Source of the DNA: Clostridia bacterium
Lineage (GTDB): Bacteria; Bacillota; Clostridia; Christensenellales; CAG-138
Reading direction: 5' to 3'
Assembly (NCBI GenBank): GCA_036651815.1
Contig: JAVVXB010000007.1
Coordinates: forward strand, 14,192-78,191
Length of the DNA: 64,000 nucleotides
Part shown: positions 1 to 64,000 of the stretch, piece after piece
How the letters are laid out: the number at the start of each line of letters is the position of its first letter
Position numbering within the stretch: position 1 is the first letter of the stretch
Made by a program: the position numbers and the translations under genes
Notes under the pieces: generated by a model
Database searches by the model: none
Told to the model about the DNA's origin: nothing
The model's input: only the letters and a program-made list of their open reading frames with translations

Positions 1-1062
1 TTTGTTGTGGCGCGAGATATCGATGAACAAAAGCGCGCCAGCTTGATGATCATCGAGCGATCTAAAAATGACGCGCTGACCGGCGTGCTCAACAGAACCG
101 CCTTTCAAGAGCAAGTGGAGAATCTATTGCAGGATACCGAACTGGGCGAGCAACATGCGTTTGTGATGATTGATATCGATAATTTCAAACAGATCAATGA
201 TAAACTGGGGCATGTTGTTGGCGATCAGGTGCTCATTACCGTTACAAAAAATCTAAAATCTATGCTCAGGGAAGGCGACCTCATTGGGCGTATTGGCGGG
301 GATGAATTCATGATCTGCTTGAAAAACATCCCATATGACGATGTAATCGAAAAACGTGCGCAGCTTATTTGTCAGATTCTTTCCGTACTGCCAGATGCGG
401 ACGTTCATATCTCCGGCAGTATCGGAATTGCTATGTATCCACGGGATGGTTATACATTCGAAGTGCTGTATCAAAAGGCGGATATCGCCATGTATCAGGC
501 AAAGGAACGTGGCCGTAATCAATATGTGTTCTACCGTGCAGATATGTACTCGGAAGTGCACGAAATTGCAAATTCACCAATTGATCAGATGCAAACGGAT
601 AGATGGAAAAACGAAGAATGCAAGGAGCATGCGGAGATTCTTCACGAGAGTGTTCGCTTGCAAAAACTGCAGGAGGAAGCGGAACGTTATCGTTTGATTT
701 CAGACGGAATGGGGATGATTACGTTTGAATGGAACATCGAGAACGGAGAATTTAGCAAGGATGCGGAACTAGATCATTATGTTTTGGGTACCCAGGATCC
801 TGCTAAGATCTTTTTGAATCAAGGGGATTTGTCGGCGGTACATCCAGAGGATGTAGCTCAGATGACGGATGAATTGTTTCAACCGCTGGAACACGGGGCG
901 AAGCGGGCAGAAGTTACGGTACGCCTTAAGCGAATGGATGGATGCTATGACTGGTGTAGGCTCGGGGCGATTTTGGTTCGTGACGACGAGGGCAATCTGC
1001 TCCGCGCGATTGGTACAATTGTCGTTCTGAAGCAAGCTGAATGCACTGGTCAAGAAGAGTAG
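1..1062 (+). CDS. GGDEF diguanylate cyclase with C-terminal PAS-like domain (5' end cut by window edge)
   Basis: Reading frame is open from nt 1. GGDEF-family motifs LNRTAF, DIDNFKQINDKLGH and RIGGDEF are present. A PAS-like block (ITFEWNIENGEF...VHPEDV...YDWCRLGAILVRDDEGNLL) follows a charged linker. Confidence 0.85.
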   Translation, partial: FVVARDIDEQKRASLMIIERSKNDALTGVLNRTAFQEQVENLLQDTELGEQHAFVMIDIDNFKQINDKLGHVVGDQVLITVTKNLKSMLREGDLIGRIGGDEFMICLKNIPYDDVIEKRAQLICQILSVLPDADVHISGSIGIAMYPRDGYTFEVLYQKADIAMYQAKERGRNQYVFYRADMYSEVHEIANSPIDQMQTDRWKNEECKEHAEILHESVRLQKLQEEAERYRLISDGMGMITFEWNIENGEFSKDAELDHYVLGTQDPAKIFLNQGDLSAVHPEDVAQMTDELFQPLEHGAKRAEVTVRLKRMDGCYDWCRLGAILVRDDEGNLLRAIGTIVVLKQAECTGQEE

Positions 1063-1329
1063 TAACAGAATTGAATGGGTTAACGGAGCGCCACTTGCAG
1101 ATGCTGGCGTAGAAAGAAGCGCAAGTGATACGCCGCGCGGGTTAGGCATTTACAGGCAAGCAATACCATACGTGTGCATACTCGGTTCGATTGAGTGCTC
1201 TGGCAGATTTGCTTGCCGGTGAATATTGTAGTAAAATAATAGTATGACGTGCCGGTGCGGAACAAACCCGTCTGCCCAGGCACGTTTTTATGTGCGGTAA
1301 AAACCGCGATGGAATGGGAGAATAACGAT

Positions 1330-2175
1330 ATGAAAACGATACCTTATCAACTGATTGCTCTGGATTTAGATGGGACGCTGCTCAATGATGAAAAACAGAT
1401 ATCTGCAGTCAACCGAAAGGCGTTGCAGATGGCCTACGATGCAGGGCTGGTTATTGTACCATCCACGGGACGATTTTTTGAGGGACTGCCCGAGGTTGTG
1501 AAGGAGGCGGCGTTTTTGCGCTATGCGATCACGATCAATGGCGCGGAGATTTATGATACCGCAACCAAACAGGCGCTGCATCGTGCGGACATGTCCCTGT
1601 CCAGTGCGGAACGTGTGTGGGATTATTTTGAATCGTTGCCAGTGATCTACGACTGCTATCAGGATGGCTGGGGTTGGATGCAGCAGGATATGTATGATCG
1701 TGCGGATGCGTTTGTGCCTGATGAAAAAATGCGGTGTACGATGAAGAGGCTGCGCACGACACTGATTGATTTTCGTACAGAGATGCATGCACGAAACAAA
1801 ACGGTACAGAAGACGCAAGCCTATTTTCAGGATTCGAATGTGCGAGCAAGGGTGCTGGATGAGATGCCGCTCCTGTTTCCCAATTTGGAAATCTCCAGCG
1901 CTGCTTCGAACAACGTTGAGGTCAACAGCAACGAAGGAACAAAGGGGAACGCACTGTGTGTGCTGTGCAAACATCTGGGCATCTCGATGACACAGGTGAT
2001 TGCCTTTGGCGACGGAAGCAATGATATCAGTATGCTGCGTACCGCCGGGATGGGGATTGCTATGGGGAATGCCGTTACTGCCGCCAAGCAGGCTGCACGC
2101 AGGACAACGTTAAGCAACAATGAGGACGGCATTGCTGCCGCGCTGAAAGAACTGATGCCAACGCTTTTTTTATAG
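1330..2175 (+). CDS. Cof-type HAD-IIB phosphatase
   Basis: HAD motif I (IALDLDGTLL) sits directly after ATG 1330 and motif IV (GDGSNDISML) is near the C-terminus. The longer track ORF from 1249 adds a non-homologous extension. Confidence 0.85.
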   Translation: MKTIPYQLIALDLDGTLLNDEKQISAVNRKALQMAYDAGLVIVPSTGRFFEGLPEVVKEAAFLRYAITINGAEIYDTATKQALHRADMSLSSAERVWDYFESLPVIYDCYQDGWGWMQQDMYDRADAFVPDEKMRCTMKRLRTTLIDFRTEMHARNKTVQKTQAYFQDSNVRARVLDEMPLLFPNLEISSAASNNVEVNSNEGTKGNALCVLCKHLGISMTQVIAFGDGSNDISMLRTAGMGIAMGNAVTAAKQAARRTTLSNNEDGIAAALKELMPTLFL

Positions 2176-2193
2176 GAGAGATTACAACCAAAC

Positions 2194-2241
2194 AAAAAAA
2201 GGCTGCTCTTGTACAATTTGCAAAACCGTACAAGGACAGCC
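2194..2241 (-). terminator. Intrinsic terminator between convergent HAD and VanW genes
   Basis: 14-bp imperfect stem GGCTGCTCTTGTAC / GTACAAGGACAGCC (2201-2214 / 2228-2241). The A7 run at 2194-2200 gives the U-tract for the minus-strand transcript. Confidence 0.6.
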
Positions 2242-2257
2242 CCGAATGAGATACAAA

Positions 2258-3898
2258 TTACGGTAAATCCTGACCGCCGTTTGGAATCGGTGTGGGTGCG
2301 GGCGTAGCAGAGGGAATGGGGGTGGGGGTGGCGATGATGCCGACTCTCTTCCTGAGCGGGTTGCCATCATAGGTGTCTTTATAGAGGAAGATGGATTCTT
2401 GCAGTGCGCCGTTCAGATAACGGTCGATATAAACGTCAACAACGAATCCAGAACGCGCTTCGGCAAGGATCTGTTCCTCTCCTATAAAGAGCTTTTTACT
2501 TTCGGTAATCTCCGGTTCACCGGGCAGAATTTCCTCCATCAGCTCGGTGTGGGGTTCATAGGTGATCCCTTCCGGTAGTGCTTCGCCATAGATATTGACT
2601 GTGATATTGCGTTTTCGTCCGCTGGCTTGCTTGTTTTTCGAAATATAAGCGAACACATATAACGGATATTCGGAGGTATTTTTAAAGGAAAAATCAATAT
2701 GACCCGTGTCCACCGTTGCATCGAGTCCCTTATCCACATAGGTTGAGGGGATGGAATGCTTTTGACGGTTCAGTTTTACATAGGGATAGCACTTGAGGAG
2801 CGCATTATAGAGCGTGGTGCTGACCTGGCAAACGCCGCCGCCGTACTGTCGGCTAAAGGTGTCTCCGCCAAAGATACCGTTGGCTTCCTTCCAACCGTTC
2901 TTTTCGTTGCGATCGCCGACCGTGTCGTTAAAACTCCACGAATGGCCGGGCTTGACAACCTGATTATTGATAAGTCCAGCGCATTTTTCAACATTGTAGG
3001 CACGGTTGGGAATCAACTCCAGGCGCTGTTCCTCGGTGTTTTCAGCGGTGCCCTTAAAGTCGTAGGTGGTGGTAAAGCTGCCGACAAGTGTGGTGTGGGC
3101 TTTCACGTCAGCCACGGTGATGAGCGGGTCAACGGTGGTGAGCGGCGGTGTAATCGATGTTTGAAACTGCTTGTTTACAAAAGCCTGATGCACCAGTTCT
3201 TCGGTGGCGGCCACATCGATGCCGAAACCCGCTTTTCCATCAAGATAGGTAAACGTGGGTTTGCCGCTCTCAGAAACCTCAACCGTAAAGCTGGCATCCG
3301 TTGGCGGAGCAGTTAGCGTTTGGTTGATTTCATCAATGCGCTGGGAAAGCGCATCTTTATCGAGGCTGATCTCGGTATAGTAAACTTGATTAGAACCGCC
3401 GGAAAGCGCGGCAGTGAGTACCTCATTGAGATTGGTGGTCGCAGCCATATCCATGCCGGTAATAGTCTTGGAGAAGCCGTCACCCTGCAGGGTGATGGCA
3501 ATATTATTGATGGCATACTGCTCGTTGGATTCCAGCGTAGCTTTGACTTCTTCAATGGTTTTGCCGGAAACATTCGCACCGTTGATGTATACGCCGCTGC
3601 GGAACGCATCCGTGGCGGGATCAATTTCAACAGGGGTTGCACAACTGCGCGCAATGACAACAACGGCAAGCACTAAGAGCCCCAACAGAATCAGCGAAGA
3701 CACTGCAACTACCATACGCCGCCGCTGCAACATTTTTTTGCGCTTGCTGCTGGAAGGCTTTCGTCCAGAGGGACTGCTGTTATATCCACTGCTGCGGGTG
3801 TCATAACGACCGGTATTGCCGGAAGATCTGGCCACTCGGTCGGTATTTTCTGAAGATGGTTTTGTTGTGTCCGGTAAGCCGGAGTATTTTTCGTACAT
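2258..3898 (-). CDS. VanW/YoaR-family protein with N-terminal Ser/Pro-rich region and one TM anchor
   Basis: VanW-like core GHSWSFNDTVGDRNEKNGWKEANGIF...GGGVCQVSTTLYNALL; TM segment MVVAVSSLILLGLLVLAVVVIA. Start chosen at ATG 3898 (MYEKYSG), which has a purine-rich RBS. Confidence 0.8.
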   Translation of the reverse strand: MYEKYSGLPDTTKPSSENTDRVARSSGNTGRYDTRSSGYNSSPSGRKPSSSKRKKMLQRRRMVVAVSSLILLGLLVLAVVVIARSCATPVEIDPATDAFRSGVYINGANVSGKTIEEVKATLESNEQYAINNIAITLQGDGFSKTITGMDMAATTNLNEVLTAALSGGSNQVYYTEISLDKDALSQRIDEINQTLTAPPTDASFTVEVSESGKPTFTYLDGKAGFGIDVAATEELVHQAFVNKQFQTSITPPLTTVDPLITVADVKAHTTLVGSFTTTYDFKGTAENTEEQRLELIPNRAYNVEKCAGLINNQVVKPGHSWSFNDTVGDRNEKNGWKEANGIFGGDTFSRQYGGGVCQVSTTLYNALLKCYPYVKLNRQKHSIPSTYVDKGLDATVDTGHIDFSFKNTSEYPLYVFAYISKNKQASGRKRNITVNIYGEALPEGITYEPHTELMEEILPGEPEITESKKLFIGEEQILAEARSGFVVDVYIDRYLNGALQESIFLYKDTYDGNPLRKRVGIIATPTPIPSATPAPTPIPNGGQDLP

Positions 3899-4107
3899 TC
3901 CTATTCCCCTTTGCGCCAAATGCGCGTATCCAATTATTATACACAGTTCCCTAGACCTTCGCAACCAATCAAAAAGATTTTACGATTCTCCATTCAATGG
4001 AAGCACATTATAAGGATGAACCTTCCTGCAATTGTAACAAATCGGTTCGATCTGTGATCTGAATGCAAGCGTTGATGTCATCTGTAACGCTACCGGTCGT
4101 CATTCAT

Positions 4108-4140
4108 AAAAAAGAAGCGACGTAGTGATACGCCGCTTCT
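4108..4140 (-). terminator. Intrinsic terminator downstream of the DUF975 gene
   Basis: Stem AGAAGCG.CG / CG.CGCTTCT with an 8-nt loop. The A-run at 4108-4113 on the + strand is the U-tract on the minus strand. Confidence 0.6.
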
Positions 4141-4174
4141 CGTCTAGCCAAATCACTTGGGGTTTCAAAGTAAA

Positions 4175-4789
4175 TTAAGCGAGTTCCTCGGCAGACACCA
4201 CGCCGGACTGGAGGGAGACAGACTTGAGCTCGCTGTAATAGCCTGCTAGCGAATTGTTTCGATAGGGCATTACAAAGAAAATGGACAGAATGCCGAAGGT
4301 CAGGCCGCTGAGCAGATTCCAACCAATAAAGCTCAGAAAGAACACGAATAGCTCCCACTTGTGGCCGTTCATCATCCGCATGGAAAGTTTGAGCGCGGTT
4401 TTCGATTCTACATTGGGACAATCCCCTAGGATATAGGGCGTCATGGCATAGGATAGACTCTTGATGATACCCGGTACAAAGAGGAGCAGCGACCAGAGAA
4501 CAGTGAACAGCTGCATCCAGAGGTAACCGCCCAGTTTACGACCGAAATTGCTGAATCCTTCATTAAATACGGTATCAAAGGTAGCAGTGGAACCACTGAA
4601 TAGGTTCAGACAAAATTTGTTGAAGCCGATGGTCAGTGGACCGGCAAGGATCAACGTGCCAAGTCCTGCAGTTATGCCGGCAATGGATGACAGCAACATC
4701 CAAAACACGATATTGACTGCGACACAGAGCCAGTAATTTGCATAGAAAGATTGCTTTGCAGTTTCTTTGATCTGTTGTCTTGTCTTCAT
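4175..4789 (-). CDS. DUF975-family integral membrane protein
   Basis: N-terminus MKTRQQIKETAKQSFYANYW followed by several hydrophobic spans and the typical FGILSIFFVMPY-type C-terminal region. Confidence 0.7.
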   Translation of the reverse strand: MKTRQQIKETAKQSFYANYWLCVAVNIVFWMLLSSIAGITAGLGTLILAGPLTIGFNKFCLNLFSGSTATFDTVFNEGFSNFGRKLGGYLWMQLFTVLWSLLLFVPGIIKSLSYAMTPYILGDCPNVESKTALKLSMRMMNGHKWELFVFFLSFIGWNLLSGLTFGILSIFFVMPYRNNSLAGYYSELKSVSLQSGVVSAEELA

Positions 4790-4995
4790 AATATCAATTA
4801 ATTCCTTCCATAATTATATAATAGTATAACATCGATTCGATGGTATAAACACATAAATTTTCGATAACACAAAGAAATTATAGTCAAAATAAAAAAGATA
4901 AAAATGAACCACAAGAATTTTGCAATAATCATTTTGGAATCATTGGAAATTCGGATGGGCATCTAAGCAGGGCCGCGGATATGGATTGGCTCGGG

Positions 4996-6138
4996 TTAGC
5001 GGCCGATCAAATTTTCGTACCGAACGAGGGCCTGATCGATAATGCGGTCCCAGGAAAGGTAGATGGTCTTGCGTGCCTGCTGCCCGATGACGGAGAGACT
5101 GTCTGGCGCGGAGAGAGCGCGTTTGATTACGGCTGCCAAATGATCGGCGGAATTCATGCAGAGTAGACCGTTCATTCCATCGGTAATGGGTTCGGCCGCC
5201 GCGCTGCCCGCAACCACGACACTCGGCGTCTCCATGGCGGCAGCTTCCCGTACGACCATGCCGGAGGTATCATACAGCGAAGGAAATACAAATAGCGACG
5301 CGGCTTCATACAAGCCAAAGAGCAGACATTCCTGCGTAATGTGGCCGGTGAAGATGGTGCAGTCGCCCAGAGCCAGTTCCTGCACTTTTCGTTCAATCGC
5401 GTGTGTGTCCGGCCCTTGGCCGACCAGCGCCAGTGTAAACGGCTGCCCGCCGCGCTTTAGGATTGCGCAGGCTTCCAATATGCAAAGGATGTTCTTCTTC
5501 CAGTTCAATTGTCCGCAGTACAGGAGTAAATTGCGATCCGGCAGATGAAATGTCTCCCGCGCAAGGAGCAGATTGCTTGCGGAAGGCATGACCTCTGGCG
5601 TGCCGTTTGGCATGACGACAACATCTCCCCGATAGCCGTAGTCGGACAGCGTTTCGGCGGAGCTTTGGCTGACGGTCCAGACCTCGTCGCACCGTTCGTA
5701 AAAGGAGATGATGTATCTTACGCCAATATTAGCCAGCATCTCCGCACGGGTCAGCTTATAAAAATCATCATAATATCGCGAGTGAAACATGCCAATGACC
5801 GGGATATTCCGCTTGCGGCCAAGACGAAGCGCTTCCTTACCGGCAATGAAGGGACTGTGTACGTGGATGATGTCCAACGGAATCTTACTGATACGTGCTT
5901 CGTAATGCGCATCAAACTGCGGAATACCGGAGTTGTACTGCCGCTGAGTGGGGATGCCGAAGCTCACAAATTCGATCAGTTCAAATGGTAATCGTCCCTG
6001 GTAACCAGTATCTGCCATGGGCGCGACCACATAGCACTCGTGTCCCTTACGCGCAAGTGTATCCGCATAGCTGTATACTACGCGACCTACGCCATCCACA
6101 ATGGGCAAAAAGGTATCGGTAAACTGGCCTATTTTCAT
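4996..6138 (-). CDS. GT4-family glycosyltransferase (diacylglycerol glycosyltransferase-like)
   Basis: MKIGQFTDTFLPIVDGVGRVV N-terminus and a C-terminal GT-B block FVFPSLYDTSGMVVREAAAMETPSVVV. ATG 6138 is preceded by GGAAG. Confidence 0.8.
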   Translation of the reverse strand: MKIGQFTDTFLPIVDGVGRVVYSYADTLARKGHECYVVAPMADTGYQGRLPFELIEFVSFGIPTQRQYNSGIPQFDAHYEARISKIPLDIIHVHSPFIAGKEALRLGRKRNIPVIGMFHSRYYDDFYKLTRAEMLANIGVRYIISFYERCDEVWTVSQSSAETLSDYGYRGDVVVMPNGTPEVMPSASNLLLARETFHLPDRNLLLYCGQLNWKKNILCILEACAILKRGGQPFTLALVGQGPDTHAIERKVQELALGDCTIFTGHITQECLLFGLYEAASLFVFPSLYDTSGMVVREAAAMETPSVVVAGSAAAEPITDGMNGLLCMNSADHLAAVIKRALSAPDSLSVIGQQARKTIYLSWDRIIDQALVRYENLIGR

Positions 6139-6318
6139 GCGCACTTCCATTTCTCGATCCACAGTATGCTTACATATTCTATAGTTTACCACAGGAAGCA
6201 TAAGGATACGAGTCCTTTTGCAATGTATGGCGGATTGAAGTGGTTTCTATTGCCGTCCACTACTGTTTGCGATACAATGATAACCATGTATTTTTATAGA
6301 AGATAAACGGAGGATACA

Positions 6319-6882
6319 ATGAAACGCTGCCAATGCGGAGTGCTAGCCCGGCGATGGATTTTAACGGGGTCTGTCTGCACATCTGCAAAAGGCGATGGAT
6401 CGGTTAAAGCCACCGGAAACAGGAACATGGCGGCGGATGCGGCCGAGGGAAAGACAACGCTGGCCGCAGTGGAAGAATTAATAATCGACGCTGCTGAAAC
6501 GGTCAAGATGGACGACCGGCTGACGGATAGCCGCTATCAAACATGGATTCGTGGCCCGAAACTGTTGACCGACGATGGAAGAACGTTGGCAGCGGTGGGT
6601 GGCTTGCGGCATTTAGCCGGACGGATGGCGATCGGTTCTTATGAACCAGGACGTGTTTGTCTTGGTTGCACGGAGAGTTTTCTGGTGCAAAATATACAGG
6701 AGATGATGCCGGATGAACTGGCCTACGTATTTGGGGCGCTTGGACGCAAAGCTGCCTATCATCCATCCGGCGGTAGAAGCGCCACAATGGCGATGCAACC
6801 TGTGGACAGGCAAAAGGACGGCACACGTTCCATCAACGATATATGCTATATCTGCGAGCCAACGGAGGGGAACGTCGGATGA
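6319..6882 (+). CDS. Short paralog matching only the C-terminal third of the two downstream phosphodiester glycosidase-like proteins
   Basis: Strong RBS (GGAGG 6309-6313). YQTWIRGPKLL, RMAIGSYEPG and AYHPSGGRSATMA...SINDICYICEP align with YQTWVFGPVLL / AVIGYYSPG / AYNLDGGQSAAMA...VSDIIYI of the neighbours. Its stop overlaps the next start. Confidence 0.5.
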   Translation: MKRCQCGVLARRWILTGSVCTSAKGDGSVKATGNRNMAADAAEGKTTLAAVEELIIDAAETVKMDDRLTDSRYQTWIRGPKLLTDDGRTLAAVGGLRHLAGRMAIGSYEPGRVCLGCTESFLVQNIQEMMPDELAYVFGALGRKAAYHPSGGRSATMAMQPVDRQKDGTRSINDICYICEPTEGNVG

Positions 6883-7982
6883 AGAGAAAAAGGCTATTGA
6901 GATGGGCGTTTTGCTTGCTAATGGTGATGATAGCGATGCCGCGTTCGCTTGTGCGTGCGGAGGACGAATCAGAAGATTCTGACATTAACAGAAGCGGGGT
7001 TGAAATAGTGGTTACCGCTGCGGAGGCGGCGGAGGTATTGCGTGCGGCTAACCGTGCTGCGGACAATGCCGAGATGATGGAACTGCAAAGCTATGACCTG
7101 ACACAAAACGGCGTGGTGAACGATATCGATGTGCGCGTTGCGCTATGGGCGGCAGCGGGACGGATTCCGGATCTTGTGAAGTTTGTGGAGCGCGTTACTA
7201 CGGGCCTTCTGGATGAGACGGCGTTTGATCGCTTTCGTTATGCAGACGTGTATGACGACGGGCAGGGGAACTATCAAAGCTCATCCGTCAGCGTAACGGT
7301 GACGGAGCATATGTTAGAGCGGAATGTATATTTTGTGGCGGATATTTACATACAGGACATCCGTTGCCTTGCCACCGCCATGCCTGGAAAATCAAGTGGG
7401 CGCGATGGCTATGTGGAGACGATGGCACGGGAAAACAATGCGGTGTTGGCCATCAATGGCGATTATTATACCCAGCGTATGCAGGGACCGATCATTCGTA
7501 ATGGAGAAACCATTGTTCCCAATGTATCTGCCGCTTGGGATGTGGGCGTGCTAACCTGGACGGGAGAACTGAAAACGTTCCCTTATCGTACGCTGACCAA
7601 GGAGCTGCTCACTGAGCTGAATCCCTATCAAACTTGGGTATTCGGGCCCGTACTGCTGGATGAAACGGGACAACCGGCAACGAAATTTAATAGCGCGGTG
7701 ACGCCGTCCAATCCCCGCGCAGTCATTGGATATTATAGCCCGGGGCACTACTGCTTTATTCTAGTCGACGGCCGACAGAGCAAGTATTCTGTTGGCATGA
7801 CGATGAAGGAACTGGCGGCCTTGTGTGCGGAGATGGGACTGAAAACCGCCTACAACCTCGACGGCGGGCAATCCGCCGCCATGGCTACGCGAAATGGCCT
7901 GATCAGCCGTCCTTATGGCGGGGGACGCGCTGTGAGCGATATCATCTATATTCGAGAACTACCGGAGGATTTACCAGCGTGA
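6879..7982 (+). CDS. Secreted phosphodiester glycosidase family protein (DUF2233/NAGPA-like) with two dockerin-like Ca-loop repeats
   Basis: Signal peptide MKRKRLLRWAFCLLMVMIAMP; EF-hand/dockerin-like YDLTQNGVVNDIDVRVALWAAAG; catalytic-domain blocks AINGDYY, GPIIRNGE, AYNLDGGQSAAM. Confidence 0.75.
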   Translation: MKRKRLLRWAFCLLMVMIAMPRSLVRAEDESEDSDINRSGVEIVVTAAEAAEVLRAANRAADNAEMMELQSYDLTQNGVVNDIDVRVALWAAAGRIPDLVKFVERVTTGLLDETAFDRFRYADVYDDGQGNYQSSSVSVTVTEHMLERNVYFVADIYIQDIRCLATAMPGKSSGRDGYVETMARENNAVLAINGDYYTQRMQGPIIRNGETIVPNVSAAWDVGVLTWTGELKTFPYRTLTKELLTELNPYQTWVFGPVLLDETGQPATKFNSAVTPSNPRAVIGYYSPGHYCFILVDGRQSKYSVGMTMKELAALCAEMGLKTAYNLDGGQSAAMATRNGLISRPYGGGRAVSDIIYIRELPEDLPA

Positions 7983-9070
7983 AAACAGGAAGACAGAGAA
8001 GACTGCGCCGTGTACTGCTGCTGGGGCTACTGCTGGGCTTGCTGGCCGGCGGCACGATGGAGAAAACAACTTACGCAGCCCGATCGGTGGGCGATATGGA
8101 CGGAAACGGAACGGTGACTGCTGCTGATGCGGCGAGAATTCTGCGCGCGGCGCAGCGGTATACCGTATTGACATCCGAACAGCGCATCTGCGCGGATGTG
8201 ACGGCAAACAATGTGCTTGACGGCACGGACGCGCGCGCAGCGGCATGGCTTGCAACGGGTCAAATTGTCGATTATGGTGCGTTTCTTGCGTCCATCCGCT
8301 CCGGCCTCTGCGACGAACGGTATTTTGATCGATTTCGTTATACCGGAGTAACCGACAGTGGAGACGGCAACTATAGAAGTAAAAATGTCGGTGTATGGAT
8401 AACGCGGGGGGAAGCGTACAACAGCGTGTATTATCTAGCCGATATCTATATTCGCGATATTCAAGCACTTAAGACGGGTTTTGGCGGCAATAAGTATCAG
8501 GGCGGCAGCGAGAAGGTGGGCGTCATGGCGGCCAATCTCGAAGCGATTGTTGCGGTCAATGGGGATTACTATGCCTGGCGTGCGGCAGGCCCGCTGGTGC
8601 GCAACGGGGAAGTTTACCGCGAGTATGTCAGCTATAGCGGGGAGATTGCATTTCTTTCCAAGGACGGCACGTTCACCACGTTGCCGGCTGGTCTAGTCGG
8701 GCGGGACACCGTAACCCAGCTGGACGTATACCAGACCTGGATGTTTGGTCCACCCTTGCTTGATGAAAACGGGAACGCAAAGACAAAGTTTACCGGGCAA
8801 CTGCTTAAGTATAACCCGCGTAGCGTCTTTGGTTATTATGAGCCTGGACATTACGCGTTGATCCTCGTGGATGGACGGCAGAAGGACTATTCTCTGGGGA
8901 TGGAAATGCAGGAATTGTCCTCGCTGTGCCACGATCTGGGACTGGCAGCAGCCTACAATCTGGATGGTGGGCGGTCTGCAGTTATGGCGAGCAAATATGG
9001 ACCGATCAGTCATCCGCAGAGCAAGGACGGCAGACCGGTGAGCGATATTGTTTATGTTTGCGAACCGTGA
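7979..9070 (+). CDS. Second secreted phosphodiester glycosidase family paralog with dockerin-like repeats
   Basis: GTG 7979 overlaps the upstream TGA (GTGA). Signal/TM segment RRLRRVLLLGLLLGLLAGG; dockerin-like GDMDGNGTVTAADAARILRAA and DVTANNVLDGTDARAAAWLATG; blocks VNGDYY, GPLVRNGE, AYNLDGGRSAVM. Confidence 0.75.
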   Translation: MKTGRQRRLRRVLLLGLLLGLLAGGTMEKTTYAARSVGDMDGNGTVTAADAARILRAAQRYTVLTSEQRICADVTANNVLDGTDARAAAWLATGQIVDYGAFLASIRSGLCDERYFDRFRYTGVTDSGDGNYRSKNVGVWITRGEAYNSVYYLADIYIRDIQALKTGFGGNKYQGGSEKVGVMAANLEAIVAVNGDYYAWRAAGPLVRNGEVYREYVSYSGEIAFLSKDGTFTTLPAGLVGRDTVTQLDVYQTWMFGPPLLDENGNAKTKFTGQLLKYNPRSVFGYYEPGHYALILVDGRQKDYSLGMEMQELSSLCHDLGLAAAYNLDGGRSAVMASKYGPISHPQSKDGRPVSDIVYVCEP

Positions 9071-9172
9071 CGAAAAAAAGTTAGTGTGAGCGTACGCTTG
9101 AATCAGTGAATCATAGAAGCTGGGATGGTCGGGTAAAGACTATGGCGAAGACCGATTCCAGGACTTTTTTGC

Positions 9173-9199
9173 AAACGACCGGTCAAAGCCGGTCGTTTT
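9173..9199 (+). terminator. Intrinsic terminator after the glycosidase paralogs
   Basis: Perfect 10-bp stem AAACGACCGG / CCGGTCGTTT, 6-nt loop, then a T-run. Confidence 0.65.
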
Positions 9200-9290
9200 G
9201 ATGTAGGCACGGGAATCATCGCAGCATCGTGGCAGCATCGTCAAACTTTTGTGAACGGTTGCGCAATTTGACGCATGTGAAAAAGATCTG

Positions 9291-9299
9291 TGCTATACT
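9291..9299 (+). promoter_or_regulatory. Candidate extended -10 promoter element for the exporter operon
   Basis: TGcTATACT lies 48 nt upstream of ATG 9347. A TTGACG hexamer at 9268-9273 is 20 nt away, which is too far for a canonical spacer. Confidence 0.3.
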
Positions 9300-9346
9300 G
9301 TAAAATCAAAAGAATTGTGAAACGAATATGTTCGGAGGATGGTCCT

Positions 9347-10855
9347 ATGAAAAAGAAGAAGAAGCGCATCATCATTCTGGCAGTAGTTGCGGCGGTGATC
9401 GTAATCGTTATTGTCATGATCAGCCAAATGGCGCGTGCCAGCGCATCCAAGATGATGGAAGCGGTCTATCAAAACTATACGGTAGCAAAGGGCACGGTGG
9501 AGACAACCATTACAGCCGGCGGGCAGCTTTCTGCGGAAGAGACGGAAAACGTACTGGTGCCGGATGGCTTGACCGTCACAAAGCTCTGTGTCTCCGCGGG
9601 TGACGAGGTGAAGGCCGGGGCTGTGTTGTGCGAACTCGATCCGGATAGCGTGCGCAATCAGTTGATCTATGCAGGGAAGCAGGCGACTACCTCTGAAAAT
9701 CACCTTGGCAAGAGCGGCACAAATGATACCATCACTGCCCCTGCCCAGGGCCGTCTCAAATATCAGCCGGCCAAGGTCGGGGACGATGTGATTTCTGATA
9801 TGCTGCAATATGGTGCGCTGGCCATACTATCCACGGATGGATGGATGCGGCTGGAGGTGCAGACCAACATGGAGCTGACGCTTGGTGAAAAGGTGATTGC
9901 CGAGTGGGACGGCGGCAAGGCCAAAGCCGTTGTGGATAAAAAGGTGGACGGCGGATATTCCATTCTGGTTCCGGACGATCACGCACCCTATCTGGTGACC
10001 GCTAAGGTGTACAAGATGGATCAGGAGGTTGGCAGTGGCACACTCCGGATCAATTTGCCAGTAGAGGTCTACGGCTTTGCGGGAACCATCCGTAAAGTCA
10101 GCTATCAAGTGGACGAGTCCGTACCGGATGGCCGGGCGCTGTTTACACTAACCAATCCACCGGTTTCAACGGGCTATGCTGCCCGTTATAATGAACGCAG
10201 CGGCCTGGCAGATCGATACGCGGCCCTCATCAGGCTGCATGCCAACCCCAGTGTGGTCGCGCCCTGCGACGGGATTATCAGCGAGATCTTTGTCACACAG
10301 GACGGGCTGACCGGCAAAGTCGATAAAGCCGACAAGGACAGCATTGCATTTTCCATTGCCACGGGCAGCATCAATCAGTTGGTTGTGGACGTGGACGAGC
10401 TGGATATTATTTCCACCTTGGAAGGATTGACCGCAGAGGTTACATTTGAAGCTTTGCCGAACGAGCATTTTTCAGGAGCGGTGACGCGGGTAACCAAAAT
10501 TGGCAAGAAGCAAAACAGCATCTCCACCTATCCCGTGGAGATTACGATCGAGCCGGATAAACGACTGTTGATTGGCATGAACGGCACGGCGACCATTCTT
10601 GCGGATCGTGTGGAAAACACACTGATTATCCCCATAAATGCCATCAGCGAGGATGGCGAAGGAACCTTCGTCAATGTGCTGGCGGCGGACGGTGCGCGGG
10701 TACGTACCGCAATTACAACTGGCAAATCGGATGGTAGCATGGTGGAGGTGACCAGCGGCCTTTCTGAGGGGGATGTGATTTCCTATACATTGCCCGGTCT
10801 AACACTGGCTGATATGTACGGTGGCATGCAAGGCGCGGCCGTAGCCATGGAGTGA
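9347..10855 (+). CDS. HlyD/MacA-type membrane-fusion (periplasmic adaptor) protein
   Basis: GGAGG RBS at 9334-9338; N-terminal TM anchor; biotinyl/lipoyl-like hairpin VSAGDEVKAGAVLCELD; C-terminal beta-barrel block; first gene of a HlyD-ABC-FtsX triad. Confidence 0.8.
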   Translation: MKKKKKRIIILAVVAAVIVIVIVMISQMARASASKMMEAVYQNYTVAKGTVETTITAGGQLSAEETENVLVPDGLTVTKLCVSAGDEVKAGAVLCELDPDSVRNQLIYAGKQATTSENHLGKSGTNDTITAPAQGRLKYQPAKVGDDVISDMLQYGALAILSTDGWMRLEVQTNMELTLGEKVIAEWDGGKAKAVVDKKVDGGYSILVPDDHAPYLVTAKVYKMDQEVGSGTLRINLPVEVYGFAGTIRKVSYQVDESVPDGRALFTLTNPPVSTGYAARYNERSGLADRYAALIRLHANPSVVAPCDGIISEIFVTQDGLTGKVDKADKDSIAFSIATGSINQLVVDVDELDIISTLEGLTAEVTFEALPNEHFSGAVTRVTKIGKKQNSISTYPVEITIEPDKRLLIGMNGTATILADRVENTLIIPINAISEDGEGTFVNVLAADGARVRTAITTGKSDGSMVEVTSGLSEGDVISYTLPGLTLADMYGGMQGAAVAME

Positions 10856-11553
10856 GGAATCTGATAGTGAAGAACGAAACGCCCGTCATTCAGATGCGGG
10901 ATATTACAAAGGTATATGATGTGGGTGGCGAGCAGGTCTATGCCTTGAACCAGGCCTGTATGAAGGTGTATGAGGGTGAGTTTGTGTCCATTGTTGGGCC
11001 TTCCGGCAGCGGGAAGTCCACACTCATGAACATCATGGGCTGCCTGGATACGGCTGACAGCGGTGAATATTTGCTGGATGGACAACCCATTGAACAGTAC
11101 ACCGAGCGCCAGCTAACCAAAATCCGCAATCAAAAGATTGGATTTGTTTTCCAGGGCTTTAACCTGCTTGGCAAGATGACGGCGGAGGAAAACGTGGAAC
11201 TGCCGCTGATTTACCAGCGGCTGAATGCCGCGCTGCGCCGGGAACGTGTGCATGAGGCGCTGGAACGGGTTGGGTTGACCGACCGGCGACAACATAAGCC
11301 AACGGAGCTTTCTGGCGGTCAGCAGCAGCGCGTTGCGATAGCGCGGGCACTGGTTACGCATCCGGCTCTTCTTCTTGCCGATGAACCAACCGGCAATCTG
11401 GATTCCAAGACCGGAGACGATATTATGCGGCTGTTTCACGAACTGCATGAGGCTGGCAACACCATAGTCCTCATTACCCACAACGAGGGTATTGCAGAAC
11501 AGGCCGGCCGGTGCATCCATATTATGGATGGACAAGTTAGCGAGGTGGATTGA
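10852..11553 (+). CDS. MacB/LolD-type ABC transporter ATP-binding protein
   Basis: Walker A GPSGSGKST, signature LSGGQQQRVAIARAL, Walker B LLLADEPT. The start overlaps the upstream stop. Confidence 0.9.
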   Translation: MRNLIVKNETPVIQMRDITKVYDVGGEQVYALNQACMKVYEGEFVSIVGPSGSGKSTLMNIMGCLDTADSGEYLLDGQPIEQYTERQLTKIRNQKIGFVFQGFNLLGKMTAEENVELPLIYQRLNAALRRERVHEALERVGLTDRRQHKPTELSGGQQQRVAIARALVTHPALLLADEPTGNLDSKTGDDIMRLFHELHEAGNTIVLITHNEGIAEQAGRCIHIMDGQVSEVD

Positions 11554-12738
11554 ATGCTGGTGCAATCAATCAAGATGGCCTGGCAGGCCATCGTCAGCAA
11601 TAAAATGCGGTCGTTTCTGACCATGCTGGGCATCATCATCGGCGTTATGGCGATGGTGGTTATGGTGTCGCTTGTCAATGGTGCCACCGGTAAGGTTACG
11701 AGCGAAATTGAATCTCTTGGTACCGACCGTATCAGCGCCTATATATTTGACAACAAGGGCAAGCCGATCAAGTTGAGTGATCTGGAGGAAATTCAGCAGA
11801 ATGCAGCCATCGATCAGGTCGCGCCACAGGTCAACTACAGCACAGGGGCCAAGCATGGCTACAAAGACGCCACTGTCGTGATGTATGGGACAACGGCGGC
11901 TTATGAAGCCATCGGGGGGATCAGTTTGAAATATGGGCGTTTCATCCGAACCACCGATTTGGATAATAATGCTTATGTGGCAGTGCTTGCTTACAACACG
12001 GCAAAGAAACTGTTCGATCGTGTAGATGTCGTCGGCGAACCGCTTTCCATCGGTGGACGGACGTTCACGATCGTGGGGGTGCTGGAGGAGAATAAATCAA
12101 CGATGTCCTATTCGGCGTTCCAGTATGATGTATATGTACCGTATACGGTTTTGACCCGGATGACGGGTCAGACTGAAATCGGCACGATCTTTGCCACATC
12201 AGCCGATCCGGAAAGCAACGACGCGGCGGAGCAGATGCTGACAAGCTACCTCAGCGCACGGTTCAACGGGGATGCCGACGCATTCTATATTGACAACATG
12301 ACCACCATGATGAATACCATGAGTACGGTGACCAACACCATGCAACTGCTGCTGGGCGGTATCGCGGCCATATCGCTGCTGGTGGGCGGCATTGGCATTA
12401 TGAATATCATGCTGGTATCCGTCACGGAGCGCACACGTGAAATCGGCATTCGCAAGGCAATCGGCGCAGGGCGCGGTAGCATCATGATGCAGTTTCTGAT
12501 CGAAGCGCTCATGGTGAGTTTATTCGGTTGCATCATCGGATTGCTGTTTGCTGCAGGCGTATTAAGGATTGCGACGGCAGTTGCAGCGGCGACGGCGGGC
12601 ATCAACTTTACCATGTCGCCGGGGGTTGTGATACTGGCCGCAGGATTTTCATCCGCAATCGGTCTGATTTTCGGCCTGTATCCAGCCAATAAAGCCGCCA
12701 AGATGCCGCCAATTGAGGCACTCAGATATCAAGGATAA
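11554..12738 (+). CDS. MacB/FtsX-family ABC transporter permease
   Basis: MacB periplasmic-domain layout followed by the FtsX core VGGIGIMNIMLVSVTERTREIGIRKAIGA. It abuts the ATPase gene. Confidence 0.9.
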   Translation: MLVQSIKMAWQAIVSNKMRSFLTMLGIIIGVMAMVVMVSLVNGATGKVTSEIESLGTDRISAYIFDNKGKPIKLSDLEEIQQNAAIDQVAPQVNYSTGAKHGYKDATVVMYGTTAAYEAIGGISLKYGRFIRTTDLDNNAYVAVLAYNTAKKLFDRVDVVGEPLSIGGRTFTIVGVLEENKSTMSYSAFQYDVYVPYTVLTRMTGQTEIGTIFATSADPESNDAAEQMLTSYLSARFNGDADAFYIDNMTTMMNTMSTVTNTMQLLLGGIAAISLLVGGIGIMNIMLVSVTERTREIGIRKAIGAGRGSIMMQFLIEALMVSLFGCIIGLLFAAGVLRIATAVAAATAGINFTMSPGVVILAAGFSSAIGLIFGLYPANKAAKMPPIEALRYQG

Positions 12739-12750
12739 GGAGAACGATTC

Positions 12751-13212
12751 ATGTTCCATATCGTATTGGTGGAACCGGAGATACCGCAAAACACAGGCAA
12801 TATTGCCAGAAGCTGTGCAGTGACGGGAGCCGCACTGCACCTGGTGCGGCCGCTGGGTTTCTCAGTGGATGATAAACAGCTCAAACGTGCGGGACTGGAT
12901 TATTGGATGGATTTGGAGATTCACTATTACGATAGCTTTGCAGAGGTTGAGCAGACGTATCCGGCGGCAAAGTTCCATTTGCTCAGTACGCATGCGACGC
13001 GGTCCTATGCGGACGCAACCTATCAAGATGGTGATTTTCTCGTGTTTGGGAAGGAAACGGCCGGCCTTGGGCAGATGATTCTCACCAGGCGCGCGGGCGA
13101 TGCAGTGCGCATTCCCATGCGGCAAAACGAACGCTCGCTCAACCTTTCGAACTCGGTTGCCATCGTTTTATACGAAGCTTTGCGGCAAAATCAGTTTTTC
13201 GGCATGAAATAA
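12751..13212 (+). CDS. trmL: tRNA (cytidine/uridine-2'-O)-methyltransferase TrmL (SpoU class)
   Basis: MFHIVLVEPEIPQNTGNIARSCA N-terminus and LFGKETAGL...SLNLSNSVAIVLYEALRQ knot motifs; AAGGAG RBS. Confidence 0.9.
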   Translation: MFHIVLVEPEIPQNTGNIARSCAVTGAALHLVRPLGFSVDDKQLKRAGLDYWMDLEIHYYDSFAEVEQTYPAAKFHLLSTHATRSYADATYQDGDFLVFGKETAGLGQMILTRRAGDAVRIPMRQNERSLNLSNSVAIVLYEALRQNQFFGMK

Positions 13213-13223
13213 TATAAAAAAGC

Positions 13224-13252
13224 TTGCATTACCTGACTTTGCGTGGTACTAT
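13224..13252 (+). promoter_or_regulatory. Sigma-A-type promoter of rpmB
   Basis: TTGCAT (13224-13229), 17-nt spacer ending in TGg, then TACTAT (13247-13252); 40 nt upstream of the rpmB ATG. Confidence 0.55.
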
Positions 13253-13291
13253 TACTTCGTTCGATTTTTCGTAAGGAGGTGGACTTTAAGC

Positions 13292-13483
13292 ATGGGTAAA
13301 TTCTGTGAAGTCTGCAATAAGGGTGTCATGTCCGGCAATCTGGTCAGCCACTCCAACCGCAAGACCAAGCGCGGCTGGGCGCCGAACATTAAAAGCGTGC
13401 ATGTTGTTGTCGGCGGTACGCCGACCAAGATGAACGTTTGTACCCGTTGCCTCCGTTCCGGCAAGGTTACGCGCAGCGTCTAA
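13292..13483 (+). CDS. rpmB: 50S ribosomal protein L28
   Basis: MGKFCEVCNKGVMSGNLVSHSNRKTKR...VCTRCLRSGKV is an unmistakable L28 sequence; AAGGAGG RBS at 13273-13279. Confidence 0.97.
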   Translation: MGKFCEVCNKGVMSGNLVSHSNRKTKRGWAPNIKSVHVVVGGTPTKMNVCTRCLRSGKVTRSV

Positions 13484-13497
13484 GTGCTTTCCACACG

Positions 13498-13534
13498 CGC
13501 CATGCTCTTTATCAGAGCATGGCGTTTTCTTTTC
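13498..13534 (+). terminator. Intrinsic terminator of rpmB
   Basis: Perfect 11-bp stem CGCCATGCTCT / AGAGCATGGCG, 5-nt loop, then TTTTCTTTT. Confidence 0.85.
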
Positions 13535-13540
13535 CAGTAT

Positions 13541-13570
13541 ATTTCCATTGGAAATGGCATCTGATATAAT
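13541..13570 (+). promoter_or_regulatory. Promoter plus palindromic operator candidate directly abutting the giant ORF
   Basis: 7-1-7 palindrome ATTTCCA-T-TGGAAAT (13541-13555) overlaps a -35-like TTTCCA. After a 17-nt spacer comes an extended -10, TGaTATAAT (13562-13570). The predicted +1 is near 13577, the A of the second ATG. Confidence 0.45.
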
Positions 13571-13573
13571 CAA

Positions 13574-16500
13574 ATGATGTTGACAAACGATTCTGAATGG
13601 ACGCAAGTCTTTCTCGAAAGACTGCATGCGGAGCTGACTGTCCGCTGTGGTTCCGATTGGCGTGTGCGCCTTGCACAACCTAGTGATGCGATGATGCTCA
13701 ATCTACTTGGGGAAACGGTTTTTGACCGCTTTCATCTCGGTCAACAGGCACTGCCTCTTTGCCGCTGCGCGCTGGATAAACTGTCTGAAGAGCCAGAGGA
13801 GGGGTGGATTGCCGCAGCCTATGCCTACCTGATCGATGCATTCTATCCGCCGGAAGTGCCGTCGCCGGAATCACCGGAACGCACGGCCGCGCTGGAGCTG
13901 TATCTGGCAGTTTTGCACACCTGTATCCTGCGGGAACGTGAGACGCGTTCCTACGATCCGCTGACCGATGTGCTGTTTGTGACGGAGCAGGAGCGTGCCG
14001 TGAGCGCAGTGTCGGATGAATACGATGCATTTCTTACTGCGGTGACACAGGCGCGATACTTGGAACTCATGCATTTGGCGCGGGCCGTAACGCCATTAGA
14101 TCCGCTTTCCCACACGGCGGGCGTACATCATGTGGCGGTACACATGGCGCGTCAGGCGGTAGACTGTGGCATTCCTGTGGATATCGCGCTGGTTTCTGCG
14201 GCGGCGGTTGCACACGATATCGGCAAGTTTGGTTGCCGGAGCAACGACAGCAAGCGCGTGCCTTATCTGCATTACTATCATACCGATCGATGGTTGATCC
14301 AAAACGGTCTACCGCATATTGCCCATGTTGCGTCCAACCATTCCACTTGGGATCTCGAATATGAGAATCTGCCGGTGGAATCACTGCTGCTCATCTATGC
14401 GGATTTCCGCGTGCGCGGTACGAAGGACGGCGGCAGAGAACGCATCGAAATTCACACGTTGGCGGAGGCAGGGGAAATCATCTTCGGCAAGTTGACCAAC
14501 ATGGTGGCTGAGAAACGGCGGCGTTATCAGCGCGTCTATCATAAGCTATGTGACTTTGAAGGTGCGCTCACACACCTTGGCGTGAACCCTGATCCGTTTT
14601 CGGATACGTTTTTGCTGGTGGAACCTGTGAACGCTGCCCTGCTGCCGGATGCGCAGGATGTAGATCTGCTCAAACGCATGGCCATAGAGCGCAACCTGCG
14701 ACTGATGCATGCCTTCAGTGCCAACGAATCGTTTGAGCGATTGTTGGAGCAGGCGCGCAGCGAAAAGACACTGGAGAGCATCCGAACCTACCTCAATTTG
14801 TTTGAGGAATACTGCACCTATATGACGCGCGCGCATAAGCTGGAAACGCTCAATTTGCTCTACGAACTGCTGATGCATCAGGAGAGCGATGTGCGCAGGT
14901 TGGCGGGCCGGCTCATGGGACGAATTTTATCCAACGACGGATTGCAATATCGTAAGGAATTGCCAGACAACGCGCCGGAGACAGCCATTGCGCCAACGCT
15001 GTCCGAAATGCTTCAGGAGCGTGAGGCACTCTGGCAAAAGTATCTAGAGTTGCTGCTGTCCCCCGATCCAAAGATTGGCAAAAAGCATGCAATACGCATT
15101 GTCAACTCGCTCAAGGTGGTTGTGGAAAGTCTCTTTGATCACTGCAAACACATGGATGCGCGGGGATATCTGAACCAATTGCTGGCGCGTTATCGGAACG
15201 TGTTGCCAACGGAACGATTTGTGTTGATGGATACCATTGTGCGCATACCGGTTCAACTGCTGACGGAGGATGAGATGGGCATGCTCATCGAATCGACGAT
15301 GCCGATGCTGACGCAGACCGATAGCAGCGAACAGGTGTGTGCACTGCGTGCGTTGTTGCATTTTGTTACGCAGCGCCGCGAAGAAACGGGCACACAGATT
15401 GGCGTGATGCTGGAAAAGACGCCGATTGTGGGCGGAACGGCGGTCAACTATCTGCTGGGCTGTATTTGCGCACGGCTGCGCAGTCAGAATGCAGCGGTTC
15501 CGGCTACGGGCCGACTGTCTGGCGGCGAGGTTTCGGAGCTGTGCCTCATGAACCTAAAAAACGCGGTGCATTGGATTGTCAAAGAGACAAATATTGATGT
15601 GCTGTGCGCTTATGCTACCAACAGCCCGGCGGATACATTTCAAGTTGCAACCCATCTAAGCAATCTTTTGATGGTATCTGAACATCTTCCAGTGCGAGAA
15701 CATGCAGGCAGGGCGCTGGTCGCACTGTCGGGCAGACTCGGCGTGGATCAGGTTAACGAACTCGTCATCGATCTTTGCCGTGGACTGGATACGGAGCAGA
15801 GGGAATTTCTGCGCTATGTACCGGCGACGCTGTCGACGATGATTCAATGCCTACCCGCCCAGGAGCAGGACGAAACCATTTCTATCCTGGAACATATGGT
15901 ACGTTCCGGCGCGGCCCGTGCCGCAGGCGCTGCGCTCTCCACGCTGGGGACAATGCTTGTGGGGCTTGCGCTTTCCACCGAACCGGGAGATAAGCTGTCC
16001 AACGGCCGCCAGAAACGCATCCTGGGCATCCTACTGGCCGGCTTGGCACACTTTGACGACACGGTGCACCGGGCGGCGCTGACCGTTCTCTGCCGGGACG
16101 TGTGTGGCGCACAGCAGTTGCCGCTAGGCAGACGGCGGACGCTGTTTGTTCAATTCATGAAAAAAATGATTACCATTTTGCCAGAGCGGGCAGAAAATGA
16201 GATTACCTTTTTCAATACGGGCGCTATGCTTAACCATCTGTACCGAATGATGATTGACTGCGAAGTGAACTTTGGCCCATTTATATTTCCGGCACCCGGC
16301 GCGGTTGCGTTTTTTCCAGGTACATTCGATCCGTTTTCCAGTGGACACAAGCGGATTGTGAGGGAGATTCGTTCACTGGGAATCGAGGTCTACCTCGCTG
16401 TGGATGAATTTTCATGGTCGAAGAGCATGCAGCCCAAACTGCTCCGGCGGCAGATTACGCTGATGAGCGTGGCCGACTGCTTCGGGGTATATCTATTTCC

Positions 16501-18376
16501 GGATGATCAGCCGGTCAACCTTGCCAATCCGGCAGATTTGGCGCGGTTAAAGCGGTTTTTCCCCGGACGTCAATTGTTTTTGGTAGCCGGTAGCGATGTC
16601 ATCGAACAGGCGACGGCTTACGCGGACGCATCCATTGCAGGCAGTGCGGGTACTTATGACCATATTTTGTTTTCCCGCCGGAAATTGGTGGAGAAACAGG
16701 GCGATGCAACCCATAGCACCGCTCGGGAACGTCTGCGCGGACAGATCATTGAGTTGTCGCTGCCAACGTATTATGAAGAGGTAAGTTCATCGCGCATTCG
16801 GGCGTTTGTCGATAAAAATCTCGAAATCTCGATGTTGGTCGATCCGGTGGTGGAGTCGTTTATTCATGAAAAAGGCTTGTATTTGCGCGCACCACAATAT
16901 AAGCAGACGCTGCCGCCCGAGAAATGGGCGCTGACAACGCTTCTTTGCACCGATGAATCCACGCCGCATGCGCTGCGCACGCTGCCGGAGGATTTTGCTT
17001 CAAAACTGCTGGATACACTGCGGCAGGGGAGCGGACGGGCCGTGCTGCTGACCGACGGCAGGAGTGCGATTGTGTCCGCAGCAATCTTTGCCCACACGGT
17101 CAATGCGGGACAATTGCTCTACGAACTGCGAAACGTTAAGCTTGCGGAATATGTGCGCATGCATAGCTCCGGCAAGGTTCTGCGTATCGATGGTGCGTGC
17201 GTGCCGCCGGATTGCCCGGAGGTCGCGGAAGAACTTGCCAACGAGCTGGTTACGGGCTGTCTCGCTGATGATCATACCTATGCGTTGTATGTTAGCACCG
17301 GGCCGGACGATCCGCTGGAAATCGTGCTGCGCAAGAAGGGATTTCGGATTGTGGATCGGGACGAGCAGACGTTGCTTGTGGATATGCGCGCGCCTCTTGT
17401 TATAATGCTGGATGCGTTTAGCATGCTCAAGGAACCCTTTGCTTCCGATCCCGTAGTGATGGCTTGCGTGCTGTCGTCGCGCGAGAAGCTGCTGGATGGG
17501 CTGTGCGCCCTGTTTCCGGGCGAACTGGTACTTTCGTTTGATACGCGGCAAATCAACCATGCGCTCATTCATAAGGCACAGCAGTATAATGGCGTTCTGG
17601 GATTGCCGGAAAAGCCGCGGCGTCTGGGTCCGTTCATGTGTGTGCCATACGGCAAGATCCTTTCCGACGTGGTTGTGCCCAACACTGTAACCAAGGCGCT
17701 GCACGTGGAAAAAGTGTTTGAAAACGACATCCGTCACTTTACCATCCGGGAGGAAGCCGGTTATTCCCCGCTTGTGCACCAGATCCGAACGATCCGCTCG
17801 TTCAATCGCCCCGTGCTGCTGGTGGATGATCTACTGCACAATGGCTACCGTATGGAGAAGCTGAGTCCGCTGTTCACCAGCGAACAGGTGGAGATTCGGC
17901 GGATACTGGTGGGGATTCTTTCCGGCCGCGGCAAGGATCTTATGCAACAGCAGGGACGCAGCGTAGATGCCGTCTATATGATTCCAAACCTGCGCTACTG
18001 GTTTACGGAGAGTCTGCTGTATCCGTTTATCGGCGGGGACAGCGTCATGCGGCGCGGCGGAAACGCAGAGAGCAGCCTACCCTCCGTCAATTTGATTCTA
18101 CCGTATCGCTCACCAGAGTTTCTGCATGAAGTTTCGGATGAGAAGAAGGCGCACCTGTCCATGCTGGCGCTGACCAACGCCTGCAAGATATTGCATACAT
18201 TGGAGCAGCGGTATCAGGTATTGTTTCGGCGGAGCCTGACACTGGCACGGCTGGGGGAGGCGCTGCAAAAGCCGCGCATGCCCGACAAGGGGCTGTGTGT
18301 GCACTATGACCGCAGCATGCCCGCATCTGTTGTTTTGCGCGATGATATCGACTGGATGATGAGAATGGGGATTTGA
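13574..18376 (+). CDS. 1,600-aa multidomain protein: HD phosphohydrolase + HEAT-like repeats + NadD/NMNAT-type nucleotidyltransferase + GNAT-like region + PRT-like C-terminal module
   Basis: HD signature AVAHDIGKFG (HD codons 14213-14218); HEAT-like ESDVRRLAGRLMGRIL, LPVREHAGRALVALSG, DDTVHRAALTVL; nucleotidyltransferase motifs GTFDPFSSGH (16325-16348) and VSSSRIR (16781-16801); PRT-like RPVLLVDDLLHNGYRM (17813-17851). The frame is uninterrupted for 4.8 kb. Confidence 0.8.
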   Translation: MMLTNDSEWTQVFLERLHAELTVRCGSDWRVRLAQPSDAMMLNLLGETVFDRFHLGQQALPLCRCALDKLSEEPEEGWIAAAYAYLIDAFYPPEVPSPESPERTAALELYLAVLHTCILRERETRSYDPLTDVLFVTEQERAVSAVSDEYDAFLTAVTQARYLELMHLARAVTPLDPLSHTAGVHHVAVHMARQAVDCGIPVDIALVSAAAVAHDIGKFGCRSNDSKRVPYLHYYHTDRWLIQNGLPHIAHVASNHSTWDLEYENLPVESLLLIYADFRVRGTKDGGRERIEIHTLAEAGEIIFGKLTNMVAEKRRRYQRVYHKLCDFEGALTHLGVNPDPFSDTFLLVEPVNAALLPDAQDVDLLKRMAIERNLRLMHAFSANESFERLLEQARSEKTLESIRTYLNLFEEYCTYMTRAHKLETLNLLYELLMHQESDVRRLAGRLMGRILSNDGLQYRKELPDNAPETAIAPTLSEMLQEREALWQKYLELLLSPDPKIGKKHAIRIVNSLKVVVESLFDHCKHMDARGYLNQLLARYRNVLPTERFVLMDTIVRIPVQLLTEDEMGMLIESTMPMLTQTDSSEQVCALRALLHFVTQRREETGTQIGVMLEKTPIVGGTAVNYLLGCICARLRSQNAAVPATGRLSGGEVSELCLMNLKNAVHWIVKETNIDVLCAYATNSPADTFQVATHLSNLLMVSEHLPVREHAGRALVALSGRLGVDQVNELVIDLCRGLDTEQREFLRYVPATLSTMIQCLPAQEQDETISILEHMVRSGAARAAGAALSTLGTMLVGLALSTEPGDKLSNGRQKRILGILLAGLAHFDDTVHRAALTVLCRDVCGAQQLPLGRRRTLFVQFMKKMITILPERAENEITFFNTGAMLNHLYRMMIDCEVNFGPFIFPAPGAVAFFPGTFDPFSSGHKRIVREIRSLGIEVYLAVDEFSWSKSMQPKLLRRQITLMSVADCFGVYLFPDDQPVNLANPADLARLKRFFPGRQLFLVAGSDVIEQATAYADASIAGSAGTYDHILFSRRKLVEKQGDATHSTARERLRGQIIELSLPTYYEEVSSSRIRAFVDKNLEISMLVDPVVESFIHEKGLYLRAPQYKQTLPPEKWALTTLLCTDESTPHALRTLPEDFASKLLDTLRQGSGRAVLLTDGRSAIVSAAIFAHTVNAGQLLYELRNVKLAEYVRMHSSGKVLRIDGACVPPDCPEVAEELANELVTGCLADDHTYALYVSTGPDDPLEIVLRKKGFRIVDRDEQTLLVDMRAPLVIMLDAFSMLKEPFASDPVVMACVLSSREKLLDGLCALFPGELVLSFDTRQINHALIHKAQQYNGVLGLPEKPRRLGPFMCVPYGKILSDVVVPNTVTKALHVEKVFENDIRHFTIREEAGYSPLVHQIRTIRSFNRPVLLVDDLLHNGYRMEKLSPLFTSEQVEIRRILVGILSGRGKDLMQQQGRSVDAVYMIPNLRYWFTESLLYPFIGGDSVMRRGGNAESSLPSVNLILPYRSPEFLHEVSDEKKAHLSMLALTNACKILHTLEQRYQVLFRRSLTLARLGEALQKPRMPDKGLCVHYDRSMPASVVLRDDIDWMMRMGI

Positions 18377-18377
18377 T

Positions 18378-19304
18378 ATGGAGTCACTGCATAGAATTGA
18401 ACCAGTTTTGCCAAACGGAAAAATCGGACGTACGCTGCATCTGGTGGGACTCGGAGATGTGGGTGGCACGTTGCTGACCGGACTCATGCTGACGTGTCCA
18501 ATGCTTGAAACCATTGGAATCTACGATTTTGACGCACGCCGCTGCGCACGCTACGAGCAGGAGATGAACCAGATTTTGCCTATGGACGGCAGGAAACCTC
18601 ATGTGACTGTGCTGCAATTGGAAGAACTGTTTGATGGCTGTGATCTGTTTGTGTTTGCGGCATCGGCAGGGACGCCGCCGGTGGGGACGGGGGTGGCGGA
18701 TGTGCGGATGATCCAGTATGAAAAGAATCTGGGCATCCTGCGACCTTATGTAGAGATGGCAGTTCGGAAGGGCTACGCGGGGTTGTTTTTGCAGATGTCC
18801 GATCCGGTGGATCAGCTCTGCATGCAAGTAATGAACGTGGGGCTGAAGCCGGAGCAAATTGTCGGTTGTGGATTGGGGGTGATGCTTGCCCGCGCAGATT
18901 ACTGCGCACGAAAGCGTGGCAATACAAACTTTCTGGTGAATGGGCGCGTATTTGGTCCCCATGGAAACGGTCTTATTGTGGCAAATGACCCCAAGGATGG
19001 ATATGACGACGAATATTCCCGCGCACTTACACAGGCAGTGCTACAGGCAAACCTGGCCGTGCGGGAAACTGGCTATAAGCCGTACATCGCGCCTGGACTG
19101 TCCTCCGGCTGCCTCAGCATTCGCAGCCTGCTGTCCGGCACCTGGTTCCATGGCTCGTTCTTCGATTCGGGCGGGATTTTCTGGGGATGTCGGGCAAGGC
19201 TCACAGAATGCGGCGTGGAACGAGAGACAATACGGCTGCATCCACTGCTGCATGCACGCATCGAAGAAACCAGAAAGGGGCTGTTACAATGCCGGAACGA
19301 TTGA
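18378..19304 (+). CDS. LDH/MDH-family (2-hydroxyacid) dehydrogenase-like Rossmann protein
   Basis: GLGDVGG dinucleotide loop; D at the end of beta-2 (IYDFD); FAASAGTPP...VRM; SDPVD; GPHGNG in the position of the catalytic-His loop. ATG lies 1 nt after the upstream TGA, with the RBS inside the upstream gene. Confidence 0.7.
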   Translation: MESLHRIEPVLPNGKIGRTLHLVGLGDVGGTLLTGLMLTCPMLETIGIYDFDARRCARYEQEMNQILPMDGRKPHVTVLQLEELFDGCDLFVFAASAGTPPVGTGVADVRMIQYEKNLGILRPYVEMAVRKGYAGLFLQMSDPVDQLCMQVMNVGLKPEQIVGCGLGVMLARADYCARKRGNTNFLVNGRVFGPHGNGLIVANDPKDGYDDEYSRALTQAVLQANLAVRETGYKPYIAPGLSSGCLSIRSLLSGTWFHGSFFDSGGIFWGCRARLTECGVERETIRLHPLLHARIEETRKGLLQCRND

Positions 19305-20383
19305 CGATTCTTACCCTTGGGAAGCACACACGGCTCGGGGATATCCTTGCCTATGCGCTGGATGGTGTGGATTTTAATGCGGTAACTGCGGAGGAGATGA
19401 AATCGACAGACCTCAGGGGCAGGCGCATTCTATTTGCGCTCTCGCTGGACGAGAGCGGCTTGGCGGACGATTTCATGTGCTGCATCCGCTATCTGCGCAC
19501 CCATTTTCAGGCGCTGGATGGCGCTACGGGAGCGATACTGGTGGACAGTGCCACGGAGCTGTATACAAAAGAAATTGCCCGGACGTTGGTATTTGACGCA
19601 AACTGCTCCGGCTGCCGCTTCCCGGGGCGGGGCATGGTTGAGGCGACCAAATCGTTAAAAAATTTTGATGTTCTCTGTGGTGTTTATGGCGTGGATCGTT
19701 ACACAGCCTATCAACGTGCTGTGCGTTTACTCATCGAGCGGTTGTGTTCCGATGTGCCGGCTCAGTTTGAACGGCCCAAAGTATTATGGTTACACGCGTC
19801 CGACAAAGCACGTTCCAACGCCTTTGCACTGGGCAGTCAAGTGACGGAACGGTTAGCTGACTGCTGCGAAATTAATGAGATTTCCATGCAGGCAAGTCCG
19901 ATCAATGACTGCAATGGATGCTCGTATAAAACCTGCCAGCATTATGCCGAACAGGAGACGTGCTTTTATGGCGGGATATTGCCGGAAGCGGTTTTTCCGG
20001 CCATTATGGCATGTGACGCGCTGTTGCTTTGTTGCTCCAATTACAACGATGCGCCCGGCGCACATTTTTTGGCGCTCAACAATCGCCTCAATGCCCTGCT
20101 GCTGCGTGGGAAACCGTTCAATAAGGCGCTGTTTGCCATCGTGGTATCCGGCTATAGCGGCGGCGATTTGGTGGCGAAGCAGCTGATGGGCGGCTTCTGC
20201 TTGAATAAACCTTGCTGCCTGCCACCGCGCTTTGCGCTGCTGGAAACAGCCAATGATCCGGGGACCGTTTTACAGGAGATGGGTGTATTTGACAGGATTG
20301 CGGCCTATGCCGACCAAATTCAGCAAGAACTGTGCATCCGAGAAACAGCGCGGGTGCCATGCGCAGAAGCAACGCCAGAATGA
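19289..20383 (+). CDS. Two-module flavodoxin-fold protein; C-terminal half resembles NADPH-dependent FMN reductase / iron-sulfur flavoprotein
   Basis: The second half has KVLWLHASDKARSN..., a Cys cluster CNGCSYKTCQHYAEQETC, and ACDALLLCCSNYNDAPGAHFLALNNRL, typical of the FMN_red/Isf family. ATG 19289 overlaps the upstream gene by 16 nt. Confidence 0.65.
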   Translation: MPERLTILTLGKHTRLGDILAYALDGVDFNAVTAEEMKSTDLRGRRILFALSLDESGLADDFMCCIRYLRTHFQALDGATGAILVDSATELYTKEIARTLVFDANCSGCRFPGRGMVEATKSLKNFDVLCGVYGVDRYTAYQRAVRLLIERLCSDVPAQFERPKVLWLHASDKARSNAFALGSQVTERLADCCEINEISMQASPINDCNGCSYKTCQHYAEQETCFYGGILPEAVFPAIMACDALLLCCSNYNDAPGAHFLALNNRLNALLLRGKPFNKALFAIVVSGYSGGDLVAKQLMGGFCLNKPCCLPPRFALLETANDPGTVLQEMGVFDRIAAYADQIQQELCIRETARVPCAEATPE

Positions 20384-20538
20384 TCGTTCCTACCCTTATC
20401 ATGGCGCATTCAGATAATCGATTTTATGACGAGAAAATTTGCTTGATTTCAATATCAATTTTGGGTGTGTTCCTGAATATTCCGAAAAACGTTCTCGATA
20501 TTGTTTATCATTTCGGGGTATATATTCTGCACGCATGA
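20380..20538 (+). CDS. Candidate 52-codon small ORF coupled by ATGA overlap to the flavoprotein gene (speculative)
   Basis: ATG 20380 overlaps TGA 20381-20383. It encodes MIVPTLIMAHSDNRFYDEKICLISISILGVFLNIPKNVLDIVYHFGVYILHA with one hydrophobic span. Composition is AT-rich, unlike the operon. Confidence 0.2.
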   Translation: MIVPTLIMAHSDNRFYDEKICLISISILGVFLNIPKNVLDIVYHFGVYILHA

Positions 20539-20704
20539 TTCAGATTGACCGCCAGTAAACCTGCGAATGCTCATTCTGAATGGATAAAAAATCAACTGAA
20601 ACCGCAGAACTTCCGATATAAAAGCATACCTTGATGCGGACAAAGAATCCAGCGAAACTGCAAAAGCTCTTTATAGAAACAAACCATCATAAAGAAGAAA
20701 ATGC

Positions 20705-20740
20705 CATTGCAAACTTCGCGTTTGACAATGCCTGTTTTTT
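20705..20740. terminator. Intrinsic terminator between the giant-protein operon and the convergent NUDIX gene
   Basis: Stem CATTGCAAAC / GTTTG(A)CAATG with loop TTCGC, then CCTGTTTTTT on the + strand. The minus-strand side is also T-rich. Confidence 0.5.
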
Positions 20741-20819
20741 CGTTGGGTGGGGGGGCAGGCTTCAATATTTTGCGCTTGCGTAACAGACATTTTTTACAGA
20801 AAACAATGGCTTGAATACA

Positions 20820-21401
20820 TTAAGCAAGGCCCAGCTTTCCATTTAGTTTTTGATAGATAACCTGCATGCAGGGTTCCGTACTGCGAGAAACTGCCTCCGA
20901 TGGCGTCATCCATAACACGCCGCTGTTTTCGTCAGGCTTCACTTTGGTTGCTTCTGCATCGTCCGCCTGTAACAAATAGGTGAGATTCAGGTGCAGATGG
21001 GCAGAGACAAACGCGCCCCGCTTGATGTGGCTGTCCACCGGCAAAATTTCCAGAGACAGCGGTTCAGATCGCAGCGGCGTTATCCGGGTAACGCCGGTTT
21101 CCTCCTGCGCTTCCCGCATGGCAACCGCCAAAAGATCAGCTTCTCCATCGGCGTGGCCACCCACCCACGACCATGACTGATAAATGTTATGGTAGATCAT
21201 CAGCACCCGCGTGTGCGTTGCGTTGATGATCCAGGCGGAGCCCGTAAAATGGCAGAGGGCATTCTCCCGGGTTAGTAGATTGTCGAATTGACGAAGGTAG
21301 GTTAGCAGCAACCGACGATCGAATTCTTCCTGCGGGCAGGATGGGATAAACGCATTAATTTGTGCTTGCAGCGGAGCGGCCGTGGGTACGAAGGGGATCA
21401 T
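20820..21401 (-). CDS. NUDIX hydrolase
   Basis: Nudix box GGHADGEADLLAVAMREAQEETGV. ATG 21401 (MIPFVPT) is preceded by GGAGG. Confidence 0.85.
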   Translation of the reverse strand: MIPFVPTAAPLQAQINAFIPSCPQEEFDRRLLLTYLRQFDNLLTRENALCHFTGSAWIINATHTRVLMIYHNIYQSWSWVGGHADGEADLLAVAMREAQEETGVTRITPLRSEPLSLEILPVDSHIKRGAFVSAHLHLNLTYLLQADDAEATKVKPDENSGVLWMTPSEAVSRSTEPCMQVIYQKLNGKLGLA

Positions 21402-21471
21402 GCTGAAACCTCCGTATTTTGAATAAATTGATTGTAGCACAAAGAAGAGATATTGTGTTAAAATAACGCGT

Positions 21472-21852
21472 ATGGGCTTGAAGGAACGGGCACAACAACT
21501 TAAAACGGAGATTCCGGCGGTATTTCTAGCGCTCAGACATCAACGGACGCCCTGGTATGCGAAGGCAGTGGCGTTTATAACGGTTGCATATGCGCTTTCA
21601 CCGGTGGATCTTGTACCGGATTTTATTCCAATATTGGGTTATTTGGATGATGTGCTGCTGCTTCCACTGCTGGTTAAATGGGTTATTCAGCTCATTCCAC
21701 CGGATGTGCTGGCCGAGTGCCGTGCGCAGGCCGCAGGACTTTGGGTGGATGGAAAACCGAAAAAATGGTATTACGCCATTCCAATTGTGCTACTCTGGCT
21801 GCTGATTGTATATTGGATTGTGCGCGCAATTTTCCGCGCGCGGAACGGATAG
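21472..21852 (+). CDS. DUF1232 (YkvA-like) membrane protein
   Basis: Signature YALSPVDLVPDFIPILGYLDDVLLLPL plus a C-terminal TM span. Confidence 0.75.
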   Translation: MGLKERAQQLKTEIPAVFLALRHQRTPWYAKAVAFITVAYALSPVDLVPDFIPILGYLDDVLLLPLLVKWVIQLIPPDVLAECRAQAAGLWVDGKPKKWYYAIPIVLLWLLIVYWIVRAIFRARNG

Positions 21853-21866
21853 AGGAACAAACGAAT

Positions 21867-22736
21867 ATGTCGGAACGAAGCAAGGGAACAATGCAGATGC
21901 TGATCTGTGCGCTGCTGTGGAGCATTGGTGGATTATTCATCAAATTGCTGCCATGGAATCCGGTGGCGATTGCCGGCTCGCGCAGCCTGATAGCGGCAGG
22001 CGTGATTTTTATTTATATTCGTATTCGCCGTTTTCCGCTGGTGATCTCAAAGCGTACGCTGTGGATTGCCATCTGTATTGCAGGCACACATCTATCGTTT
22101 GTGGGTGCAACCAAACTGACCACGGCAGCCAATGCCATCGTGATCCAGTACACTGGGCCGTTGTACCTGCTGATCTATAATGCGGTCTTTCGCAAGCAAA
22201 AAATTCATATTGCCGACTACCTTGTCGTTCTGTTGACGGTTCTTGGCATCGGCGTGTTTTTCTTTGATGACCTGGATGGCGGGACGGCCATCGGCAACGG
22301 TGTTGCAATGATATCCGGCGTGTTTTTTGCGGGTATGTTTATTACCACCGGGGATGTAGGGGAAACGGAGCGTATCAACGGCATTTTTCAAGGGCAGTTG
22401 TTGACCGCGCTCATTGGGATACCGGTGCTCATTGCTACCCGTGCGCCCATCACGGGACAGACGATCCTCTGCGTTCTTGCGTTGGGCGTCTTCCAACTTG
22501 GCATATCTTATGTGCTGTATTCCCTGGCTATGCGGCAGTGCCCGCCGCTGACGTGTTCGCTGCTTGCCGCGTTGGAACCGCTGCTCAATCCTGTCTGGGT
22601 GTTTCTGTTTGCGGGGGAACGGCCGGGATTGCTGTCCCTTGCCGGAGGCGTGATTGTTATTTCATCCATTACGCTTTGGTGCGTGTGGAACGAAAAACGT
22701 GCGCGACGCGTGGAAATGAAAACGGCAGACGGCTAA
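21867..22736 (+). CDS. DMT-superfamily (EamA-like) transporter
   Basis: Ten hydrophobic spans in a 5+5 arrangement, ALLWSIGGLFIK N-terminal EamA block, AGAGGAA RBS. The track ORF from 21678 overlaps the previous gene and is rejected. Confidence 0.75.
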   Translation: MSERSKGTMQMLICALLWSIGGLFIKLLPWNPVAIAGSRSLIAAGVIFIYIRIRRFPLVISKRTLWIAICIAGTHLSFVGATKLTTAANAIVIQYTGPLYLLIYNAVFRKQKIHIADYLVVLLTVLGIGVFFFDDLDGGTAIGNGVAMISGVFFAGMFITTGDVGETERINGIFQGQLLTALIGIPVLIATRAPITGQTILCVLALGVFQLGISYVLYSLAMRQCPPLTCSLLAALEPLLNPVWVFLFAGERPGLLSLAGGVIVISSITLWCVWNEKRARRVEMKTADG

Positions 22737-22909
22737 TTGGAGGGCGTGTTTATGAAAGCAAGTTATGTTTTTTCGATGCATTGAGGCTGTTGTGAGCGGC
22801 GATCAAGAATATGATTTGAGAAAAAATGTCATATTGAATGCGGTTTGATGGATTACAATGGCGTACGCGCTTTTTTAGAAACCGGTCTGACTGCTGATAC
22901 ATACTGTGA

Positions 22910-22938
22910 TTGTACAAATTGGCTGCATCGATTATAAT
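22910..22938 (+). promoter_or_regulatory. Sigma-A-type promoter of the DUF368 gene
   Basis: TTGTAC (22910-22915), 17-nt spacer, TATAAT (22933-22938). The 5' UTR then contains a short hairpin CCGTTTT-TTCG-AAAACGG (22952-22969) before the GGAGG RBS. Confidence 0.55.
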
Positions 22939-22994
22939 GGGTCAGAATCAACCGTTTTTTCGAAAACGGGGGGCATTGAATAACGGAGGAAAGT

Positions 22995-23948
22995 ATGTCG
23001 GAAACGAAAACAGAACAAAACGCCGCTGCAGATGCGGCACATGGGACTGAATCCGGGCAAAGCGACGTTGTGCTGGCACCCATGGCGAAAGATTATGCGC
23101 CAAGAACCATCGGAAGATGGATTGTATTGCTTTTACAAGGGATGACGATAGGCGTGGGTGCCATTTTGCCCGGTATCAGCGGCGGAGTACTCTGCGTTGT
23201 TTTTGGCATCTATCCGCCTATGATGGAGTTGCTGGCGCATCCAATCAAGAGTCTACCTAAGTATTTCAAGTTATTTATACCGATCTTTCTTGGTTGGATG
23301 GTGGGCTTTGTTGCACTTGCGGGTGTGATTGGTAAAATGTTTGCGAATGATGGCACGCAGACCATTGCGACCTGCCTGTTTATCGGGCTGATCATTGGCA
23401 TGTTTCCCTCCCTGTTTCGCGAAGGCGCAAGGGACGGCCGTACGAAGACAACCTGGACGGCGCTGCTGGTCAGCACCGCTGCGCTGCTTACACTTTTTCT
23501 GTTGTTAAAGTCTGGAACGGCCATACATCTGACGCCTTCACTGGGGTGGTTTTTCTTCTGCGGCGTACTGTGGGGCATCAGCCTCATCGTGCCGGGCATG
23601 AGCTCGTCTTCCGTGCTGATTTTTCTGGGACTTTACGGGCCCATGTCCGTAGGGATCGCAAAGCTGGATATGGCCGTGGTCATCCCCTTTATGCTCGGCA
23701 TCATGGCAACGGTGCTGCTGTTGGCACGGGCGGTCAACCGTCTATTTCGGGATCATTATGGGGTGGCGTTTCATTGTATCATTGGGTTTGTGATCGCTTC
23801 TACCATTCCCATTATCCCGCTACATTACAAGAATGTATGGGAATTCATCATCAGTCTCATCTGTGTGGTGATTGGGTTCTTCCTCGCGTTCTATATGGAT
23901 CGATGGAGCAATCAGATCGGTGCAAAAGCGCAGACGGAGCAGATGTAA
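22995..23948 (+). CDS. DUF368-family membrane protein (family recently linked to polyprenyl-phosphate recycling)
   Basis: Duplicated signature ILPGISGGVLCVVFGIY and IVPGMSSSSVLIFLGLY; polytopic. Confidence 0.8.
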   Translation: MSETKTEQNAAADAAHGTESGQSDVVLAPMAKDYAPRTIGRWIVLLLQGMTIGVGAILPGISGGVLCVVFGIYPPMMELLAHPIKSLPKYFKLFIPIFLGWMVGFVALAGVIGKMFANDGTQTIATCLFIGLIIGMFPSLFREGARDGRTKTTWTALLVSTAALLTLFLLLKSGTAIHLTPSLGWFFFCGVLWGISLIVPGMSSSSVLIFLGLYGPMSVGIAKLDMAVVIPFMLGIMATVLLLARAVNRLFRDHYGVAFHCIIGFVIASTIPIIPLHYKNVWEFIISLICVVIGFFLAFYMDRWSNQIGAKAQTEQM

Positions 23949-24024
23949 CCCCATGATGGAGAAACTTATACGCGTTTGTGACCGCGGGATGTAAAAACTA
24001 ACGGGAAGGAACGGAGGACTGCCG

Positions 24025-24909
24025 ATGCTGGATCTGGACGCAACCGTACTGCGGGACTTGACGGTTTGGATTGCGCTGATGGTAGGCTCCGGGATGCTGA
24101 TTGGACTTGCACCATCGCTGATGCGTACGGGCGCCAAGCGAAGCGATCCTTCCGTTGCCGCGGCACTTTTCGGTACGGTGCTGGCGCTGTGCGCCATAGG
24201 CATAGCGGCGCTGTCAGGCGCGTTTTCCCTGCCGCAGAACACGCAGCTGATCTGGTTGATGCTGTCGGGATTTTTTACTGGATTGGTCTGGCTGTGCCTG
24301 TTTACGGCGCTGACGGGCGGACTGACCAGCAAGGTTATTCCGCTGGTTCAGGTTTCCATCGTACCCGTACTGGTGGCTTGCCATTTTCTCATTGGCACAC
24401 CAATGAGTCTGTGGCGGATCAGCGCGTTATTGGTGGTACTGCTCGGAACGGTATTCATTGAGAGCCGGACAAAGGCGCTGCGTGGGCAGCTCTGGTTGAT
24501 ATATGCGGGCATTGCCGCGTTGGCGTATGCGGGACTCGACTTGATACAGCGCACAAGCCTGGCCGGGATGAATCGGCAATTGTTTCATCTGTTTCGCACG
24601 GGGATCGCCTGCATGTGGCTGTGGGCATTCGTTCTGCTTCGGGGCAAACAGAAGTCCTTTGCCGGTATGAAGTGCAAAGCATGGGTAGCCATTCCTTGCT
24701 CGGCGGTGGCGGTGGCGGGCTGTTGGCTGTGCAATTACGGCATTTCACTGCGGGGAGATGGGGGCAGATTTGCGCCGCTCTCCATTCTTGGCTATTTTAT
24801 GATGCTGCTGTTTGCACGCGTCATACAAAAGGAACGGCAGCCGGGCAGTGCCATTTTTGGCGCACTTCTGGTTTTGTTTGGCATGTTTGTTCTGGCAATT
24901 GGTTGGTAG
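24025..24909 (+). CDS. Polytopic membrane protein, probably DMT/EamA-like
   Basis: GGAGG RBS at 24013-24017 and roughly 10 hydrophobic spans. No sharper motif recognised. Confidence 0.5.
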   Translation: MLDLDATVLRDLTVWIALMVGSGMLIGLAPSLMRTGAKRSDPSVAAALFGTVLALCAIGIAALSGAFSLPQNTQLIWLMLSGFFTGLVWLCLFTALTGGLTSKVIPLVQVSIVPVLVACHFLIGTPMSLWRISALLVVLLGTVFIESRTKALRGQLWLIYAGIAALAYAGLDLIQRTSLAGMNRQLFHLFRTGIACMWLWAFVLLRGKQKSFAGMKCKAWVAIPCSAVAVAGCWLCNYGISLRGDGGRFAPLSILGYFMMLLFARVIQKERQPGSAIFGALLVLFGMFVLAIGW

Positions 24910-24928
24910 GAAAGGAAATCAAAGAAGA

Positions 24929-25579
24929 ATGATACAACTGGCAATATTTGATCTCGACGGAACGCTCGTCAACACCATTGGCGATCTTGCGTACGCGCTC
25001 AACCACGCACTGGAAACGTGCGGGTTACCCACGTTGACGCAAACGGAGGTTGAGGCAATTGTTGGCTACAGCACGATCTATATGTTTCAACATGCCGTTG
25101 CTGAGGAACACAAGGATGATTGGCAGGCGGTGGGCGAGGCTTACAATGCCTATTATCCCAAACACTGCTGCGATCATGCCCGTCCCTATGACGGGATTTT
25201 ACATGTTCTCAACCGGCTTAAGGCAGCGGGAATCAAGCTTGCGGTGGTATCCAATAAACCGCACCGGGATACGCTGACGGTGGTCGAAACACTGTTTCCC
25301 AAGGATCTGTTTTCCATGGTGCTTGGCCGTATGGAAAAATTCGCAACCAAGCCGGATCCGGAGCCGCTCCATTTTGTGTTGGACTACTTTGGCTGCAAAC
25401 CGGAGGACGCCGTCTATATTGGTGATTCCGAGGTGGATGTTCGATTTGCGAAGAATGCCAATATGCCCTGCATTTCTGTCTTGTGGGGATATCGAACCCA
25501 AGCTGTGCTTGTGGAAGCGGGCGCAACAAAAATGGTTGACGAGGTGGACGACATTTGCAAATTGCTGCTGGATACATGA
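24929..25579 (+). CDS. HAD-IA hydrolase, phosphoglycolate-phosphatase-like
   Basis: MIQLAIFDLDGTLVNT motif I, VVSNK motif II, IGDSEVDVRFAKNANM motif III/IV. Confidence 0.85.
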   Translation: MIQLAIFDLDGTLVNTIGDLAYALNHALETCGLPTLTQTEVEAIVGYSTIYMFQHAVAEEHKDDWQAVGEAYNAYYPKHCCDHARPYDGILHVLNRLKAAGIKLAVVSNKPHRDTLTVVETLFPKDLFSMVLGRMEKFATKPDPEPLHFVLDYFGCKPEDAVYIGDSEVDVRFAKNANMPCISVLWGYRTQAVLVEAGATKMVDEVDDICKLLLDT

Positions 25580-26157
25580 AGCGCAACGTTTACGATTTTG
25601 ACGGAACCATCTATGATGGCGATTCCACCGCGCATTTTTACAGGTACTGCGCTGCACGGCAGCCGCGTATGCTGCTGGATCTGCCGGCGGTTGGGGTTGC
25701 CTTTCTGGGGATGTCGCTGGGGCTTGTGGAAAAGACACGAGCCAAGCAGCGGCTTTATCGGTTTTTGACTTTTCTGCCGGACGTGAATGCCTATGTGGCT
25801 GATTTTTGGGCAACGCATCGGCAACGCATCAAACCTTGGTATCTTGCGCAGAAATGCAGGGACGATTTGATCATCTCGGCCTCTCCGGATTTTTTACTTG
25901 CACCTATCTGTGCGGAACTTGGCGTTGCATTGTTGGCTTCTCGCGTTGACCCGCACACGGGCGAGACCGAGGGACTCAATTGCCACGATGTGGAAAAGGT
26001 ACGCCGCATGCGGGAAAGAGATCCGGACAGTGAAGTCGCACAGTTTTATTCCGATTCTCTGTCTGATTTGCCATTGGCAGAGTTGGCGCAGGAAGCCTTC
26101 TTGGTGAAGGGAAACGAGTTTTTTGATTTCACGCGGGATAAAAGAAGGAAAAAGTAG
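25576..26157 (+). CDS. HAD-IB family hydrolase
   Basis: ATGA overlap with the upstream gene; VYDFDGTIYDGDS motif I; ISASPDFLL; YSDSLSDLPL. Confidence 0.75.
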   Translation: MKRNVYDFDGTIYDGDSTAHFYRYCAARQPRMLLDLPAVGVAFLGMSLGLVEKTRAKQRLYRFLTFLPDVNAYVADFWATHRQRIKPWYLAQKCRDDLIISASPDFLLAPICAELGVALLASRVDPHTGETEGLNCHDVEKVRRMRERDPDSEVAQFYSDSLSDLPLAELAQEAFLVKGNEFFDFTRDKRRKK

Positions 26158-26178
26158 CGAAATTCAAAGCGAACATTC

Positions 26179-26218
26179 AAAAAACCGGTTCAGGCGCGTT
26201 ACGCCCGGGCCGGTTTTA
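26179..26218. terminator. Bidirectional intrinsic terminator (HAD genes on +, liv operon on -)
   Basis: AAAACCGG...CCGGTTTT outer stem with an inner GGCG/CGCC stem; A/T runs on both sides. Confidence 0.7.
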
Positions 26219-26295
26219 TAATGCAGACGAAATTGTGGGTGCCGGAATCTTGCGTCGATTCCCAAAATGGAGCCGAAAATTGGCGGACGCATTGA

Positions 26296-26394
26296 TGAAG
26301 GCCAAACGGACTAGCGATCATCCTAACGCTAGCATCGTCATTTTCCCAAACACTGAACCGCACTGGTGAAGGGCAAGCGGACTAGCGATCATCC
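26296..26394. repeat. Imperfect direct duplication of the livF 3' end and flank
   Basis: Two 28-nt copies, TGAAGGCCAAACGGACTAGCGATCATCC (26296-26323) and TGAAGGGCAAGCGGACTAGCGATCATCC (26367-26394), match at 26/28 with a 71-nt period. The second copy contains the livF stop codon. Confidence 0.8.
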
Positions 26395-27090
26395 ACCTAA
26401 ATAGGCTTTTTGCACGGAGTCGTTGTGCAACAGCGCTTCTGCGGGAGCGGATAGCACGATCTTACCGGTTTCCAGTACATAGCCGCGGTGTGCAATGGAC
26501 AGTGCCATCAGCGCGTTTTGTTCCACAAGCAGAATCGTTGTGCCAGCTTTGTTCAGCTCCTTGATGATATCAAAGATCTGCTCAACCAGCAACGGCGCAA
26601 GGCCCATGGAAGGCTCGTCGAGCATCATGAGCCTTGGACTGGACATGAGCGCACGGCCCATGGCTAGCATCTGCTGTTCACCGCCGGAAAGCGTCCCCGC
26701 AATCTGGCGGCGGCGTTCCTTGAGTCGCGGGAAACGATCGTAGACGTTGGGTAGCGAATCGCCCACGCTGGAGAGCGGCTGTGTAAACGCGCCCATCTCA
26801 AGATTTTCCTCCACGGTCATCTGACTGAATACGCGGCGTCCTTCCGGTACGTGCGCAATGCCAGCGGAGACAATCTTGTGGGGTGCCATGGTTTTGATGC
26901 TGTGTTCGTTAAAGGTCACATCGCCTGTTTTTGTACGAAGCAGTCCAGAAATCGTCTTGAGAATGGTACTTTTGCCCGCGCCGTTTGCGCCGATTAGCGT
27001 CACGATTTCTCCGGTTTCCACCGAAAAACTGATATCCCGAATGGCCAGAATATTGCCATAGGATACATTGATATTATCAACCTTCAGCAT
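26389..27090 (-). CDS. livF: Branched-chain amino acid ABC transporter ATP-binding protein LivF
   Basis: MLKVDNINVSYGNI start, Walker A GANGAGKST, LSGGEQQMLAMGRAL, MLDEPS, C-terminal YLGG. Operon context with livGMH. Confidence 0.9.
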   Translation of the reverse strand: MLKVDNINVSYGNILAIRDISFSVETGEIVTLIGANGAGKSTILKTISGLLRTKTGDVTFNEHSIKTMAPHKIVSAGIAHVPEGRRVFSQMTVEENLEMGAFTQPLSSVGDSLPNVYDRFPRLKERRRQIAGTLSGGEQQMLAMGRALMSSPRLMMLDEPSMGLAPLLVEQIFDIIKELNKAGTTILLVEQNALMALSIAHRGYVLETGKIVLSAPAEALLHNDSVQKAYLGG

Positions 27091-27934
27091 ATGCTTTTCC
27101 TTCCTGTCTGCGGCCAAGATACGCCTCGATGACAACTGGGTCGTTCTTAATTTCTTCCGGCGAGCCCTTAGCAATGATCTTGCCGTAATTCAGCACAGCG
27201 ATGCCCTCACAGATACCCATGACAAGGTTCATATCGTGTTCGATGAGCATGATGGCGATCTCAAACGTATTTCGAATCCGCTGGATGTTTTCCATCAATT
27301 CGCCAGTTTCGGATGGATTCATGCCTGCGGCAGGTTCATCCAGAAGCAGGAGCTTTGGATTGGTTGCGAGGGCGCGGACGATCTCCAGTCGACGCTGTGC
27401 GCCATATGGGAGGGAACCGGCCTCCGTAGCCGCTAAATCCTGCATGTCGAAAATGCTCAGCAACTGCAGTGCGTTTTCGTGGGCCTTGCGTTCGCTTCTC
27501 CAGTAGGATGGCAGACGAAACAGGGAGCTGCCCAGCGAATATTCAAAGGCATTGTGCAGGCCAATCTTCACATTGTCCTCGACGGTCAGCTTTTTAAACA
27601 GACGGATGTTCTGAAAGGTCCGCGCAATGCCCATCCGGTTGAGTTGCCAGGTTTTTTTGCCGCGGATATCGACACCGTCGAGCAGAATGACGCCGCGTGT
27701 GGGCGTATAGACATTGGTCAACAGATTGAACACTGTGGTTTTGCCCGCGCCGTTCGGCCCGATCAGTCCTGCGATTTCTGTGCGACCGATGACCAGATTA
27801 AAGTCGGATACGGCGTGTAAACCGCCGAAATCAATGCCCAGATGATGGATGTCGAGGATGGGCGCGCTGCCGATATCACGCTCTGGAATCATGCCAAGAC
27901 TCGGCACAGGAACAAGTTTATCCATTCTCTTCAC
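27077..27934 (-). CDS. livG: Branched-chain amino acid ABC transporter ATP-binding protein LivG
   Basis: FGGLHAVSDF, Walker A GPNGAGKTT, LPYGAQRRLEIVRAL, LLLDEPAAG. The start is ambiguous: GTG 27934 or ATG 27925. Confidence 0.9.
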   Translation of the reverse strand: MKRMDKLVPVPSLGMIPERDIGSAPILDIHHLGIDFGGLHAVSDFNLVIGRTEIAGLIGPNGAGKTTVFNLLTNVYTPTRGVILLDGVDIRGKKTWQLNRMGIARTFQNIRLFKKLTVEDNVKIGLHNAFEYSLGSSLFRLPSYWRSERKAHENALQLLSIFDMQDLAATEAGSLPYGAQRRLEIVRALATNPKLLLLDEPAAGMNPSETGELMENIQRIRNTFEIAIMLIEHDMNLVMGICEGIAVLNYGKIIAKGSPEEIKNDPVVIEAYLGRRQEGKAYAEG

Positions 27935-28961
27935 CCGCTTTCTTCTTGGATTGCTTCTTCCGCTTTTTACCGTTGATCAGATGTTCCAGCAGCCGGCTCA
28001 GCGAAAAGTCATAGGTGCCAAACAGGCCGGTAGGTTTAAAGATCATCACAACGATGAGCAACAGGGAGTATACGATCATGCGGTACTGGGAAAACGCGCG
28101 CAGCAGTTCCGGTACGGCGGTGAGCACCGTTGCTGAGACGACCGAGCCGATCATACTACCCATACCACCAAGCACCACCATGACCAGAATTTCGATGGAC
28201 TTCATAAAGCCGAAGCCAGAAGGATTTAATATGCCCAGGTAGCTGGCGTACAGTGCGCCGGCTACACCCGCGAATACGGCGGAAACCGTGAAGCCCAGTG
28301 TTTTATAATAGGTAAGATTGATTCCGCAGGAGTCTGCCGCAATCTCGTTTTCGCGTACGGAGAGAATCGCTCGTCCGTGACGTGATTTCATGAGCGTATG
28401 AATCAGAAAACACACGATACCCACGCACAGAAAGGTGTTGAGGAACGTCGTGGTTTTCGGAATGCTCTTGAGGCTTGCCGCGCCGTAGGTGAGCTTGAAG
28501 CCCAGCACACTGTCGATGTTTAGTAGCACCACACGAATGATTTCACCAAAGCCCAGTGTGATAATGGCGAGATAATCGCCCTTGAGCCGCAAGGCGGGAA
28601 TGCCAATGAGGATGCCGAAGACACCTGCAACCAGACCGCCAAGAAGAATGCCAATGGGGAATGCGATATCGGCCGGTAGGCCGCTGCGCGTCATGAAAAT
28701 GGCGGATGCATATGCGCCGATGGCCATAAAGCCCGCGTGACCCAACGGAAGCTGACCCAGATAGCCGGTGGCAACGTTCAGCGACACGGCCAGGATGATG
28801 TTGATGCCAATGAGTACGATGATCTTGGCGTAGTAATTGCCGATGAAACCGCTCGCAATCAGCGCATTGCCGCCCAGCAGAAACAAAACGAACAGCACTG
28901 CGTTGATGCCGTAACGGATTGGCATGGGGATGCGTTTGTAAGGTTTATTATCCATTTTCAT
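27918..28961 (-). CDS. livM: Branched-chain amino acid ABC transporter permease LivM
   Basis: Polytopic, LGQLPLGHAGFMAIGAY block, AAAGGGGA RBS, position between livH and livG. Confidence 0.9.
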   Translation of the reverse strand: MKMDNKPYKRIPMPIRYGINAVLFVLFLLGGNALIASGFIGNYYAKIIVLIGINIILAVSLNVATGYLGQLPLGHAGFMAIGAYASAIFMTRSGLPADIAFPIGILLGGLVAGVFGILIGIPALRLKGDYLAIITLGFGEIIRVVLLNIDSVLGFKLTYGAASLKSIPKTTTFLNTFLCVGIVCFLIHTLMKSRHGRAILSVRENEIAADSCGINLTYYKTLGFTVSAVFAGVAGALYASYLGILNPSGFGFMKSIEILVMVVLGGMGSMIGSVVSATVLTAVPELLRAFSQYRMIVYSLLLIVVMIFKPTGLFGTYDFSLSRLLEHLINGKKRKKQSKKKAGEENG

Positions 28962-28967
28962 TCCCCT

Positions 28968-29855
28968 TTACACCTTTTCGGTCATCGGACGGCCAAGGAG
29001 ACCCGTGGGTTTTACCAGCAGTACAATGATCAGAATGGCGAATACAACGCCGTCCTTCCAGACGGATAGCCCAACGGTGGAAACTAGTGCCTCCGCAAGG
29101 CCGATGGCAAGTCCGCCAATCATTGCGCCGGGGATGGAGCCGATGCCGCCCAACACCGCCGCAACAAATGCCTTGAGGCCCAGCATGGAGCCCATGGTGG
29201 GGGTTGCCTGCGGATAGGCCGAGCAGTAGAGCACGGAACCGATGGCCGCCAGCGCACTGCCGATGGCAAACGTAAATGAAATGGTGCGGTTAATGTTGAT
29301 ACCCATGAGCTGCGCTGCGCCGGTATCTTCAGAAACGGCGCGCATGGCCTTGCCCATTTTGGTCTTTCGGATCAGTAGCGTCAGCGCAACCATGGAGATT
29401 GCCGTTGTTGCCAGCGTGACGATAGCTGTGCCGGAAACTTCGATGGAGCCAAACGATGGATTTGGCAGGGTAAAGAAGGTCGGAATCACCTGCGCATTGG
29501 CGCCAAATACCATTTGAGCAACGTTCTCAAGTAGGAATGAAATGCCAATGGCCGTGATCAAAAGTGAAATGCGCGGAGAACTGCGCAGGGGCTTGTAGGC
29601 GATCTTTTCAATCGTTACGCCAAGCAGTACGCAGCCGAAAATCGCGCAGATAATTGCAAGCAAAGGACTGAGCGCAAAGCGTGCCATGACGATCCACGCG
29701 ATGTAAGCGCCAATCATGATGATGTCTCCGTGGGCAAAATTCAACAGCATGATGATCCCATAGACCATGCTGTAGCCCAACGCCACGAGTGCATAGATGG
29801 AGCCGGATTGCAGTCCGTTGATGATTTGCCGAAGGATGGTGGAAAAGACGGACAT
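28968..29855 (-). CDS. livH: Branched-chain amino acid ABC transporter permease LivH
   Basis: MSVFSTILRQIINGLQSGSIYALVALG N-terminus and FAHGDIIMIGAY block. ATG 29855 has a GAGAGG RBS, whereas the upstream ATG 29876 has none. Confidence 0.9.
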   Translation of the reverse strand: MSVFSTILRQIINGLQSGSIYALVALGYSMVYGIIMLLNFAHGDIIMIGAYIAWIVMARFALSPLLAIICAIFGCVLLGVTIEKIAYKPLRSSPRISLLITAIGISFLLENVAQMVFGANAQVIPTFFTLPNPSFGSIEVSGTAIVTLATTAISMVALTLLIRKTKMGKAMRAVSEDTGAAQLMGININRTISFTFAIGSALAAIGSVLYCSAYPQATPTMGSMLGLKAFVAAVLGGIGSIPGAMIGGLAIGLAEALVSTVGLSVWKDGVVFAILIIVLLVKPTGLLGRPMTEKV

Positions 29856-29989
29856 AACTATTACCTCTCTTGACATGCGGGCGGGTTACGCCCCATGTCC
29901 ACTGAAACGGCCGAAGCCGTGCGAGGGGGAAAATGCCCCCGCACAGTCTCCGAACCCTACAATCGGCAAGACCGTTCTTACCGCATGAA

Positions 29990-31183
29990 TTAGAACATTT
30001 CCTTGAAGGTCTCGACACCATCGGTCAGCGTCATGATGACGGCATCCTTGATGGGGTTATTGTTCTCATCAAAGGTGTAGCCATTGGCACTGGTGACGCC
30101 GTCGACGCTGGCGCCTTCGCTCTTGATGGCATCAATGACCGCTTGCTTATAGGCATCACTGCCCTGTTTTTCGCCGGAAGCTTCGGCCTTTGTGAGGGCT
30201 GCACACATTAAGCTGGCTGCATCATAGGCCAGCGCTGCAAACATATTGGGGACATCTTCGCCGTATGCGGTCTTGTATGCCGCTTCAAAGGACTTGACCG
30301 CATCCGTCGAGTTGGGGGCATAAGCGGAGCAGTAGTAGCTGCCCTCAAGGTCGGCGGCGGAAGCATATTGCGCGATGCCTGCCCAACCATCGCCACCCAA
30401 AAAGGTTGCGGTGAGGCCGATGGAGCGAGCCTGCGTGATGATCATACCGTCATCCTGATAGTAGTTTGGGCAGAAGACGACATCCGGATTTTTACTCATG
30501 ATATTGGTCAGCTGTGCTTTAAAGTCCACGTCGCCCTTGGCGTAGCCTTCTTGCGCAACCACTTCGATTCCAAGTTCCGCACATTTTGCGACAAAAGCTT
30601 CGGCAAGACCGGCAGAGTAAGCATCGCCCGTCTGCACAATGACGCCGGCAGTCTTGGCGGAGAGCTTCTCGGTAGCATAGGTAGCCATCTTTTCACCCTG
30701 GAAAGGATCAATGAAGCAGGTGCGGAACACATTGGTGTACACCGTGCCATCGCTTTCGTTGACGGTGACGGCCGCGGCGGTGGCGGATGCGGTGATCATG
30801 GGCATGTTGATCGGATAAGCTTCTCCGACAACTGCGATGGTATTGCCGGTCAGGACGTCGCCCACGAGGCAGGTGATGCCATCCTGATCGACCATGCGGT
30901 TGAACGCGGTGACGGCTTCTGCGTCGTCACCCTTGTTGTCATACGCAACGACCTTGACCTGTTTGCCATTGATGCCGCCTGCGGCGTTGAGTTGGTCGAA
31001 GTAGAGCTGCGCGCCGTTTCTGACGGCCAGGCCATAGACAGCGGTGTCACCGGTATAGGGGCCTTCCATGCCGACGATGATTTCGCCAGTGGCGGTGTCA
31101 GTGGCGGGTGCTGCCGGCGCACAGCCGGCGAATACAGCGGCCATCATCATGAGAGCCATTACAGTGCAAAACATTTTTTTCAT
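29990..31183 (-). CDS. Branched-chain amino acid ABC transporter substrate-binding lipoprotein (LivJ/K family)
   Basis: Lipobox AVFAGC; periplasmic-binding type I blocks GPYTGDTAVYG, INGKQVKVVAYDNKGD; GGGAGG RBS. Confidence 0.9.
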   Translation of the reverse strand: MKKMFCTVMALMMMAAVFAGCAPAAPATDTATGEIIVGMEGPYTGDTAVYGLAVRNGAQLYFDQLNAAGGINGKQVKVVAYDNKGDDAEAVTAFNRMVDQDGITCLVGDVLTGNTIAVVGEAYPINMPMITASATAAAVTVNESDGTVYTNVFRTCFIDPFQGEKMATYATEKLSAKTAGVIVQTGDAYSAGLAEAFVAKCAELGIEVVAQEGYAKGDVDFKAQLTNIMSKNPDVVFCPNYYQDDGMIITQARSIGLTATFLGGDGWAGIAQYASAADLEGSYYCSAYAPNSTDAVKSFEAAYKTAYGEDVPNMFAALAYDAASLMCAALTKAEASGEKQGSDAYKQAVIDAIKSEGASVDGVTSANGYTFDENNNPIKDAVIMTLTDGVETFKEMF

Positions 31184-31241
31184 TTTTTTATTTCCTCCCT
31201 ATTATTGCTTATTTGTTCGGGTGGCTTTCGCTGCCCGAATT

Positions 31242-31272
31242 AAAAAACGGCGGTTCCGCTTTGGAACCGCCG
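31242..31272 (-). terminator. Strong intrinsic terminator between a small upstream ORF and the liv operon
   Basis: Minus strand: perfect 10-bp stem CGGCGGTTCC / GGAACCGCCG, 5-nt loop, then T6. It lies 16 nt after the sORF stop and 58 nt before the liv SBP ATG. Confidence 0.85.
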
Positions 31273-31288
31273 CAATTTACCTAAAAAA

Positions 31289-31504
31289 TCAGGATACAGC
31301 TTTGTTCCGATGCGGAGTATGGCGCACTAGCGCCAGGCTAATCAGGATGCCGCATAGTACAGCAACCAAAATAAGCAATACGCTCAGCGAAATGCTGAGC
31401 GTACGAAGAATCAGAATAGAAGAAGTTGCCGCAGCGCACGCAAACATAGCAGATGCGGCTGGCATCGCGTTGGTGTAGGCTTTGTTTGCGGTCGTGTTTT
31501 TCAT
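31289..31504 (-). CDS. 71-codon hydrophobic, Ile/Leu/Val-rich small ORF upstream of liv
   Basis: GGAG RBS 7 nt before the ATG and a near-consensus promoter upstream. The sequence MKNTTANKAYTN...SSILILRTLSISLSVLLILVAVLCGILISLALVRHTPHRNKAVS contains one or two TM-like spans. Confidence 0.45.
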   Translation of the reverse strand: MKNTTANKAYTNAMPAASAMFACAAATSSILILRTLSISLSVLLILVAVLCGILISLALVRHTPHRNKAVS

Positions 31505-31542
31505 GGTGCGGCTCCGTTCTGCAAATATTTGATAATGGGGTT

Positions 31543-31571
31543 AATTTAGCACCATTCTTTCGCCTTGTCAA
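31543..31571 (-). promoter_or_regulatory. Near-consensus sigma-A promoter reading toward the sORF and liv operon
   Basis: Minus strand: TTGACA (31571-31566), 17-nt spacer ending TGc, then TAAATT (31548-31543). Confidence 0.65.
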
Positions 31572-31632
31572 GCAAAAGAATATATTTTCTACATTTATTT
31601 TATGATGGTTCGCCTTAGACGTGTTACAGGAC

Positions 31633-31661
31633 ATTTACGCGGACGCAAGAATATGGTATCA
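31633..31661 (+). promoter_or_regulatory. Divergent promoter for the 421-aa membrane protein gene
   Basis: TTTACG (31633-31638), 17-nt spacer, extended -10 TGgTATCAT (31653-31661). Confidence 0.5.
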
Positions 31662-31761
31662 TGCAACATAATTACAGACAAGTGCGCCAGCCGGGTATGC
31701 ACTTGCTTTTCCAGAATCGTTCCGGCGTTTCGGATGCCAAAAGGTAGGAGGAATGTAGCGG

Positions 31762-33027
31762 ATGAGGAGACTCAAATCATTGGGAAAATTTACAGGTATT
31801 TTTGCATGCCTTATGATTGGCGGCTATGTACTACTGTTTATCGCGGGGTTGATTTCCCAGGAAGCAGTCACCGACAGCATGCAACTCTCCGCCAGCCAAC
31901 TGAAAGAGGAGGGCTATGCGCCCGTGCTGCTGATTCGCAGCGATGGTTCCTATCAACTGGATAATTTTTCAGAAACGCGCATGCTGCTTTCCAGTTTATA
32001 TATGAACACGCGTGAGACACCGAAGTCGGTTTTGATCAATCCGACCTATGAAGGCGAGCATGATCCGATTGCTACCATCAATGCGGTTGCCGAAACTGGC
32101 AATTTTCCATCGGCAGACACGTATTTTACGCATGCGATCATGGGTTTTCGTTCCGTAATCCGCGTACTGCTTGCTTTTTTGAATCTGAGGCAGATTCGGC
32201 GCTTGCTGATGTGGCTGGTTCTGCTGCTGTTTACGGCGAATGTGCTCAGCATTCGGAGGCACAGCAGCATACTCATGTCCTTTCTATTTGCTGCGGCGTT
32301 TCTGTCGATTAATCCGATCATGGTGATGAGCTCTCTCCAGTATGCCTGCTGCTTCATCCTTGCGCTGACCGCAATGCTGTTGATGCCGTATATCGGCAAA
32401 TGGAAGATATCCGAGCCGATGGTATTTTTTATCATCGGCGGTGTTACCCAGTATTTTGACCTGTACACCGTACCCATCATCACCTTTGGACTACCCATCA
32501 TCATTCGCCTGCTGATCAAGCAGCGTGAAGGTGAATTGCTGACGTTTCGCGCGGATCTCGTTTTTGTGTGCAAGTGTCTTGGTGCGTGGCTAACCGCCTA
32601 CGTTGGCATGTGGCTGTGCAATCTGTGGGTCACCACACTTTTTACGGATTTCAATGCGTGGAAGGACGGAATCGCGGTGCTTGGCGAGAGCATTGGAATT
32701 CCTGGGCATGTACATCCGTTATCCGCGCTTGCGGGGGCATTCAAATATCTTGTGACCATTGAGTGCGCACTATGCCTGATTGGGTTTATCATTGCTTGGC
32801 CGTTTATGATGGATACCCGCGCACGAAGGAAGGTTGGCTATCGGCAGGGCCGCATCTTCCTGCTGATTGCGCTGCTGCCGGTTGCTTGGCTTGCAATCAG
32901 TTCACACAGCGTGCTGCATGAGGGGTATTATCAATACCGGGTGCTCATTGTAACTATTTTTAGTGGATTGTGTTTTTATGCAAAGCCAACACAATACCTT
33001 GAAAAGAACATGCGAAAGCCTATATAA
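31762..33027 (+). CDS. Polytopic integral membrane protein, family not recognised
   Basis: GGAGGA RBS; N-terminal TM, then a roughly 110-aa extracytoplasmic segment, then about 9 further hydrophobic spans. Confidence 0.6.
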   Translation: MRRLKSLGKFTGIFACLMIGGYVLLFIAGLISQEAVTDSMQLSASQLKEEGYAPVLLIRSDGSYQLDNFSETRMLLSSLYMNTRETPKSVLINPTYEGEHDPIATINAVAETGNFPSADTYFTHAIMGFRSVIRVLLAFLNLRQIRRLLMWLVLLLFTANVLSIRRHSSILMSFLFAAAFLSINPIMVMSSLQYACCFILALTAMLLMPYIGKWKISEPMVFFIIGGVTQYFDLYTVPIITFGLPIIIRLLIKQREGELLTFRADLVFVCKCLGAWLTAYVGMWLCNLWVTTLFTDFNAWKDGIAVLGESIGIPGHVHPLSALAGAFKYLVTIECALCLIGFIIAWPFMMDTRARRKVGYRQGRIFLLIALLPVAWLAISSHSVLHEGYYQYRVLIVTIFSGLCFYAKPTQYLEKNMRKPI

Positions 33028-33061
33028 TAGATATCAGTATTTTTTTGGAGGATTAGCAAGT

Positions 33062-34384
33062 ATGGATCGTTACTGTAACAATGTCGGTGTATGCGTGCCG
33101 CGTGTCCTGCTCCCGAAAGAGGGTTCCAATTTCATGAAATGGGCGGTTGTAGCCTGTGACCAATATACTTCGCAACCAGAATACTGGGCATCGGCGAAGA
33201 AATTTGTTGGCAAAGCACCTTCAACGCTGGAATTAATCCTCCCGGAGGCCTTTCTGGGGAAACCGGAGGAGAAGGAGAAGATTGCGTCAATCCGCCAGCA
33301 TATGCGCGACTATCTAAAGACCGGCGTGCTGGAAGAGAAGCCACAAGGGTTTGTACTGGTTACCCGCACGGTGGCGGGGCAGACGCGCACCGGCCTTGTG
33401 ATGGCACTGGACCTAGACGCATATGATTATCATAAGGGCGCGGTGACTTTAATTCGCGCCACAGAAGGTACGATTGAATCTCGTATTCCTCCGCGCCTGA
33501 AGATTCGTGAAGGCGCGCCGCTGGAACTGCCACATATTCTTGTGCTGATTGACGACCCGGAAAAAACCGTCATTGAGCCGCTTGTGGCGGATCAGAAACG
33601 GTTCAGCTTGCTCTACAATACCGATCTCATGCTGGGCGGCGGTCATATTGAAGGGCGTTTGGTTTCCGAAGAGCCGGCCATTCTTGGTGTGCTTTCCGCT
33701 CTTGATAAATTGGCAAATCCGGAATCCTTTGGCAACAAGTATGGGGAAGGGGCTGCACCGTTACTGTTTGCCATGGGAGATGGAAACCACAGCTTTGCTA
33801 CAGCCAAGGCGTACTGGGAAAAGATTAAGGCGCAGTTGCCGGAAGAGGAACGGGTGGATCATCCGGCGCGTTATGCACTTGTGGAGGTAGAGAATGTCCA
33901 TGACGATGGCATTGTGTTTGAGCCAATCCATCGCGTGGTATTCGGGTTGTTTGGAAACGGCGCAATTGAAAAACTGCAAAAAGTACTGAAAACACAGAAT
34001 GGGGACGTTTGCGTGCAGCTTGGCGAGCACAAGGCCGCAGGTGGAGACGTCAAGCATGTGCTACCGTTTATCACGGGTGAAACCAGCGGCGCGTTTATCG
34101 TCGAAAAACCCGTGCAGCAGCTGGCCGTCGGGACGCTGCAAAGCGCGATTGATGCCGTGCTTGCGGAGAACCCCGGCGCGGAGGTGGATTATATCCATGG
34201 TGTGGACGTGGTTCGCGAACTGATCAAAACCGGTAATGCCATCGGCTTTTTGCTGCCTTCCATGGGTAAGAAGGAGCTGTTTCCGACTGTCATTTATGAT
34301 GGTGCATTGCCAAGGAAGACCTTCTCGATGGGGGAAGCGAATGAAAAACGGTACTATATGGAGTGCCGTCTCATAGAAAAATAA
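33062..34384 (+). CDS. DUF1015-like protein
   Basis: GGAGGA RBS before ATG 33062; length about 440 aa; AMGDGNHSFATAKAYW sits in the position of the DUF1015 ADGHHR motif. Assignment is from memory of the family and is moderate. Confidence 0.5.
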   Translation: MDRYCNNVGVCVPRVLLPKEGSNFMKWAVVACDQYTSQPEYWASAKKFVGKAPSTLELILPEAFLGKPEEKEKIASIRQHMRDYLKTGVLEEKPQGFVLVTRTVAGQTRTGLVMALDLDAYDYHKGAVTLIRATEGTIESRIPPRLKIREGAPLELPHILVLIDDPEKTVIEPLVADQKRFSLLYNTDLMLGGGHIEGRLVSEEPAILGVLSALDKLANPESFGNKYGEGAAPLLFAMGDGNHSFATAKAYWEKIKAQLPEEERVDHPARYALVEVENVHDDGIVFEPIHRVVFGLFGNGAIEKLQKVLKTQNGDVCVQLGEHKAAGGDVKHVLPFITGETSGAFIVEKPVQQLAVGTLQSAIDAVLAENPGAEVDYIHGVDVVRELIKTGNAIGFLLPSMGKKELFPTVIYDGALPRKTFSMGEANEKRYYMECRLIEK

Positions 34385-34405
34385 CAAATAAGGAAACAAA
34401 CCGAC

Positions 34406-35722
34406 ATGGCCATTAAAGTTACAAAATTCGGTGGAAGCTCGCTGGCTCAGGCTTCGTGCTTTCAAAAAGTCAAGGAGATCATCCTTGCGGACAAAACACG
34501 TAAATTCGTGGTGCCCAGCGCACCTGGCAAACGTTATCCCGGCGATGAAAAAATTACGGATCTGCTCTATCTATGCTACGCACAGGTCAGCCAAGGACTG
34601 GAGTTTGACGCCACCTATCAGCAGATTATTGACCGTTATGTTGGCATTGAAACCGAACTTGGGCTATCCACTAACATCATTGGGGAACTGAAAGCCATTC
34701 AGCACAACATCGAAAATGGCGCCAGCGAAGATTTTATAGCAAGCCGCGGCGAGTATTTAAACGGATTGCTGCTGGCGGAATATCTAGGTTTTACGTTTTA
34801 TGATGCGGCAGAGCTGATTTGCTTTCATTCCGACGGCACGTATGACGATGAGACGACCCAGAAGTGGACGCAGAAGCTTATCGATCAGGAAAACATCGTC
34901 GTGCCGGGTTTCTATGGCAGAAAGCGCGATGGCAGCATTAAGACCTTCTCCCGCGGCGGATCGGACATCACCGGCTCCATCGTTGCTCGTGCGGTGCAGG
35001 CGGACGTATATGAAAACTGGACGGACGTGAGCGGCTTTCTCATGGCGGACCCACGGATTGTGGACCATCCAAAAGCCATCAACATCGTGACCTATTCAGA
35101 ATTACGGGAGCTTTCCTATATGGGTGCGACCGTGCTGCATGAGGATTCCATCTTTCCAGTGCGCCGCGCACATATCCCGATCAATGTGCGCAATACCAAT
35201 CGTCCAGAGGACGAGGGAACCATGGTCATTCCGGATAGTTATCTCAAGTATTACAAACGCGAGGGACAGTTGACCGGTGTGGCGGGGCGTACAGGGTTTA
35301 CCGTTATTACGGTTTACAAAGACAATATGCACAATGAGATCGGCTTTGGCTATCGTCTACTGCGCGTGCTGGAACGATATAATATTTCCTTTGAGCATGT
35401 ACCCAGCGGCATTGATACAATGAGCCTTGTCATTTCGGATGATAAACTGCGCGATAATCTGGAAGCGGTGCTACGGGAAATTCAACATGACTGCGATCCG
35501 CAATCCATTGAACTGCACAGCAACATGGCGCTGGTCGCCACCGTTGGCAAGGGCATGATTCGCTCCCTTGGCGTAGCCGCACGTTTGTTTAATGCGCTGT
35601 ATGAAGCGGGCATCAACATCCGTATGATTGATCAAGGAAGCAGCGAAATGAACATCATTGTCGGGATCGAGAACGACGATTTGAACAATGCGGTGCGCGC
35701 AATCTATAAAGCATTCGCGTGA
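34406..35722 (+). CDS. Aspartate kinase (monofunctional class)
   Basis: MAIKVTKFGGSSLA N-terminus, VVPSAPGK, SRGGSDITGS, and C-terminal tandem ACT-like region ending IIVGIENDDLNNAVRAIYKAF. Confidence 0.9.
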   Translation: MAIKVTKFGGSSLAQASCFQKVKEIILADKTRKFVVPSAPGKRYPGDEKITDLLYLCYAQVSQGLEFDATYQQIIDRYVGIETELGLSTNIIGELKAIQHNIENGASEDFIASRGEYLNGLLLAEYLGFTFYDAAELICFHSDGTYDDETTQKWTQKLIDQENIVVPGFYGRKRDGSIKTFSRGGSDITGSIVARAVQADVYENWTDVSGFLMADPRIVDHPKAINIVTYSELRELSYMGATVLHEDSIFPVRRAHIPINVRNTNRPEDEGTMVIPDSYLKYYKREGQLTGVAGRTGFTVITVYKDNMHNEIGFGYRLLRVLERYNISFEHVPSGIDTMSLVISDDKLRDNLEAVLREIQHDCDPQSIELHSNMALVATVGKGMIRSLGVAARLFNALYEAGINIRMIDQGSSEMNIIVGIENDDLNNAVRAIYKAFA

Positions 35723-36051
35723 TTGGCGCAATGCGACAAAGCTGATGCGCGAACGTTGCATCAATGCCAAAGCAAGTCATTCAGAGATGACCTATCGTTT
35801 GCTGCCTGAGTCCGTCGCAGATCAGTGCTTTTTGATGGGCGCAACGTATTTTGCTTGTGCCGAACATTGTCTGGATCAGCAAAACATACCGGAATTTCGC
35901 CCGTATTGGACGGGCTGCTCCACCGAAGGAATCGTAGGAAATGAAACGGAGGATTGCCTGGCCTGCGGACGCTCAACTTGTCCTTATTAGATCGGATAAG
36001 CGTACCATTCTGAGTGGACGATTATTAAATGGAGCAGGAGAAGAAGCAAGT

Positions 36052-36525
36052 TTGAACATCAGAAAATACCGGCATGCGGATTGCCCCATCTTGATCGAAT
36101 TGTTTTACGAAACGGTTCACGCGATTCCCACAACGGATTATACAAAAGAACAACTGGATGCGTGGGCAACAGGCTGCATCGATATGGAAAAATGGGATCG
36201 GGCCTTTTGCGGACATTCCACATTCGTTGCGGAACATAACGGCGAGATTGTTGGGTTCTCCGATATGGACGGAACCGGATATCTCGATAGATTATATGTG
36301 CATAGAGATCATCAGAAAAAAGGAATAGGTGCTGCTCTTGTTTTGCGTCTGGAGGAAAACGCCATGCGAAATGGGCTATCAATCTTTGAAGTACACGCGT
36401 CCATTACCGCAAGACCATTTTTTGAGCGACAAGGGTATACGCTAATACGGGATCAGGCTGTCGTAAGAAACGGGATAGTGCTCAAAAATTATGTCATGAA
36501 AAAAGAGGTTAACGGCGGGCGTTGA
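36052..36525 (+). CDS. GNAT-family N-acetyltransferase
   Basis: Core motif A LYVHRDHQKKGIGAALVLRLEE. TTG 36052 (LNIRKYRHAD) follows an AGGAGA RBS. The track ORF from 35941 adds 37 aa with no family support. Confidence 0.75.
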   Translation: MNIRKYRHADCPILIELFYETVHAIPTTDYTKEQLDAWATGCIDMEKWDRAFCGHSTFVAEHNGEIVGFSDMDGTGYLDRLYVHRDHQKKGIGAALVLRLEENAMRNGLSIFEVHASITARPFFERQGYTLIRDQAVVRNGIVLKNYVMKKEVNGGR

Positions 36526-36566
36526 CGTGATGCACCATCGCAATCCCTATATGCCAAAGTTATAGA

Positions 36567-36610
36567 AAAGCACTGAACCATCTGAATGTTTTAGATGGTT
36601 CAGTGCTTTT
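36567..36610 (+). terminator. Intrinsic terminator of the GNAT gene
   Basis: 17-bp perfect stem AAAAGCACTGAACCATCT / AGATGGTTCAGTGCTTTT with a 9-nt loop and a T-run. Confidence 0.85.
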
Positions 36611-36996
36611 ATTCTGTCGGAAGGCTCGTTCGGTGATACAACTTCGTGGCTGCTTCTAGGTGGTGGCAACGCGCATGGCGACTAGCCCCGAAAATTCTTC
36701 CGGATTTGTGCCGATTGTGGGCGTTAGAAAGCAAAGTTGGAACTTTGCGAAAACAGATTGCGGAGAAAGGCAGGGCATTGCCAAAGACCGCTACACAAAA
36801 CAAGTGGCCGTTATTTCATATGCTGATCGTATCGATGCCAATCTCGCCTGCGTACTTTTACACGCCTGTGCGCTTGCCGTCATCCGTCAATGGAATTGCA
36901 CCGAACGCGGTTGAAACGGATTTTATCGTTTACATATGTGATTGAACGTTTTAAACCGTGCGATATCGGCAGATTTACTCGTTTCGTTTGATATTT

Positions 36997-37923
36997 TTAT
37001 TTTTTAGGGAAGGGCACACCACATTCCTGCTTGAGATACACGTCGAAGCGATCCCGGTTTTTGATAACATAATTGGCAAAGTTCTCGGTGGCACGGGAAA
37101 GATATCTCGATTTGCGCCATGCAAGTGCAATGGAGCGCGGCGGAATATCGTCTAGAATCCGCAGCATTTTGATGGGGCTTGCATGCTTGCCAAGCGGCTT
37201 TGGAATCAAAGCGATCCCGAAGTTTGCCGATACGGAACTGACGATGATGTTGTCGTTGGTGGTTTCAAAGGCAACCTTTGGGGCAAAACCCGCATTGTGC
37301 AAAATGCCGTTGATGTAACCCCGAATTTGGCATCTGTTTTCATAGGTAATGAGCTTTTCGTTGCGTAATTGGGAAAGGTGGATGGCCTTGTACCGCGCGA
37401 GGGGATGCTGATTAGAGACGATAACCACCGTCTCGTGGTAGCCGATGGGATAGTATTCGAAGCTGGGGTTTGCAATCTCTGTAGTAAACGCAAGATCGCT
37501 GCTGCCGTTTGCAATGGCTTCCTCAATCTCCGTGGTGGAGGAAGGAAAGAAGCGAAAGTGCGACTGAATTTTTCCCGTATCCGTATAGTAGCAGGAGATG
37601 GCATAGGTAACGAGGTCGTTTAAGGAGCTGAAGTAGCTCAGCGAAATCATGCCGGATTCCGGATCGGTCATGTCCTTCAGCTTGAATTGCGCCTCGTCCA
37701 GAAGGGCGAGGGCGGGCTTCACATACTCCAACAAAATCTCGCCGAAGGGGGTGACGGTAATGTCCCGGCCACTGCGGTTTAAGAGCGGCGCATTCAGTTC
37801 GCGTTCCAGTTCGTTGATGGAATGACTCAGCGTGGACTGTGTTACCCGAAGCTGCTCGGAGGCGCGTGTATAGCTCTTTTTTTGCACAATCGTACAAAAG
37901 TAGGTAAGCTGTTGTAAATTCAT
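36997..37923 (-). CDS. LysR-family transcriptional regulator (LTTR)
   Basis: N-terminal wHTH MNLQQLTYFCTIVQKKSYTRASEQLRVTQSTLSHSINELERELNAPLLNRSGR and a C-terminal substrate-binding fold. Divergent from aroD. Confidence 0.9.
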   Translation of the reverse strand: MNLQQLTYFCTIVQKKSYTRASEQLRVTQSTLSHSINELERELNAPLLNRSGRDITVTPFGEILLEYVKPALALLDEAQFKLKDMTDPESGMISLSYFSSLNDLVTYAISCYYTDTGKIQSHFRFFPSSTTEIEEAIANGSSDLAFTTEIANPSFEYYPIGYHETVVIVSNQHPLARYKAIHLSQLRNEKLITYENRCQIRGYINGILHNAGFAPKVAFETTNDNIIVSSVSANFGIALIPKPLGKHASPIKMLRILDDIPPRSIALAWRKSRYLSRATENFANYVIKNRDRFDVYLKQECGVPFPKK

Positions 37924-37985
37924 GAAAACACCTCATGTAAGCAAATTATATCATCTGATGGACATAAAAATAATTTAAAATATTG

Positions 37986-38000
37986 ATGAAAATTCTTCAT
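37986..38000. promoter_or_regulatory. LTTR-box-like dyad (T-N11-A) proximal to the LysR gene
   Basis: ATGAA-aattc-TTCAT is a perfect 5-5-5 inverted repeat, 63 nt upstream of the LysR ATG. Confidence 0.5.
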
Positions 38001-38198
38001 ACTACATTGTCGAAGAAATATTGTATTCTCAGGGCGGTATCTGTGTGCGGCCAGCATTAGGCAATATTGCGCAAAGGCACATGGAAGCGCATTTTTTGCG
38101 CAGTCATACAAAAGCAGGCAAGCGGTGGAAAATTCATGAAATTACTTGATGCAAATATACCATTTTTTAGATGAACATGCAACAAATTCGAGAATATG

Positions 38199-38262
38199 AT
38201 GAAAATAATTCATAAGAAAATGCAAAAGGGGTATAGAAATAGTCGGGCGGTATTTGTATAAT
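38199..38262 (+). promoter_or_regulatory. Second LTTR-box-like dyad plus aroD promoter -10
   Basis: ATGAA-aataa-TTCAT (38199-38213), then 31 nt, then GGGCGGTATTTGTATAAT with TATAAT at 38257-38262; 49 nt before the aroD ATG. Confidence 0.5.
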
Positions 38263-38310
38263 GAATGCATCTGAGAGCAAATTGGAAATTTTATTAAAGG
38301 GGATCATCCT

Positions 38311-39075
38311 ATGATTCGACCCATAACTATTAAAAACGTTACAATCGGCGAAGGTGTTCCCAAAATAATTGTACCAATCACGGAGCAGCGCAAAACAGAT
38401 ATTATTGAAAAAGCCCATGAGATCGCTTTGATGGACATCCATATGGTGGAGTGGAGATCTGATTTTTACGTTGATGTGGCAGATACTGCGAAGGTATTGG
38501 CAACGCTCAAGGATCTAAGAAACGCACTGGGAAAGAAGATTTTGCTTTTTACCTTCCGCACGATGAAGGAAGGTGGCGACAGGGCGTTTTCCGAAGAGGA
38601 CTATCTTGCGCTGAATCTCGCTGTTGCCAGCAGTGGAAACGTGGACGTTGTAGACGTAGAGGTTCTCTCACTCGGTTTGAAGGCGAAGGCGCACATTGCT
38701 GCGCTTCAGTCGACGGGGACGCTTGTCATTGGTTCCAACCATGATTTTTACAAGACCCCGGCGCGGCAGGAACTAGTCGACCGGCTTTGTGCAATACAAG
38801 CCGCCGGTGCGGATATTCCGAAACTTGCCGTTATGCCTCAGAGCAAGGAAGACGTGCTGGAACTTTTATCGGCAACGCAAGAGATGTTCTCCCGGCATGC
38901 CAATCGTCCGATCATTACGATGTCCATGGCATCGATGGGTGTGATTTCCCGGCTTTCTGGCGAGGTGTTCGGCTCCGCCATGACCTTCGGCGCGGTAGGT
39001 CGTGTATCTGCTCCAGGACAAATTCCTGTAGAACAACTGGCTCAAGGCCTCGCCATCATCCATAGCGCAAGCTAA
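38311..39075 (+). CDS. aroD: Type I 3-dehydroquinate dehydratase
   Basis: IKNVTIGEGVPKIIVPI, MVEWRSDFY, FTFRTMKEGG, and ITMSMASMGVISRL (Schiff-base Lys region context). Confidence 0.9.
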   Translation: MIRPITIKNVTIGEGVPKIIVPITEQRKTDIIEKAHEIALMDIHMVEWRSDFYVDVADTAKVLATLKDLRNALGKKILLFTFRTMKEGGDRAFSEEDYLALNLAVASSGNVDVVDVEVLSLGLKAKAHIAALQSTGTLVIGSNHDFYKTPARQELVDRLCAIQAAGADIPKLAVMPQSKEDVLELLSATQEMFSRHANRPIITMSMASMGVISRLSGEVFGSAMTFGAVGRVSAPGQIPVEQLAQGLAIIHSAS

Positions 39076-39693
39076 GAATGCACGATCCCAAATATCAAAT
39101 CAAAATTAGTCGGTCTAATACGAAGTAATCAGTTTTAATAACCATATGAGAATGCACCATAAGGGTATATGAAAGAAAAGCATAAAAACGCAGCTTGAAA
39201 ACAAAATATGGCACAATGGGTTCAGACACTCAAGCACCATCGGAATCCATAGCATGGTAGCCAAGACGTAAGCCGGCGAAGGTTGCCGGAGAAGCCGCTT
39301 GTAAGCAATCGCGTTCTTCTTGTTGGGCCATGCGATAGAAGCCGCCACAAAAGATGTGTGAACGAAATTGCCACGACAACCCGGATAAACGGTTTTAAGT
39401 GCCATATTCGTACGTTTCACAAAAAAAAGTGCGGTGAAACAAGCAGTGACGGATTGCTTGCATAAAAGCGGGCAGCGTTTTTTACAAAGATACGTTGACA
39501 AGATTATATTTGAACCATTGTTTTCTAAGAGCGGACGGTGCACACAATCACGCACGGCGTTGCGCTATGTCCGCTCAACCCCACACGTTGTGTCGTGTGC
39601 CTGCTTCCTCGCTGCTATTGTATAAAAATCTACCACGAAGGCCTGCGGTTTCGTTCCGTTTTGTGCCTTTCGCAGAAAGGTTTGGTCGTAATC

Positions 39694-40563
39694 ATGATAA
39701 CCGTTGATACCAAGCTGATAGGCTTGTTAGGAAATCCACTTCGGCAGTCCTTGTCCACGCGTATGCAAAATGCAGCGTTCCGTGCCTGCAGTCTCGATTT
39801 TGAGTATTTTCCCATCGAAACCACAGAGACGTCCCTCGATGCGATTGTGCGGGGTATCTGCCATATGCGCTTTGCGGGCTTTGGCGTGACCAAGCCCGAC
39901 AAGGTAGCGATCATAAAACACTTGGATCAGCTCGATGATTTTGCCGCCAAGATGGGCGCGGTTAACACCGTGGTAATCGAGCCGGATGGTTCACTCACCG
40001 GTTACAATACAGATGGCGTGGGCTTCCTGCGTTCCCTTGGCGAATATTATCAAAATCCGCTTTGCGAAAGCACATTTTTATGCCTTGGCGCTGGTGGCGC
40101 AGCGCGGGCCATCTGTGGTTCGCTGGCGCATCAGGGGGCAAAGAAAATTACCGTGAGCAGCCTTTTTGACACGGATAGCGAACAACTTGTTAACGAGATC
40201 AATGCGCAGTTCGCGCCGGTTGTCGGCATGGTACCGTGGGACGATAAGAAGGCGATTCAGGCCGCTGCGGGAACTTCCGATGTGATCATCAATGCCACCG
40301 GCGTGGGAATGGGTGCGCATGTGGGGGAATCTCCCGTGGATCCGGATGTTTTTCACGCCGGGATGTTGGCTTTCGATGCGGCCTACAACCCCGCTGTTAC
40401 GAAATTCCTCATCGATGCCAAGGCAAAGGGTTGCGGCATTCTCAATGGACTCGGTATGCTGCTCTACCAAGGCGCCGCACAATTTGAAATATGGACAGGC
40501 GCGCAGGCGCCAACGGATCTCATGCGCCAAACGCTTGAAGCGTGCATTGGCGACAAAGGCTGA
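39694..40563 (+). CDS. aroE: Shikimate dehydrogenase
   Basis: GLLGNPLRQSLSTRMQNAAF, GFGVTKPDK, GAVNTVV, GYNTDGVGF, LGAGGAARA. The track ORF from 39538 has a non-homologous extension. Confidence 0.9.
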   Translation: MITVDTKLIGLLGNPLRQSLSTRMQNAAFRACSLDFEYFPIETTETSLDAIVRGICHMRFAGFGVTKPDKVAIIKHLDQLDDFAAKMGAVNTVVIEPDGSLTGYNTDGVGFLRSLGEYYQNPLCESTFLCLGAGGAARAICGSLAHQGAKKITVSSLFDTDSEQLVNEINAQFAPVVGMVPWDDKKAIQAAAGTSDVIINATGVGMGAHVGESPVDPDVFHAGMLAFDAAYNPAVTKFLIDAKAKGCGILNGLGMLLYQGAAQFEIWTGAQAPTDLMRQTLEACIGDKG

Positions 40564-40575
40564 AGGGAGATTCTT

Positions 40576-41868
40576 ATGATTGCGAAGATATATCCGGGCT
40601 CCGTTCGCGGAGAAATGAGTGTTCCAAGTTCCAAGAGCCATACCATCCGCGCACTAATTGTTGCGACCTTGGCCGGCGGCCGTTCGTACATCCGCAATCC
40701 GCTTTTAAGCGAGGATTGCAAGGCGGCCATGCGCATTGCGGGACAATTTGGTTCCACGGTTGCGGCGGCGGAAAACTGCTGGATGGTGGATGGCCCACAA
40801 GATGGACTCAAGACACCGGACGATATTGTAAATGTCGATAATTCCGGCACAACCTTGTATTTTATGACGTCGATTGCAGCGCTGCTGCCGGACTATACCG
40901 TTTTTACGGGTGATAAATCCATCCGAAAACGCCCGGTGCAGCCACTGCTGGACGCGTTGAATAAGCTGGGTGCACAGTCCTCACCCACCCGTTCTGGCAG
41001 CAACAGCGCACCGTTCTTTATCAAGGGGCCGATCTGCGGCGGCGAGGTCGAGGTTCCCTGCACGACATCCCAGTACATATCCTCACTGATGATTGCGGCG
41101 CCCATGTGCAGTGGAGATACCTGCATCACCACTCAGAAGCCCATGGAAATTCCCTATCTCGATATGACGATTCAATGGTTGCGGGAGGCCGGTGTCGAAG
41201 TTGATTATGATCAAAAAGAGCACAAATACTTTAAAATTAAAGGCAATCAGAAGTACAAGCCTTTTGACAAGGTAATGCCAAGCGATTGGTCCAGCGTAGC
41301 GTTTCCCACCGTGGCGGCGCTTACGGAAGGCTCTGAACTGACCATCCACAACATGAATTTTAAGGACACACAGGGAGACGCGGCGGTAATTGACCATCTG
41401 ATTGCAATGGGTGCCGACATTCAAAAGAATGCGACCAAGGGCGACCTTGTGATCCGTGGCGGAAACAAGCTTCATGGAATCACCATTGACCTTATGAACA
41501 CGCCTGATGCATTGCCCATCCTTTGCGTAGCAGGCTGCATGGCAGAGGATACGACCGTGCTGGACAATGTGGCCGGTGCGCGGCTTAAGGAAACGGATCG
41601 CGTTGCAGTGATGACCGAGGCACTCACGCGCATGGGCGCGGATATTTTTGCAACGGAGAACACGATCACAATCCATGGCGGCAAAGCCTTGCGAGGATGC
41701 ATCCAAGATAGCCACGATGATCACCGTATCGCCATGGCATTGACGGTGGCGGCACTTTCCGCTCAGGGCTGCACGACAATTCAGGGTGCGGAATGTGCAA
41801 GCGTTACATTCCCCGGATTCTACGATAAAATGCAAGTTTGCGGCTTAAACGTAACAATTAGCGAATAA
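40576..41868 (+). CDS. aroA: 3-phosphoshikimate 1-carboxyvinyltransferase (EPSP synthase)
   Basis: VPSSKSHTIRALIVATLAGG, NSGTTLYFM, KRPVQPLLDAL, LKETDR, HDDHRIAMAL. Confidence 0.93.
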   Translation: MIAKIYPGSVRGEMSVPSSKSHTIRALIVATLAGGRSYIRNPLLSEDCKAAMRIAGQFGSTVAAAENCWMVDGPQDGLKTPDDIVNVDNSGTTLYFMTSIAALLPDYTVFTGDKSIRKRPVQPLLDALNKLGAQSSPTRSGSNSAPFFIKGPICGGEVEVPCTTSQYISSLMIAAPMCSGDTCITTQKPMEIPYLDMTIQWLREAGVEVDYDQKEHKYFKIKGNQKYKPFDKVMPSDWSSVAFPTVAALTEGSELTIHNMNFKDTQGDAAVIDHLIAMGADIQKNATKGDLVIRGGNKLHGITIDLMNTPDALPILCVAGCMAEDTTVLDNVAGARLKETDRVAVMTEALTRMGADIFATENTITIHGGKALRGCIQDSHDDHRIAMALTVAALSAQGCTTIQGAECASVTFPGFYDKMQVCGLNVTISE

Positions 41869-41880
41869 GGAGGAATCATT

Positions 41881-43059
41881 ATGACTGGTAACACATTTGG
41901 TAAATTATTCCGCGTAACGACCTGCGGCGAATCCTATTCCGGCTGTTTTCGGAAGCATTCCGATATTCCGAAGGAACTCTATGGTGGCCTGCTGACCATC
42001 GTGGATGGTTGTCCCGCTGGCATTCGTATTACGGCAGAGGACATACAAAAGGAGCTGGACAAGCGTAAGCCCGGCCAGTCGCCCCTCGACTCCCCGCGTC
42101 TCGAGAAGGATCGGGTGTTCATTTTCTCCGGCGTGATGGAGAACGATCTTTCTACGGGCGCGCCCATTGGCATCGTGATTCCCAACAATGACATCGAGGA
42201 CGTTCACGTGGGCCAGTATCGTGACTACAAGAACAATATCCGGCCCGGCCATGCCGAGTACACCTTCTTCAAAAAATACGGTGATTACAGCGACTGGGTC
42301 GGCGCGGGCCGCGCATCTGGACGTGAGACGGTGAGTCGTGTTGCCGGTGGCGCCGTAGCGAAGCTGATTCTCGACAAGATGGGCATCGACGTGATCGCCT
42401 ACACCATCGAGTCCCACGGTATCAAGGCTAAAGAGCTGAGTTATGAGGAAGCGAAAAAGAACTATCGTGCAAACGAACTCAACTGTCCCGACCTCGAGGT
42501 CGCACCGAAGATGATTCAGGACATTCTCGATGTTCGCAAGAGCGGAGAAACCTGCGGAGGCATTGTAGAGCTCATTTGCCGCGGCGTTCCCGCCGGACTT
42601 GGCGAACCGGTGTTTGACAAGCTTGAGGCAACTATTTCCCATGCGCTGATGTCCATCGGCGCCGTGAAGGGCATCGAAGTCGGAGCGGGCTTCAAGGTTG
42701 CCGAGCTGTTGGGCTCCGCGTGCAACGATGAATCTTACGTGGATAAGGAGACGGGCCGCGTGGCGTTCTACAGCAATCATGCGGGTGGCTTCCTTGGCGG
42801 CATCAGCAATGGCGACGAAATTCGCATTCGCCTAGCCATTAAACCGACGCCCACCGTGTCCGTTCCCCAAAGGGCCGTCGATGTTGAGCGCATGACGGAT
42901 GGTGTGCTGTCCCCCATCACAAGGAGGGATGCGTCGCTACTGCCACGCATCTACCCGGTTTGCGAGGCCATGGCCCGTATAGCGATTGTGGATGCCATGA
43001 TGATTGCCAAGGGCTATCGCGCCATGACCGATCTCGAAGAAAAGTGGGATAAAATCTGA
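41881..43059 (+). CDS. aroC: Chorismate synthase, divergent at two signature regions
   Basis: [67 protein letters not shown]. However, GESYSG plus a 14-aa insertion replaces GESHG, and RRDASLL replaces RHDPCV. Confidence 0.85.
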
Positions 43060-43098
43060 GCAATCGGGTTTTGTAAGTAAAAAAAAGGAGTGTCCCCA

Positions 43099-44682
43099 AT
43101 GAAAAAACTAATCGTTCTCATCCTGTCGCTCATGATGGTTTGCATGAGCTTCGCAGGCTGCACGCAGCAGGCCCCAGAGCAAGGATCTACGCCCGAGGCG
43201 GGCGTTGGCGAAACAGTACCCGCAGAAGGCGAGACATCGTCGGCTGAACAGACCGCCGTCCGTAAGGATACCTTGGTCGTTGCGATTCAGGCCGAACCGC
43301 AGACCATGGACCCCTATGCTGCTTCCCATGATACTACGTTCGTCAGCTCCGAAACGATCTTCGAGTCCCTGCTGAAGTCCGTTGATGGCGAACTGACCCC
43401 TTGGCTCGCAGAGAGCTACGAAATCGTTGACGATCTGACCATCGTGTTCCATCTTCGCGACGACGTCTATTTCCATGACGGCAACAAGATGACGGCGGAC
43501 GACGTTGTATTCTCGCTCGGTTACGCCGCAACCAGCAGCTTTACGAGCACCATGTTCGGCGCAATCGACATCGAAAACACCAAAGCGCTGGATGAAAAAA
43601 CGGTAGAAGTCAAACTGAAGTACGCTTATGCACCTTTGATGGAGGGCATTGCAAGCTATCGCGGCGTTATCCTTAGCAAGGCTGCGTTCGAGTCCATGGG
43701 TGTAGACGCCTTCGGCCGTGCGCCTGTCGGTACCGGCCCCATGATGTTCAAAGACTGGATTAACGGCGACAGGATCGAACTTGTTGGCTTTGATAAATAC
43801 TGGGGCGAGAAGCCCATGTTTGACAACATGACCATCCGCATCATCCTCGAGGCTTCTTCGAGAAGCGTGGAGCTTGAAACCGGCGGCGTTGACATTGCTT
43901 TCCAGATTGCGCCCGTCGATTGGACGCGCCTTGCGGAGGGCCCGGACACGCAGATGCTCACCGGCAACTCCATGGGCATGACCTATCTCTGCTTCAACAA
44001 CTCCAATGAGCTTTATGGCAATGAACTCGTTCGTAAGGCGATTGCCTATGCCATCAACGTTGAAGCCGTCGCCAAGACTGCTTACCAGGGCCAGGCCGAT
44101 GCGGCCGACGGCTTTATCGCAAGGAGCATCCCGGGCTACAAGAAGGTCGGTCCCTGGGAATACAACCCCGAAAAGAGCAAGGAACTGCTGAAGGAAGCGG
44201 GCTACGAAAATGGCCTCGAAGTGAAGTTTGTTACCTTCCAACAGCAGTATTACAACGCCTGCATCGAGATCATCCAGAGCATGCTCAAGGAAGTTGGCAT
44301 CACCTGCACCATCGACATGGTTGACCTTGCCACCTTTACGTCCATGAACAATGCGGGTGAGCTGCCCATGACCGTTATGGCCAACAGCGCGTCCATTCCG
44401 GATCCCGCCAGCGCACTGGTTGCGTGGCCTCTGGCCAGAACCATCTCCCTGCGCCACAACGACCAGCACGTACAGGATCTGCTGGACAAGGGCGAGCGTA
44501 CCTACGCGCTGGAAGATCGTATTCCGATCTATGAGGAGTTGCAGGATTACCTTTGGGAGAAACTCTACCTGCTTCCGCTGGTCTATCCCATCACCGGTTA
44601 TGGTGCCCGTGCCAACATCAAAAACTTCAATTACGTACCCACCGGTATCCCCGATTTTGCGGGAATCGTATTTGCCGGTTAA
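43099..44682 (+). CDS. ABC transporter substrate-binding lipoprotein, family 5 (peptide/opine/nickel type)
   Basis: Lipobox SFAGC, GGAG RBS, and family-5 blocks LVVAIQAEPQTMDP, LAESYEIVDDLTIVFHLRDDVYFHDG. Confidence 0.85.
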   Translation: MKKLIVLILSLMMVCMSFAGCTQQAPEQGSTPEAGVGETVPAEGETSSAEQTAVRKDTLVVAIQAEPQTMDPYAASHDTTFVSSETIFESLLKSVDGELTPWLAESYEIVDDLTIVFHLRDDVYFHDGNKMTADDVVFSLGYAATSSFTSTMFGAIDIENTKALDEKTVEVKLKYAYAPLMEGIASYRGVILSKAAFESMGVDAFGRAPVGTGPMMFKDWINGDRIELVGFDKYWGEKPMFDNMTIRIILEASSRSVELETGGVDIAFQIAPVDWTRLAEGPDTQMLTGNSMGMTYLCFNNSNELYGNELVRKAIAYAINVEAVAKTAYQGQADAADGFIARSIPGYKKVGPWEYNPEKSKELLKEAGYENGLEVKFVTFQQQYYNACIEIIQSMLKEVGITCTIDMVDLATFTSMNNAGELPMTVMANSASIPDPASALVAWPLARTISLRHNDQHVQDLLDKGERTYALEDRIPIYEELQDYLWEKLYLLPLVYPITGYGARANIKNFNYVPTGIPDFAGIVFAG

Positions 44683-44703
44683 TCTGAACACTGTGTAATA
44701 CCC

Positions 44704-44741
44704 CCTGGATGTCCAACGCCTACGTGCGGTGGGCATCCAGG
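44704..44741 (+). other. Intercistronic stem-loop after the binding-protein gene
   Basis: 11-bp stem CCTGGATGTCC / GGGCATCCAGG (one G-U pair) with no U-tract. This is typical of mRNA-stabilising or partial-termination elements that raise SBP:permease ratios. Confidence 0.45.
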
Positions 44742-44802
44742 AGCTCTCTATTCCTGAGGCCGGGCTATCCGGCATCAAATCCCCCCCATAAGGAGTCAAG
44801 TG

Positions 44803-45819
44803 ATGCTACGATATATAGCAAAGAGAATACTTCTCATGATTCCGGTTCTGCTGGGCATTAGCTTTTTGATTTTCGTGCTGATGTTTTTTACGCCCGGCGA
44901 CCCGGCCCAGATGATTCTCGGTGATATGGCTGAGAAAGAGGAAGTCGAAGCCCTGCGTGAAGAGTTGGGCTTAAACGACAGCTTCTTCGAACGGTACTTT
45001 TCATATATGGGCGGCTTGCTTAAGGGCGACCTCGGCATATCCTACACAACAAAGCTGCCCGTATGGGACGAAATTGCGGCCCGTCTGCCGGTTACGGCCA
45101 AGGTTGCTTTTCTCGTCATTATTTTTGCTGTCCTTGTAGGCGTCCCAATCGGCATTCTTTCCGCGGTGCGCCAATATAGCGTCATCGACAGCATTACCCG
45201 CGTGTTTGCGCTGCTAGGCATCACGATGCCCAGCTTCTGGCTCGCGCTGCTGCTGGTATTGCTGTTTTCAGTAAAGCTGCAATGGTTGCCGGCGTCCGGA
45301 CTTTACGGCTGGCAATATTACATTATGCCGATAATAAGCATCAGCGCGGTTTCAGTGGCCACGATTACGCGTACGGCCCGCTCCAGCATGCTGGAGGTTG
45401 TGCGTCAGGATTATATTCGTACCGCAAGAGCCAAAGGACAAAGGGAAAGCGTGGTTCTGTTTAAGCATGCGCTTTTGAATGCACTGATTCCCATTTTAAC
45501 CATCGTAGGCATCCAGTTTGCCGGTGGGCTTGGCGGCGCCGTAGTCAACGAGCAAGTGTTTGCCATTCCCGGAATTGGCAAGTTGATGGTGGATGCGATC
45601 AAGGCGAGAAACTATCCGCTTGTGCAGGGTTCCGTGCTGGTGCTGGCCGTCCTGCAAAGCCTAGTGAACTTATCAATTGATATTTTGTACGCCTTTGTCG
45701 ATCCTCGTATTCGTTCCCAGTATAGCCGGGGCAAGAAGAAGAAGGACAAAAAAGAAGACGATAGCCAATCCCCTGAATACGGAAAGTTGCTTGCGGCAAA
45801 GGAGAGTGACCCGATATGA
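44803..45819 (+). CDS. Dpp/Opp-type ABC transporter permease (DppB-like)
   Basis: MLRYIAKRILLMIPVLLGISFLIF N-terminus, EAA-loop region DYIRTARAKG, AGGAG RBS. Confidence 0.9.
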   Translation: MLRYIAKRILLMIPVLLGISFLIFVLMFFTPGDPAQMILGDMAEKEEVEALREELGLNDSFFERYFSYMGGLLKGDLGISYTTKLPVWDEIAARLPVTAKVAFLVIIFAVLVGVPIGILSAVRQYSVIDSITRVFALLGITMPSFWLALLLVLLFSVKLQWLPASGLYGWQYYIMPIISISAVSVATITRTARSSMLEVVRQDYIRTARAKGQRESVVLFKHALLNALIPILTIVGIQFAGGLGGAVVNEQVFAIPGIGKLMVDAIKARNYPLVQGSVLVLAVLQSLVNLSIDILYAFVDPRIRSQYSRGKKKKDKKEDDSQSPEYGKLLAAKESDPI

Positions 45820-46697
45820 AGAAAAGAAACGAGGCAGGATTGGGTCATTTTAAAAAGCGCAGTCTGTTTCAGGAAACCTGGCAGAGACTTTCGAGGAACA
45901 GCCTAGCGATGGGCGGCCTCGCCATATTGGTGCTGCTGGTGCTGGTGGCGATCTTTGCCGATGTAATCGCTCCATTTCCCTATGACAAGCAGGATTATAA
46001 TGCACTGCTGCAAACGCCTTCCATGGCGCACCTCATGGGTACGGATGAATATGGCCGCGATATTTTAAGCCGCGTTATCTACGGCAGCCGAATTTCCCTC
46101 TACGTTGGGTTCATTTCTCTTGCATGCGGTGCTTTTGTCGGCTGTGTGGTGGGTTCCATCGCAGGATTTTTTGGCGGTATGACCGACAACGTGATTATGC
46201 GCATCTGTGACGTTTTGCACGGCATTCCGAGAATCGTGCTGGCGATTGCCATCGCTTCCACCATCGGTCCGGGTATTACAAGTGCGCTGATTGCTGTCGC
46301 GGTGAGCTCTGTGCCAAACTTTGCCCGCGTTGTGCGCGCAGCGACCATGACGGTTCGCGATCAGGAGTATGTGGAGGCGTCCCAGTCGCTTGGCGCCAGC
46401 AACGCCCGCATCATCGTCCGCCATATTTTTCCCAATATTCTTGCACCCATCATTGTGCAGGCCACTTTGGGTATCGGCACCTCCATTTTGCTATGCGCTT
46501 CTTTGAGCTTTCTTGGCCTCGGCGTACAGCCGCCTACACCGGAATGGGGCAGTATGCTTTCCAATGCGAGAAGCTTTATGCGTGACTATGCCTACATGGT
46601 CATTTCACCGGGCATCGCCATTATGCTGACCGTCCTTGCACTAAACCTGTTTGGCGATGGCTTGCGTGATGCGCTTGACCCCAAACTGAAGAGATAA
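45816..46697 (+). CDS. Dpp/Opp-type ABC transporter permease (DppC-like)
   Basis: HLMGTDEYGRDILSRVIYG block, EYVEASQSLGAS EAA loop. Overlaps the upstream gene by 4 nt. Confidence 0.9.
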   Translation: MKKRNEAGLGHFKKRSLFQETWQRLSRNSLAMGGLAILVLLVLVAIFADVIAPFPYDKQDYNALLQTPSMAHLMGTDEYGRDILSRVIYGSRISLYVGFISLACGAFVGCVVGSIAGFFGGMTDNVIMRICDVLHGIPRIVLAIAIASTIGPGITSALIAVAVSSVPNFARVVRAATMTVRDQEYVEASQSLGASNARIIVRHIFPNILAPIIVQATLGIGTSILLCASLSFLGLGVQPPTPEWGSMLSNARSFMRDYAYMVISPGIAIMLTVLALNLFGDGLRDALDPKLKR

Positions 46698-46710
46698 GGG
46701 GAGCGACACT

Positions 46711-47709
46711 ATGGAGAATATTAATAAACTTCTGGACATCAAGGATCTGTCCATTCACTATTTCACTGAAACCGGCGTTGTTCGGGCGGTAAACAACATT
46801 GATTTTGAGCTGAACCGTGGCGAGACGCTCGGTCTCGTCGGTGAAACGGGTGCGGGCAAGACTACCACGGCACTCGGCATTATGGGCCTGATTCCCGATC
46901 CGCCGGGCAAGGTGGTAAACGGGGAGATTCTTTTCGAAGGGCAAAACTTGCTCAAAGCCAGCAAGGCGCAGCTTCGCCATCACTGCGGCAAGGATCTTTC
47001 CATGATTTTTCAGGACCCAATGACCTCGCTAAACCCGATTTTGACCGTCGGAGACCAGATCTCCGAGGTAATCCGGTTGCACGAGAAGCTTTCCCGTAAG
47101 GACGCAACCCGCAAGGCTGCCGAGATATTGGAGATGGTGGGCATTCCCGCTGAACGGATGAGCGAGTATCCGCATCAGTTTTCCGGCGGCATGAAGCAAA
47201 GGGTCGTGATCGCCATCGCACTTGCCTGCAACCCAAAACTGATCATTGCGGACGAGCCGACTACCGCGCTGGATGTCACGATCCAAGCACAGGTACTCGA
47301 ACTTATGCACAATTTGCAGCAAAAGCTCAGCACGGCAATGCTACTGATTACCCACGATCTTGGCGTTGTTGCGGACAACTGTGACCGGGTCGCCATTATG
47401 TATGCGGGACAGATTGTGGAGATGGGATCCCTCAAAGATGTGTACGATGAGACGAAACATCCCTATACGAAGGGCCTCTTTGCATCGCTTCCGAGTCTGT
47501 CAACGAAGACGAAGCGCCTTGTTCCCATCAAGGGCCTGATGCCGGATCCCACGGATCTGCCATCCGGCTGTCCGTTTCATCCCCGCTGCCCCAGCTGCAT
47601 GGAAGCGTGCAAGCTGCGTATGCCTGAAAACAATGAGGTCGCGCCCGGACACTATGTGCGGTGCCTACTCTATGAAGCGTGCTCGACGGTTGGAGGTCAA
47701 GATGTCTAA
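46711..47709 (+). CDS. Dpp/Opp-type ABC transporter ATP-binding protein (DppD-like)
   Basis: Walker [37 protein letters not shown]-terminal HPYTKGL...GCPFHPRCP. Confidence 0.92.
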
Positions 47710-48664
47710 CACATTGATCGAAGTTCAAAACTTAAAAAAGTATTTTAAAACGCCTCATGGCCTGCTCCATGCGGTTGATGACGTGAGTTTTTCCATTGAG
47801 CGCGGGCAGACGCTGGGCGTGGTCGGAGAGTCGGGCTGTGGAAAATCAACGCTTGGGCGCGTCATCATCAAACTTCTTGACGCGACTGACGGCAAGATTA
47901 TCTTTGAAGGCGAAGATATTACAAAGCAGGAACACTCCCTTGCGCAGCGCCGCAAAATGCAGATGATTTTCCAGGATCCATTTTCCTCGTTGAATCCGCG
48001 TATGTCCGTAAGCCAAATTATTGCCGAACCGCTGCAGATTCACCATGTATTCAAGAGCCAGGACGAGCTGAACGAACGCATTCGGGATCTCATGTCCACG
48101 GTGGGTTTAGCCGAGCGATTTGCAAACGCCTATCCGCATGAGTTGGACGGCGGCCGGAGGCAGCGGATCGGCATCGCCCGCGCGCTTGCGCTTGAACCTG
48201 AGTTTATCGTGTGCGATGAGCCCGTTTCCGCGCTGGATGTGTCGATTCAGGCACAGATTCTCAACCTCATGCAGGACCTGCAGGAGGAGCGGAATATTAC
48301 ATACATGTTCATTACCCACGACATGTCGGTAGTGAAGCATATTTCCAACGACATCGTCGTGATGTACCTTGGCAACATGGTGGAGAAGGCCGGAGCGGAT
48401 GAGCTATTCGAGCATACCCTACATCCATACTCGAAGGCGCTGCTCTCTGCGATTCCGGAGCCAAATATTCATAACAAGAAAAAACGAACCATCCTGCGGG
48501 GCGAAATCACATCCCCGATCGATCCGCCGGCAGGATGCCGCTTTGCCGTGCGCTGCGCCTATGCCACAGAGGAGTGTTTCCACCGCACGCCGGTGCTGGA
48601 AGAAGTTCTGCCGGATCATTATGTAGCTTGTAACCATGTCCGAAAAATTAATGGACTGGGCTAA
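47702..48664 (+). CDS. Dpp/Opp-type ABC transporter ATP-binding protein (DppF-like)
   Basis: Walker A GESGCGKST, LDGGRRQRIGIARAL, VCDEPVSALD, C-terminal HPYSKALL...GCRFAVRC. ATG 47702 overlaps the upstream gene. Confidence 0.92.
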   Translation: MSNTLIEVQNLKKYFKTPHGLLHAVDDVSFSIERGQTLGVVGESGCGKSTLGRVIIKLLDATDGKIIFEGEDITKQEHSLAQRRKMQMIFQDPFSSLNPRMSVSQIIAEPLQIHHVFKSQDELNERIRDLMSTVGLAERFANAYPHELDGGRRQRIGIARALALEPEFIVCDEPVSALDVSIQAQILNLMQDLQEERNITYMFITHDMSVVKHISNDIVVMYLGNMVEKAGADELFEHTLHPYSKALLSAIPEPNIHNKKKRTILRGEITSPIDPPAGCRFAVRCAYATEECFHRTPVLEEVLPDHYVACNHVRKINGLG

Positions 48665-48673
48665 GGAGAATTG

Positions 48674-50044
48674 ATGGAAATGAGTTATTTTCGGACGCTT
48701 GCTGAACATTTTTCGCAATGCCGGATGTCGGATATCGATGATGAAACGCTGCATCAGGTGCGGCGTTCGCTTGTCAATTACTTAGGCGGAAGCGTCTATA
48801 CGGCTTCGCACGATAGCTGCGCACAGCTGCTTGCGATGATCCGCACCATGGACACCGGCGGCAAGTCGACTGTCTGGTCGGAGGCGCTGCCCGCAGCGCC
48901 GATGATCGCGGCGTTTTCCAATGCGGCGCGCCTATCGAGTCTTGAGCTCAATGACGGCACAAAGGCCTCGGCGCATCCTGGCATCTATGTATGGTCCAGC
49001 ACCCTTGCGACCTATCAGCAGTACGGTGGCAGCGTGGAGGATGTTATACGAGCGGTGGTCTTTGGCTACGATGTTTGCACGCGTATGGCGATGCTGTCCA
49101 TTGAACGTATCCTTGAGCTGGGCTTGCACAACCCTGGGTTTGTGGGTGGCCTCGGCGCAGTTGCCGCCGCGGGTCTTCTGCGCGGGTTGTCGGTTGACGA
49201 GCTCTGCAATGCATTCGGTATCGCTGCATCCCTGCTGCCGCTCTGCCCCTTTGTCAGCTTTGTGGAGGGATCGGATTCCAAGGATCTCTATGGCGGATGG
49301 GGCGCTTACCTTGGTCTGTTTGCAGTGGAGGCCGCTTCTCGCGGGCTGACCGGTCCTGAGCATGTACTCAAGGGGATAAAGGCGCTCGATACCATTTTTC
49401 AAGGTGACAGCGGCAAGGAGATCGAACCTGGCAACCCCTATTTGATCAACTGGTTGTCCATCAAGGAATATCCGGCCTGCTTTGCCGTCAGTCCAGCGGT
49501 CAATGCGGTGCTGGCGCTGCAAAGAAAGCATGCCATCGACCCGGAGCAAATCGAATCGGTTGTTGTGGACACCTATCCATATTCGTTCGATCTCAACCAG
49601 GGCGTTGGTCGCAGTCCGAACGTTACTTCCGGAAAGCTTTCCCTCTACTATACTGTTGCCGTTGTCCTGATGGACGGCCAGCTTTCGCCGGATGCATTTG
49701 CTGATGAAACGTTGCATGATACGCGGTATCAGGCTCTTCGTGACAAGATCACGACCAAGCGGCACGATGCCTATGGCAACGGTCCGACCGGTATCCGCGG
49801 CTGCGTGATCGAGATCCGGATGAAGGATGGACAAGTGCTTGTAGAGGAATTTAACGCTACCGAAAACAAGAAGATCTATTCCGATGAAATGCTGTATGAG
49901 AAATACTGCGGCTTGACAAAGGATGTGCTCACGCCGCCGCAGCAAAAGGAATTGTATGACTTTGCCATGCAGATGGACGTTAAGCAAGACCTTGATTCCA
50001 TTTTACACTTACTGCATACGCTGCCAAAAGTGCATAAAAACTGA
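48674..50044 (+). CDS. MmgE/PrpD-family protein (2-methylcitrate dehydratase superfamily)
   Basis: Family-typical N-terminus (FRTLAEHFSQ...DIDDETLHQVRRSLVNYLG), about 455 aa, blocks SSLELNDG, GLHNPGFVGGLGA. AAGGAG RBS 5 nt before ATG 48674. Confidence 0.75.
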   Translation: MEMSYFRTLAEHFSQCRMSDIDDETLHQVRRSLVNYLGGSVYTASHDSCAQLLAMIRTMDTGGKSTVWSEALPAAPMIAAFSNAARLSSLELNDGTKASAHPGIYVWSSTLATYQQYGGSVEDVIRAVVFGYDVCTRMAMLSIERILELGLHNPGFVGGLGAVAAAGLLRGLSVDELCNAFGIAASLLPLCPFVSFVEGSDSKDLYGGWGAYLGLFAVEAASRGLTGPEHVLKGIKALDTIFQGDSGKEIEPGNPYLINWLSIKEYPACFAVSPAVNAVLALQRKHAIDPEQIESVVVDTYPYSFDLNQGVGRSPNVTSGKLSLYYTVAVVLMDGQLSPDAFADETLHDTRYQALRDKITTKRHDAYGNGPTGIRGCVIEIRMKDGQVLVEEFNATENKKIYSDEMLYEKYCGLTKDVLTPPQQKELYDFAMQMDVKQDLDSILHLLHTLPKVHKN

Positions 50045-50058
50045 GATTTGTGGGAGAT

Positions 50059-51285
50059 ATGAAGATACAGGTCATACAAGAGCAATTGCAAACGCCCGTC
50101 TTGGGGGAGTATGATGTCATTATCGCCGGCGGCGGCGTTGCGGGCGTCTGCGCCGCTGTGGCGGCTCGGCGCGCCGGGGTGCAGCGCGTGCTTTTGCTTG
50201 AAAAGGGGATTCTCTTTGGCGGACTTGCTACGCAGGGATTGATCGCACTCTATGAGCCCATCTGCGACGGACAGGGGCGCAAAGTTACCTATGGCATGGG
50301 TGCGGAACTGATGCAGCTTTGCATGAAGTACGGACCGGATGTGTTGCCAGAGCAGTGGCGGAGCGATCCGGATGCCGCGCAGGGTGATAACCAGCGGTAT
50401 AAGACATTCTTCTCCCCGACAATGTTTGCCATGGCATTGGACGAATTTGTGCTGGATGCCGGGGTGGAGGTTCTGTTCGATACGCAGGTTGTGCGCCCGG
50501 TGATGGATGGCGTAAGGTGTATAGGCCTTGTTGTGGAGAACAAAAACGGACGTGGCATGTACAAGGCAAAAGCCATCGTAGATACCACGGGTGATGCCGA
50601 CATCTGTTGCCGCGCCGGCGTTCCCTGTGTAACGGGTCAGAACTATATGACGTTTATGGCATACCGGGCGGACATGGAAGCGGCCGGGAGCGCCATAGTC
50701 GAAAATAATATTCTTAAGGCGCGAAAATGGACGTTGCTGGGCGCTGGGCCTCGTGGCAACGGCCATCCGGAAAATGTTCCGCTAATCGCGGGAACAACGG
50801 CCAAAGAAGTCACAAAATATGTGCTTGACGGACGAAGAATGATGTTGGAGAGCATGCGCGGCGAGGATCGTTTTGCAAGAGATATCAGTATGTTGCCCAC
50901 GATGCCGCAGCTGCGAACAACGCGCCACATACGGGGCGCATATGCGTTACAGGAATTGGATGTGTGCACGGCCCAGACGGATTCTGTAGGTGTTGTTGCG
51001 GACTTCCAGACGCCGGGAGAATGGTACGAGTTACCCTATCGTGCACTCTACGATCCCGCGTACCCGAACCTTTGGACTGCAGGACGAACCGCTGCCGCAG
51101 AGGGCTGGGCATGGAGTGCCATACGCGTCATTCCCGGCGCGGCCTGCTCCGGGCAGGCCGTCGGCATTGCAGCAGCGCTGTGCGTCCGGCATGGCCTTGC
51201 GGCTTATGACCTGCCATACGCAATGCTGCTCGACGTTATCACGGCTGAGGGTGGGCGCGTACATGCGGGACAGGCATGCCGGTAG
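50059..51285 (+). CDS. FAD-dependent oxidoreductase (FAD_oxidored-type Rossmann)
   Basis: YDVIIAGGGVAGVCAAVAARRAGVQRVLLLEKG dinucleotide fold and DTTGDADI block. The start (ATG 50059 or GTG 50050) is uncertain. Confidence 0.75.
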   Translation: MKIQVIQEQLQTPVLGEYDVIIAGGGVAGVCAAVAARRAGVQRVLLLEKGILFGGLATQGLIALYEPICDGQGRKVTYGMGAELMQLCMKYGPDVLPEQWRSDPDAAQGDNQRYKTFFSPTMFAMALDEFVLDAGVEVLFDTQVVRPVMDGVRCIGLVVENKNGRGMYKAKAIVDTTGDADICCRAGVPCVTGQNYMTFMAYRADMEAAGSAIVENNILKARKWTLLGAGPRGNGHPENVPLIAGTTAKEVTKYVLDGRRMMLESMRGEDRFARDISMLPTMPQLRTTRHIRGAYALQELDVCTAQTDSVGVVADFQTPGEWYELPYRALYDPAYPNLWTAGRTAAAEGWAWSAIRVIPGAACSGQAVGIAAALCVRHGLAAYDLPYAMLLDVITAEGGRVHAGQACR

Positions 51286-51322
51286 AAAGACTTTACGTAT
51301 GACAAGGATGGGGGAATGGACT

Positions 51323-52597
51323 ATGGAACGAAACAGCGCTTTATACCAACAGTATACCAACATCCTGCGCGAGGAATTAGTTCCCGCCATGGGGTGTACG
51401 GAGCCGATTGCTATTGCCTACGCTGCGGCGAAATGCCGCGCGCTGCTAAGTTGCATGCCGGAAAGGCTCACGCTCAGGGTCAGCGGTAGCATCATTAAGA
51501 ATGTCAAGAGTGTAATCGTGCCGAACACCGGTGGACGCAAGGGCATGGAGGTCGCGGTTGCGGCTGGAACCGTTGCCGGTGACGAGGATGCGAAGCTACA
51601 GGTTCTCGCGAACATACAGCCGGAGCAACACCGGCAAATGGAGCGTTTTCTTGCGGATGTACCCATTGAGATAAAGCCCTCATGCAACGGAATCCAGTTT
51701 TATATCGATCTTATGGCCTTTGGAAAAGGGCATTGTTCGCGCGTTGTTATCGCTTATCACCACACCAACATCGTCCGCATAGAGATGGACGGCAACGTGC
51801 TGCTGGATCTGCCCGAACAGTCTTCAGAAGGGTATGGGACGGACAGGAGCGTACTTACGGTGGCGGGAATCTGCGATTATGCGCGTACGCTTGCACCTGA
51901 GGACGTGGAACCGATGATTGGAAGGCAGATTGCCTGCAACAGTGCGTTGTCGCAGGAGGGGCTTTCAAACCCTTGGGGTGCACAAATTGGCCGGATTCTA
52001 AAGCGCGACAGTGGCGGCGATGTTCGCTTCGAAGCCCGCGCGGCGGCGGCGGCGGGAAGCGATGCGCGCATGAACGGTTGCGAGTTGCCGGCCATTATTC
52101 TCTCCGGCAGTGGAAATCAGGGCCTCACGGCCACCATGCCAATTCTTGTGTATGGCGAGCATCTACACAGCACGAAGGAGCAGATATTGCGTGCGCTGGT
52201 GCTATCCGACTTGATTACGGTGCATCAGAAAACCGGGATCGGCAGCGTTTCTGCCTTTTGTGGCGCGGTGTGCGCGGGCGCGGGCGCGGGATGTGGCATC
52301 GCCTTGCTACAGGGAGCGGATGACGACGTGATTTGCCATACGCTTGTCAACACACTCGCCATTCTTTCCGGCATGATTTGCGATGGGGCGAAGTCTTCCT
52401 GTGCTGCGAAGATTTCCGCCGCCGTGGATGCGGGCATCCTGGGCTACTCGATGTATATGCATGGACAGCAGTTTTATGGCGGAGACGGCATTGTGAAAAA
52501 AGGCGTAGAGGCGTCTATCAACAGCGTTTGCGAGGTTGCCCGGGAGGGTATGCGTGAAACCAACGAACGAATACTGGAAGTTATGCTGCAAAAGTGA
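51323..52597 (+). CDS. UPF0597/YhaM-like protein (L-cysteine desulfidase / serine dehydratase alpha-like family)
   Basis: LREELVPAMGCTEPIAIAYAAAK N-terminal signature, SGSGNQGLT, and ICDGAKSSCAAK near the C-terminus. The track ORF from 50990 overlaps the previous gene and is rejected. Confidence 0.75.
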   Translation: MERNSALYQQYTNILREELVPAMGCTEPIAIAYAAAKCRALLSCMPERLTLRVSGSIIKNVKSVIVPNTGGRKGMEVAVAAGTVAGDEDAKLQVLANIQPEQHRQMERFLADVPIEIKPSCNGIQFYIDLMAFGKGHCSRVVIAYHHTNIVRIEMDGNVLLDLPEQSSEGYGTDRSVLTVAGICDYARTLAPEDVEPMIGRQIACNSALSQEGLSNPWGAQIGRILKRDSGGDVRFEARAAAAAGSDARMNGCELPAIILSGSGNQGLTATMPILVYGEHLHSTKEQILRALVLSDLITVHQKTGIGSVSAFCGAVCAGAGAGCGIALLQGADDDVICHTLVNTLAILSGMICDGAKSSCAAKISAAVDAGILGYSMYMHGQQFYGGDGIVKKGVEASINSVCEVAREGMRETNERILEVMLQK

Positions 52598-52661
52598 TGC
52601 GCCAAACGGCGGGAATCCACCCGCGCTGATAAGCGGCCGGGCAGAGAAGGAGACAAAACGG

Positions 52662-53855
52662 TTGCGCTACGATTTTGACCAGATTATAGACAGAACGCAT
52701 ACGAATTCTTCCAAGTGGGACAATGTGGGCGCGCGCCTCGGCAACGCCAATGCGATTCCCATGTGGCTTGCGGATGCGGACTTTGTTTCTCCCGAGCCGG
52801 TGAAAAAAATGCTGGAGGAGCGCGTGCGCCACGGCATCTATGGGTATCCATACCGTACGGACGATTTTCAAGCGGCGACCAAACGGTGGATTCTCAAACA
52901 ACACCATATCGAATTACAGGAAAACTGGATGGTCTTTACCACCGGCGTCGTGCCGATTATCTACACGGCCATTGAGGCCTTTACGGAAGCGGGTGATGAA
53001 ATCATCATTCAGCAACCGGTATATCACCCATTTATTCACGCGATACAAGACCAGAATCGCATTATCTCCAACAATGCCCTGCTCTATGTGGATGGCCGCT
53101 ATACGATCGATTTCGATGACCTTGCGCGGCGTGCGGCGAGCAAAAAAGCAAAGCTGATGGTTTTCTGCAACCCTCATAACCCGGTGGGCCGTTGTTGGAG
53201 CAGGGAGGAAGTTGACCGGGTCTCCCAAATATGCCTGGATAATCAAGTATTGCTCATCAGCGACGAAATTCATTCCGACCTGATGCTCTTTGGACACCGG
53301 CACAGCCCTGCCGCAATTGGGAACGATGGCTTTGAGCGCAATACCATATTGTGCTACGCACCTAGCAAAACCTTTAATATCGCCGGGCTCAGGGGCTCTT
53401 GCGCCGTGATTGTGAACGCCGAAACCCGGCAACGTTTTTCCTACCAGCTGCGCTGTAACGACAGCGTACAGGAAAGCCTGTTTTCCATCCCGGCATATGT
53501 GACTGCCTACACCATGTGTGACGATTATCTCGAACAGATGTTGCCCTATCTCGAGGGTAACATACGGTATCTCGATGCATACCTAAAGGAGCATATGGCG
53601 CGAATTCGACTCGTGCGGCCGGAGGCCACCTATCTTATGTGGCTCGATTGCGCGGGGCTAGGACTTGAAAAGGAAGCCCTGTACGACTTTATCATCAACC
53701 GTTGTCTGGTGGGCGTGAGCCGTGGCGATGGCTTTGGCGCCGAGGGCGGATCGTTTGTACGCATGAATATTGCCTGTCCACGTATAACGCTTGAAAGGGC
53801 ATTGAATCAAATGCGCAACGAATACGAAAAGTGCTTTCGGGAAGTGGATGAATGA
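52662..53855 (+). CDS. PatB/MalY-type PLP-dependent C-S lyase (cystathionine beta-lyase-like aminotransferase fold)
   Basis: YDFDQIIDRTHTNSSKWD N-terminus is typical of MalY/PatB. Also NPHNPVGR and SKTFNIAGLR (PLP Lys). TTG 52662 lies 9 nt after AAGGAG. Confidence 0.8.
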   Translation: MRYDFDQIIDRTHTNSSKWDNVGARLGNANAIPMWLADADFVSPEPVKKMLEERVRHGIYGYPYRTDDFQAATKRWILKQHHIELQENWMVFTTGVVPIIYTAIEAFTEAGDEIIIQQPVYHPFIHAIQDQNRIISNNALLYVDGRYTIDFDDLARRAASKKAKLMVFCNPHNPVGRCWSREEVDRVSQICLDNQVLLISDEIHSDLMLFGHRHSPAAIGNDGFERNTILCYAPSKTFNIAGLRGSCAVIVNAETRQRFSYQLRCNDSVQESLFSIPAYVTAYTMCDDYLEQMLPYLEGNIRYLDAYLKEHMARIRLVRPEATYLMWLDCAGLGLEKEALYDFIINRCLVGVSRGDGFGAEGGSFVRMNIACPRITLERALNQMRNEYEKCFREVDE

Positions 53856-54766
53856 ACAATATCGCCCCTCACAATTCGACGCTGAAGGGATATCTGCTGC
53901 TGCTCTCGACCTTCTTTATCTGGGGCAGCGTCTATGTTGTTGGCAAGTATTCGATGGGTGTTTTATCGCCGGTGACCATAGCCGGGGGGCGATATTTGAT
54001 TGCATTTATCGTGATGATGGCCGTCGGTGGCAAGCGTTACAAGGTGAAGATTGACAAGGCGGACTGGAAGTATTTCTTCATCATTGGTGTGCTGGGACAC
54101 TACCTGCAGACCATTGTGAACCTGTTTGGGGTGCAGCTGATCGGTGCGTCTACGGCATCGCTGATCAACTCTATGAATCCGGTGAGCATCAGCATCGTTG
54201 CTGCCATTTTGTTGCACGAGCGAATTGATGCAGTGCAGATTAGTTGTATCGTTCTCTCCGTTATTGGCGCGGTTGTTATTACAAGCGGTGCGGATGGCAA
54301 CGGACAGGTTATGGGCGTACTGCTCTCTGTCAGCGCGATTATCCTCTGGGCAGTTGCTTCCGTGAGCCTACGAAAGATGGCTGCAAAATATGGCGTCATG
54401 CCTGTCACCATTTATGGCATCATCATTAGCCTTATGTTCTATATACCAACCATGGCGGTGGACATAATTCATCAAGGCGGGCTACATTTGACGTGGGGGG
54501 CTGCCGGCGCGGTACTGTATCTGGGCATCTTTGGGACAGCGTTGGCCGGATATCTATGGACTAAGGCGCTTTCTATGCTGGAAGCCAGCGTATGCTCCGT
54601 ATTTTATCCGCTACAGGCACTGTTTTCCGCCTTGCTCGGTGCGGCATTTCTGCACGAACGATTTCAATCAACATTCTATATTGGTGCGGCGATAATCGCC
54701 GTGAGCGTGGCTGTCAACTGCTTGCACCACGACAAAACGAAACAAGGACAGACTGTGCTGAGGTGA
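53852..54766 (+). CDS. DMT-superfamily (EamA) transporter
   Basis: Ten TM spans, two EamA halves (FIWGSVYVVGK ...; ILWAVASVSLRK ...). 4-nt overlap with the upstream gene. Confidence 0.8.
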   Translation: MNNIAPHNSTLKGYLLLLSTFFIWGSVYVVGKYSMGVLSPVTIAGGRYLIAFIVMMAVGGKRYKVKIDKADWKYFFIIGVLGHYLQTIVNLFGVQLIGASTASLINSMNPVSISIVAAILLHERIDAVQISCIVLSVIGAVVITSGADGNGQVMGVLLSVSAIILWAVASVSLRKMAAKYGVMPVTIYGIIISLMFYIPTMAVDIIHQGGLHLTWGAAGAVLYLGIFGTALAGYLWTKALSMLEASVCSVFYPLQALFSALLGAAFLHERFQSTFYIGAAIIAVSVAVNCLHHDKTKQGQTVLR

Positions 54767-54770
54767 CATA

Positions 54771-55721
54771 ATGAACATTCCATCCAAAGTAACTTTGTGC
54801 GAGGTCGGACTCCGTGACGGACTGCAAAACGAAAAGACCTTGCTTGCCACAGACGGAAAGCTGGAGCTTGCAAGGGCCATTATCGCGGCTGGCTGCAGGG
54901 CCATAGAACTCGGCTCCTTTGTAAGTCCCAAATCCGTGCCGCAGATGGCGGACACAGATGCGCTCTTTTCAGCGCTTGGCGGAACGCCGGGTGTTGAACT
55001 GCGTGCGCTGATTGCCAATCCGCGCGGCGTGGAGCGGGCCGCCGCCTGTGGCTGCAAGAAGGTGAAGCTAAACGTTTCAGCAAGCCGTGCGCACAATCTC
55101 GCGAATCTTCATATGACACCGGAGGAGAGCGTTTCGCGGTTTCAGGAAAGCTGCGTACTGGCCAAGACGTACGGGATTGGTATTTCAGGCTCGATCTCTA
55201 TGCCGTTTGGTTCGCCTTGGGAGAAAGAAATTCTCGTCCAAGACGTGCTGCAGATCATCGAGGCGTACCTCGATGTGGGCGTGAATGAAATCTCTCTTTC
55301 CGACACCTCGGGTATGGCGGTTCCGACGCAAGTTTATTCGCTTTGCGAACTTGTGCAGCGGACATATCCGTCCGTGCGCTGGTGGTTGCATTTTCACAAT
55401 ACACGCGGGGCGGCAATGGCCAATATCCTTGCCGCGCTGCAGGCGGGCATTACGCGATTCGATACCTCTTTTGCGGGATTGGGCGGTTGCCCGTTCGTTC
55501 CCGGCGCTGCAGGCAATATTGCGACCGAGGACGTTGTGCATATGCTGCAAGAGATGGGTGTCGAAACGGGAATTGCGCTCGATCAGACCATAAAACTTGC
55601 AAGAAGACTCAAAGAGCTCGTTGGACATGAAACGGACAGCTACTTGCTTCGCGCAGGCTGTTCGCGGGATCTAAAACTGGAGCTGCCGGTCAGCCAATCC
55701 CATGCTGCGGTAGCAAAGTAA
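54771..55721 (+). CDS. HMG-CoA-lyase-like (HMGL/DRE-TIM) aldolase-lyase
   Basis: VTLCEVGLRDGLQNE N-terminal signature, ISLSDTSGMA, and HFHNTRGAAMANILAAL metal-binding block. Confidence 0.8.
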   Translation: MNIPSKVTLCEVGLRDGLQNEKTLLATDGKLELARAIIAAGCRAIELGSFVSPKSVPQMADTDALFSALGGTPGVELRALIANPRGVERAAACGCKKVKLNVSASRAHNLANLHMTPEESVSRFQESCVLAKTYGIGISGSISMPFGSPWEKEILVQDVLQIIEAYLDVGVNEISLSDTSGMAVPTQVYSLCELVQRTYPSVRWWLHFHNTRGAAMANILAALQAGITRFDTSFAGLGGCPFVPGAAGNIATEDVVHMLQEMGVETGIALDQTIKLARRLKELVGHETDSYLLRAGCSRDLKLELPVSQSHAAVAK

Positions 55722-55742
55722 AGCAGCGTTCAGGAGGAAAGC

Positions 55743-57563
55743 ATGAAAAAACTTGTATCTGAGCAGATGGTGGATTATCTCGAACGGAGAGGAATCGAAT
55801 ACGTATTTGGTCTTTGTGGGCATACGGTGATCGGCTTTCTCGACGCGCTCTCCAAGAGCGAGAAAATTCACTATATTTCCGTTCGACATGAGCAGATTGC
55901 CGCTACGGCGGCTGATGGTTACGCACGCCTGACCAAGAAGGCGTCCGTGCTCATGTGTCACTTGGGACCAGGAATCACCAACGTAGTCACCGGCGTTGCC
56001 AACGCCGCCTTCGATTCCATCCCAATGGTTATTATCGCTGGCGACGTGCCTAGCTACTATTTCGGTCGTCATCCCCATCAGGAAGTAAACATGCATTGTG
56101 ATGGGTCCCAGTACGAAATTCTCAAACCCGTTGTCAAGCGTGCATGGCGCATTGACGATCCCGAGGCACTGCCGGATATATTGGACAAGGCCTTTCGCAT
56201 GGCCGAGAGTGGGCGTCCCGGCCCTGTGCTCATCGATGTGCCGATGGACATGTTTTCGAGGGAGATTGACACCGATTTGTTTGACCGCACCTACAGGGAC
56301 AGTCATGAAACGATCAAGCCCGCACTGGCACCGGCGGCGGCCGCCGCGATTGCTAAGCGGCTTATGGAGGCAACGCAACCCGTGATTCACGCGGGTGGCG
56401 GTATCCTGCTTTCCGGCGCAAGCAAAGAGTTGCAAGCGCTTGCGGAGTTCTTGGAAATCCCCGTGTCGCGTACGCTGATGGGACAAGGGTGCATCTCTGA
56501 TACGCACCCGCTGATGGCCGGGCAAACCGGCTTCTGGGGTCTCGCCTACACGCATAGGCTGACTACCAATGCAGATGTGATTCTGGCGCTGGGCACCCGC
56601 TTTGCAGAGGCAGACAGCTCGAGCTGGTACCCCGGCGTGACGTTCGACCCCAGAAAAACGACTTTTTTGCAAATTGACATCGATCCGAATGAAATTGGTC
56701 GGAATTATCCGGTGGAGATCGGAGCGGTGGCGGATTTGAAGCTGGCGCTCGCTCAAATACTGGAAGAGGCACGCAAACTAAAGCCCGCCGGTATGAAGCG
56801 GCCCACTGTGATCGCGGAAATCGCCCGTGAACGGGCGGCGTTCCGGGCGGAGAACGAGGCAATTTCAAACGATGGCCGTTATCCCATGACGCCACAACGT
56901 ATTTTAAAAGATATAAAGGCAGTTCTTCCGGAGGATGCCATCTTATTTACGGATGTCGGTTGGAACAAAAATGGCGTCGCCCAGCAGTTTGACGTGACGG
57001 TGCCCGGTACGATTCACCATTCGTCTGGCCTTGCGACCATGGGCTTTGGCGCGTCCGCCCTATTGGGCGGCAAGCTTGCTGCACCGGACAAGGTTGTGCT
57101 GGCGCTTGTGGGCGACGGCGGCTTCGGTACGAATCCATCCTGCATGGCAACTGCGGTGGAGCAGGGAATCAACGTTATTTGGGTGGTCATGAACAACTCC
57201 GCTTTCGGCACCATTGCGGGACTGGAGTATGCGAACTATCAAACTCGCTTCGGTACGGAGTTTCACACGCCTGACGGTAACCGGTATTCTCCCGATTGGG
57301 CAGAGGTTGCCCGTGCGTATGGTGTGGAAGCGGTGCACATTGAGTCGGCAGAGGCATTCCGACCCGCGCTTGAAAGAGCGGTGGCATCAGACCGACCGTA
57401 CCTGCTGGATGTTCCAATGGAGAACATTGCGGTGCCGACGCCTGGCTGCTGGAATATCAACGATATCTATACGCCCAAGGAAAACGTGATCGCGGGAAAG
57501 GTTGTACGGGACCAAGAAGGCGCCTTTATTCCCCCCAATCACTTGGCCTCCCATAAAAGATAA
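55743..57563 (+). CDS. Thiamine-diphosphate-dependent enzyme (acetolactate synthase / sulfoacetaldehyde acetyltransferase superfamily)
   Basis: N-terminal Pyr domain (YVFGLCGHTVIGFLDAL...GPGITNVVTGVANA), central domain, and the ThDP motif GDGGFGTNPSCMATAVEQGINVIWVVMNN. Confidence 0.8.
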   Translation: MKKLVSEQMVDYLERRGIEYVFGLCGHTVIGFLDALSKSEKIHYISVRHEQIAATAADGYARLTKKASVLMCHLGPGITNVVTGVANAAFDSIPMVIIAGDVPSYYFGRHPHQEVNMHCDGSQYEILKPVVKRAWRIDDPEALPDILDKAFRMAESGRPGPVLIDVPMDMFSREIDTDLFDRTYRDSHETIKPALAPAAAAAIAKRLMEATQPVIHAGGGILLSGASKELQALAEFLEIPVSRTLMGQGCISDTHPLMAGQTGFWGLAYTHRLTTNADVILALGTRFAEADSSSWYPGVTFDPRKTTFLQIDIDPNEIGRNYPVEIGAVADLKLALAQILEEARKLKPAGMKRPTVIAEIARERAAFRAENEAISNDGRYPMTPQRILKDIKAVLPEDAILFTDVGWNKNGVAQQFDVTVPGTIHHSSGLATMGFGASALLGGKLAAPDKVVLALVGDGGFGTNPSCMATAVEQGINVIWVVMNNSAFGTIAGLEYANYQTRFGTEFHTPDGNRYSPDWAEVARAYGVEAVHIESAEAFRPALERAVASDRPYLLDVPMENIAVPTPGCWNINDIYTPKENVIAGKVVRDQEGAFIPPNHLASHKR

Positions 57564-57596
57564 GGCGAAAGAACGTATGAAGGAGAGAATTGCGAA

Positions 57597-58433
57597 ATGA
57601 GGAAATACTCGCTTGCTTACCTGACGGTGCCAGGCACGGATCCTGTTAACCAGATTCGCATTGCGGCGGAAGCGGGTTATGATTCTGTGAGCCTGCGCAC
57701 TATCCCCATGCAACTGCCTGGGGAGCCGGATTTTTTGCTGGACAAGGATGTGGCGCTGTTTACCGCAACGAGGAATGCTCTGCAGGAATATGGCATGTCG
57801 CTGATGGATATCGAGCTTGCTCGCATCCGGCCGGACTTGGACGTGAGCTCGTATGCGCCTGCCTTTGAGAAGGCGGCGGAGCTTGGAGCAACCGACGTAT
57901 TAGGCAGCGTCTGGACTCGGGACAAGGTTTACTATATGGAAGCCGCGGCGAAGGGTGCCGACTTGGCTAAGCAATTCGGACTGTGCTACAACATCGAGTT
58001 TCTGCCATGGGCGGGCGTGCGCTCCTTGCAGGAGGCCATCACCCTTGTGGACGAATCCCAGCGGGACAACCTATATATCATGGTTGATACGCTGCATGCG
58101 GGCCGCTCTGGCATGACCGCAAACGAACTCAAGCGAACCGACAAGAAATACTTCCGGTTTATGCACCTTTGCGATGGCCCGGCAGGTCCAGATGGAGATC
58201 CGGTTCTCGACGATATCAAGGATAAGTCCATGTTGTCCTGCGCACGGGAAGGCCGCCTGTATGTTGGCGAAGGGATCATGGACATAGCCGGCATGGTGAG
58301 CGCCGTTCCGTCGGTGCCTTTGTCCATTGAACTGCCTAATCTGAAGGAGATGGAAAAGCGGGGCGCGGCGGGGCATGCAAAACGCTGCCTTGAGACGGCC
58401 AAGGCTTATTTCGCCGCAAGGGGCATTGAATAA
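57597..58433 (+). CDS. Xylose-isomerase-like TIM-barrel protein (sugar phosphate isomerase/epimerase family)
   Basis: Length about 278 aa, AAGGAGAG RBS, alternating beta/alpha pattern with conserved H/D/E positions (MVDTLHA, MHLCDG, LSIELP). Confidence 0.65.
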   Translation: MRKYSLAYLTVPGTDPVNQIRIAAEAGYDSVSLRTIPMQLPGEPDFLLDKDVALFTATRNALQEYGMSLMDIELARIRPDLDVSSYAPAFEKAAELGATDVLGSVWTRDKVYYMEAAAKGADLAKQFGLCYNIEFLPWAGVRSLQEAITLVDESQRDNLYIMVDTLHAGRSGMTANELKRTDKKYFRFMHLCDGPAGPDGDPVLDDIKDKSMLSCAREGRLYVGEGIMDIAGMVSAVPSVPLSIELPNLKEMEKRGAAGHAKRCLETAKAYFAARGIE

Positions 58434-58505
58434 ACGATTGACGCATTGCGGGTGTATAGCTCGTGCAGCGTTATAAAATCTACAGAATATAAGGAGCATA
58501 GCACC

Positions 58506-59927
58506 ATGGCAGACAGAGAGATTACAGCGGAAGAACAACAATTGATGGACGAAATGTTCAAGAAGGCAGATGCGGCCGCGAAGATTATTGAGACCTATGA
58601 CCAAGAACGCGTGGACAAGTTGATTCAGGCGGTTGCGTGGAGCGTGGCAAACCTTCGCACCTGGAAGCCGCTGGCATATGAGGCGGTTGCGGAAACCGGC
58701 CTTGGCGATCCGATTGGAAAGACCAACAAGCGCAACAAGGTTCGGGGCATTCTTCGGGATTCACTGCGCGCAAAGAGTGTGGGCGCAATTGAGGAGATCC
58801 CCGAAAAAGGCCTTACCAAGTACGCAAAGCCGGTCGGCATCATCGCCTCCCTCGTTCCGACAACAAATCCCGTTTTAACACCTGTAGGACAGGCCGTGTA
58901 CGGCATCAAAGCGCGCGACGTTATGATTTTTTCACCCCATCCCCGTGCGAAGGCTGTCACAAAGAAGGCCATCGACATCATGCGTGAAACGCTGGTGCGG
59001 GAAGGTGCGCCTGCGGACATTCTCCAGTGCATTGAGCAACCGAGCATTCCGCTGACCAAGGAGCTTATGAATCGCGCAAATCTCGTTATCGCGACGGGCG
59101 GACGGCCTATGGTGAAATCCGCTTACAGCTCCGGTACCCCTGCATACGGCTCTGGCGCAGGTAATTCCACCATGATCATCGACGAGACTGCTGACGTCAA
59201 GGAAGCGGCCATGAACACACGCATTAGCAAGTACAGCGACTTTGGCTCTGGCTGCTCCTGCGACGGCAACCTTATCATCCATGGTTCCATATATGATGCC
59301 ATGGTACAGGCGCTCAAGGATGAGGGCGGTTACCTGGCCAATCCAGAGCAGGCGGAAGCCCTCAAGAAGGTGATGTGGGATGAGAGCGGCCACCGTCTAC
59401 CGGACACCGTTGCGGTTTCGGCCCAGGCGCTTGCACAGGCCGCCGGTTTTTCCATTGATTCTTCCTGCAAGTTTATCATGGTGGATGGTGAAAACAAGAT
59501 CGGCAAGGAGTACTTTTTCTCTTCGGAGAAGTTGACGACGCTGCTGGCGCTTTTCCGCTATGAAGGCGAGTTTGAGAACGCTCTGAATATGATGCGTGCC
59601 ATCTATAACGTTGGTGGCAAGGGCCACTCCTGCGGCATCTACTCTTTTGATGATTCGCATATTCATCGCCTAGCGATGGCGGCGCCTGTCAGCCGCATCA
59701 TGGTGCGTCAGCCCCAGAACAAGGCGAACGCCGGTTCCTTTACCAACGGTATGCCGATGACCTCATCTATGGGTTGCGGCACCTGGGGCGGCAATATCGT
59801 TTCTGAAAACATCTGTCTCAAGCACTATATGAACACGACGTGGGTAGCACGTACCATTCTTGAGGATAAGCCCTCCGATGAGGAGCTATTTGGCGAATAC
59901 TATGATCCGGCGTTGGATCTCGAGTAA
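58506..59927 (+). CDS. CoA-acylating aldehyde dehydrogenase (EutE/PduP-like ALDH family)
   Basis: AAGGAG RBS; ALDH blocks VPTTNPV, ATGGRPMVKSAYSSGTPAYGSGAGN, and a catalytic-Cys region FGSGCSCDGN. It lacks the long NAD-ALDH C-terminus. Confidence 0.75.
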   Translation: MADREITAEEQQLMDEMFKKADAAAKIIETYDQERVDKLIQAVAWSVANLRTWKPLAYEAVAETGLGDPIGKTNKRNKVRGILRDSLRAKSVGAIEEIPEKGLTKYAKPVGIIASLVPTTNPVLTPVGQAVYGIKARDVMIFSPHPRAKAVTKKAIDIMRETLVREGAPADILQCIEQPSIPLTKELMNRANLVIATGGRPMVKSAYSSGTPAYGSGAGNSTMIIDETADVKEAAMNTRISKYSDFGSGCSCDGNLIIHGSIYDAMVQALKDEGGYLANPEQAEALKKVMWDESGHRLPDTVAVSAQALAQAAGFSIDSSCKFIMVDGENKIGKEYFFSSEKLTTLLALFRYEGEFENALNMMRAIYNVGGKGHSCGIYSFDDSHIHRLAMAAPVSRIMVRQPQNKANAGSFTNGMPMTSSMGCGTWGGNIVSENICLKHYMNTTWVARTILEDKPSDEELFGEYYDPALDLE

Positions 59928-59979
59928 AGAAAACAGGCGAAACCTTGGCGGGGGCGTCTGGAAGATTGATTGTAGAGAA

Positions 59980-60007
59980 AAGCCATCCGTTTTTATGCGG
60001 GTGGCTT
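59980..60007 (+). terminator. Probable terminator of the long co-directional array
   Basis: 10-bp stem AAGCCATCCG / CGGGTGGCTT (one G-U pair), 8-nt loop, weak U-tract (CGTTCGTT). Confidence 0.45.
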
Positions 60008-60219
60008 CGTTCGTTGATAGAATGGATGCCATAAAACAGCCGCTCTGAAGGCCATGATTGGCAAGCAGAGCGGCAAAATGGGCCGTAACAATTTTGGAAT
60101 TACTATTTTGCAGGTACCATTATGTGTTGATCGCTGAATCAATGTTGCAATGGATGGGGTAATGAAATCAAAACATGATCAGCTGTAAACCGTTTGTGGC
60201 GAGAGCGCACCTTAGGTAC

Positions 60220-60292
60220 AAAAAAGCCCAGAAAATCCGGGCTTTCCGCATAGAAAAAGTACCCACGAAACGTATCATCTCGTGAGTACTTT
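60220..60292 (-). other. Two consecutive hairpins in an ORF-free spacer; the distal one is terminator-like on the minus strand
   Basis: Hairpin at 60256-60292 (AAAGTACCCACGA / TCGTGAGTACTTT, 12 of 13 pairs). Hairpin at 60223-60245 (AAAGCCC / GGGCTTT) is followed on the minus strand by T6. Confidence 0.4.
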
Positions 60293-60337
60293 GCTGGCTA
60301 AACCCTCACAAAGTGATACAATCGCGCGATTCAGTGG

Positions 60338-60370
60338 GGTGGGTGCAAATTGAGATTGGTGGGTGCAAAT
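60338..60370. repeat. Perfect 13-bp direct repeat with 20-bp phasing
   Basis: GGTGGGTGCAAAT occurs at 60338-60350 and again at 60358-60370, separated by TGAGATT. Confidence 0.9.
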
Positions 60371-60575
60371 CATATTTAGGCCTTGGATCGAAAGCCGATA
60401 ATCTGATATGGGGTATCATCGTTAACTAAAGGAATCATTGGGGATTTTGGGGAAAAGCAGTAAAAAAGCAACACATAGCAGTATAATAATAAATTACTTA
60501 AATTTTGCAGAGTCAAAACTGTATGCATAAAACACAGCAATATAAGTTGCATGTATTATGTTTGTGCATGAAATA

Positions 60576-60609
60576 AGTAGATATAGAAAATGAGGTTCAT
60601 ATATCTACT
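60576..60609 (-). terminator. Probable terminator of the AraC-family gene
   Basis: Perfect 10-bp stem AGTAGATATA / TATATCTACT with a 14-nt loop, 42 nt past the stop; T-rich tail on the minus strand. Confidence 0.45.
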
Positions 60610-60650
60610 GCTGTTAAAAAATGTTCTTTGCTTCTCATACGCTTATAAAT

Positions 60651-61496
60651 TTAATTGCCAGATCGCCATGTTCTGCGATATTCAGCAGGCGTCATTTTTT
60701 CGTGCTCTCGAAAAATCCTAATAAAGTAGCTGGAGCTTTCGATCCCTGTCTCTTCCGCAACAGCGGAGACGGGAATTTCTGTCATGCGCAGTAGCTCCTT
60801 TGCGCGAGAAATACGGATATTGACCAAAAACTGATTGGGTGTTTGACCGGTTTTCATGACAAAGAGTTTTTGCAGATAGGTTTTATTCAGAGAAATGAAG
60901 TCGGCAAGTACGTCCAATGTAATCTTTCGTTTATAGTTGGCGTTAATAAAATCCTGCGCTTGACGAACGTATTTTGACTGAACTCCGCTATCGTCACGCG
61001 CAACGGACGTGATGCATTCGGTTTGAATCTGCAGCAACAGGGTGGAAGCCAGCAAATCTGTGTTTTGTGCCGACTGCTGTTTGTATAATCCAATGAGCGA
61101 ATACATGTTTTGCACGACGGTGCTATTTGGCGGGAGCCTGCCAGTATTTCCGCCGTTTATTCGGATGAACCGATCATACAGATATTCGCTTGCTCCACCA
61201 TAAAAGTGAAGCCAGAGAACACGCCAGTTTCCTGTACGCGGACTGGTTAAATAGTACTGAGGATTTTGACAATCGATCCAGAAGAAATGTCCTTGCGGTA
61301 GATACACTTCTTGGTTTTCGTAGGAAAGATACCCTTCTCCGGAAAGCGTGTACTTGATCAGATATGACGGCAACCCTTCGCGTTTTGTAAAATACTTTTC
61401 GTGCGCGATGAAATCACCCAACTCTTGAACGAACGGAAGATTTTCTTTCGTCTCCTGCTGTGAAGAGACGATCAACCATTCGGATTCCGGTTCCAT
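60651..61496 (-). CDS. AraC-family transcriptional regulator (RhaR/RhaS-like, cupin + HTH)
   Basis: C-terminal double HTH (LNKTYLQKLFVMKTGQTPNQFLVNIRISRAKELL...VAEETGIESSSYFIRIFREHEKMTPAEYR). The track start TTG 61562 lies upstream of a TATAAT (about 61551-61546, minus strand), so the real start is more likely ATG 61496 or GTG 61520. Confidence 0.85.
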   Translation of the reverse strand: MEPESEWLIVSSQQETKENLPFVQELGDFIAHEKYFTKREGLPSYLIKYTLSGEGYLSYENQEVYLPQGHFFWIDCQNPQYYLTSPRTGNWRVLWLHFYGGASEYLYDRFIRINGGNTGRLPPNSTVVQNMYSLIGLYKQQSAQNTDLLASTLLLQIQTECITSVARDDSGVQSKYVRQAQDFINANYKRKITLDVLADFISLNKTYLQKLFVMKTGQTPNQFLVNIRISRAKELLRMTEIPVSAVAEETGIESSSYFIRIFREHEKMTPAEYRRTWRSGN

Positions 61497-61660
61497 ATCG
61501 ATTTGATAAGTAAGATTCACACCTATACTCCAAAATACCAATATTTTATTATATTCTAGCAAGAATCATTGATGTAAACAATAGAAAAGGGACTTATACT
61601 GTAATTGCAGTATACCACGAAATGTATATTCATATCACAATATTGATCGGGGGAAGTCGT

Positions 61661-62920
61661 ATGAGAGAAAAAATGATAACTCACGGATTCGAAATTGCCA
61701 AGGAACAATACGCCGCTTGCGGCGTCGATGTCGAGGTTGCGATTGCGCGTGCAGACGCAATTCCCGTATCTATGCATTGCTGGCAGGGGGATGATGTCAT
61801 CGGATTTGACGGCTCGGACGCGCTTTCCGGCGGCATTCAGACGACGGGAAATTACCCCGGACGCGCCCGTACGCCTGAGGAACTGCGCGCCGACATTGAC
61901 AAGGCGATTTCGATGATTCCCGGCAAAACAAAGCTGAGTCTTCACGCCTGCTATGCTGAAAAGAATGGCAAAGTCATTGATCGCGACGCATATACCATCG
62001 CAGAGTTCTCCAATTGGCTGGATTGGGCAAAAGCTGGAAAGATCGGACTTGATTTCAACCCGACTTACTTTTCACATCCCATGATGGAGGGGGATTTTTC
62101 TCTAAGCAGCTATGATGCGGCCAAACGCCGGTTCTGGATTGAACACGGCAAGAGATGCCTTGAGATCGCCGGTGCATTTGCAGAGGGGACGGGCCAACCC
62201 TGCACGGTGAATTTTTGGATGCCCGACGGGTATAAAGATACCTGCGCAGATACGGCTAAGCACCGTGAGCTCATGACGCAGTCTTTGGATGAGATATTCG
62301 CAACCGCTTACGATAAGAAGAACGTATTTTCGTCGATCGAGAGCAAACTCTTTGGCGTTGGAGTGGAGAGTTATACCGTCGCTAGCCACGAATATTCGCT
62401 TGGTTATGCCATCAGCCGGAACCTACTCTATACGCTAGATGCCGGACATTTTCACCCGACCGAGGTCATTAGCGCGAAGATCTCTGCGGTGCTTCAGTTT
62501 GTGGATCAAATTCTGCTGCATGTCAGCCGTGGCGTGCGCTGGGACAGCGACCACGTCATCACGCTCGATGACGAGTTGCAACGCATCATGGACGAGATCG
62601 TCTGGAACAACTATGAAAAGCGTGTGTTCATCGGACTGGACTATTTTGACGCTTCTATCAACCGCATCGCGGCCTGGGCTGTTGGCATGCGCAATGCCAG
62701 AAAAGCGATTCTCAACGCCTGCCTCTCACCGGTGGCGGCGATTCGCTCTGCTGAGTACAGCGGAGACTATACCGCGCGGCTGGTTCAGCTGGAAGACCGT
62801 AAAACGCTGCCGTTCGGTCTCGTCTGGGCATATTACTGCGAGAGTCGCGGTGTTGCGGTGGACGGACTCTGGCTGGACGACGTGAAAAATTACGAGCGGG
62901 ATACTTTGAGCAAGCGCTAA
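61661..62920 (+). CDS. rhaA: L-rhamnose isomerase
   Basis: EIAKEQYAACGVDVEVAIARADAIPVSMHCWQGDDVIGF matches the RhaA N-terminal signature. Length about 420 aa; divergent from the AraC regulator. Confidence 0.92.
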   Translation: MREKMITHGFEIAKEQYAACGVDVEVAIARADAIPVSMHCWQGDDVIGFDGSDALSGGIQTTGNYPGRARTPEELRADIDKAISMIPGKTKLSLHACYAEKNGKVIDRDAYTIAEFSNWLDWAKAGKIGLDFNPTYFSHPMMEGDFSLSSYDAAKRRFWIEHGKRCLEIAGAFAEGTGQPCTVNFWMPDGYKDTCADTAKHRELMTQSLDEIFATAYDKKNVFSSIESKLFGVGVESYTVASHEYSLGYAISRNLLYTLDAGHFHPTEVISAKISAVLQFVDQILLHVSRGVRWDSDHVITLDDELQRIMDEIVWNNYEKRVFIGLDYFDASINRIAAWAVGMRNARKAILNACLSPVAAIRSAEYSGDYTARLVQLEDRKTLPFGLVWAYYCESRGVAVDGLWLDDVKNYERDTLSKR

Positions 62921-62968
62921 GCACGCGAATATTCCGCAACTAGAATAAGAAGCAACGGTGGTTATGAT

Positions 62969-64000
62969 ATGAGCACTTTTTCAGAAAAGTATGTATCGAC
63001 ATTAGAAGAATATTCGCGCGTCTCGCGGGAGGCGGGCTCGCGCCGGGACTTTGTGCAGGGCGGCGGCGGCAATACATCAGTCAAGCTGGATGATCGCCTG
63101 ATGGCGGTGAAGGCGTCCGGTTTCTGCCTGGGCGACGTGATGCCGGATCACGCCTACGCGGTGATGAACTATGCGGATATCCGCGCGTTCTATCGAGGGC
63201 ATGAGGCGACAGATTTCGAAGATGCCGAAAAGAACGGATCGGAGCTTGCGAAGGCTTCAACCATATTGGTAGAGGGAATCGCGCCGCTGCGCCCCTCCGT
63301 CGAGGCGGGGTTTCATTCCCTGCTCGGCAAATTCGTCATCCACAGCCACAGCGTCTACACGAACTTTGCCTGCTGCGCGGTCGAGATGCACAAAATTCTT
63401 GCCGACGTGCTCAAGGACGCGGACTTCTGGGGCGTGGTACCGTATATCGACCCCGGCGCGCGGCTTTCGTTCGCGATTCGAGACGAGTTGGATCGCGTGG
63501 AGCGCGCAACCGGCAAAATCCCCACCGTGCTGTTCATGCAAAACCACGGGCTGATCGTGCATGAGGAAACCGAGGACAAATGCCTTGCGCTGCACAGCGC
63601 GGTCAACACACGGTTTGCGGAAGCATTCGGCGTTGCGGCGGATTCGTTTGATACGATGAATTTGGAAGCGTATATCGCAGACAAGCTGCGCGCGCGTTCC
63701 TATGAAGGGTCGTTCTTTATCGAAACGCCGCTTTATCCCGACCAGATGGTGTTCTTCAACGGTACCCTTAGCTTCGGAACCGCCGAACCGCAAAGCGGTG
63801 AGGTGCTGCTGGATTTGAGCAGCGGAAAAATTCGCTCTACAGCGGGAGAAGCGCAGACGCGTGTCGTGACGGAAACCATCGCCGCGGTGCTTTTTATTCA
63901 GGAGCAGATCGAGAAAAAGGGATATACGCTCTCGACCATGGGCGAGAAAGCCAAGCATTTCATCGCGAATTGGGAGAGCGAGAAATATCGAAAATCTCTG
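62969..64000 (+). CDS. Class II aldolase/adducin-domain protein, N-terminal part of a rhamnulose-1-phosphate aldolase/dehydrogenase-like enzyme (3' end beyond window)
   Basis: Translated by hand from ATG 62969; the frame is open to nt 64000 (344 codons). Motifs QGGGGNTSVKL, RPSVEAGFHS, HSHSVYTN, LFMQNHGLIVHEE. Not in the ORF track because no stop is reached. Confidence 0.8.
   Translation, partial: MSTFSEKYVSTLEEYSRVSREAGSRRDFVQGGGGNTSVKLDDRLMAVKASGFCLGDVMPDHAYAVMNYADIRAFYRGHEATDFEDAEKNGSELAKASTILVEGIAPLRPSVEAGFHSLLGKFVIHSHSVYTNFACCAVEMHKILADVLKDADFWGVVPYIDPGARLSFAIRDELDRVERATGKIPTVLFMQNHGLIVHEETEDKCLALHSAVNTRFAEAFGVAADSFDTMNLEAYIADKLRARSYEGSFFIETPLYPDQMVFFNGTLSFGTAEPQSGEVLLDLSSGKIRSTAGEAQTRVVTETIAAVLFIQEQIEKKGYTLSTMGEKAKHFIANWESEKYRKSL

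Follow-up and report, generated by a model that had tools for sequence, protein, structure and literature searches.

The locus raises the question of which function may be exerted by a bacterial protein of 1,600 amino acids that appears to unite several folds known from nucleotide chemistry on one polypeptide. The window, i.e. the whole 64,000-nucleotide stretch of clostridial DNA that was analyzed, contains an uninterrupted open reading frame (ORF) at positions 13574..18376, encoding 1,600 amino acids plus the stop codon; this and all further features lie on the forward strand. A sequence-only reading had described a single gene whose product joins HD, HEAT-like, NadD/NMNAT-like, GNAT-like and phosphoribosyltransferase (PRT)-like modules. 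All peptides quoted in that reading are present in the translation, including GVHHVAVHM, AVAHDIGKFG, YADFRVRG and three HEAT-like strings. An assembly error or a read-through joining several genes was considered as an explanation for the length of the ORF. Homologs, however, align with the protein over its whole length at 45–61% identity, and the best 120 of them are all approximately 1,500–1,620 amino acids long and collinear from end to end. Moreover, four further, near-identical copies of 1,599–1,600 amino acids were found in separate assemblies. Hundreds of independent assemblies show the same length and collinearity, as do the genomes of the isolates Anaerovorax odorimutans DSM 5092, Sedimentibacter saalensis DSM 13558, Faecousia intestinalis and Hominibacterium faecale. 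An artefact was ruled out on these grounds, its likelihood being negligible, and the single ORF was thus confirmed.

Relatives of the protein are encoded in at least 581 species-representative genomes and, at E ≤ 1e-30, fall into 205 clusters at 50% identity. Among the carriers are Oscillospiraceae, Christensenellaceae, Anaerovoracaceae, Blautia and Anaerotignum. The family, which has no characterized member, is found widely across anaerobic Bacillota and is confined to part of the Clostridia. Database entries name its members 'cytidyltransferase-related domain protein', 'hypothetical protein' or 'NaMN adenylyltransferase'. No curated NCBIfam or Pfam family matched the protein as a whole, PDB searches with the full-length sequence and with profiles returned relatives at the domain level only (NadD, PPAT, HEAT), and no paper was found on a protein of this architecture or on a 'cytidyltransferase-related domain' protein. 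The view that no protein with this five-module architecture has been characterized is therefore upheld.

In order to evaluate the individual modules, the protein was modelled with AF2 as two halves and Foldseek was run on the models. Residue conservation was counted over 105 divergent representatives with identities down to approximately 27%. The polypeptide is cytoplasmic-looking and comprises, in this order, N-terminal helices, an HD domain, a HEAT/ARM region of approximately 540 residues, a NadD/NMNAT-like domain, a degenerate GNAT domain, an HGPRT/APRT-like PRT domain and a helical tail. Profile and fold searches bear out the presence of five modules on one polypeptide, with uneven support between them. 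Invariant columns make up 22–26% of the HD, NadD-like and PRT-like modules vs. 5% of the GNAT module.

The HD phosphohydrolase-like domain (13961..14578; residues ~130–335) carries the proposed signature, and its residues are invariant among aligned homologs (H180, H214-D215 encoded at 14213–14218, H233, H256, D277), leaving the H...HD...D metal-ligand motif intact; the Pfam score of the window protein itself, however, is sub-threshold (PF01966, residues 179–277, E 0.006, 17.3 bits vs. a gathering score of 22). The same model matches 20 of 28 homologs at E ≤ 0.01, with a best value of 4.4e-6. Of the HD-related NCBIfam models, that of the DVU_1551 family NTP transferase matches best with its HD part (E 1.7e-6, residues 163–284), and HDIG was matched as well. 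PDB profile matches of the region are weak (E 0.17–0.3), the HDIGK segment being aligned with the HD-GYP protein 4mcw at E 0.17, and HEAT matches fill the top 50 Foldseek matches for the N-terminal half, with no HD fold among those listed. The ligand residues are kept in approximately 76–78 of 83 HD-containing representatives. Since the module is absent from 21 of the 105 representatives, it is optional, and roughly one in five family members dispenses with it.

The adjoining region (14648..16273; residues ~359–900) is all-helical in the AF2 model (pLDDT 88) and is predicted to form a stacked helical-hairpin solenoid of the HEAT/ARM type. Foldseek matches include SF3B1, CAND1, karyopherins, PP2A PR65 and designed ARM proteins (E 2e-6 to 1e-4), and the Pfam HEAT model matches 7 of 28 homologs, which backs the HEAT-like repeats previously read from the translation.

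The following domain (16286..16909; residues ~905–1112) is predicted to adopt the NadD/NMNAT fold of the HIGH-signature nucleotidyltransferase superfamily, its activity likewise being a prediction. PF01467 scores 22.8 bits on it, above the gathering score of 21, and the best Foldseek match is B. subtilis NadD (1kaq; E 2e-6, TM 0.77 normalized to the target). Furthermore, the domain profile matches P. falciparum NaMNAT over its full length at E 5e-8 as well as NMNAT1 and PPAT. Three motifs stand out, namely PGTFDPFSSGH (residues 915–925), DEFSWSK (944–950) and VSSSRIR (1070–1076; 16781–16801). GTFDPFSSGH is present as claimed and spans 16319–16348; the interval 16325–16348 given before covers FDPFSSGH only, a trivial offset. 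The idea of a complete NadD core stands as to the fold, VSSSRIR and the GH pair, but the first His of HxGH is replaced by Ser or Thr, and the resulting FDPF-S-S-G-H of the window protein resembles the TxGH type of PPAT. The N-terminal motif is as close to PPAT as to NadD, PPATs being the top sequence matches there, whereas NadD/NMNAT gives the best agreement for the fold of the domain as a whole and for its C-terminal SSxxR region. The motif residues are kept in 84–99% of the 105 representatives (F918 in 104, D919 in 100, Ser/Thr at 922 in 102, H925 in 88, W948 in 102, Lys/Arg at 950 in 99 and Arg/Lys at 1076 in 97). DEFSWSK is conserved in the family and missing from the aligned NadD, NMNAT and PPAT sequences.

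These results bear on the simplest explanation, according to which the protein is the organism's housekeeping NadD, together with YqeK, carrying extra domains and serving ordinary NAD biosynthesis. The top fold match and the name nicotinic acid mononucleotide adenylyltransferase used by some pipelines would fit this explanation. However, the NCBIfam equivalog models for NadD reach only 16–31 bits vs. cut-offs of 112–315 (TIGR00482, 31.2 vs. 112.45; PRK00071, 27.9 vs. 150), and the matches to NCBIfam at E ≤ 1 include no curated YqeK model, so that the parallel to NadD and its neighbour YqeK holds at the fold level and fails at the level of these families. Moreover, NadD is near-universal, whereas the family occurs in part of the Clostridia only. 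Together with the altered HxGH and the family-specific DEFSWSK segment, this led to the rejection of a housekeeping identity, which is very improbable; as judged from the sequence, the protein is neither housekeeping NadD nor YqeK. As the equivalog scores lie far below their cut-offs, acceptors other than a pyridine mononucleotide are conceivable.

The next segment (16910..17578) consists of a GNAT-fold domain (residues ~1113–1280) and a conserved linker subdomain extending to residue 1335. Foldseek relates the GNAT region to GCN5 (E 6e-5), agmatine N-acetyltransferase and viral GNATs (Catovirus GNAT, TM 0.73), in agreement with the GNAT-like pattern recognized earlier. However, no Pfam acetyltransferase family was matched at E ≤ 1 by the window protein or its homologs, and the Q/RxxGxG/A loop after beta4, which would hold the acyl-CoA, was not seen in the aligned sequences, the beta4-alpha3 loop (1210–1216) being variable. 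The module is the least conserved one and shows large indels, also in its N-terminal part. Because of the missing loop and the indels, acyltransferase activity of this degenerate module is doubtful.

For the C-terminal part, a PRT core fold is indicated by similarities that are weak but consistent. The type-I-PRT-like (HGPRT/APRT-like) domain (17579..18118; residues ~1336–1515) contains the motifs CVPYG (1356–1360), TVTK, VLLVDDLLHNGYR (1414–1426; 17813–17851), SGRG and IPN...W...PFIGGD (1470–1489). Among 41 C-terminal domains, NCBIfam models for APRT matched 29 and those for archaeal HPT 21, and Pfam Pribosyltran (PF00156) matched 23 at E ≤ 1; PRT profile scores fall well short of the family cut-offs, and the weak matches also comprise PyrR models. 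Foldseek against a viral library returned a phage Hpt (E 5.6e-4, TM 0.43) and UMP synthase (E 1.7e-3). In the PDB, the profile of the C-terminal domain alone matched no PRT at E ≤ 10. The PRT-like module proposed before is thus backed by fold, weak profiles and the acidic pair D1418-D1419, which follows a hydrophobic strand as in the PRPP loop, but the TG-T half that binds phosphate is missing from this loop, TGGT being replaced by H-[K/N]-G-Y-R (H-N-G-Y-R in the window protein). When every ORF of the window and of the related loci was searched with the PROSITE-type PRT pattern (PS00103), the 1,600-residue protein was not matched, and hhalign placed VLLVDDLLHNGYR on VLVVDDLLATGGT of E. coli Apt with a probability of only 15%. 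For these three reasons, PRPP chemistry is regarded as putative only. The IPN...W...GGD segment may correspond to the base-binding hood of HPRT. Within the site, D1418 is kept in 100, D1419 in 94, R1426 in 94 and G1488 in 101 of the 105 representatives. As the family members P0203 and P0240 lack the GH of the nucleotidyltransferase motif and P0248, P0250 and P0255 the DD of the PRT motif, the respective domains may only bind ligands there. The protein ends with a helical tail (18119..18373; residues 1516–1600), which has conserved columns, is helical in the AF2 model and showed no family match.

The most informative feature of the locus is the pair of genes downstream. Of 64 loci with sufficient downstream DNA, 61 have both partner genes behind the big gene. 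The homolog survey called for by the sequence-only reading revealed a fusion recurring in hundreds of assemblies along with its two followers. Gene 2 (18378..19304; RBS GGGGA) starts one nucleotide past the stop of the big gene and encodes a divergent NAD-type dehydrogenase of the LDH/MDH superfamily (308 amino acids) with LDH matches in NCBIfam and the PDB; GLGDVG, D50, R110, R172 and H195 are invariant. Gene 3 (19289..20383; RBS AAAGGGG) encodes a two-domain flavodoxin-like protein of 364 amino acids from the ATG at 19289. Read from this start, it is 57% identical to its counterpart in locus L001. Its FMN_red domain is C-terminal (PF03358, 33.4 bits vs. a gathering score of 24), and C208, C211, C216 and C225 (CxxCx4Cx8C) are invariant in 28 sequences. 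Variants lacking the HD domain also keep the gene trio, and one distant clade has a U32-family protein instead of gene 3. The 1-nt gap between the big gene and gene 2, the 16-nt overlap of genes 2 and 3, and overlaps of 8–29 nt between the big gene and gene 2 in the loci L085 and L086 suggest translational coupling. The unit is a strongly conserved three-gene operon with the big gene in first position.

All-against-all clustering of the ORFs from 83 loci showed that the trio alone is conserved, the other flanks not; the SpoU, NUDIX and EamA genes of the window were rejected as linked neighbours on this basis. Apart from the trio, only nitrogen-assimilation genes recur in the neighbourhood, with AsnB, GDH and type III glutamine synthetase adjoining the operon in 19 loci from several lineages and in at least six arrangements; none lies near the operon in the window itself. 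Directly before the ATG of the big gene and downstream of the rpmB terminator (13497–13535), a putative promoter-like site was found at 13542..13570 (TTTCCA-17-TATAAT with TG), a consensus match only (10/12) and the best of the region. No riboswitch or other regulatory RNA was detected with Rfam at gathering thresholds in the window and eight related loci. Membership in a defence system was rejected, since the PADLOC anti-phage models gave no meaningful match to any of the three operon proteins, the only hit (BrxC, E 0.089) being noise.

Based on the almost constant presence of the LDH-like and flavoprotein-like followers, the big protein is probably part of a nucleotide-handling enzyme complex formed by the trio. 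As to its chemistry, it is proposed tentatively, and with somewhat less than an even chance of being correct, that phosphoribosyl transfer is followed by adenylyl transfer and that the protein, complexed with the two redox partners, thereby makes or turns over an NAD-like dinucleotide. The PRT-like domain would bind PRPP or a 5-phosphoribosyl compound via D1418-D1419 and the H-x-G-x-R loop and attach a base or acid to ribose 5-phosphate. Subsequently, the NadD-like domain would bind ATP by (S/T)x(G/S)H and SSxxR, with DEFSWSK as a family-specific acceptor site, and move AMP onto the phosphate, yielding an A-pp-X dinucleotide. The HD domain, if present, may cleave the pyrophosphate-linked product or mis-made analogues, as for YqeK beside NadD; a precedent exists for diphosphatase activity of an HD domain towards NadD products (PMC9426524). 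The HEAT solenoid and the degenerate GNAT domain would be structural or ligand-binding and hold the two redox partners, which may make or modify the base moiety or take the dinucleotide as cofactor. In support of this proposal, the catalytic-type residues are the most conserved part of the protein, those of the nucleotidyltransferase and PRT-like sites being the most conserved features among the 105 representatives; the transfer logic put forward in the sequence-only reading fits this result, whereas the NAD-like cofactor is something we infer. Evidence against the proposal comes from the recurring nitrogen-assimilation neighbours, for which it does not account, the loss of GH or DD motifs in some members, the PPAT-like N-terminal motif and the lack of a regulatory clue.

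Alternatively, the NadD-, PRT- and GNAT-like folds may mainly serve as pockets for nucleotides, PRPP and acyl-CoA-type ligands in a metabolic sensor or regulator, with the HEAT region conferring control over the partners or over nitrogen-assimilation enzymes; such control could proceed by (de)nucleotidylylation in the manner of GlnD, which combines a nucleotidyltransferase with an HD domain. The nitrogen-assimilation genes beside the operon in several lineages would be explained in this way, as would the large HEAT scaffold with its degenerate GNAT domain and the subfamilies that lose the nucleotidyltransferase or PRT motif and yet keep the architecture. PRT folds are known as effector-binding domains in PurR and PyrR, and PyrR models are among the weak matches here. 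This explanation nevertheless appears rather unlikely, since the preservation of catalytic-type residues at both sites points to enzymes more than to pure sensors, a DNA-binding or signalling output domain is absent and the window has no nitrogen-assimilation gene nearby. Moreover, protein modification by HIGH-type nucleotidyltransferases is not known except in CitC, whose target is a prosthetic group bound to a protein.

A substrate other than a base also has to be weighed. In this case, the nucleotidyltransferase would, like PPAT, TagD or CitC, use a metabolite that is phosphorylated or carboxylated, e.g., 4'-phosphopantetheine or a 2-hydroxyacid phosphate from the LDH-like partner, with the PRT-like domain only holding a moiety that contains ribose 5-phosphate and the HD domain serving as a phosphodiesterase; instead of a dinucleotide, a compound that is CoA-like or linked to a nucleotide in another way would result. 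The PPAT-type FDPF(S/T)xGH motif points in this direction, as do the constant 2-hydroxyacid-dehydrogenase-like partner and the GNAT fold beside a HIGH-type nucleotidyltransferase, an arrangement also found in the citrate lyase ligase CitC. On the other hand, the whole domain and its SSxxR region fit NadD/NMNAT best, the Pfam model Citrate_ly_lig is not matched by the window protein, and the PRT-like site keeps the segment likened above to a base-binding hood, so that activation of such a metabolite is considered improbable. The proposed sequential transfer may be extended to a trio that makes and uses a novel adenine dinucleotide cofactor: a base and PRPP would give a ribotide, ATP would convert it to the dinucleotide, the LDH-like protein and the Fe-S flavoprotein would be the cognate redox enzymes, and the HD domain would act as a proofreading pyrophosphatase. 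This extension is speculative and has a low probability; if true, Clostridia of gut and sediment would widely share a novel cofactor system, which may be linked to the metabolism of nitrogen or 2-oxoacids.

Irrespective of the reading, a 4.8-kb gene with two fixed partners is carried by the above-mentioned genomes, major gut anaerobes among them, under uninformative or wrong names. The name 'NaMN adenylyltransferase' is wrong, and its correction matters for metabolic reconstructions of the carriers. Three nucleotide-chemistry folds on a eukaryote-style HEAT scaffold with two redox partners point to undescribed nucleotide or cofactor metabolism or its regulation. Since cultured carriers exist, the question is directly testable.

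The trio was also compared with known systems. The DVU_1551 family (NF045665), on which no paper was found, provides the top-scoring HD-related model; however, this model has 359 positions with the nucleotidyltransferase preceding the HD part, and the 1,600-residue protein scores 27 bits vs. the cut-off of 315 and is therefore not a member. With type I PRTs such as Hpt and Apt, the family shares fold-level and weak profile similarity and the acidic pair after a hydrophobic strand, aligned with the PRPP motif, but it differs in the loop replacing TGGT, in failing the PROSITE-type pattern and in the invariant CVPYG and TVTK, which have no identifiable PRT counterpart. Gene 2 resembles the L-LDH/MDH family in its Rossmann motif and in the equivalents of LDH R109, R171 and H195, whereas it has an invariant Met at the position of D168, usually an extra N-terminal extension of approximately 90 amino acids and a score of 38 bits vs. 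the family cut-off of 339. Gene 3 is similar to Isf and NADPH-dependent FMN reductases in its above-threshold PF03358 match and its compact four-Cys motif, a candidate Fe-S site, and is set apart by the additional N-terminal flavodoxin-like half and another Cys spacing.

CitC consists of a GNAT-like domain plus a HIGH-type nucleotidyltransferase-like domain and thus shares with the family the fusion of a GNAT fold to a 'cytidyltransferase-related' domain; its domain order, however, is the opposite, and the operon described here contains no citrate lyase genes. GlnD likewise joins a nucleotidyltransferase, an HD hydrolase and ligand-sensing domains, and the recurrent nitrogen-assimilation neighbours are a further point of resemblance, but its transferase has a pol-beta-type fold and is accompanied by ACT domains, whereas the family is of the HIGH type and has no sequence relation to it. 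The NadD-YqeK pair or fusion of Firmicutes and mycoplasmas (e.g., JCVISYN3A_0380; PRK07152) shares the HIGH-type NadD fold and an HD domain in one protein, and for the characterized case, hydrolysis of NaAD analogues and Ap4A by the HD domain is documented (PMC9426524). In contrast, the domain order is reversed in the protein studied here, the solenoid separates the two domains, NadD models score far below their cut-offs with the YqeK model unmatched, the HD domain is missing in approximately 20% of the family, and the protein has three additional modules as well as two partner genes that are obligate.

The gene at window 13574-18376 (+) consists of a single uninterrupted ORF of 1,600 codons, as the sequence-only reading had claimed, and all peptides quoted in that reading were recovered at the positions assigned to them, the sole offset being GTFDPFSSGH, which starts at nt 16319 and not at nt 16325. 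Four further copies of 1,599-1,600 aa, originating from other assemblies, fall into the same 90% cluster. Furthermore, the top 120 database homologs all have lengths of about 1,500-1,620 aa, share 45-61% identity and are collinear over 93-100% of the query. A fusion caused by sequencing or assembly is ruled out by these same-length copies and collinear homologs, and an artefactual origin of the ORF is exceedingly unlikely. The first ~60 residues of the protein are poorly conserved. Within window 13542-13577, the top promoter-like site of the region (TTTCCA-17-TATAAT with TG) stops 3 nt short of the ATG at 13574, and no Shine-Dalgarno-like sequence was seen upstream of this codon; the transcript may therefore lack a leader, or translation may in truth begin further downstream.

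Structures of the two halves were predicted separately from 46-sequence alignments, and both models were confident (pLDDT 88.1 for residues 1-900 and 87.8 for residues 895-1600). In these models, residues about 359-900 form an all-helical solenoid, for which Foldseek returned SF3B1, CAND1, karyopherins, PP2A PR65 and designed armadillo proteins. The NadD-like domain exceeds the gathering score of PF01467, and its top 28 Foldseek hits are all bacterial NadD structures (best 1kaq, E 2e-6, TM 0.77). A profile of this domain only aligned over its full length to P. falciparum NaMNAT (E 5e-8) and partially to NMNAT1 and PPAT. Evidence for the putative GNAT-like module is confined to fold, with Foldseek matches of the predicted model to GCN5, agmatine N-acetyltransferase and viral GNATs up to TM 0.73. 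The GNAT-like character proposed for this segment stands by fold; no Q/RxxGxG/A signature was seen in the beta4-alpha3 loop of the aligned homologs inspected, this loop is variable, N-terminal indels occur, and the module has the lowest share of invariant columns (5% vs 22-26% in the HD, NadD-like and PRT-like modules).

The PRT and HD folds are less well supported than the NadD, GNAT and HEAT folds. The window protein reached E 0.006 and 17.3 bits with Pfam HD, below the threshold of 22, and the same model matched 20 of 28 homologs (best 4.4e-6). Among curated models, the best related match is to the HD portion of DVU_1551-type NTP transferases (E 1.7e-6). Residues H180, H214-D215, H233, H256 and D277 are invariant in the HD module. 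Among 41 diverse C-terminal domains, NCBIfam APRT matched 29, Pfam Pribosyltran 23 and archaeal HPT 21, the best APRT match being 3e-5, and no other family recurred in this set. Hits in the viral structure library include UMP synthase and a phage Hpt (E 5.6e-4), and hhalign placed VLLVDDLLHNGYR on VLVVDDLLATGGT of E. coli Apt at a low probability of 15%. The acidic pair of the PRT-like domain is retained, and an H-[K/N]-G-Y-R loop, with His and Arg invariant in the 41-sequence alignment, replaces the TG-T portion of the PRPP loop.

The large gene forms an operon with gene 2 (window 18378-19304) and gene 3 (19289-20383). Gene 2 starts 1 nt on from the stop codon of the large gene, the first 16 nt of gene 3 lie within gene 2, and both are preceded by Shine-Dalgarno-like sequences. 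Considering the 64 related loci with at least 2.3 kb downstream, same-strand homologs of both genes follow in 61, two loci lack both partners and one has gene 2 only. The two loci without partners, L029 and L079, carry an AMP-binding enzyme gene in one case and GGDEF, signal peptidase and YceG genes in the other; their partners may be located elsewhere in those genomes. Clustering of all ORFs from 83 loci yielded no other conserved gene beyond the trio. Gene 2 encodes a divergent LDH/MDH-superfamily protein with invariant GLGDVG, D50 and equivalents of LDH R109, R171 and H195, the position of LDH D168 being an invariant Met. The window copy (308 aa), compared with L001 12697-13917, lacks the N-terminal extension of ~90-100 aa present in most homologs (about 405-415 aa), for which no Pfam match was found; Anaerovoracaceae homologs are also short. 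The N-terminal half of the gene 3 product can be read as flavodoxin-like from its sequence, and its C-terminal FMN_red domain scored 33.4 bits against a threshold of 24. Moreover, its four invariant cysteines (CxxCx4Cx8C) appear to resemble the Fe-S site of iron-sulfur flavoproteins.

When one genome per GTDB species was scanned, at least 581 genomes proved to encode a relative. Carriers include the isolates Anaerovorax odorimutans DSM 5092, Sedimentibacter saalensis DSM 13558, Faecousia intestinalis and Hominibacterium faecale, as well as MAGs of Oscillospiraceae, Christensenellaceae, Anaerovoracaceae, Blautia, Anaerotignum, Tyzzerella and Peptococcaceae. Exhaustive HMMER searches with the C-terminal half yielded 546 clusters (50% identity) at E<=1e-3 and 205 at E<=1e-30. 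Within 105 representatives no shorter than 1,000 aa, the residues of the putative nucleotidyltransferase site (F918 in 104, D919 in 100, [S/T]922 in 102, H925 in 88, W948 in 102, [K/R]950 in 99, [R/K]1076 in 97) and of the putative PRT-like site (D1418 in 100, D1419 in 94, R1426 in 94, G1488 in 101) are strongly conserved. The HD domain is wholly absent from 21 of these representatives, and Ldh_1_N and FMN_red genes still follow two HD-less variants. In a distant clade of 1,714-aa proteins the LDH-like partner is kept and a U32-family gene takes over the position of the flavoprotein gene, and a 1,065-aa variant whose nucleotidyltransferase motif is degenerate has no partners and is directly adjoined and overlapped by an upstream PPDK_N gene. 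Such partner variation among distant relatives is located at L086/L087 11117-13607, L091 3426-9198 and L085 11884-15801, the last having BcrAD_BadFG and DUF2229 genes after the trio. Based on these HD-less and partner-swapped variants and on the retention of site residues, the conserved core comprises the solenoid, the nucleotidyltransferase, the GNAT-like and PRT-like folds and the LDH-like partner, and the HD domain is accessory. In one MAG, the HD region of the homolog contains an in-frame stop codon (L043 6205-6861), which may mark a pseudogene or stem from a sequencing error.

Regarding the genomic surroundings, asparagine synthetase (AsnB) lies beside the operon in 10 loci and four arrangements (L006, L007, L014, L019, L036, L050, L053, L062, L064, L069), glutamate dehydrogenase (GDH) in nine (L054, L055, L058-L061, L063, L065, L074) and type III glutamine synthetase (GS III) in 5-6, as detected by clustering or tblastn (L006, L007, L050, L062, L064, L069). 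These adjacencies occur in several different arrangements and lineages, and a link of the operon to nitrogen or 2-oxoacid metabolism is possible; none of the three genes was found near the operon in the window itself. A small ORF (MGKFCEVCNKGVMSGNLVSHSNRKTKRGW..., window 13293-13487) between the SpoU methylase gene and the large gene reads as putative ribosomal protein L28 (rpmB) and is followed 3' by a strong terminator-like hairpin with a T-run (13497-13535). In L090, a distant HD-less relative, the trio is likewise located in an rpmB / recG / rsmD / coaD region. The NUDIX hydrolase gene at window 20820-21440 (-), convergent with the operon, is probably unrelated to it, since this adjacency is conserved in none of the related loci. 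Further upstream, a protein combining phosphodiester glycosidase (NAGPA) and type I dockerin domains (window 7823-9070) hints at a cellulosome-type scaffold in the source organism, and its gene is followed by a HlyD / ABC / MacB-FtsX efflux operon (9290-12738).

The module architecture, the conservation of residues and the operon are established. Beyond these, we infer a mechanism that is plausible and put forward tentatively. The PRT-like domain would act on PRPP or a 5-phosphoribosyl compound, adenylylation of a phosphate by the NadD-like domain would give a pyrophosphate-linked dinucleotide, and the HD domain would hydrolyse such products. This last step has a precedent in JCVI-Syn3A, in which hydrolysis of such products is documented for a YqeK domain fused to NadD (PMC9426524). 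The solenoid may serve as a platform for the two redox partners, whose role would be modification of the base moiety or use of the product.

The main rival, a sensor or regulator in which the folds are chiefly ligand-binding, is somewhat unlikely; it is favored by the loss of GH or DD motifs in some subfamilies and by AsnB, GDH and GS III being the sole recurring neighbors. The nucleotidyltransferase motif reads FDPF-S-x-G-H, its Ser/Thr at the position of the NadD His being like the TxGH type of PPAT and unlike NadD, and the C-terminal VSS(S/T)RIR motif is retained. As a third option, activation of a non-base substrate in the manner of PPAT or CitC is doubtful. NadD equivalog models scored only 16-31 bits against cut-offs of 112-315; the protein is therefore not a NadD ortholog, and an ordinary NadD function is highly improbable.

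Searches of the PDB, family models and literature revealed no solved structure, curated whole-protein family or paper on the five-module architecture, bearing out the earlier remark that no characterised protein is known to be built in this way, and public annotations of the protein are generic or wrong. Among characterised systems, the NadD-YqeK pair or fusion comes closest. The parallel drawn by the sequence-only reading holds for folds and logic and does not extend to family membership, given NadD equivalog scores far below the cut-offs and no YqeK model among the curated-model matches of the window protein. There is a modest chance that a categorically new, dedicated cofactor machine is represented; we rate the protein as a nucleotidyltransferase/HD nucleotide enzyme to which HEAT, GNAT-like and PRT-like modules have been added on a large scale and which is linked to two redox partners.

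Follow-up and report, generated by a model that had tools for sequence, protein, structure and literature searches.

A conserved three-gene unit of Clostridia encoding a giant nucleotide-enzyme fusion, an LDH-like protein and a double flavodoxin-fold protein: a candidate undescribed system

Three adjacent genes, encoding a giant protein that gathers several nucleotide-enzyme folds, an LDH-like protein and a flavoprotein, are kept together across several families of Clostridia, and constitute a candidate for a real, undescribed system that no described pathway accounts for. They lie in the window, i.e., the whole stretch of 64,000 nucleotides analysed here (Clostridia bacterium, contig JAVVXB010000007.1), in which all features given coordinates below are on the + strand. 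The initial annotation could not map this combination to a known pathway, and this still holds, as neither a curated family, a PADLOC match nor a paper on the trio was found, the literature search by domain combination returning jumbo-phage papers only, and that for 'cytidyltransferase-related' nothing. With about 7 kb conserved, four nucleotide-binding catalytic folds and two redox proteins, the unit points to a part of nucleotide or cofactor metabolism that is missing from the current maps of its carriers.

The giant ORF spans 13574-18376 (1600 aa, stop TGA at 18374-18376), and is followed by the LDH-like gene at 18378-19304 (308 aa, ATG at 18378, stop TGA at 19302-19304) and by the flavoprotein gene at 19289-20383 (364 aa, ATG at 19289); the three ORFs match the database proteins P0001 (giant, 1600 aa), P0241 (LDH-like, 308 aa) and P0121 (flavoprotein, 364 aa), respectively, with 100% identity over their full length. 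Both junctions lack intergenic space, and both are found in the window sequence exactly as first described: the giant ORF stops at 18376 and the LDH-like gene starts at 18378, with GGGGA (18367-18371) inside the upstream coding sequence, while the flavoprotein start at 19289, preceded by GAAAGGGG at 19273-19280, gives an overlap of 16 nt with the end of the LDH-like gene at 19304. Among related loci, the commonest junctions are overlaps of 11, 4 or 1 nt when the start closest to the upstream stop is taken, a choice that biases toward tight junctions. Such overlapping or abutting genes are compatible with one transcript and translational coupling, and the three genes form a self-contained unit that would be transcribed as a single mRNA.

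The signals around this unit are of unequal strength. Upstream, the strong rpmB terminator reported initially is confirmed as an intrinsic terminator at 13497-13525 (12-bp stem then T-run, -21.4 kcal/mol, z = -6.5), which bounds the unit in this genome only, since rpmB adjoins no related locus. The element proposed as the unit's own promoter does match the consensus (TTTCCA-17-TATAAT with TG upstream, at 13542-13570, 10/12 consensus matches), but the region has no excess of such sites over shuffled sequence (8 observed vs 7.5 expected), and it is therefore to be taken as a lead only. Its -10 box ends 3 nt ahead of the ATG at 13574 and 6 nt ahead of a second ATG at 13577, so that the mRNA would be leaderless if the promoter is real. 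Terminator-like matches within the unit are weak and not in excess (15 vs 10.7 +/- 3.0 in shuffles). At the other end, the hairpin and T-run described as the terminator at 20705-20740 are present (20705-20741, hairpin 20705-20730), about 320 nt past the last stop codon, but this AU-rich structure is weak (z = -0.95 for a 71-nt segment), is missing from the list of the terminator scan, and marks a possible 3' end. Rfam gave no riboswitch or leader match in the window, nor directly 5' of the giant gene in 16 loci.

The initial annotation had set synteny in other genomes as the test of the grouping. This comparison was run: of 80 related loci in total, 62 extend 2.3 kb or more downstream, and in 59 of these the giant, LDH-like and flavoprotein genes follow each other in this order on one strand. 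These loci cover Oscillospiraceae, Christensenellaceae, Anaerovoracaceae, Lachnospiraceae and Sedimentibacter, and the trio is also syntenic in distant relatives of about 30% identity that lack the HD domain. All-against-all clustering of the flanking ORFs of the 80 loci recovered the trio as the only conserved neighbours, and the fourth gene initially considered possible is thus set aside. The next-commonest flanking families, asparagine-synthase-like and glutamate-dehydrogenase-like ORFs (names assigned by visual inspection of the sequences), were each seen in 9 loci, and the flanks otherwise vary between housekeeping contexts, with no mobile-element neighbours. Neither the NUDIX gene nor rpmB, both considered as members and rejected, has a homologue in any of the 80 related loci; the convergence of the NUDIX gene on the unit was rightly suspected to be coincidental. 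At 90% identity, the giant protein accounts for at least 3337 clusters, the flavoprotein for about 2,800 and the LDH-like protein for about 2,000, and 218 representatives of the giant family at 50% identity are found at E<=1e-30 with a C-terminal profile. The trio is broadly conserved, in more than 500 species representatives, and has apparently been inherited vertically within strictly anaerobic Clostridia. Many of the carrier lineages are gut-derived. Faecousia intestinalis, Anaerovorax odorimutans, Sedimentibacter saalensis and Hominibacterium faecale are examples of carriers in culture.

The giant protein deserves its first description as a nucleotide-enzyme fusion, as five domains can be recognised from its N to its C terminus: an HD phosphohydrolase, HEAT-like repeats, a NadD-like adenylyltransferase, a GNAT fold, and a type I PRTase fold with a helical tail. 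The HD domain (14081-14428, about aa 170-285) was located by Pfam HD, which scores 17.3 bits against a cut-off of 22 for the window protein and matches 14 of 15 relatives, and by its conserved residues. Those invariant in the family are H180, H214-D215 (in HDIGKFG), H233, H256 (in NHSTWDLE) and D277, and include the H...HD...D metal-binding residues of the HD superfamily (H180, H214-D215, D277); by this motif set, the domain resembles a di-metal-type phosphohydrolase. The YqeK model is absent among the NCBIfam matches of the giant protein at E<=0.01, the only HD models there being generic HDIG, TIGR00295 and DVU_1551-type HD, and the HD domain as a whole is missing from distant subfamilies. 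It is followed at 14561-16273 (about aa 330-900) by a HEAT-like repeat region, assigned from Pfam HEAT/HEAT_EZ/HEAT_2 matches in 9 of 15 relatives and from a weak profile match to CAND2.

The central domain (16286-16888, about aa 905-1105) is a NadD/NMNAT-like, HIGH-type nucleotidyltransferase with the motifs GTFDPFSSGH and VSSSRIR. Pfam CTP_transf_like reaches 22.8 bits (cut-off 21), and the NadD model TIGR00482 aligns over positions 2-194 of 194 with 31.2 bits (cut-off 112.45), NF000840 giving 27.9 vs 150 bits. The ATP-binding motifs of NadD/NMNAT, (H/T)xGH and ISSTxxR, are both present, with G924, H925, S1071, S1072 and R1076 invariant and FDPFxxGH and SSxxIR as family-wide forms, which predicts a NadD-like adenylyltransferase with intact ATP-binding motifs.

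The two remaining domains were recognised by their folds, from an AlphaFold model covering aa 1105-1600 (pLDDT 84.5) and Foldseek. The first (16925-17428, about aa 1118-1285) matches GCN5, agmatine and polyamine N-acetyltransferases (AgmNAT) and TacT/AtaT with a probability of 1.0; it has no sequence-level match in Pfam (acetyltransferase included) or PDB, and the acyl-CoA pyrophosphate loop (Q/R-x-x-G-x-G/A) was not recognised by eye in the family consensus. The second, with its conserved helical tail, occupies 17513-18373, and matches UPRT 6wn8, XPRT 1y0b and APRT 7y94 (probability 1.0, TM to target 0.4-0.5), while Pfam Pribosyltran matches a few relatives weakly; a search of the GNAT/PRTase region found no sequence-level PDB relative. 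Its PRPP loop is altered (VLLVDDLLHNGYR, aa 1414-1426): an invariant VLLVDD is followed by LLHNGYR instead of xxTGxT, which carries the usual T/S-G-x-T phosphate grip, and D1418, D1419, H1422, G1424 and R1426 are invariant. With a PRPP loop devoid of T-G-x-T and no acyl-CoA loop seen in the GNAT fold, either fold could be a ligand-binding pseudo-enzyme. The PRTase-like motif is kept in all subfamilies of the giant protein, including those lacking the HD domain and the paralogous type C branch described below.

The name LDH-like is justified for the second protein, although it is very divergent and lacks Asp168. Its N-terminal Rossmann GxGxxG motif (GLGDVGG) is invariant in about 60 relatives, as are in its family the equivalents of the catalytic His195, of the loop arginine Arg109 and of Arg171, the clamp for the 2-oxo-acid carboxylate (GPHG, DVRM and (L/x)AR columns), residue numbers being taken by alignment to a Geobacillus LDH sequence. 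Asp168, the partner of the catalytic histidine, is replaced by Met in an invariant GLGVM, a change that may modify LDH-type chemistry; the substrate loop has 6-7 additional residues, and Lys stands at the position of Thr246. The protein falls below the curated cut-offs of Pfam Ldh_1_N and Ldh_1_C and of the NCBIfam L-LDH and MDH models: Ldh_1_N scores 22.2 bits (cut-off 27), Ldh_1_C gives no match on the window protein, and PRK00066 (L-LDH) reaches 38 vs 339 bits. Most relatives have no precomputed Pfam match, and the best PDB sequence matches are L-LDHs. The window encodes a short form, devoid of the N-terminal domain of about 100 aa found in most relatives. These features suggest a far-diverged NAD-type Rossmann dehydrogenase of the LDH/MDH superfamily.

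The third product is the double flavodoxin-fold protein announced initially, a description backed by an AlphaFold model (pLDDT 86.5) and by Foldseek matches to WrbA, SsuE, ArsH, NQO and double-receiver proteins. Its N-terminal half is a flavodoxin/CheY-like alpha/beta domain without known motif, and its C-terminal half an FMN_red-type reductase domain (Pfam PF03358, 33.4 bits vs a cut-off of 24). Four cysteines, C208-x2-C211-x4-C216-x8-C225 (19910-19963), are present in 100% of about 59 relatives as well as in distant type B relatives, and form a candidate [4Fe-4S] site of the Isf type; the loop that bears them has low confidence in the metal-free model. The protein has no sequence-level PDB relative, a match to cytochrome c6 being a short chance alignment around a single cysteine. 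Apparent flavoprotein fusions (ORFs of 704, 426 and 392 aa) were discarded as read-through artefacts of ORF extension.

In a paralogous branch of the giant protein (type C), the redox pair is replaced by an ATP-grasp (PPDK_N) protein, whose gene lies directly upstream of the giant paralogue. The nucleotidyltransferase motifs are kept in 5/5 giant proteins examined that pair with the LDH-like protein and the flavoprotein, while among six PPDK_N-paired paralogues the HxGH histidine is lost in five and SSxxIR is degenerate in all six; the PRTase-like motif is retained in all 11 proteins compared (5 redox-paired and 6 PPDK_N-paired), which are the whole basis of this correlation between motif and partner. 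A strict rule equating type C with a dead HxGH does not hold, as P0437 retains GH, with a degenerate SSxxIR. Nor has the HD domain moved to the PPDK_N partners, since those proteins do not match the giant-protein profile. On the L091 contig, a PPDK_N and type C pair is located about 5 kb downstream of two genes of Ldh_1_N and FMN_red type. This partner swap, between a redox pair with an intact adenylyltransferase and an ATP-grasp protein with a decayed one, offers an experimental handle.

What might such a unit do? The reading tentatively put forward, and held with less than even confidence, is that the unit uses ATP to assemble, and also proofreads, an NAD-like metabolite linked to a nucleotide, the two redox proteins being dedicated to this task. 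The three products would act as one complex, for which the HEAT region would be the docking platform. The PRTase-fold domain, which alone among the catalytic-type modules is retained throughout the superfamily, would make or hold a 5-phosphoribosyl-type ligand. The NadD-like domain would then adenylylate a phosphorylated or acidic small molecule at the expense of ATP, leading to a pyrophosphate-linked NAD-like product or an activated intermediate, while the dehydrogenase and the FMN/Fe-S protein may synthesise the non-nucleotide head group or modify it by redox chemistry, this group being probably a 2-hydroxy or 2-oxo acid. Wrong or spent products would be hydrolysed by the HD domain, a task that YqeK performs for NadD; the precedent is a fusion of the two in which the YqeK HD domain hydrolyses NaAD and its analogues (PMC9426524). 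Against this proposal, every domain scores far below the cut-offs of functionally defined families (NadD 31 vs 112 bits, L-LDH 38 vs 339 bits), no riboswitch or conserved neighbour indicates a metabolite, and distant branches do without the HD domain. The broader claim is possible, on balance doubtful: that in anaerobic Clostridia the trio is dedicated to making and proofreading a nucleotide-linked cofactor or metabolite not described so far, the ATP-grasp-dependent paralogous branch producing a related compound, and that this would be a new pathway rather than a variant of NAD metabolism.

The HIGH fold could also serve another chemistry, since PanC, CitC and class I aminoacyl-tRNA synthetases share it and make acyl-adenylates. 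Following the logic of PanE/PanC or CofC/FbiB, the unit would then be a carboxylate-activating ligase line, in which the LDH-like protein turns a 2-oxo acid into a 2-hydroxy acid, the nucleotidyltransferase converts it into an acyl- or phospho-acid adenylate, the GNAT and PRTase folds pass the group to an amine or nucleotide acceptor, and the FMN/Fe-S protein reduces an enol or oxidised intermediate, with AMP as a leaving group absent from the product. The carboxylate clamp Arg171 and His195 are indeed conserved in the LDH-like protein, and the motif decay in type C, together with the ATP-grasp-fold PPDK_N encoded upstream, fits a swap of ATP-dependent activation steps. However, PPDK_N proteins are dikinases and form no acyl-phosphates, the alignment of the domain to the NadD model runs from end to end and takes in the mononucleotide phosphate-binding region, PanC and CitC models give no match at E<=1, and no acceptor was identified, which makes this line rather unlikely.

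The pairing of an adenylyltransferase with an HD domain recalls SpoT/RelA and GlnD, where synthetase and HD hydrolase occur in one chain, and could suggest the writer and eraser of a signal nucleotide: a dinucleoside polyphosphate-like alarmone would be made by the former and degraded by the latter, the NAD and FMN partners reporting the redox state. The HD motif set (HDIGK and extra histidines) is like that of di-metal nucleotide phosphodiesterases, the domain has a weak profile match to the HD-GYP protein 4mcw, and YqeK-type HD enzymes cleave Ap4A according to the work cited as reference 33 in PMC9426524. Yet whole sub-branches retain the partners but have no HD domain, so that hydrolysis would be accessory; the conserved catalytic residues of the LDH-like protein argue for turnover and against mere sensing, and no effector or receptor is linked to the trio. 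Such a role is clearly improbable.

It is very unlikely that the three genes are ordinary housekeeping neighbours, i.e., a true NadD, an L-lactate dehydrogenase and a WrbA-type NAD(P)H oxidoreductase, even though the source names read 'nicotinic acid mononucleotide adenylyltransferase', 'lactate dehydrogenase' and 'NAD(P)H-dependent oxidoreductase'. Scores lie far under the equivalog cut-offs, Met stands in place of Asp168, 6-7 residues are added to the substrate loop, and a 1,600-aa architecture with overlapping partners in 59/62 loci would be unexpected for unrelated genes. The public labels NadD, lactate dehydrogenase and NAD(P)H oxidoreductase are probably wrong for these proteins.

An anti-phage or NAD-depleting defence system, brought to mind by the NAD-related domains that many defence systems contain, is highly improbable, given that PADLOC returned no match for any of the three proteins, that the loci lie in varying housekeeping contexts without mobile-element neighbours, and that conservation is broad and apparently vertical in more than 500 species representatives. 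Hardly tenable at all is an alternative dipicolinate synthase, formed by the dehydrogenase-like protein and the flavoprotein by analogy with DpaA/DpaB: the trio does sit after dapA-dapB-lysC-lysA in loci L082 and L083, but the idea was rejected because this dapA/dapB context is not conserved across loci, it leaves the 1,600-aa protein without a role, and relatives of the trio occur in the Christensenellaceae, which are not known to sporulate. The proposal that Isf stands in for DPA synthase in cluster I Clostridium (preprint 10.1101/803486) is itself only correlative.

Compared with known systems, the LDH-like protein shares with L-lactate and malate dehydrogenases GxGxxG, Arg109, Arg171 and His195, and differs by Met168, its longer loop and Lys at the Thr246 position. 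The flavoprotein has an FMN_red domain, like Methanosarcina Isf and WrbA/SsuE/ArsH, and four closely spaced cysteines about 45-60 residues into that domain, where an Isf site would be expected; the Isf spacing is CX2CX2CX4-7C, in contrast to CX2CX4CX8C here, where an N-terminal flavodoxin/CheY-like domain is also added. TarJ/TarI, PanE/PanC and, for F420, CofC/FbiD with FbiB couple a redox step with NAD(P)H or FMN to the activation of small hydroxy or phospho acids by a nucleotide, and provide an analogy to the trio only, homology being limited to the superfamily fold. NadR and NadM-Nudix, in which an NMNAT-type domain is fused to ribosylnicotinamide kinase, HTH or Nudix, resemble the giant protein by joining such a domain to other nucleotide-handling domains, but have neither scaffold nor partners, whereas the giant protein has HD, GNAT and PRTase folds, a HEAT scaffold and redox partners. 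NadD-YqeK fusions or operons of Firmicutes and mycoplasmas (PMC9426524) likewise bring together a HIGH nucleotidyltransferase and an HD domain, in one polypeptide as in the giant protein; there, the pyrophosphate-linked products of the transferase are hydrolysed by the HD domain. In the giant protein, however, the domain order is reversed, with about 600 residues of HEAT-like repeats in between, GNAT-fold and PRTase-fold domains are added, and the unit is completed by LDH-like and putative Fe-S flavoprotein partners that are absent from NadD-YqeK.

The giant, LDH-like and flavoprotein genes lie on the forward strand in the tight succession first claimed for them, as both the ORFs called in six frames and the sequence itself show. 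The giant ORF (13574-18376, 1600 aa, TGA at 18374-18376) is followed by the ATG of the LDH-like gene at 18378, with a GGGGA (18367-18371) lying inside the giant coding sequence, and the flavoprotein gene (19289-20383) starts with an ATG at 19289, preceded by GAAAGGGG and 16 nt ahead of the LDH-like stop (19302-19304). All three window translations are identical (100%, full length) to the database proteins P0001 (giant), P0241 (LDH-like, 308 aa) and P0121 (flavoprotein, 364 aa), so that the starts agree with independent gene calls.

This arrangement is conserved. Searching GTDB, each species represented by a single genome, for conserved giant-protein peptides yielded at least 581 confirmed relatives, and the window proteins were run by tblastn on the loci of the best 80 of these. 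Of the 62 loci in which 2.3 kb or more of sequence is available downstream, 59 have both partner genes 3' of the giant gene and in its orientation, the exceptions being L026 and L076 (neither partner nearby) and L052 (flavoprotein upstream of the giant gene). The commonest junctions at both boundaries are overlaps of 11, 4 or 1 nt, the start nearest the upstream stop having been taken, a choice that favours tight junctions. The compared loci come from Oscillospiraceae, Christensenellaceae, Anaerovoracaceae, Sedimentibacter, Peptococcaceae-labelled MAGs and Lachnospiraceae (Blautia, Tyzzerella, Anaerotignum). When all their flanking ORFs were clustered, only the trio recurred; called-gene tables for two further contigs list unrelated housekeeping genes on its flanks, and no NUDIX or rpmB homologue was found near it in any of the compared loci (best 80 of at least 581). 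It follows that the trio is a self-contained module of three genes and that the convergence of a NUDIX gene on its terminator is coincidental, as had been suspected. Upstream in the window (9290-13212) are genes for a HlyD-like membrane-fusion protein, a MacB-type ABC ATPase and permease and a SpoU-family RNA methyltransferase, then rpmB, with a 4-nt overlap between the first two ORFs and the ATPase and permease ORFs abutting; none of these genes is kept beside the trio in other loci. In L001, the closest relative among the matches listed, a c-di-GMP-I riboswitch (8747-8835 of that locus, 77 bits) is located immediately 3' of the trio and appears to control the next gene, not the trio. Far from the trio, window positions 60001-62000, around a minus-strand ORF (60651-61562), have a GC content of 0.435 against about 0.53 elsewhere in the window, and may be foreign DNA.

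The strong rpmB terminator proposed upstream of the giant gene was recovered (z = -6.5). As for the unit's own promoter, a promoter-like site is present at 13542-13570 (10 of 12 positions matched, TG extension), but such sites are no commoner in this region than in shuffled sequence. Its -10 box TATAAT (13565-13570, TG in front) ends 3 nt before the ATG at 13574 and 6 nt before an in-frame ATG at 13577, and no Shine-Dalgarno was found upstream of these ATGs (13563-13580). If the promoter is real, the mRNA would be leaderless, because the box ends so close to the ATG, and a leaderless mRNA may be the translation template of the giant gene. At the 3' end, where a terminator had been placed at 20705-20740, a hairpin (20705-20730) with a T-run (to 20741) does exist 3' of the flavoprotein gene, but it is weak. 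The surrounding spacer between the convergent flavoprotein and NUDIX genes (20384-20819, 436 nt) is comparatively AT-rich and without a match in Rfam; its ORFs are all short, such as one of 62 aa on the minus strand (20455-20643).

The giant protein, initially described as a nucleotide-enzyme fusion, resolves into five domains: HD, HEAT, NadD-like, GNAT fold and PRTase fold. Its Pfam and NCBIfam matches are weak throughout: HD at residues 179-277 (17.3 bits), CTP_transf_like at 913-1077 (22.8 bits) and NadD (TIGR00482) at 914-1103, aligned end to end with 31 bits against a cut-off of 112. Among 15 relatives scanned singly, CTP_transf_like was matched in all, HD in 14 and HEAT in nine. The 15-sequence alignment keeps the HD-domain residues H180, H214-D215 (HDIGKFG), H233, H256 (NHSTWDLE) and D277 invariant, a pattern of the di-metal type, together with the nucleotidyltransferase motifs FDPFxxGH and SSxxIR. 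Neither a Pfam model nor a PDB match in sequence-profile searches covers residues 1105-1600; an AlphaFold model of this part (17-sequence alignment, pLDDT 84.5, pTM 0.85), compared with the PDB by Foldseek, matches GNAT acetyltransferases (e.g. GCN5, agmatine/polyamine N-acetyltransferases, TacT/AtaT) and type I phosphoribosyltransferases (UPRT, XPRT, APRT), the latter fold being followed by a conserved helical tail. The PRPP-loop position reads VLLVDDLLHNGYR, with an invariant acidic pair and the usual T-G-x-T substituted.

The 'LDH-like' assignment agrees with the top PDB sequence matches, which are L-LDHs (E ~1e-7), and the protein misses curated Pfam and NCBIfam cut-offs by a wide margin; most relatives have no precomputed Pfam match. 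With a Geobacillus LDH as reference in an alignment of about 60 relatives, the family retains the Rossmann motif GLGDVGG and equivalents of Arg109 (DVRM), Arg171 and His195 (GPHG), while the Asp168 position is an invariant Met (GLGVM), Thr246 is replaced by Lys and the substrate loop is 6-7 residues longer. These signatures persist down to about 30% identity. In most relatives (e.g. L002 14689-15957, L078 14698-15927) the protein has about 410 aa and carries an additional domain of about 100 aa at its N terminus, for which no family or Pfam match was found; the short form (297-330 aa) occurs in the window's lineage, and the domain is also missing in L001, L051 and L055.

The flavoprotein matches Pfam FMN_red at residues 163-313 (33.4 bits, above cut-off). 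Its AlphaFold model (34 sequences, pLDDT 86.5) consists of two alpha/beta halves, which supports the double flavodoxin fold proposed: by Foldseek, the C half matches WrbA, SsuE, ArsH and NQO FMN reductases, and whole-chain matches are double-receiver proteins, so the N half, too, has a flavodoxin/CheY-like fold. C208, C211, C216 and C225, invariant across all compared relatives, lie where the [4Fe-4S] motif of Isf sits, and make up a candidate Fe-S site; their loop is modelled with low confidence, not surprisingly for a metal site in a model that lacks the metal.

An exhaustive HMM search of 1.84 billion representatives with the giant protein's C-terminal profile retrieved 218 proteins with E<=1e-30, a number that rises to 516 with the cut-off relaxed to 1e-3. 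Full-length matches are mostly 1550-1650 aa, and shorter matches look like partial gene calls, apart from a distant set of 1050-1310 aa that begins with Met and aligns only from residue 350-390 onward, and thus is without the HD domain. These HD-less proteins occur in two gene contexts. In type B (L084, L088), LDH-like and FMN_red genes follow with overlapping starts; in L085 the third gene, truncated at the contig end, is unclassified. Right after the L084 trio, at 13884-18088, are two DUF2229 proteins, the first of 976 aa and combining DUF2229 with BcrAD_BadFG (CoA-enzyme activase type), an arrangement absent from the related L088. In type C, a gene for an 849-895-aa protein lies immediately 5', with overlapping or abutting ends (L086 5317-8004, L087 699-3278, L090 110-2683, L091 3365-5989, L092 866-3418, L094 3449-5998), and no LDH-like or flavoprotein gene follows in these six loci. 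The sole recognised part of this partner is an ATP-grasp PPDK_N domain, between an N-terminal part of about 300 aa and a C-terminal part, both lacking family matches. Since the L091 contig also holds an Ldh_1_N + FMN_red pair (1-1110), about 5 kb upstream of its type C pair, type C is a paralogue co-existing with the trio; LysR regulator, 4HBT thioesterase and ferredoxin genes lie between the two pairs.

On inspection, the nucleotidyltransferase motifs were intact in 5/5 type A and B proteins, whereas among six of type C the HxGH histidine was missing in five and SSxxIR degenerate in all. The pattern is clean: an intact adenylyltransferase accompanies the redox pair and a decayed one the ATP-grasp partner. 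The PRTase-like motif VDDxxHKGxR was present in every type A, B and C protein inspected; the PRTase-fold module is the invariant core of the superfamily, and the HD module accessory. The pattern suggests that the chemistry includes an ATP-dependent activation step, the redox pair supplying or processing whatever the adenylyltransferase handles.

Gene order, conservation, folds and motif conservation are observed; that the products form a complex, what each of them catalyses and which metabolite they handle are inferred. On the best-supported reading, a tentative one, the trio products would form a complex of several enzymes that makes a pyrophosphate-linked, NAD-like metabolite, or an activated intermediate, and keeps it in check. 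The dehydrogenase and the FMN/Fe-S protein would make or tailor its head group, probably a 2-hydroxy or 2-oxo acid because the Arg171/His195 site is conserved. The main rival of this reading, a ligase-type variant in which AMP would be merely a leaving group, is unlikely, and a signal-nucleotide writer/eraser, third in rank, is quite improbable. That the trio constitutes a new pathway, one leading to a nucleotide-linked metabolite not described so far, is less likely than not.

The three-gene finding is real, and the initial annotation's interpretation is supported and sharpened by the five domains, the candidate Fe-S site, the loss of Asp168, the exclusion of NUDIX and rpmB, the weakness of the 3' terminator, and the existence of HD-less and ATP-grasp-partnered relatives. 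Every fold in the trio is familiar, and no trio protein reaches the cut-off of a functionally defined family; no PADLOC model matched, no riboswitch clue was found and full-text searches returned no literature on the family, which agrees with the earlier failure to map the combination to a known pathway. The module is large, conserved and mis-annotated, and occurs in Clostridia lineages with many gut-derived genomes; its proteins' names in public records ('NadD', 'lactate dehydrogenase' and 'NAD(P)H-dependent oxidoreductase') probably mislead. In a NadD fused to a YqeK HD domain, the latter has been shown by experiment to hydrolyse NaAD and its wrong-nucleotide analogues (PMC9426524), so that proofreading of NadD-type products by an HD domain has a precedent. 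Conservatively, the trio is placed among multi-domain NadD/HD-type nucleotide-cofactor enzymes with accessory partners.

Follow-up and report, generated by a model that had tools for sequence, protein, structure and literature searches.

A 64,000-nucleotide stretch of a Clostridia bacterium genome (hereafter the window) contains 14 open reading frames between positions 43099 and 59927, all on the + strand. Families were assigned with Pfam and NCBIfam, and gene starts were refined using the position of the ribosome-binding site and the length of homologues. The fourteen co-directional genes, in the families named by an earlier sequence-only reading, were thereby confirmed. Four shikimate-pathway genes precede this array. 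Comparison with other genomes separates most of these genes into two blocks. Module A, which is rare, comprises the ABC importer, the PrpD-family protein, the flavoprotein, the cysteine-desulfidase-like protein and the PatB lyase; module B comprises the upstream aroD and AroE-like genes plus those for the EamA transporter, HMG-CoA-lyase-like enzyme, thiamine diphosphate (ThDP) enzyme, TIM barrel and acylating aldehyde dehydrogenase.

36997-37923, - strand: LysR-type regulator (Pfam HTH_1 and LysR_substrate), divergent from aroD
37986-38000 and 38199-38213: two LTTR-box-like dyads, ATGAA-N5-TTCAT, in the LysR-aroD intergenic region
38311-39075, + strand: AroD, type I 3-dehydroquinate dehydratase (Pfam DHquinase_I; TIGR01093, 222, cut-off 139)
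39694-40563, + strand: AroE-like shikimate/quinate dehydrogenase, module-B type (AroE2; TIGR00507, 209.6, cut-off 200.2)
40576-41868, + strand: AroA, EPSP synthase (TIGR01356, 389, cut-off 287)
41881-43059, + strand: AroC, chorismate synthase of the widespread 392-aa clostridial type (NF003793, 377, cut-off 321)
43099-48664, + strand: Opp/Dpp/Nik-type ABC importer (Pfam), made up of the next five genes
43099-44682, + strand: SBP5 family-5 binding lipoprotein
44803-45819, + strand: first ABC permease
45816-46697, + strand: second ABC permease
46711-47709, + strand: first ABC ATPase
47702-48664, + strand: second ABC ATPase
44704-44741, + strand: 15-bp intercistronic hairpin, after the binding-protein gene
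48674-50044, + strand: MmgE/PrpD-family protein (Pfam), small uncharacterised subfamily
50050-51285, + strand: FAD-dependent oxidoreductase (Pfam PF12831)
51323-52597, + strand: SDH_alpha/YhaM-like protein, cysteine-desulfidase family (Pfam SDH_alpha, 188 bits)
52662-53855, + strand: PatB-family PLP-dependent C-S lyase (TIGR04350, 419, cut-off 340)
53852-54766, + strand: EamA/DMT transporter (Pfam EamA), a recurrent module-B neighbour
54771-55721, + strand: HMG-CoA-lyase-like DRE-TIM acyl-CoA lyase (NF004283, 305, cut-off 246)
55743-57563, + strand: ThDP enzyme, acetolactate-synthase fold (Pfam TPP_enzyme_N/M/C)
57597-58433, + strand: xylose-isomerase-like TIM barrel (Pfam AP_endonuc_2; AF2 model, pLDDT 94)
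58506-59927, + strand: CoA-acylating aldehyde dehydrogenase (closest solved relative the CoA-acylating succinate-semialdehyde dehydrogenase 8cei, 285 bits)
about 59980-60007, + strand: terminator-like hairpin with an 11-bp stem, after the last gene

Extent and regulation of the co-directional unit

The unit does not begin at position 43099, which the earlier reading took as the left edge of the array. The aroC gene ends at 43059, 39 nt upstream, and placing the edge at 43099 leaves out four shikimate-pathway genes that accompany these modules in relatives. Because aroD, the AroE-like gene, aroA and aroC (38311-43059) are co-directional with the array and directly upstream of it, after the divergent LysR gene, the predicted operon-like unit is counted as 18 genes (38311-59927, about 21.6 kb), of which the array is the downstream three-quarters. 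The short spacing reported earlier holds, with refined gaps in the array of -8 to 72 nt and a single gap of 120 nt, 3' of the binding-protein gene, that carries the hairpin (RNA fold of 44683-44802, -42.4 kcal/mol, z = -2.15). The same is true of the proposed lack of an internal terminator: a consensus scan returned 22 terminator-like sites against 20.5 in shuffled sequence, and promoter-like sites were no more frequent than expected (17 against 17.2). The hairpin that closes the unit has z = -3.0, and none of 200 shuffles folded equally well. A literature search found no characterised operon matching the array, as the description of an importer-plus-enzyme set with no nameable counterpart had anticipated.

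Homologues of the LysR regulator with 71-82% identity occupy the same position in G007 and G042-type loci. The two dyads are the only matches to ATGAA-N5-TTCAT in the window, where 0.17 would be expected by chance, and five related loci (L009, L062, L094, L097, L116) carry this dyad immediately 5' of an aroE-like or TIM-barrel gene. Control of the whole unit by LysR, which forms part of the super-operon reading given below, is a proposal that we hold with even confidence.

Module B and its proposed chemistry

Module B is almost certainly an independent conserved unit. It occurs in dozens of loci from anaerobes, usually with a TRAP transporter and a LysR gene, and its ThDP enzyme is 75-85% identical across many Bacillota. 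Among 46 metagenome loci that carry a ThDP orthologue and span 12 kb or more, the neighbours include the aldehyde dehydrogenase (89%), LysR (83%), the HMG-CoA-lyase-like enzyme (76%), the TIM barrel (72%), the AroE-like enzyme (67%), TRAP components (54-59%), aroD (41%), EamA (26%; homologues of 34-48% identity adjoining ThDP or TRAP genes), Opp-type ABC genes (22%) and aroA (17%). Five unrelated Bacillota contigs share one order, in which a LysR gene is followed by HMGL-Aldedh-ThDP-AP_endonuc_2-shikimate-DH-like-DctQMP. The aroD gene lies between the acylating dehydrogenase and lyase genes in G041, G042, L037 and six human-gut contigs. The AroE-like protein of the window is 48% identical to its counterpart within HMGL-ALDH-ThDP-TIM-TRAP operons and 38% identical to biosynthetic AroE, and is therefore assigned to the module-B type. 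The usual partners of the module, AroE-like, AroD, TRAP and LysR, point to hydroaromatic acids and not to sulfur compounds.

The substrate of module B is probably a quinate/shikimate-type acid. A five-step route can be drawn, although its exact chemistry is tentative. The AroE-like enzyme would oxidise quinate to 3-dehydroquinate (DHQ), or shikimate to dehydroshikimate, which AroD would then hydrate to DHQ. The TIM barrel would dehydrate DHQ to a cyclic 3,4-diketone by IolE/dehydroshikimate dehydratase chemistry; the ThDP enzyme would cleave the diketone hydrolytically, as IolD or cyclohexane-1,2-dione hydrolase does, to give an aldehyde-tricarboxylate skeleton; the acylating dehydrogenase would form a homocitryl-CoA-like thioester; and the HMG-CoA-lyase-like enzyme would split this into acetyl-CoA and 2-oxoglutarate. 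Every enzyme would be used once, with the balance quinate + H2O giving acetate + 2-oxoglutarate + 4[H].

The individual proteins are largely consistent with these roles. The predicted TIM-barrel structure has its best fold matches in IolI, Lmo2234 and the QuiC1 dehydroshikimate dehydratase 5hmq (TM 0.73-0.81), of which IolI and QuiC1 would fit the dehydration step. The relationship of the aldehyde dehydrogenase to the succinate-semialdehyde enzyme fits an anionic aldehyde substrate. The lyase exceeds its HMG-CoA-lyase subfamily cut-off and resembles solved HMG-CoA lyases (238 and 219 bits), and it is also like homocitrate synthases (59-71 bits), as would suit the final cleavage. The ThDP enzyme shares its fold with cyclohexane-1,2-dione hydrolase, which fits the third step; by sequence, however, it is nearer to carboligases, with BbmA (292 bits) and acetolactate synthase (249) ahead of the hydrolase (157) and glyoxylate carboligase also among its nearer relatives, and this counts against the proposed cleavage. 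No IolD or IolE model is among the listed NCBIfam matches. Retro-acyloin cleavage of DHQ would be an equally legal alternative step.

A catabolic direction is favoured because importers and LysR accompany the module, and because the module is found in Anoxynatronum sibiricum together with aroG, aroB and aroK, as well as in G051 and G024, two genomes with module genes in which aroC was not found.

The shikimate-pathway genes and module A

AroA, AroC and AroD all exceed their NCBIfam equivalog cut-offs, which supports a salvage role. AroA is 44-56% identical to EPSP synthases encoded next to PrpD/ABC genes (L032, L121), next to module B (L037) and within a standard biosynthetic operon (L039), and AroC is 70-88% identical to many Bacillota proteins, one of them from an ordinary aroA-aroC-aroB-aroQ operon. 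In the organism's own genome (96% complete), PF00793, PF01474, PF01761, PF01959, PF01202 and TIGR01920 gave no match, and DAHP synthase, dehydroquinate synthase and shikimate kinase were not found; this suggests a salvage branch in which AroA and AroC turn imported hydroaromatics into chorismate. The branch is incomplete, since no shikimate kinase was found and the kinase step is unexplained. Of the chorismate-using enzymes sought in this genome, only chorismate mutase was found, with no TrpE/PabB-family enzyme, prephenate dehydratase or prephenate dehydrogenase. The genome G007 likewise lacks aroG, aroB and aroK, yet has prephenate dehydratase.

Module A supplies the sole importer of the cluster apart from EamA. 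All NCBIfam substrate equivalogs scored under cut-off for this importer. Among solved proteins, its binding protein scores highest with AgaA, which binds agropinic acid (184 bits); GsiB/YliB, AccA, DppA and NikA come next. The PrpD-family protein has only 55 relatives at E<1e-40 among 8000 candidates scored; it reaches 39 against the PrpD equivalog cut-off of 575, and its solved relatives are weak (at most 61 bits: an IRG1 homologue of Bacillus subtilis, IDS epimerase and cis-aconitate decarboxylase). No solved sequence relative of the flavoprotein was found, and its low-confidence AF2 model (pLDDT 66) matches generic flavoproteins (TM at most 0.42). The YhaM-like protein scores 98 bits against a solved L-cysteine desulfidase and matched no NCBIfam model.

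The odds of a metabolic link between module A and either the aro genes or module B are about even. The module recurs beside aroA, aroC and aroD in each of the two deep clades of the PrpD tree, in arrangements such as DHQase_I-EPSPS-AroC-ABC-flavoprotein-PrpD-chorismate-binding enzyme (L121) and PatB-ABC-flavoprotein-PrpD-EPSPS (L032, where the PatB homologue is 47% identical); in L051, module B is adjoined by ABC genes, a flavoprotein gene and three genes for PrpD. Identity between the flavoprotein of the window and those of L121, L032 and L038 is only 23-33%. The full fusion is found in four genomes, all of them fairly close relatives (70-88% identity), so the linkage may be partly inherited.

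The main alternative, which we consider rather unlikely, is that module A is self-contained for another nutrient and landed in a hydroaromatic operon, sharing a promoter and no metabolites. Candidate nutrients would be opines or aminopolycarboxylates, polycarboxylates of the tricarballylate/aconitate type, and S-substituted cysteines, of which S-(2-succino)cysteine is an example. PrpD and ABC genes occur in L030 and L031 without any aro gene within 10 kb; the affinities of the PrpD-family protein to the IRG1 homologue and IDS epimerase, and of the binding protein to an opine binder, agree with such nutrients, as do a PatB above its family cut-off and a YhaM-like protein resembling cysteine desulfidase. 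An M20 amidohydrolase joins module A in G042 and G007, and in the B. subtilis yxe operon, too, an ABC system is found with an M20 enzyme and a protein of the PrpD family. The proposed ring cleavage assigns no part to PatB, the YhaM-like protein or the M20 genes of relatives. The array is also richer in G+C than the genome (53.8% against 49.3%; top 0.8% of 20-kb windows). Against this, there are at least six different arrangements, spanning both deep PrpD clades, in which PrpD/ABC genes adjoin aroA, aroC, aroD or module B. Opp-type ABC genes abut module B even without PrpD (L047, L048), and the cluster of G007 has no transporter other than this ABC system.

Readings of the whole unit

An anabolic role for module B is improbable. 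Where a genome has neither DAHP synthase nor DHQ synthase, the lyase, aldehyde dehydrogenase, ThDP enzyme and TIM barrel would run synthetically as a third route to dehydroquinate, with a Claisen-type condensation, thioester reduction and ThDP-dependent acyloin ring closure creating the 3-keto-4-hydroxy motif of DHQ and feeding AroD, AroE, AroA and AroC. G000 and G007 lack aroG and aroB yet keep aroD, aroE-like, aroA and aroC in the cluster; L037 has a single operon of aroE-like, aroA, aroC, ALDH, aroD, HMGL, ThDP and TIM-barrel genes without a transporter; and the carboligase affinity of the ThDP enzyme would suit synthesis. However, TRAP importers and LysR usually accompany the module, which is present in G100, a genome with the full canonical pathway, as well as in the two genomes where aroC was not found. 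Other family members with aroC and without aroB lack the module, the required C5 aldehyde has no encoded source, and shikimate kinase would still be missing.

The earlier proposal of one stepwise 14-gene route for an imported, possibly sulfur-containing conjugate of an organic acid or amino-acid derivative, or alternatively an opine-like compound, is very improbable and strongly disfavoured by synteny. In its sulfur version, the ThDP enzyme and aldehyde dehydrogenase would act on sulfoacetaldehyde-like intermediates. Tight co-directional spacing, the presence of PatB and the YhaM-like protein, and matches of the aldehyde dehydrogenase to SauS (its best NCBIfam match) and of the ThDP enzyme to Xsc speak for it. 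Yet both matches fall below cut-off (450 against 600 and 305 against 620), as does every NCBIfam equivalog for the ThDP enzyme, with acetolactate synthase models outscoring Xsc; the unit reaches upstream into the aro genes; and the last five genes form the independently conserved module, found in dozens of loci with AroE-like, AroD and TRAP genes and without PatB, YhaM or PrpD. The modules recur as separate blocks and not as one pathway. At most a few genes fit a sulfur conjugate: a sulfur substrate (suggested by PatB and the YhaM-like protein) or an aminopolycarboxylate/opine (suggested by the PrpD-family protein and the AgaA-like binding protein) is possible for the middle block only.

The least probable reading is that the aro genes provide chorismate for making a small metabolite or metallophore, perhaps with a cysteine in it, which EamA would export and a Nik/Cnt-like ABC system would bring back in, since the chorismate-binding enzymes adjoining PrpD/ABC genes in L121, L051 and L037, the NikA-like and CntA-like similarity of the binding protein, and the setting of L031 among metal-efflux, Fur and CsoR-type genes are set against an own genome in which no chorismate-binding enzyme was found, apparent regulation by LysR and not by a metal sensor, absent ligase, NRPS and opine-dehydrogenase genes, and a module B left without a role.

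We return to the reading of the unit as a LysR-controlled 18-gene quinate/shikimate super-operon, a mosaic of three blocks each of which travels on its own in other genomes; this reading has roughly even chances of being correct as a whole. What the sequences show is the gene content, the modularity, the co-occurrence and which genes were not found in the genome, whereas substrate, direction and each chemical step are inferred. Module B would carry out oxygen-independent hydroaromatic ring cleavage; AroA and AroC, sharing AroD and the AroE-like enzyme, would divert some of the imported hydroaromatic to chorismate; and the importer of module A would take up a hydroaromatic or a polycarboxylate, perhaps as an amino-acid conjugate, that the PrpD-family, PF12831, YhaM-like and PatB proteins would trim as accessory enzymes. 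No paper describing the chemistry proposed for module B was found, and this widely conserved gene set is apparently undescribed in the literature. Judged by its gene content and its partners, module B most likely cleaves the hydroaromatic ring without oxygen, and would convert plant quinate and shikimate, via 3-dehydroquinate, to acetyl-CoA and 2-oxoglutarate.

Layout and putative control region of the gene cluster

Our analysis indicates that the array of fourteen genes is a mosaic; the part of it that can best be interpreted is a candidate module for anaerobic cleavage of hydroaromatic rings. The sequence-only reading had taken the whole array as one route for the uptake and breakdown of a conjugated organic acid or amino-acid derivative, possibly containing sulfur; the sulfur component survives for the genes encoding the PatB lyase and the YhaM-like protein only, and the last five genes belong to an independent module. 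We regard this composite explanation as about evenly balanced between right and wrong, with much greater confidence in the modularity and less in the exact chemistry and in the role of the importer and PrpD-family block.

38311-43059, + strand: aroD, aroE-like, aroA and aroC genes, behind a divergent LysR gene
39076-39693: spacer of 618 nt between aroD and the aroE-like gene
43099-59927, + strand: array of fourteen genes, encoding a five-component family-5 ABC importer, a PrpD-family protein, a PF12831 flavoprotein, a YhaM-like protein, a PatB lyase, an EamA transporter, an HMG-CoA-lyase-like (HMGL-like) lyase, a ThDP enzyme, a TIM barrel and a CoA-acylating aldehyde dehydrogenase (ALDH)
44704-44741: intercistronic hairpin of 15 bp
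60651-64000: convergent AraC-family regulator gene; L-rhamnose isomerase (RhaA) operon

All fourteen ORFs, with the families first ascribed to them, were borne out by the ORF list, Pfam and NCBIfam. After start codons were refined by ribosome-binding-site position and homologue length, the genes are separated by gaps of -8 to 72 nt, plus the 120-nt gap 3' of the binding-protein gene in which the hairpin lies. An internal terminator had been said to be absent, and a consensus scan of the array revealed no excess of terminator-like sites, nor any of promoter-like sites; beyond the last gene lies a hairpin resembling a terminator. Position 43099 did not hold as a left boundary, as the chorismate synthase gene ends 39 nt upstream. 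Because the genes from aroD to aroC are co-directional with the array, the predicted unit comprises 18 genes and about 21.6 kb.

ATGAA-N5-TTCAT dyads occur just twice in the window, both times in the LysR-aroD intergenic region, and this LTTR-box-like dyad recurs immediately 5' of module genes at five further loci. The spacer between aroD and the aroE-like gene is free of ORFs, and the same two genes lie 36 nt apart in G007, a genome of the same family. At the protein and DNA levels the spacer resembled neither the fetched loci nor the remainder of its own genome, and a decayed gene such as aroK was therefore rejected. The G+C content of the unit (38311-59927) is 53.8%, versus a genome mean of 49.3% (sd 2.0, 20-kb windows), and 54% is reached by only 0.8% of the 20-kb windows of the genome; this raised G+C is compatible with horizontal acquisition. 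Downstream, an AT-rich, ORF-free spacer of 0.7 kb separates the array from the AraC-family and RhaA genes.

A conserved enzyme module and its proposed chemistry

Across many Bacillota, the ThDP enzyme is conserved at 75-85% identity. On five unrelated contigs, including those of Oscillospiraceae LTW-04 and Anoxynatronum sibiricum, it is encoded within one and the same operon, where a LysR gene is accompanied by genes for an HMGL-like lyase, an aldehyde dehydrogenase, the ThDP enzyme, an AP_endonuc_2 TIM barrel, a shikimate-dehydrogenase-like protein and DctQMP. We surveyed ThDP-enzyme orthologues in eighty metagenome loci annotated by tblastn, and calculated neighbour shares from the 46 loci of at least 12 kb.

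Neighbours of the ThDP-enzyme orthologue, as share of 46 loci
Acylating ALDH: 89%
LysR: 83%
HMGL: 76%
TIM barrel: 72%
AroE-like: 67%
TRAP: 54-59%
aroD: 41%
EamA: 26%
Opp-type ABC: 22%
aroA: 17%

The aroE of the window is itself of the module type, with 48% identity to the AroE-like gene of the module versus 38% to a biosynthetic AroE. Together with the survey, this identifies the genes for EamA, the HMGL-like lyase, the ThDP enzyme, the TIM barrel, the ALDH, AroD, the AroE-like protein and LysR as the window's copy of the module. All five module enzymes (HMGL-like, ALDH, ThDP, TIM barrel and AroE-like) are present, at 40-87% identity to module genes elsewhere and with a divergent LysR gene, although their order is broken up by aroA, aroC and the importer and PrpD-family block. 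The window cluster contains no DctPQM (TRAP) genes, with an Opp-type ABC system and EamA there instead. In one further genome, G051, the ThDP orthologue (L022, contig C89, 1151-2124) was recovered as two overlapping tblastn pieces covering residues 15-339 only, and its module, which lacks the TIM-barrel gene, is probably decaying.

Among close relatives, with Christensenella sp. UBA1685 as the nearest named record, the linkage of the same genes is kept and their order rearranged. G007 shares the gene order of the window, including aroD, aroE, aroA and aroC, and carries two PrpD paralogues, two flavoproteins and one additional M20 peptidase. In G041, G042 and six human-gut metagenome contigs, a LysR gene and ALDH-aroD-HMGL-ThDP are followed by another LysR gene and a second set, aroE-aroA-importer-PrpD-flavoprotein-YhaM-(M20)-PatB-EamA-TIM barrel; aroD thus lies between two carbon-skeleton genes in this order. 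In both G042 and G007 (L010:13985-15190 and L018:369-1535), the M20 gene separates the YhaM-like gene from the PatB gene; the window and G041 lack it.

The combination of an AroE-family dehydrogenase, a dehydroquinase and a LysR-controlled carboxylate importer suggests that the module probably serves the uptake and catabolism of a quinate/shikimate-type acid. In the route that we propose, quinate or shikimate would first be converted to 3-dehydroquinate, which would be dehydrated to a cyclic 3,4-diketone; this ring would be opened hydrolytically in a ThDP-dependent step, CoA-acylating oxidation would yield a homocitryl-CoA-like thioester, and the thioester would be split into acetyl-CoA and 2-oxoglutarate. 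By our own bookkeeping, this putative five-step route balances and uses every enzyme once. An alternative is that the ThDP enzyme cleaves dehydroquinate by a retro-acyloin reaction. Our literature searches revealed no description of such a pathway or module.

The HMGL-like lyase exceeds the cut-off of its subfamily (NF004283, 305 bits versus 246), matches solved HMG-CoA lyases at 181-238 bits and also resembles homocitrate synthases, both being DRE-TIM metallolyases; it differs from HMG-CoA lyase in a context here that lacks leucine and ketone-body genes, and would act on a 3-carboxy, homocitryl-CoA-like analogue to give 2-oxoglutarate rather than acetoacetate. The ALDH is nearest to a CoA-acylating succinate-semialdehyde dehydrogenase. 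In the ThDP enzyme the fold is that of ALS, shared by cyclohexane-1,2-dione hydrolase; BbmA and ALS score higher than the latter. For the TIM barrel, which matched no NCBIfam model and has no useful sequence relative, a confident structure model (pLDDT 94) matched the folds of IolI (best), Lmo2234 and the dehydroshikimate dehydratase QuiC1.

The order of enzyme types resembles that of myo-inositol catabolism (IolG, IolE, IolD, IolA), in which a carbocyclic polyol is oxidized to a ketone with NAD, dehydrated to a 1,2-diketone by a xylose-isomerase-like TIM barrel, opened by a ThDP enzyme and passed to a CoA-acylating aldehyde dehydrogenase. However, the module dehydrogenase belongs to the AroE family and not to Gfo/Idh/MocA, neither IolD nor IolE models were matched (for IolD, among the 25 best-scoring of 52 NCBIfam matches to the ThDP enzyme), and the module, whose substrate would bear a carboxylate, ends with an HMG-CoA-lyase-like step and lacks both a kinase and an aldolase. 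The aerobic quinate/shikimate pathway (QuiA/QsuD, QuiB/AroD and QuiC/QsuB, followed by protocatechuate ring cleavage) shares the AroE-family/quinate dehydrogenase and the dehydroquinase, and the modelled TIM barrel appears structurally similar to the QuiC1 dehydratase domain (5hmq; Foldseek E 3e-14, TM 0.73-0.75, 19-20% identity, a likeness of fold with no match at the sequence level). In contrast to that pathway, dioxygenase and beta-ketoadipate genes are absent here, and the module is hosted by strict anaerobes; its ThDP, ALDH and lyase steps imply a non-aromatising cleavage.

We favour the catabolic direction because importers and LysR accompany the module, because Anoxynatronum has the module yet also aroG, aroB and aroK, and because G051 and G024 carry module genes in genomes where no aroC was found. 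Conversely, the lyase, ALDH, ThDP enzyme and TIM barrel might, with AroD, the AroE-like protein, AroA, AroC and perhaps the PrpD-family protein and flavoprotein, constitute a hitherto undescribed route to dehydroquinate and chorismate that needs no DAHP and possibly no kinase, in place of catabolism or on top of it, in genomes without detected DAHP synthase, dehydroquinate synthase and shikimate kinase. One locus (L037) fits such an anabolic role, being a single operon of aroE-like, aroA, aroC, ALDH, aroD, HMGL, ThDP and TIM-barrel genes with no transporter; overall we consider this role improbable. A phylogenetic profile in which the module replaces aroG/aroB was not supported, as six other genomes of the family have aroC and lack both aroB and the module; they carry ordinary aroA-aroC-aroK clusters with 25-35% identity to the genes of the window. 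Finally, the ALDH shares its enzyme family with SauS and the ThDP enzyme with Xsc, but a sulfoacetaldehyde/sulfonate reading of the last genes was rejected on scores (SauS 450 against a cut-off of 600; Xsc 305 against 620 and 284 against 676) and on the aro-type nature of the conserved partners. Sulfite-handling genes are absent as well.

The importer and PrpD-family block

The subfamily of the PrpD-family protein is small (55 proteins at E<1e-40 among the candidates scored) and distant from every characterised member. The protein has the Pfam MmgE_PrpD domains and falls far below the cut-offs for 2-methylcitrate dehydratase PrpD (NF006943, 39 versus 575; TIGR02330, 31 versus 458). A family-5 ABC system is the constant partner of its gene. 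PrpD and ABC genes lie beside aro genes or the module in six arrangements, spread over both deep clades of the PrpD tree: those of the window, G007 and the G042 type, together with L121 (DHQase_I-EPSPS-AroC-ABC-flavoprotein-PrpD-chorismate-binding enzyme), L032 (PatB-ABC-flavoprotein-PrpD-EPSPS-LacI-M20) and L051 (three PrpD genes, flavoprotein and ABC genes adjoining the module). At two further loci (L047 and L048), Opp-type ABC genes abut the module in the absence of PrpD. Together, these observations argue for functional coupling of this block to its neighbours, although two loci (L030 and L031) carry PrpD and ABC genes with no aro gene within 10 kb, and the flavoproteins of different clusters are not orthologous. 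At L121 (10001-12759), the chorismate-binding enzyme, of 460 aa, is encoded by a gene that overlaps the PrpD-family stop codon, which suggests translational coupling; chorismate-binding genes adjoin PrpD and ABC genes at L051 and L037 as well.

By Pfam, the importer exhibits the five-component Opp/Dpp/Nik/Gsi architecture. Its binding protein scores below all substrate equivalogs (GsiB, 183 versus 594; NikA, 176 versus 600; DppA, 145 versus 1005; CntA, 108 versus 800), and its nearest solved relative is the opine binder AgaA, a likeness that does not reveal the substrate. The PatB lyase exceeds its subfamily cut-off (TIGR04350, 419 bits versus 340), and the YhaM-like protein, which matched no NCBIfam model, scores 188 bits with Pfam SDH_alpha and 98 bits, over its full length, with the solved desulfidase 9he0; these two genes are what keeps a sulfur-amino-acid reading alive. 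Structure prediction was uninformative for the flavoprotein (pLDDT 66, fold matches with TM of at most 0.42).

The block also recalls the Bacillus subtilis yxe genes (snaA-yxeKLMNOPQ), an S-(2-succino)cysteine operon combining an importer, an M20 amidohydrolase and a PrpD-family protein. An importer and a PrpD-family protein are likewise found here, an M20 amidohydrolase in relatives, and the context includes sulfur amino acids. Among solved proteins, those most similar to the PrpD protein of the window are a B. subtilis IRG1 homologue and IDS epimerase, at only about 60 bits. In contrast to yxe, a YxeK-type monooxygenase and an acetyltransferase are both missing here, and the transporter is a family-5 Opp-type rather than a family-3 amino-acid transporter. 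The possibility that the PrpD protein stands in for an absent prephenate dehydratase was rejected, since many relatives with aroC and without this enzyme have no PrpD, and G007 has both.

Shikimate-pathway genes of the host genome

Three of the four aro products clearly exceed their NCBIfam equivalog cut-offs (AroD, TIGR01093, 222 versus 139; AroA, TIGR01356, 389 versus 287; AroC, NF003793, 377 versus 321), and the AroE-like protein does so marginally (TIGR00507, 209.6 versus 200.2). AroA and AroC are of a widespread clostridial type that is found in ordinary biosynthetic operons too. A search of the window's own genome (96.3% complete) with PF00793, PF01474, PF01761, PF01959, PF01202 and TIGR01920 gave no match, revealing neither type of DAHP synthase, dehydroquinate synthase or shikimate kinase; the sole weak SKI match is a cytidylate kinase, and the full seven-step shikimate pathway was not found in this genome. 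Nor did we find in it a TrpE/PabB/MenF-family enzyme, a prephenate dehydratase or a prephenate dehydrogenase; a lone chorismate mutase of 115 aa is encoded at C17:50688-51035 (minus strand). The aro genes cover an isolated middle stretch of the pathway, and nothing obvious in the genome would consume chorismate or prephenate. G007 likewise lacks aroG, aroB and aroK, and has prephenate dehydratase. The simplest reading of aroA and aroC is that imported hydroaromatics would be salvaged into chorismate.

Another hydroaromatic-looking cluster was observed on a Lachnospiraceae-labelled metagenome contig (L038:8935-21179), where a LysR gene stands beside AroC-EPSPS-PF12831 flavoprotein (501 aa)-DctQMP-DHQase_I-two Zn-dependent alcohol dehydrogenases-unknown-DHQase_I; an AroE-family gene and a shikimate kinase are both missing from this cluster.

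Plants are rich in quinate and shikimate, and these acids find their way into the gut and into anoxic sediments. How fermenting anaerobes break them down without O2 and without aromatisation has reportedly been an open question since physiological work of the early 1990s, said to be that of Brune and Schink in 1992. In the window, a conserved set of five enzymes offers a concrete candidate route whose intermediates can be tested for. In addition, a small branch of uncharacterised PrpD proteins and an opine-binder-like ABC importer are now linked to aro genes, providing a starting point for the assignment of their functions. The variant described here comes from Christensenellales-like gut bacteria in which the early shikimate pathway is lacking; it joins aroA and aroC to the candidate route, suggesting that these bacteria may depend on dietary hydroaromatics for chorismate.
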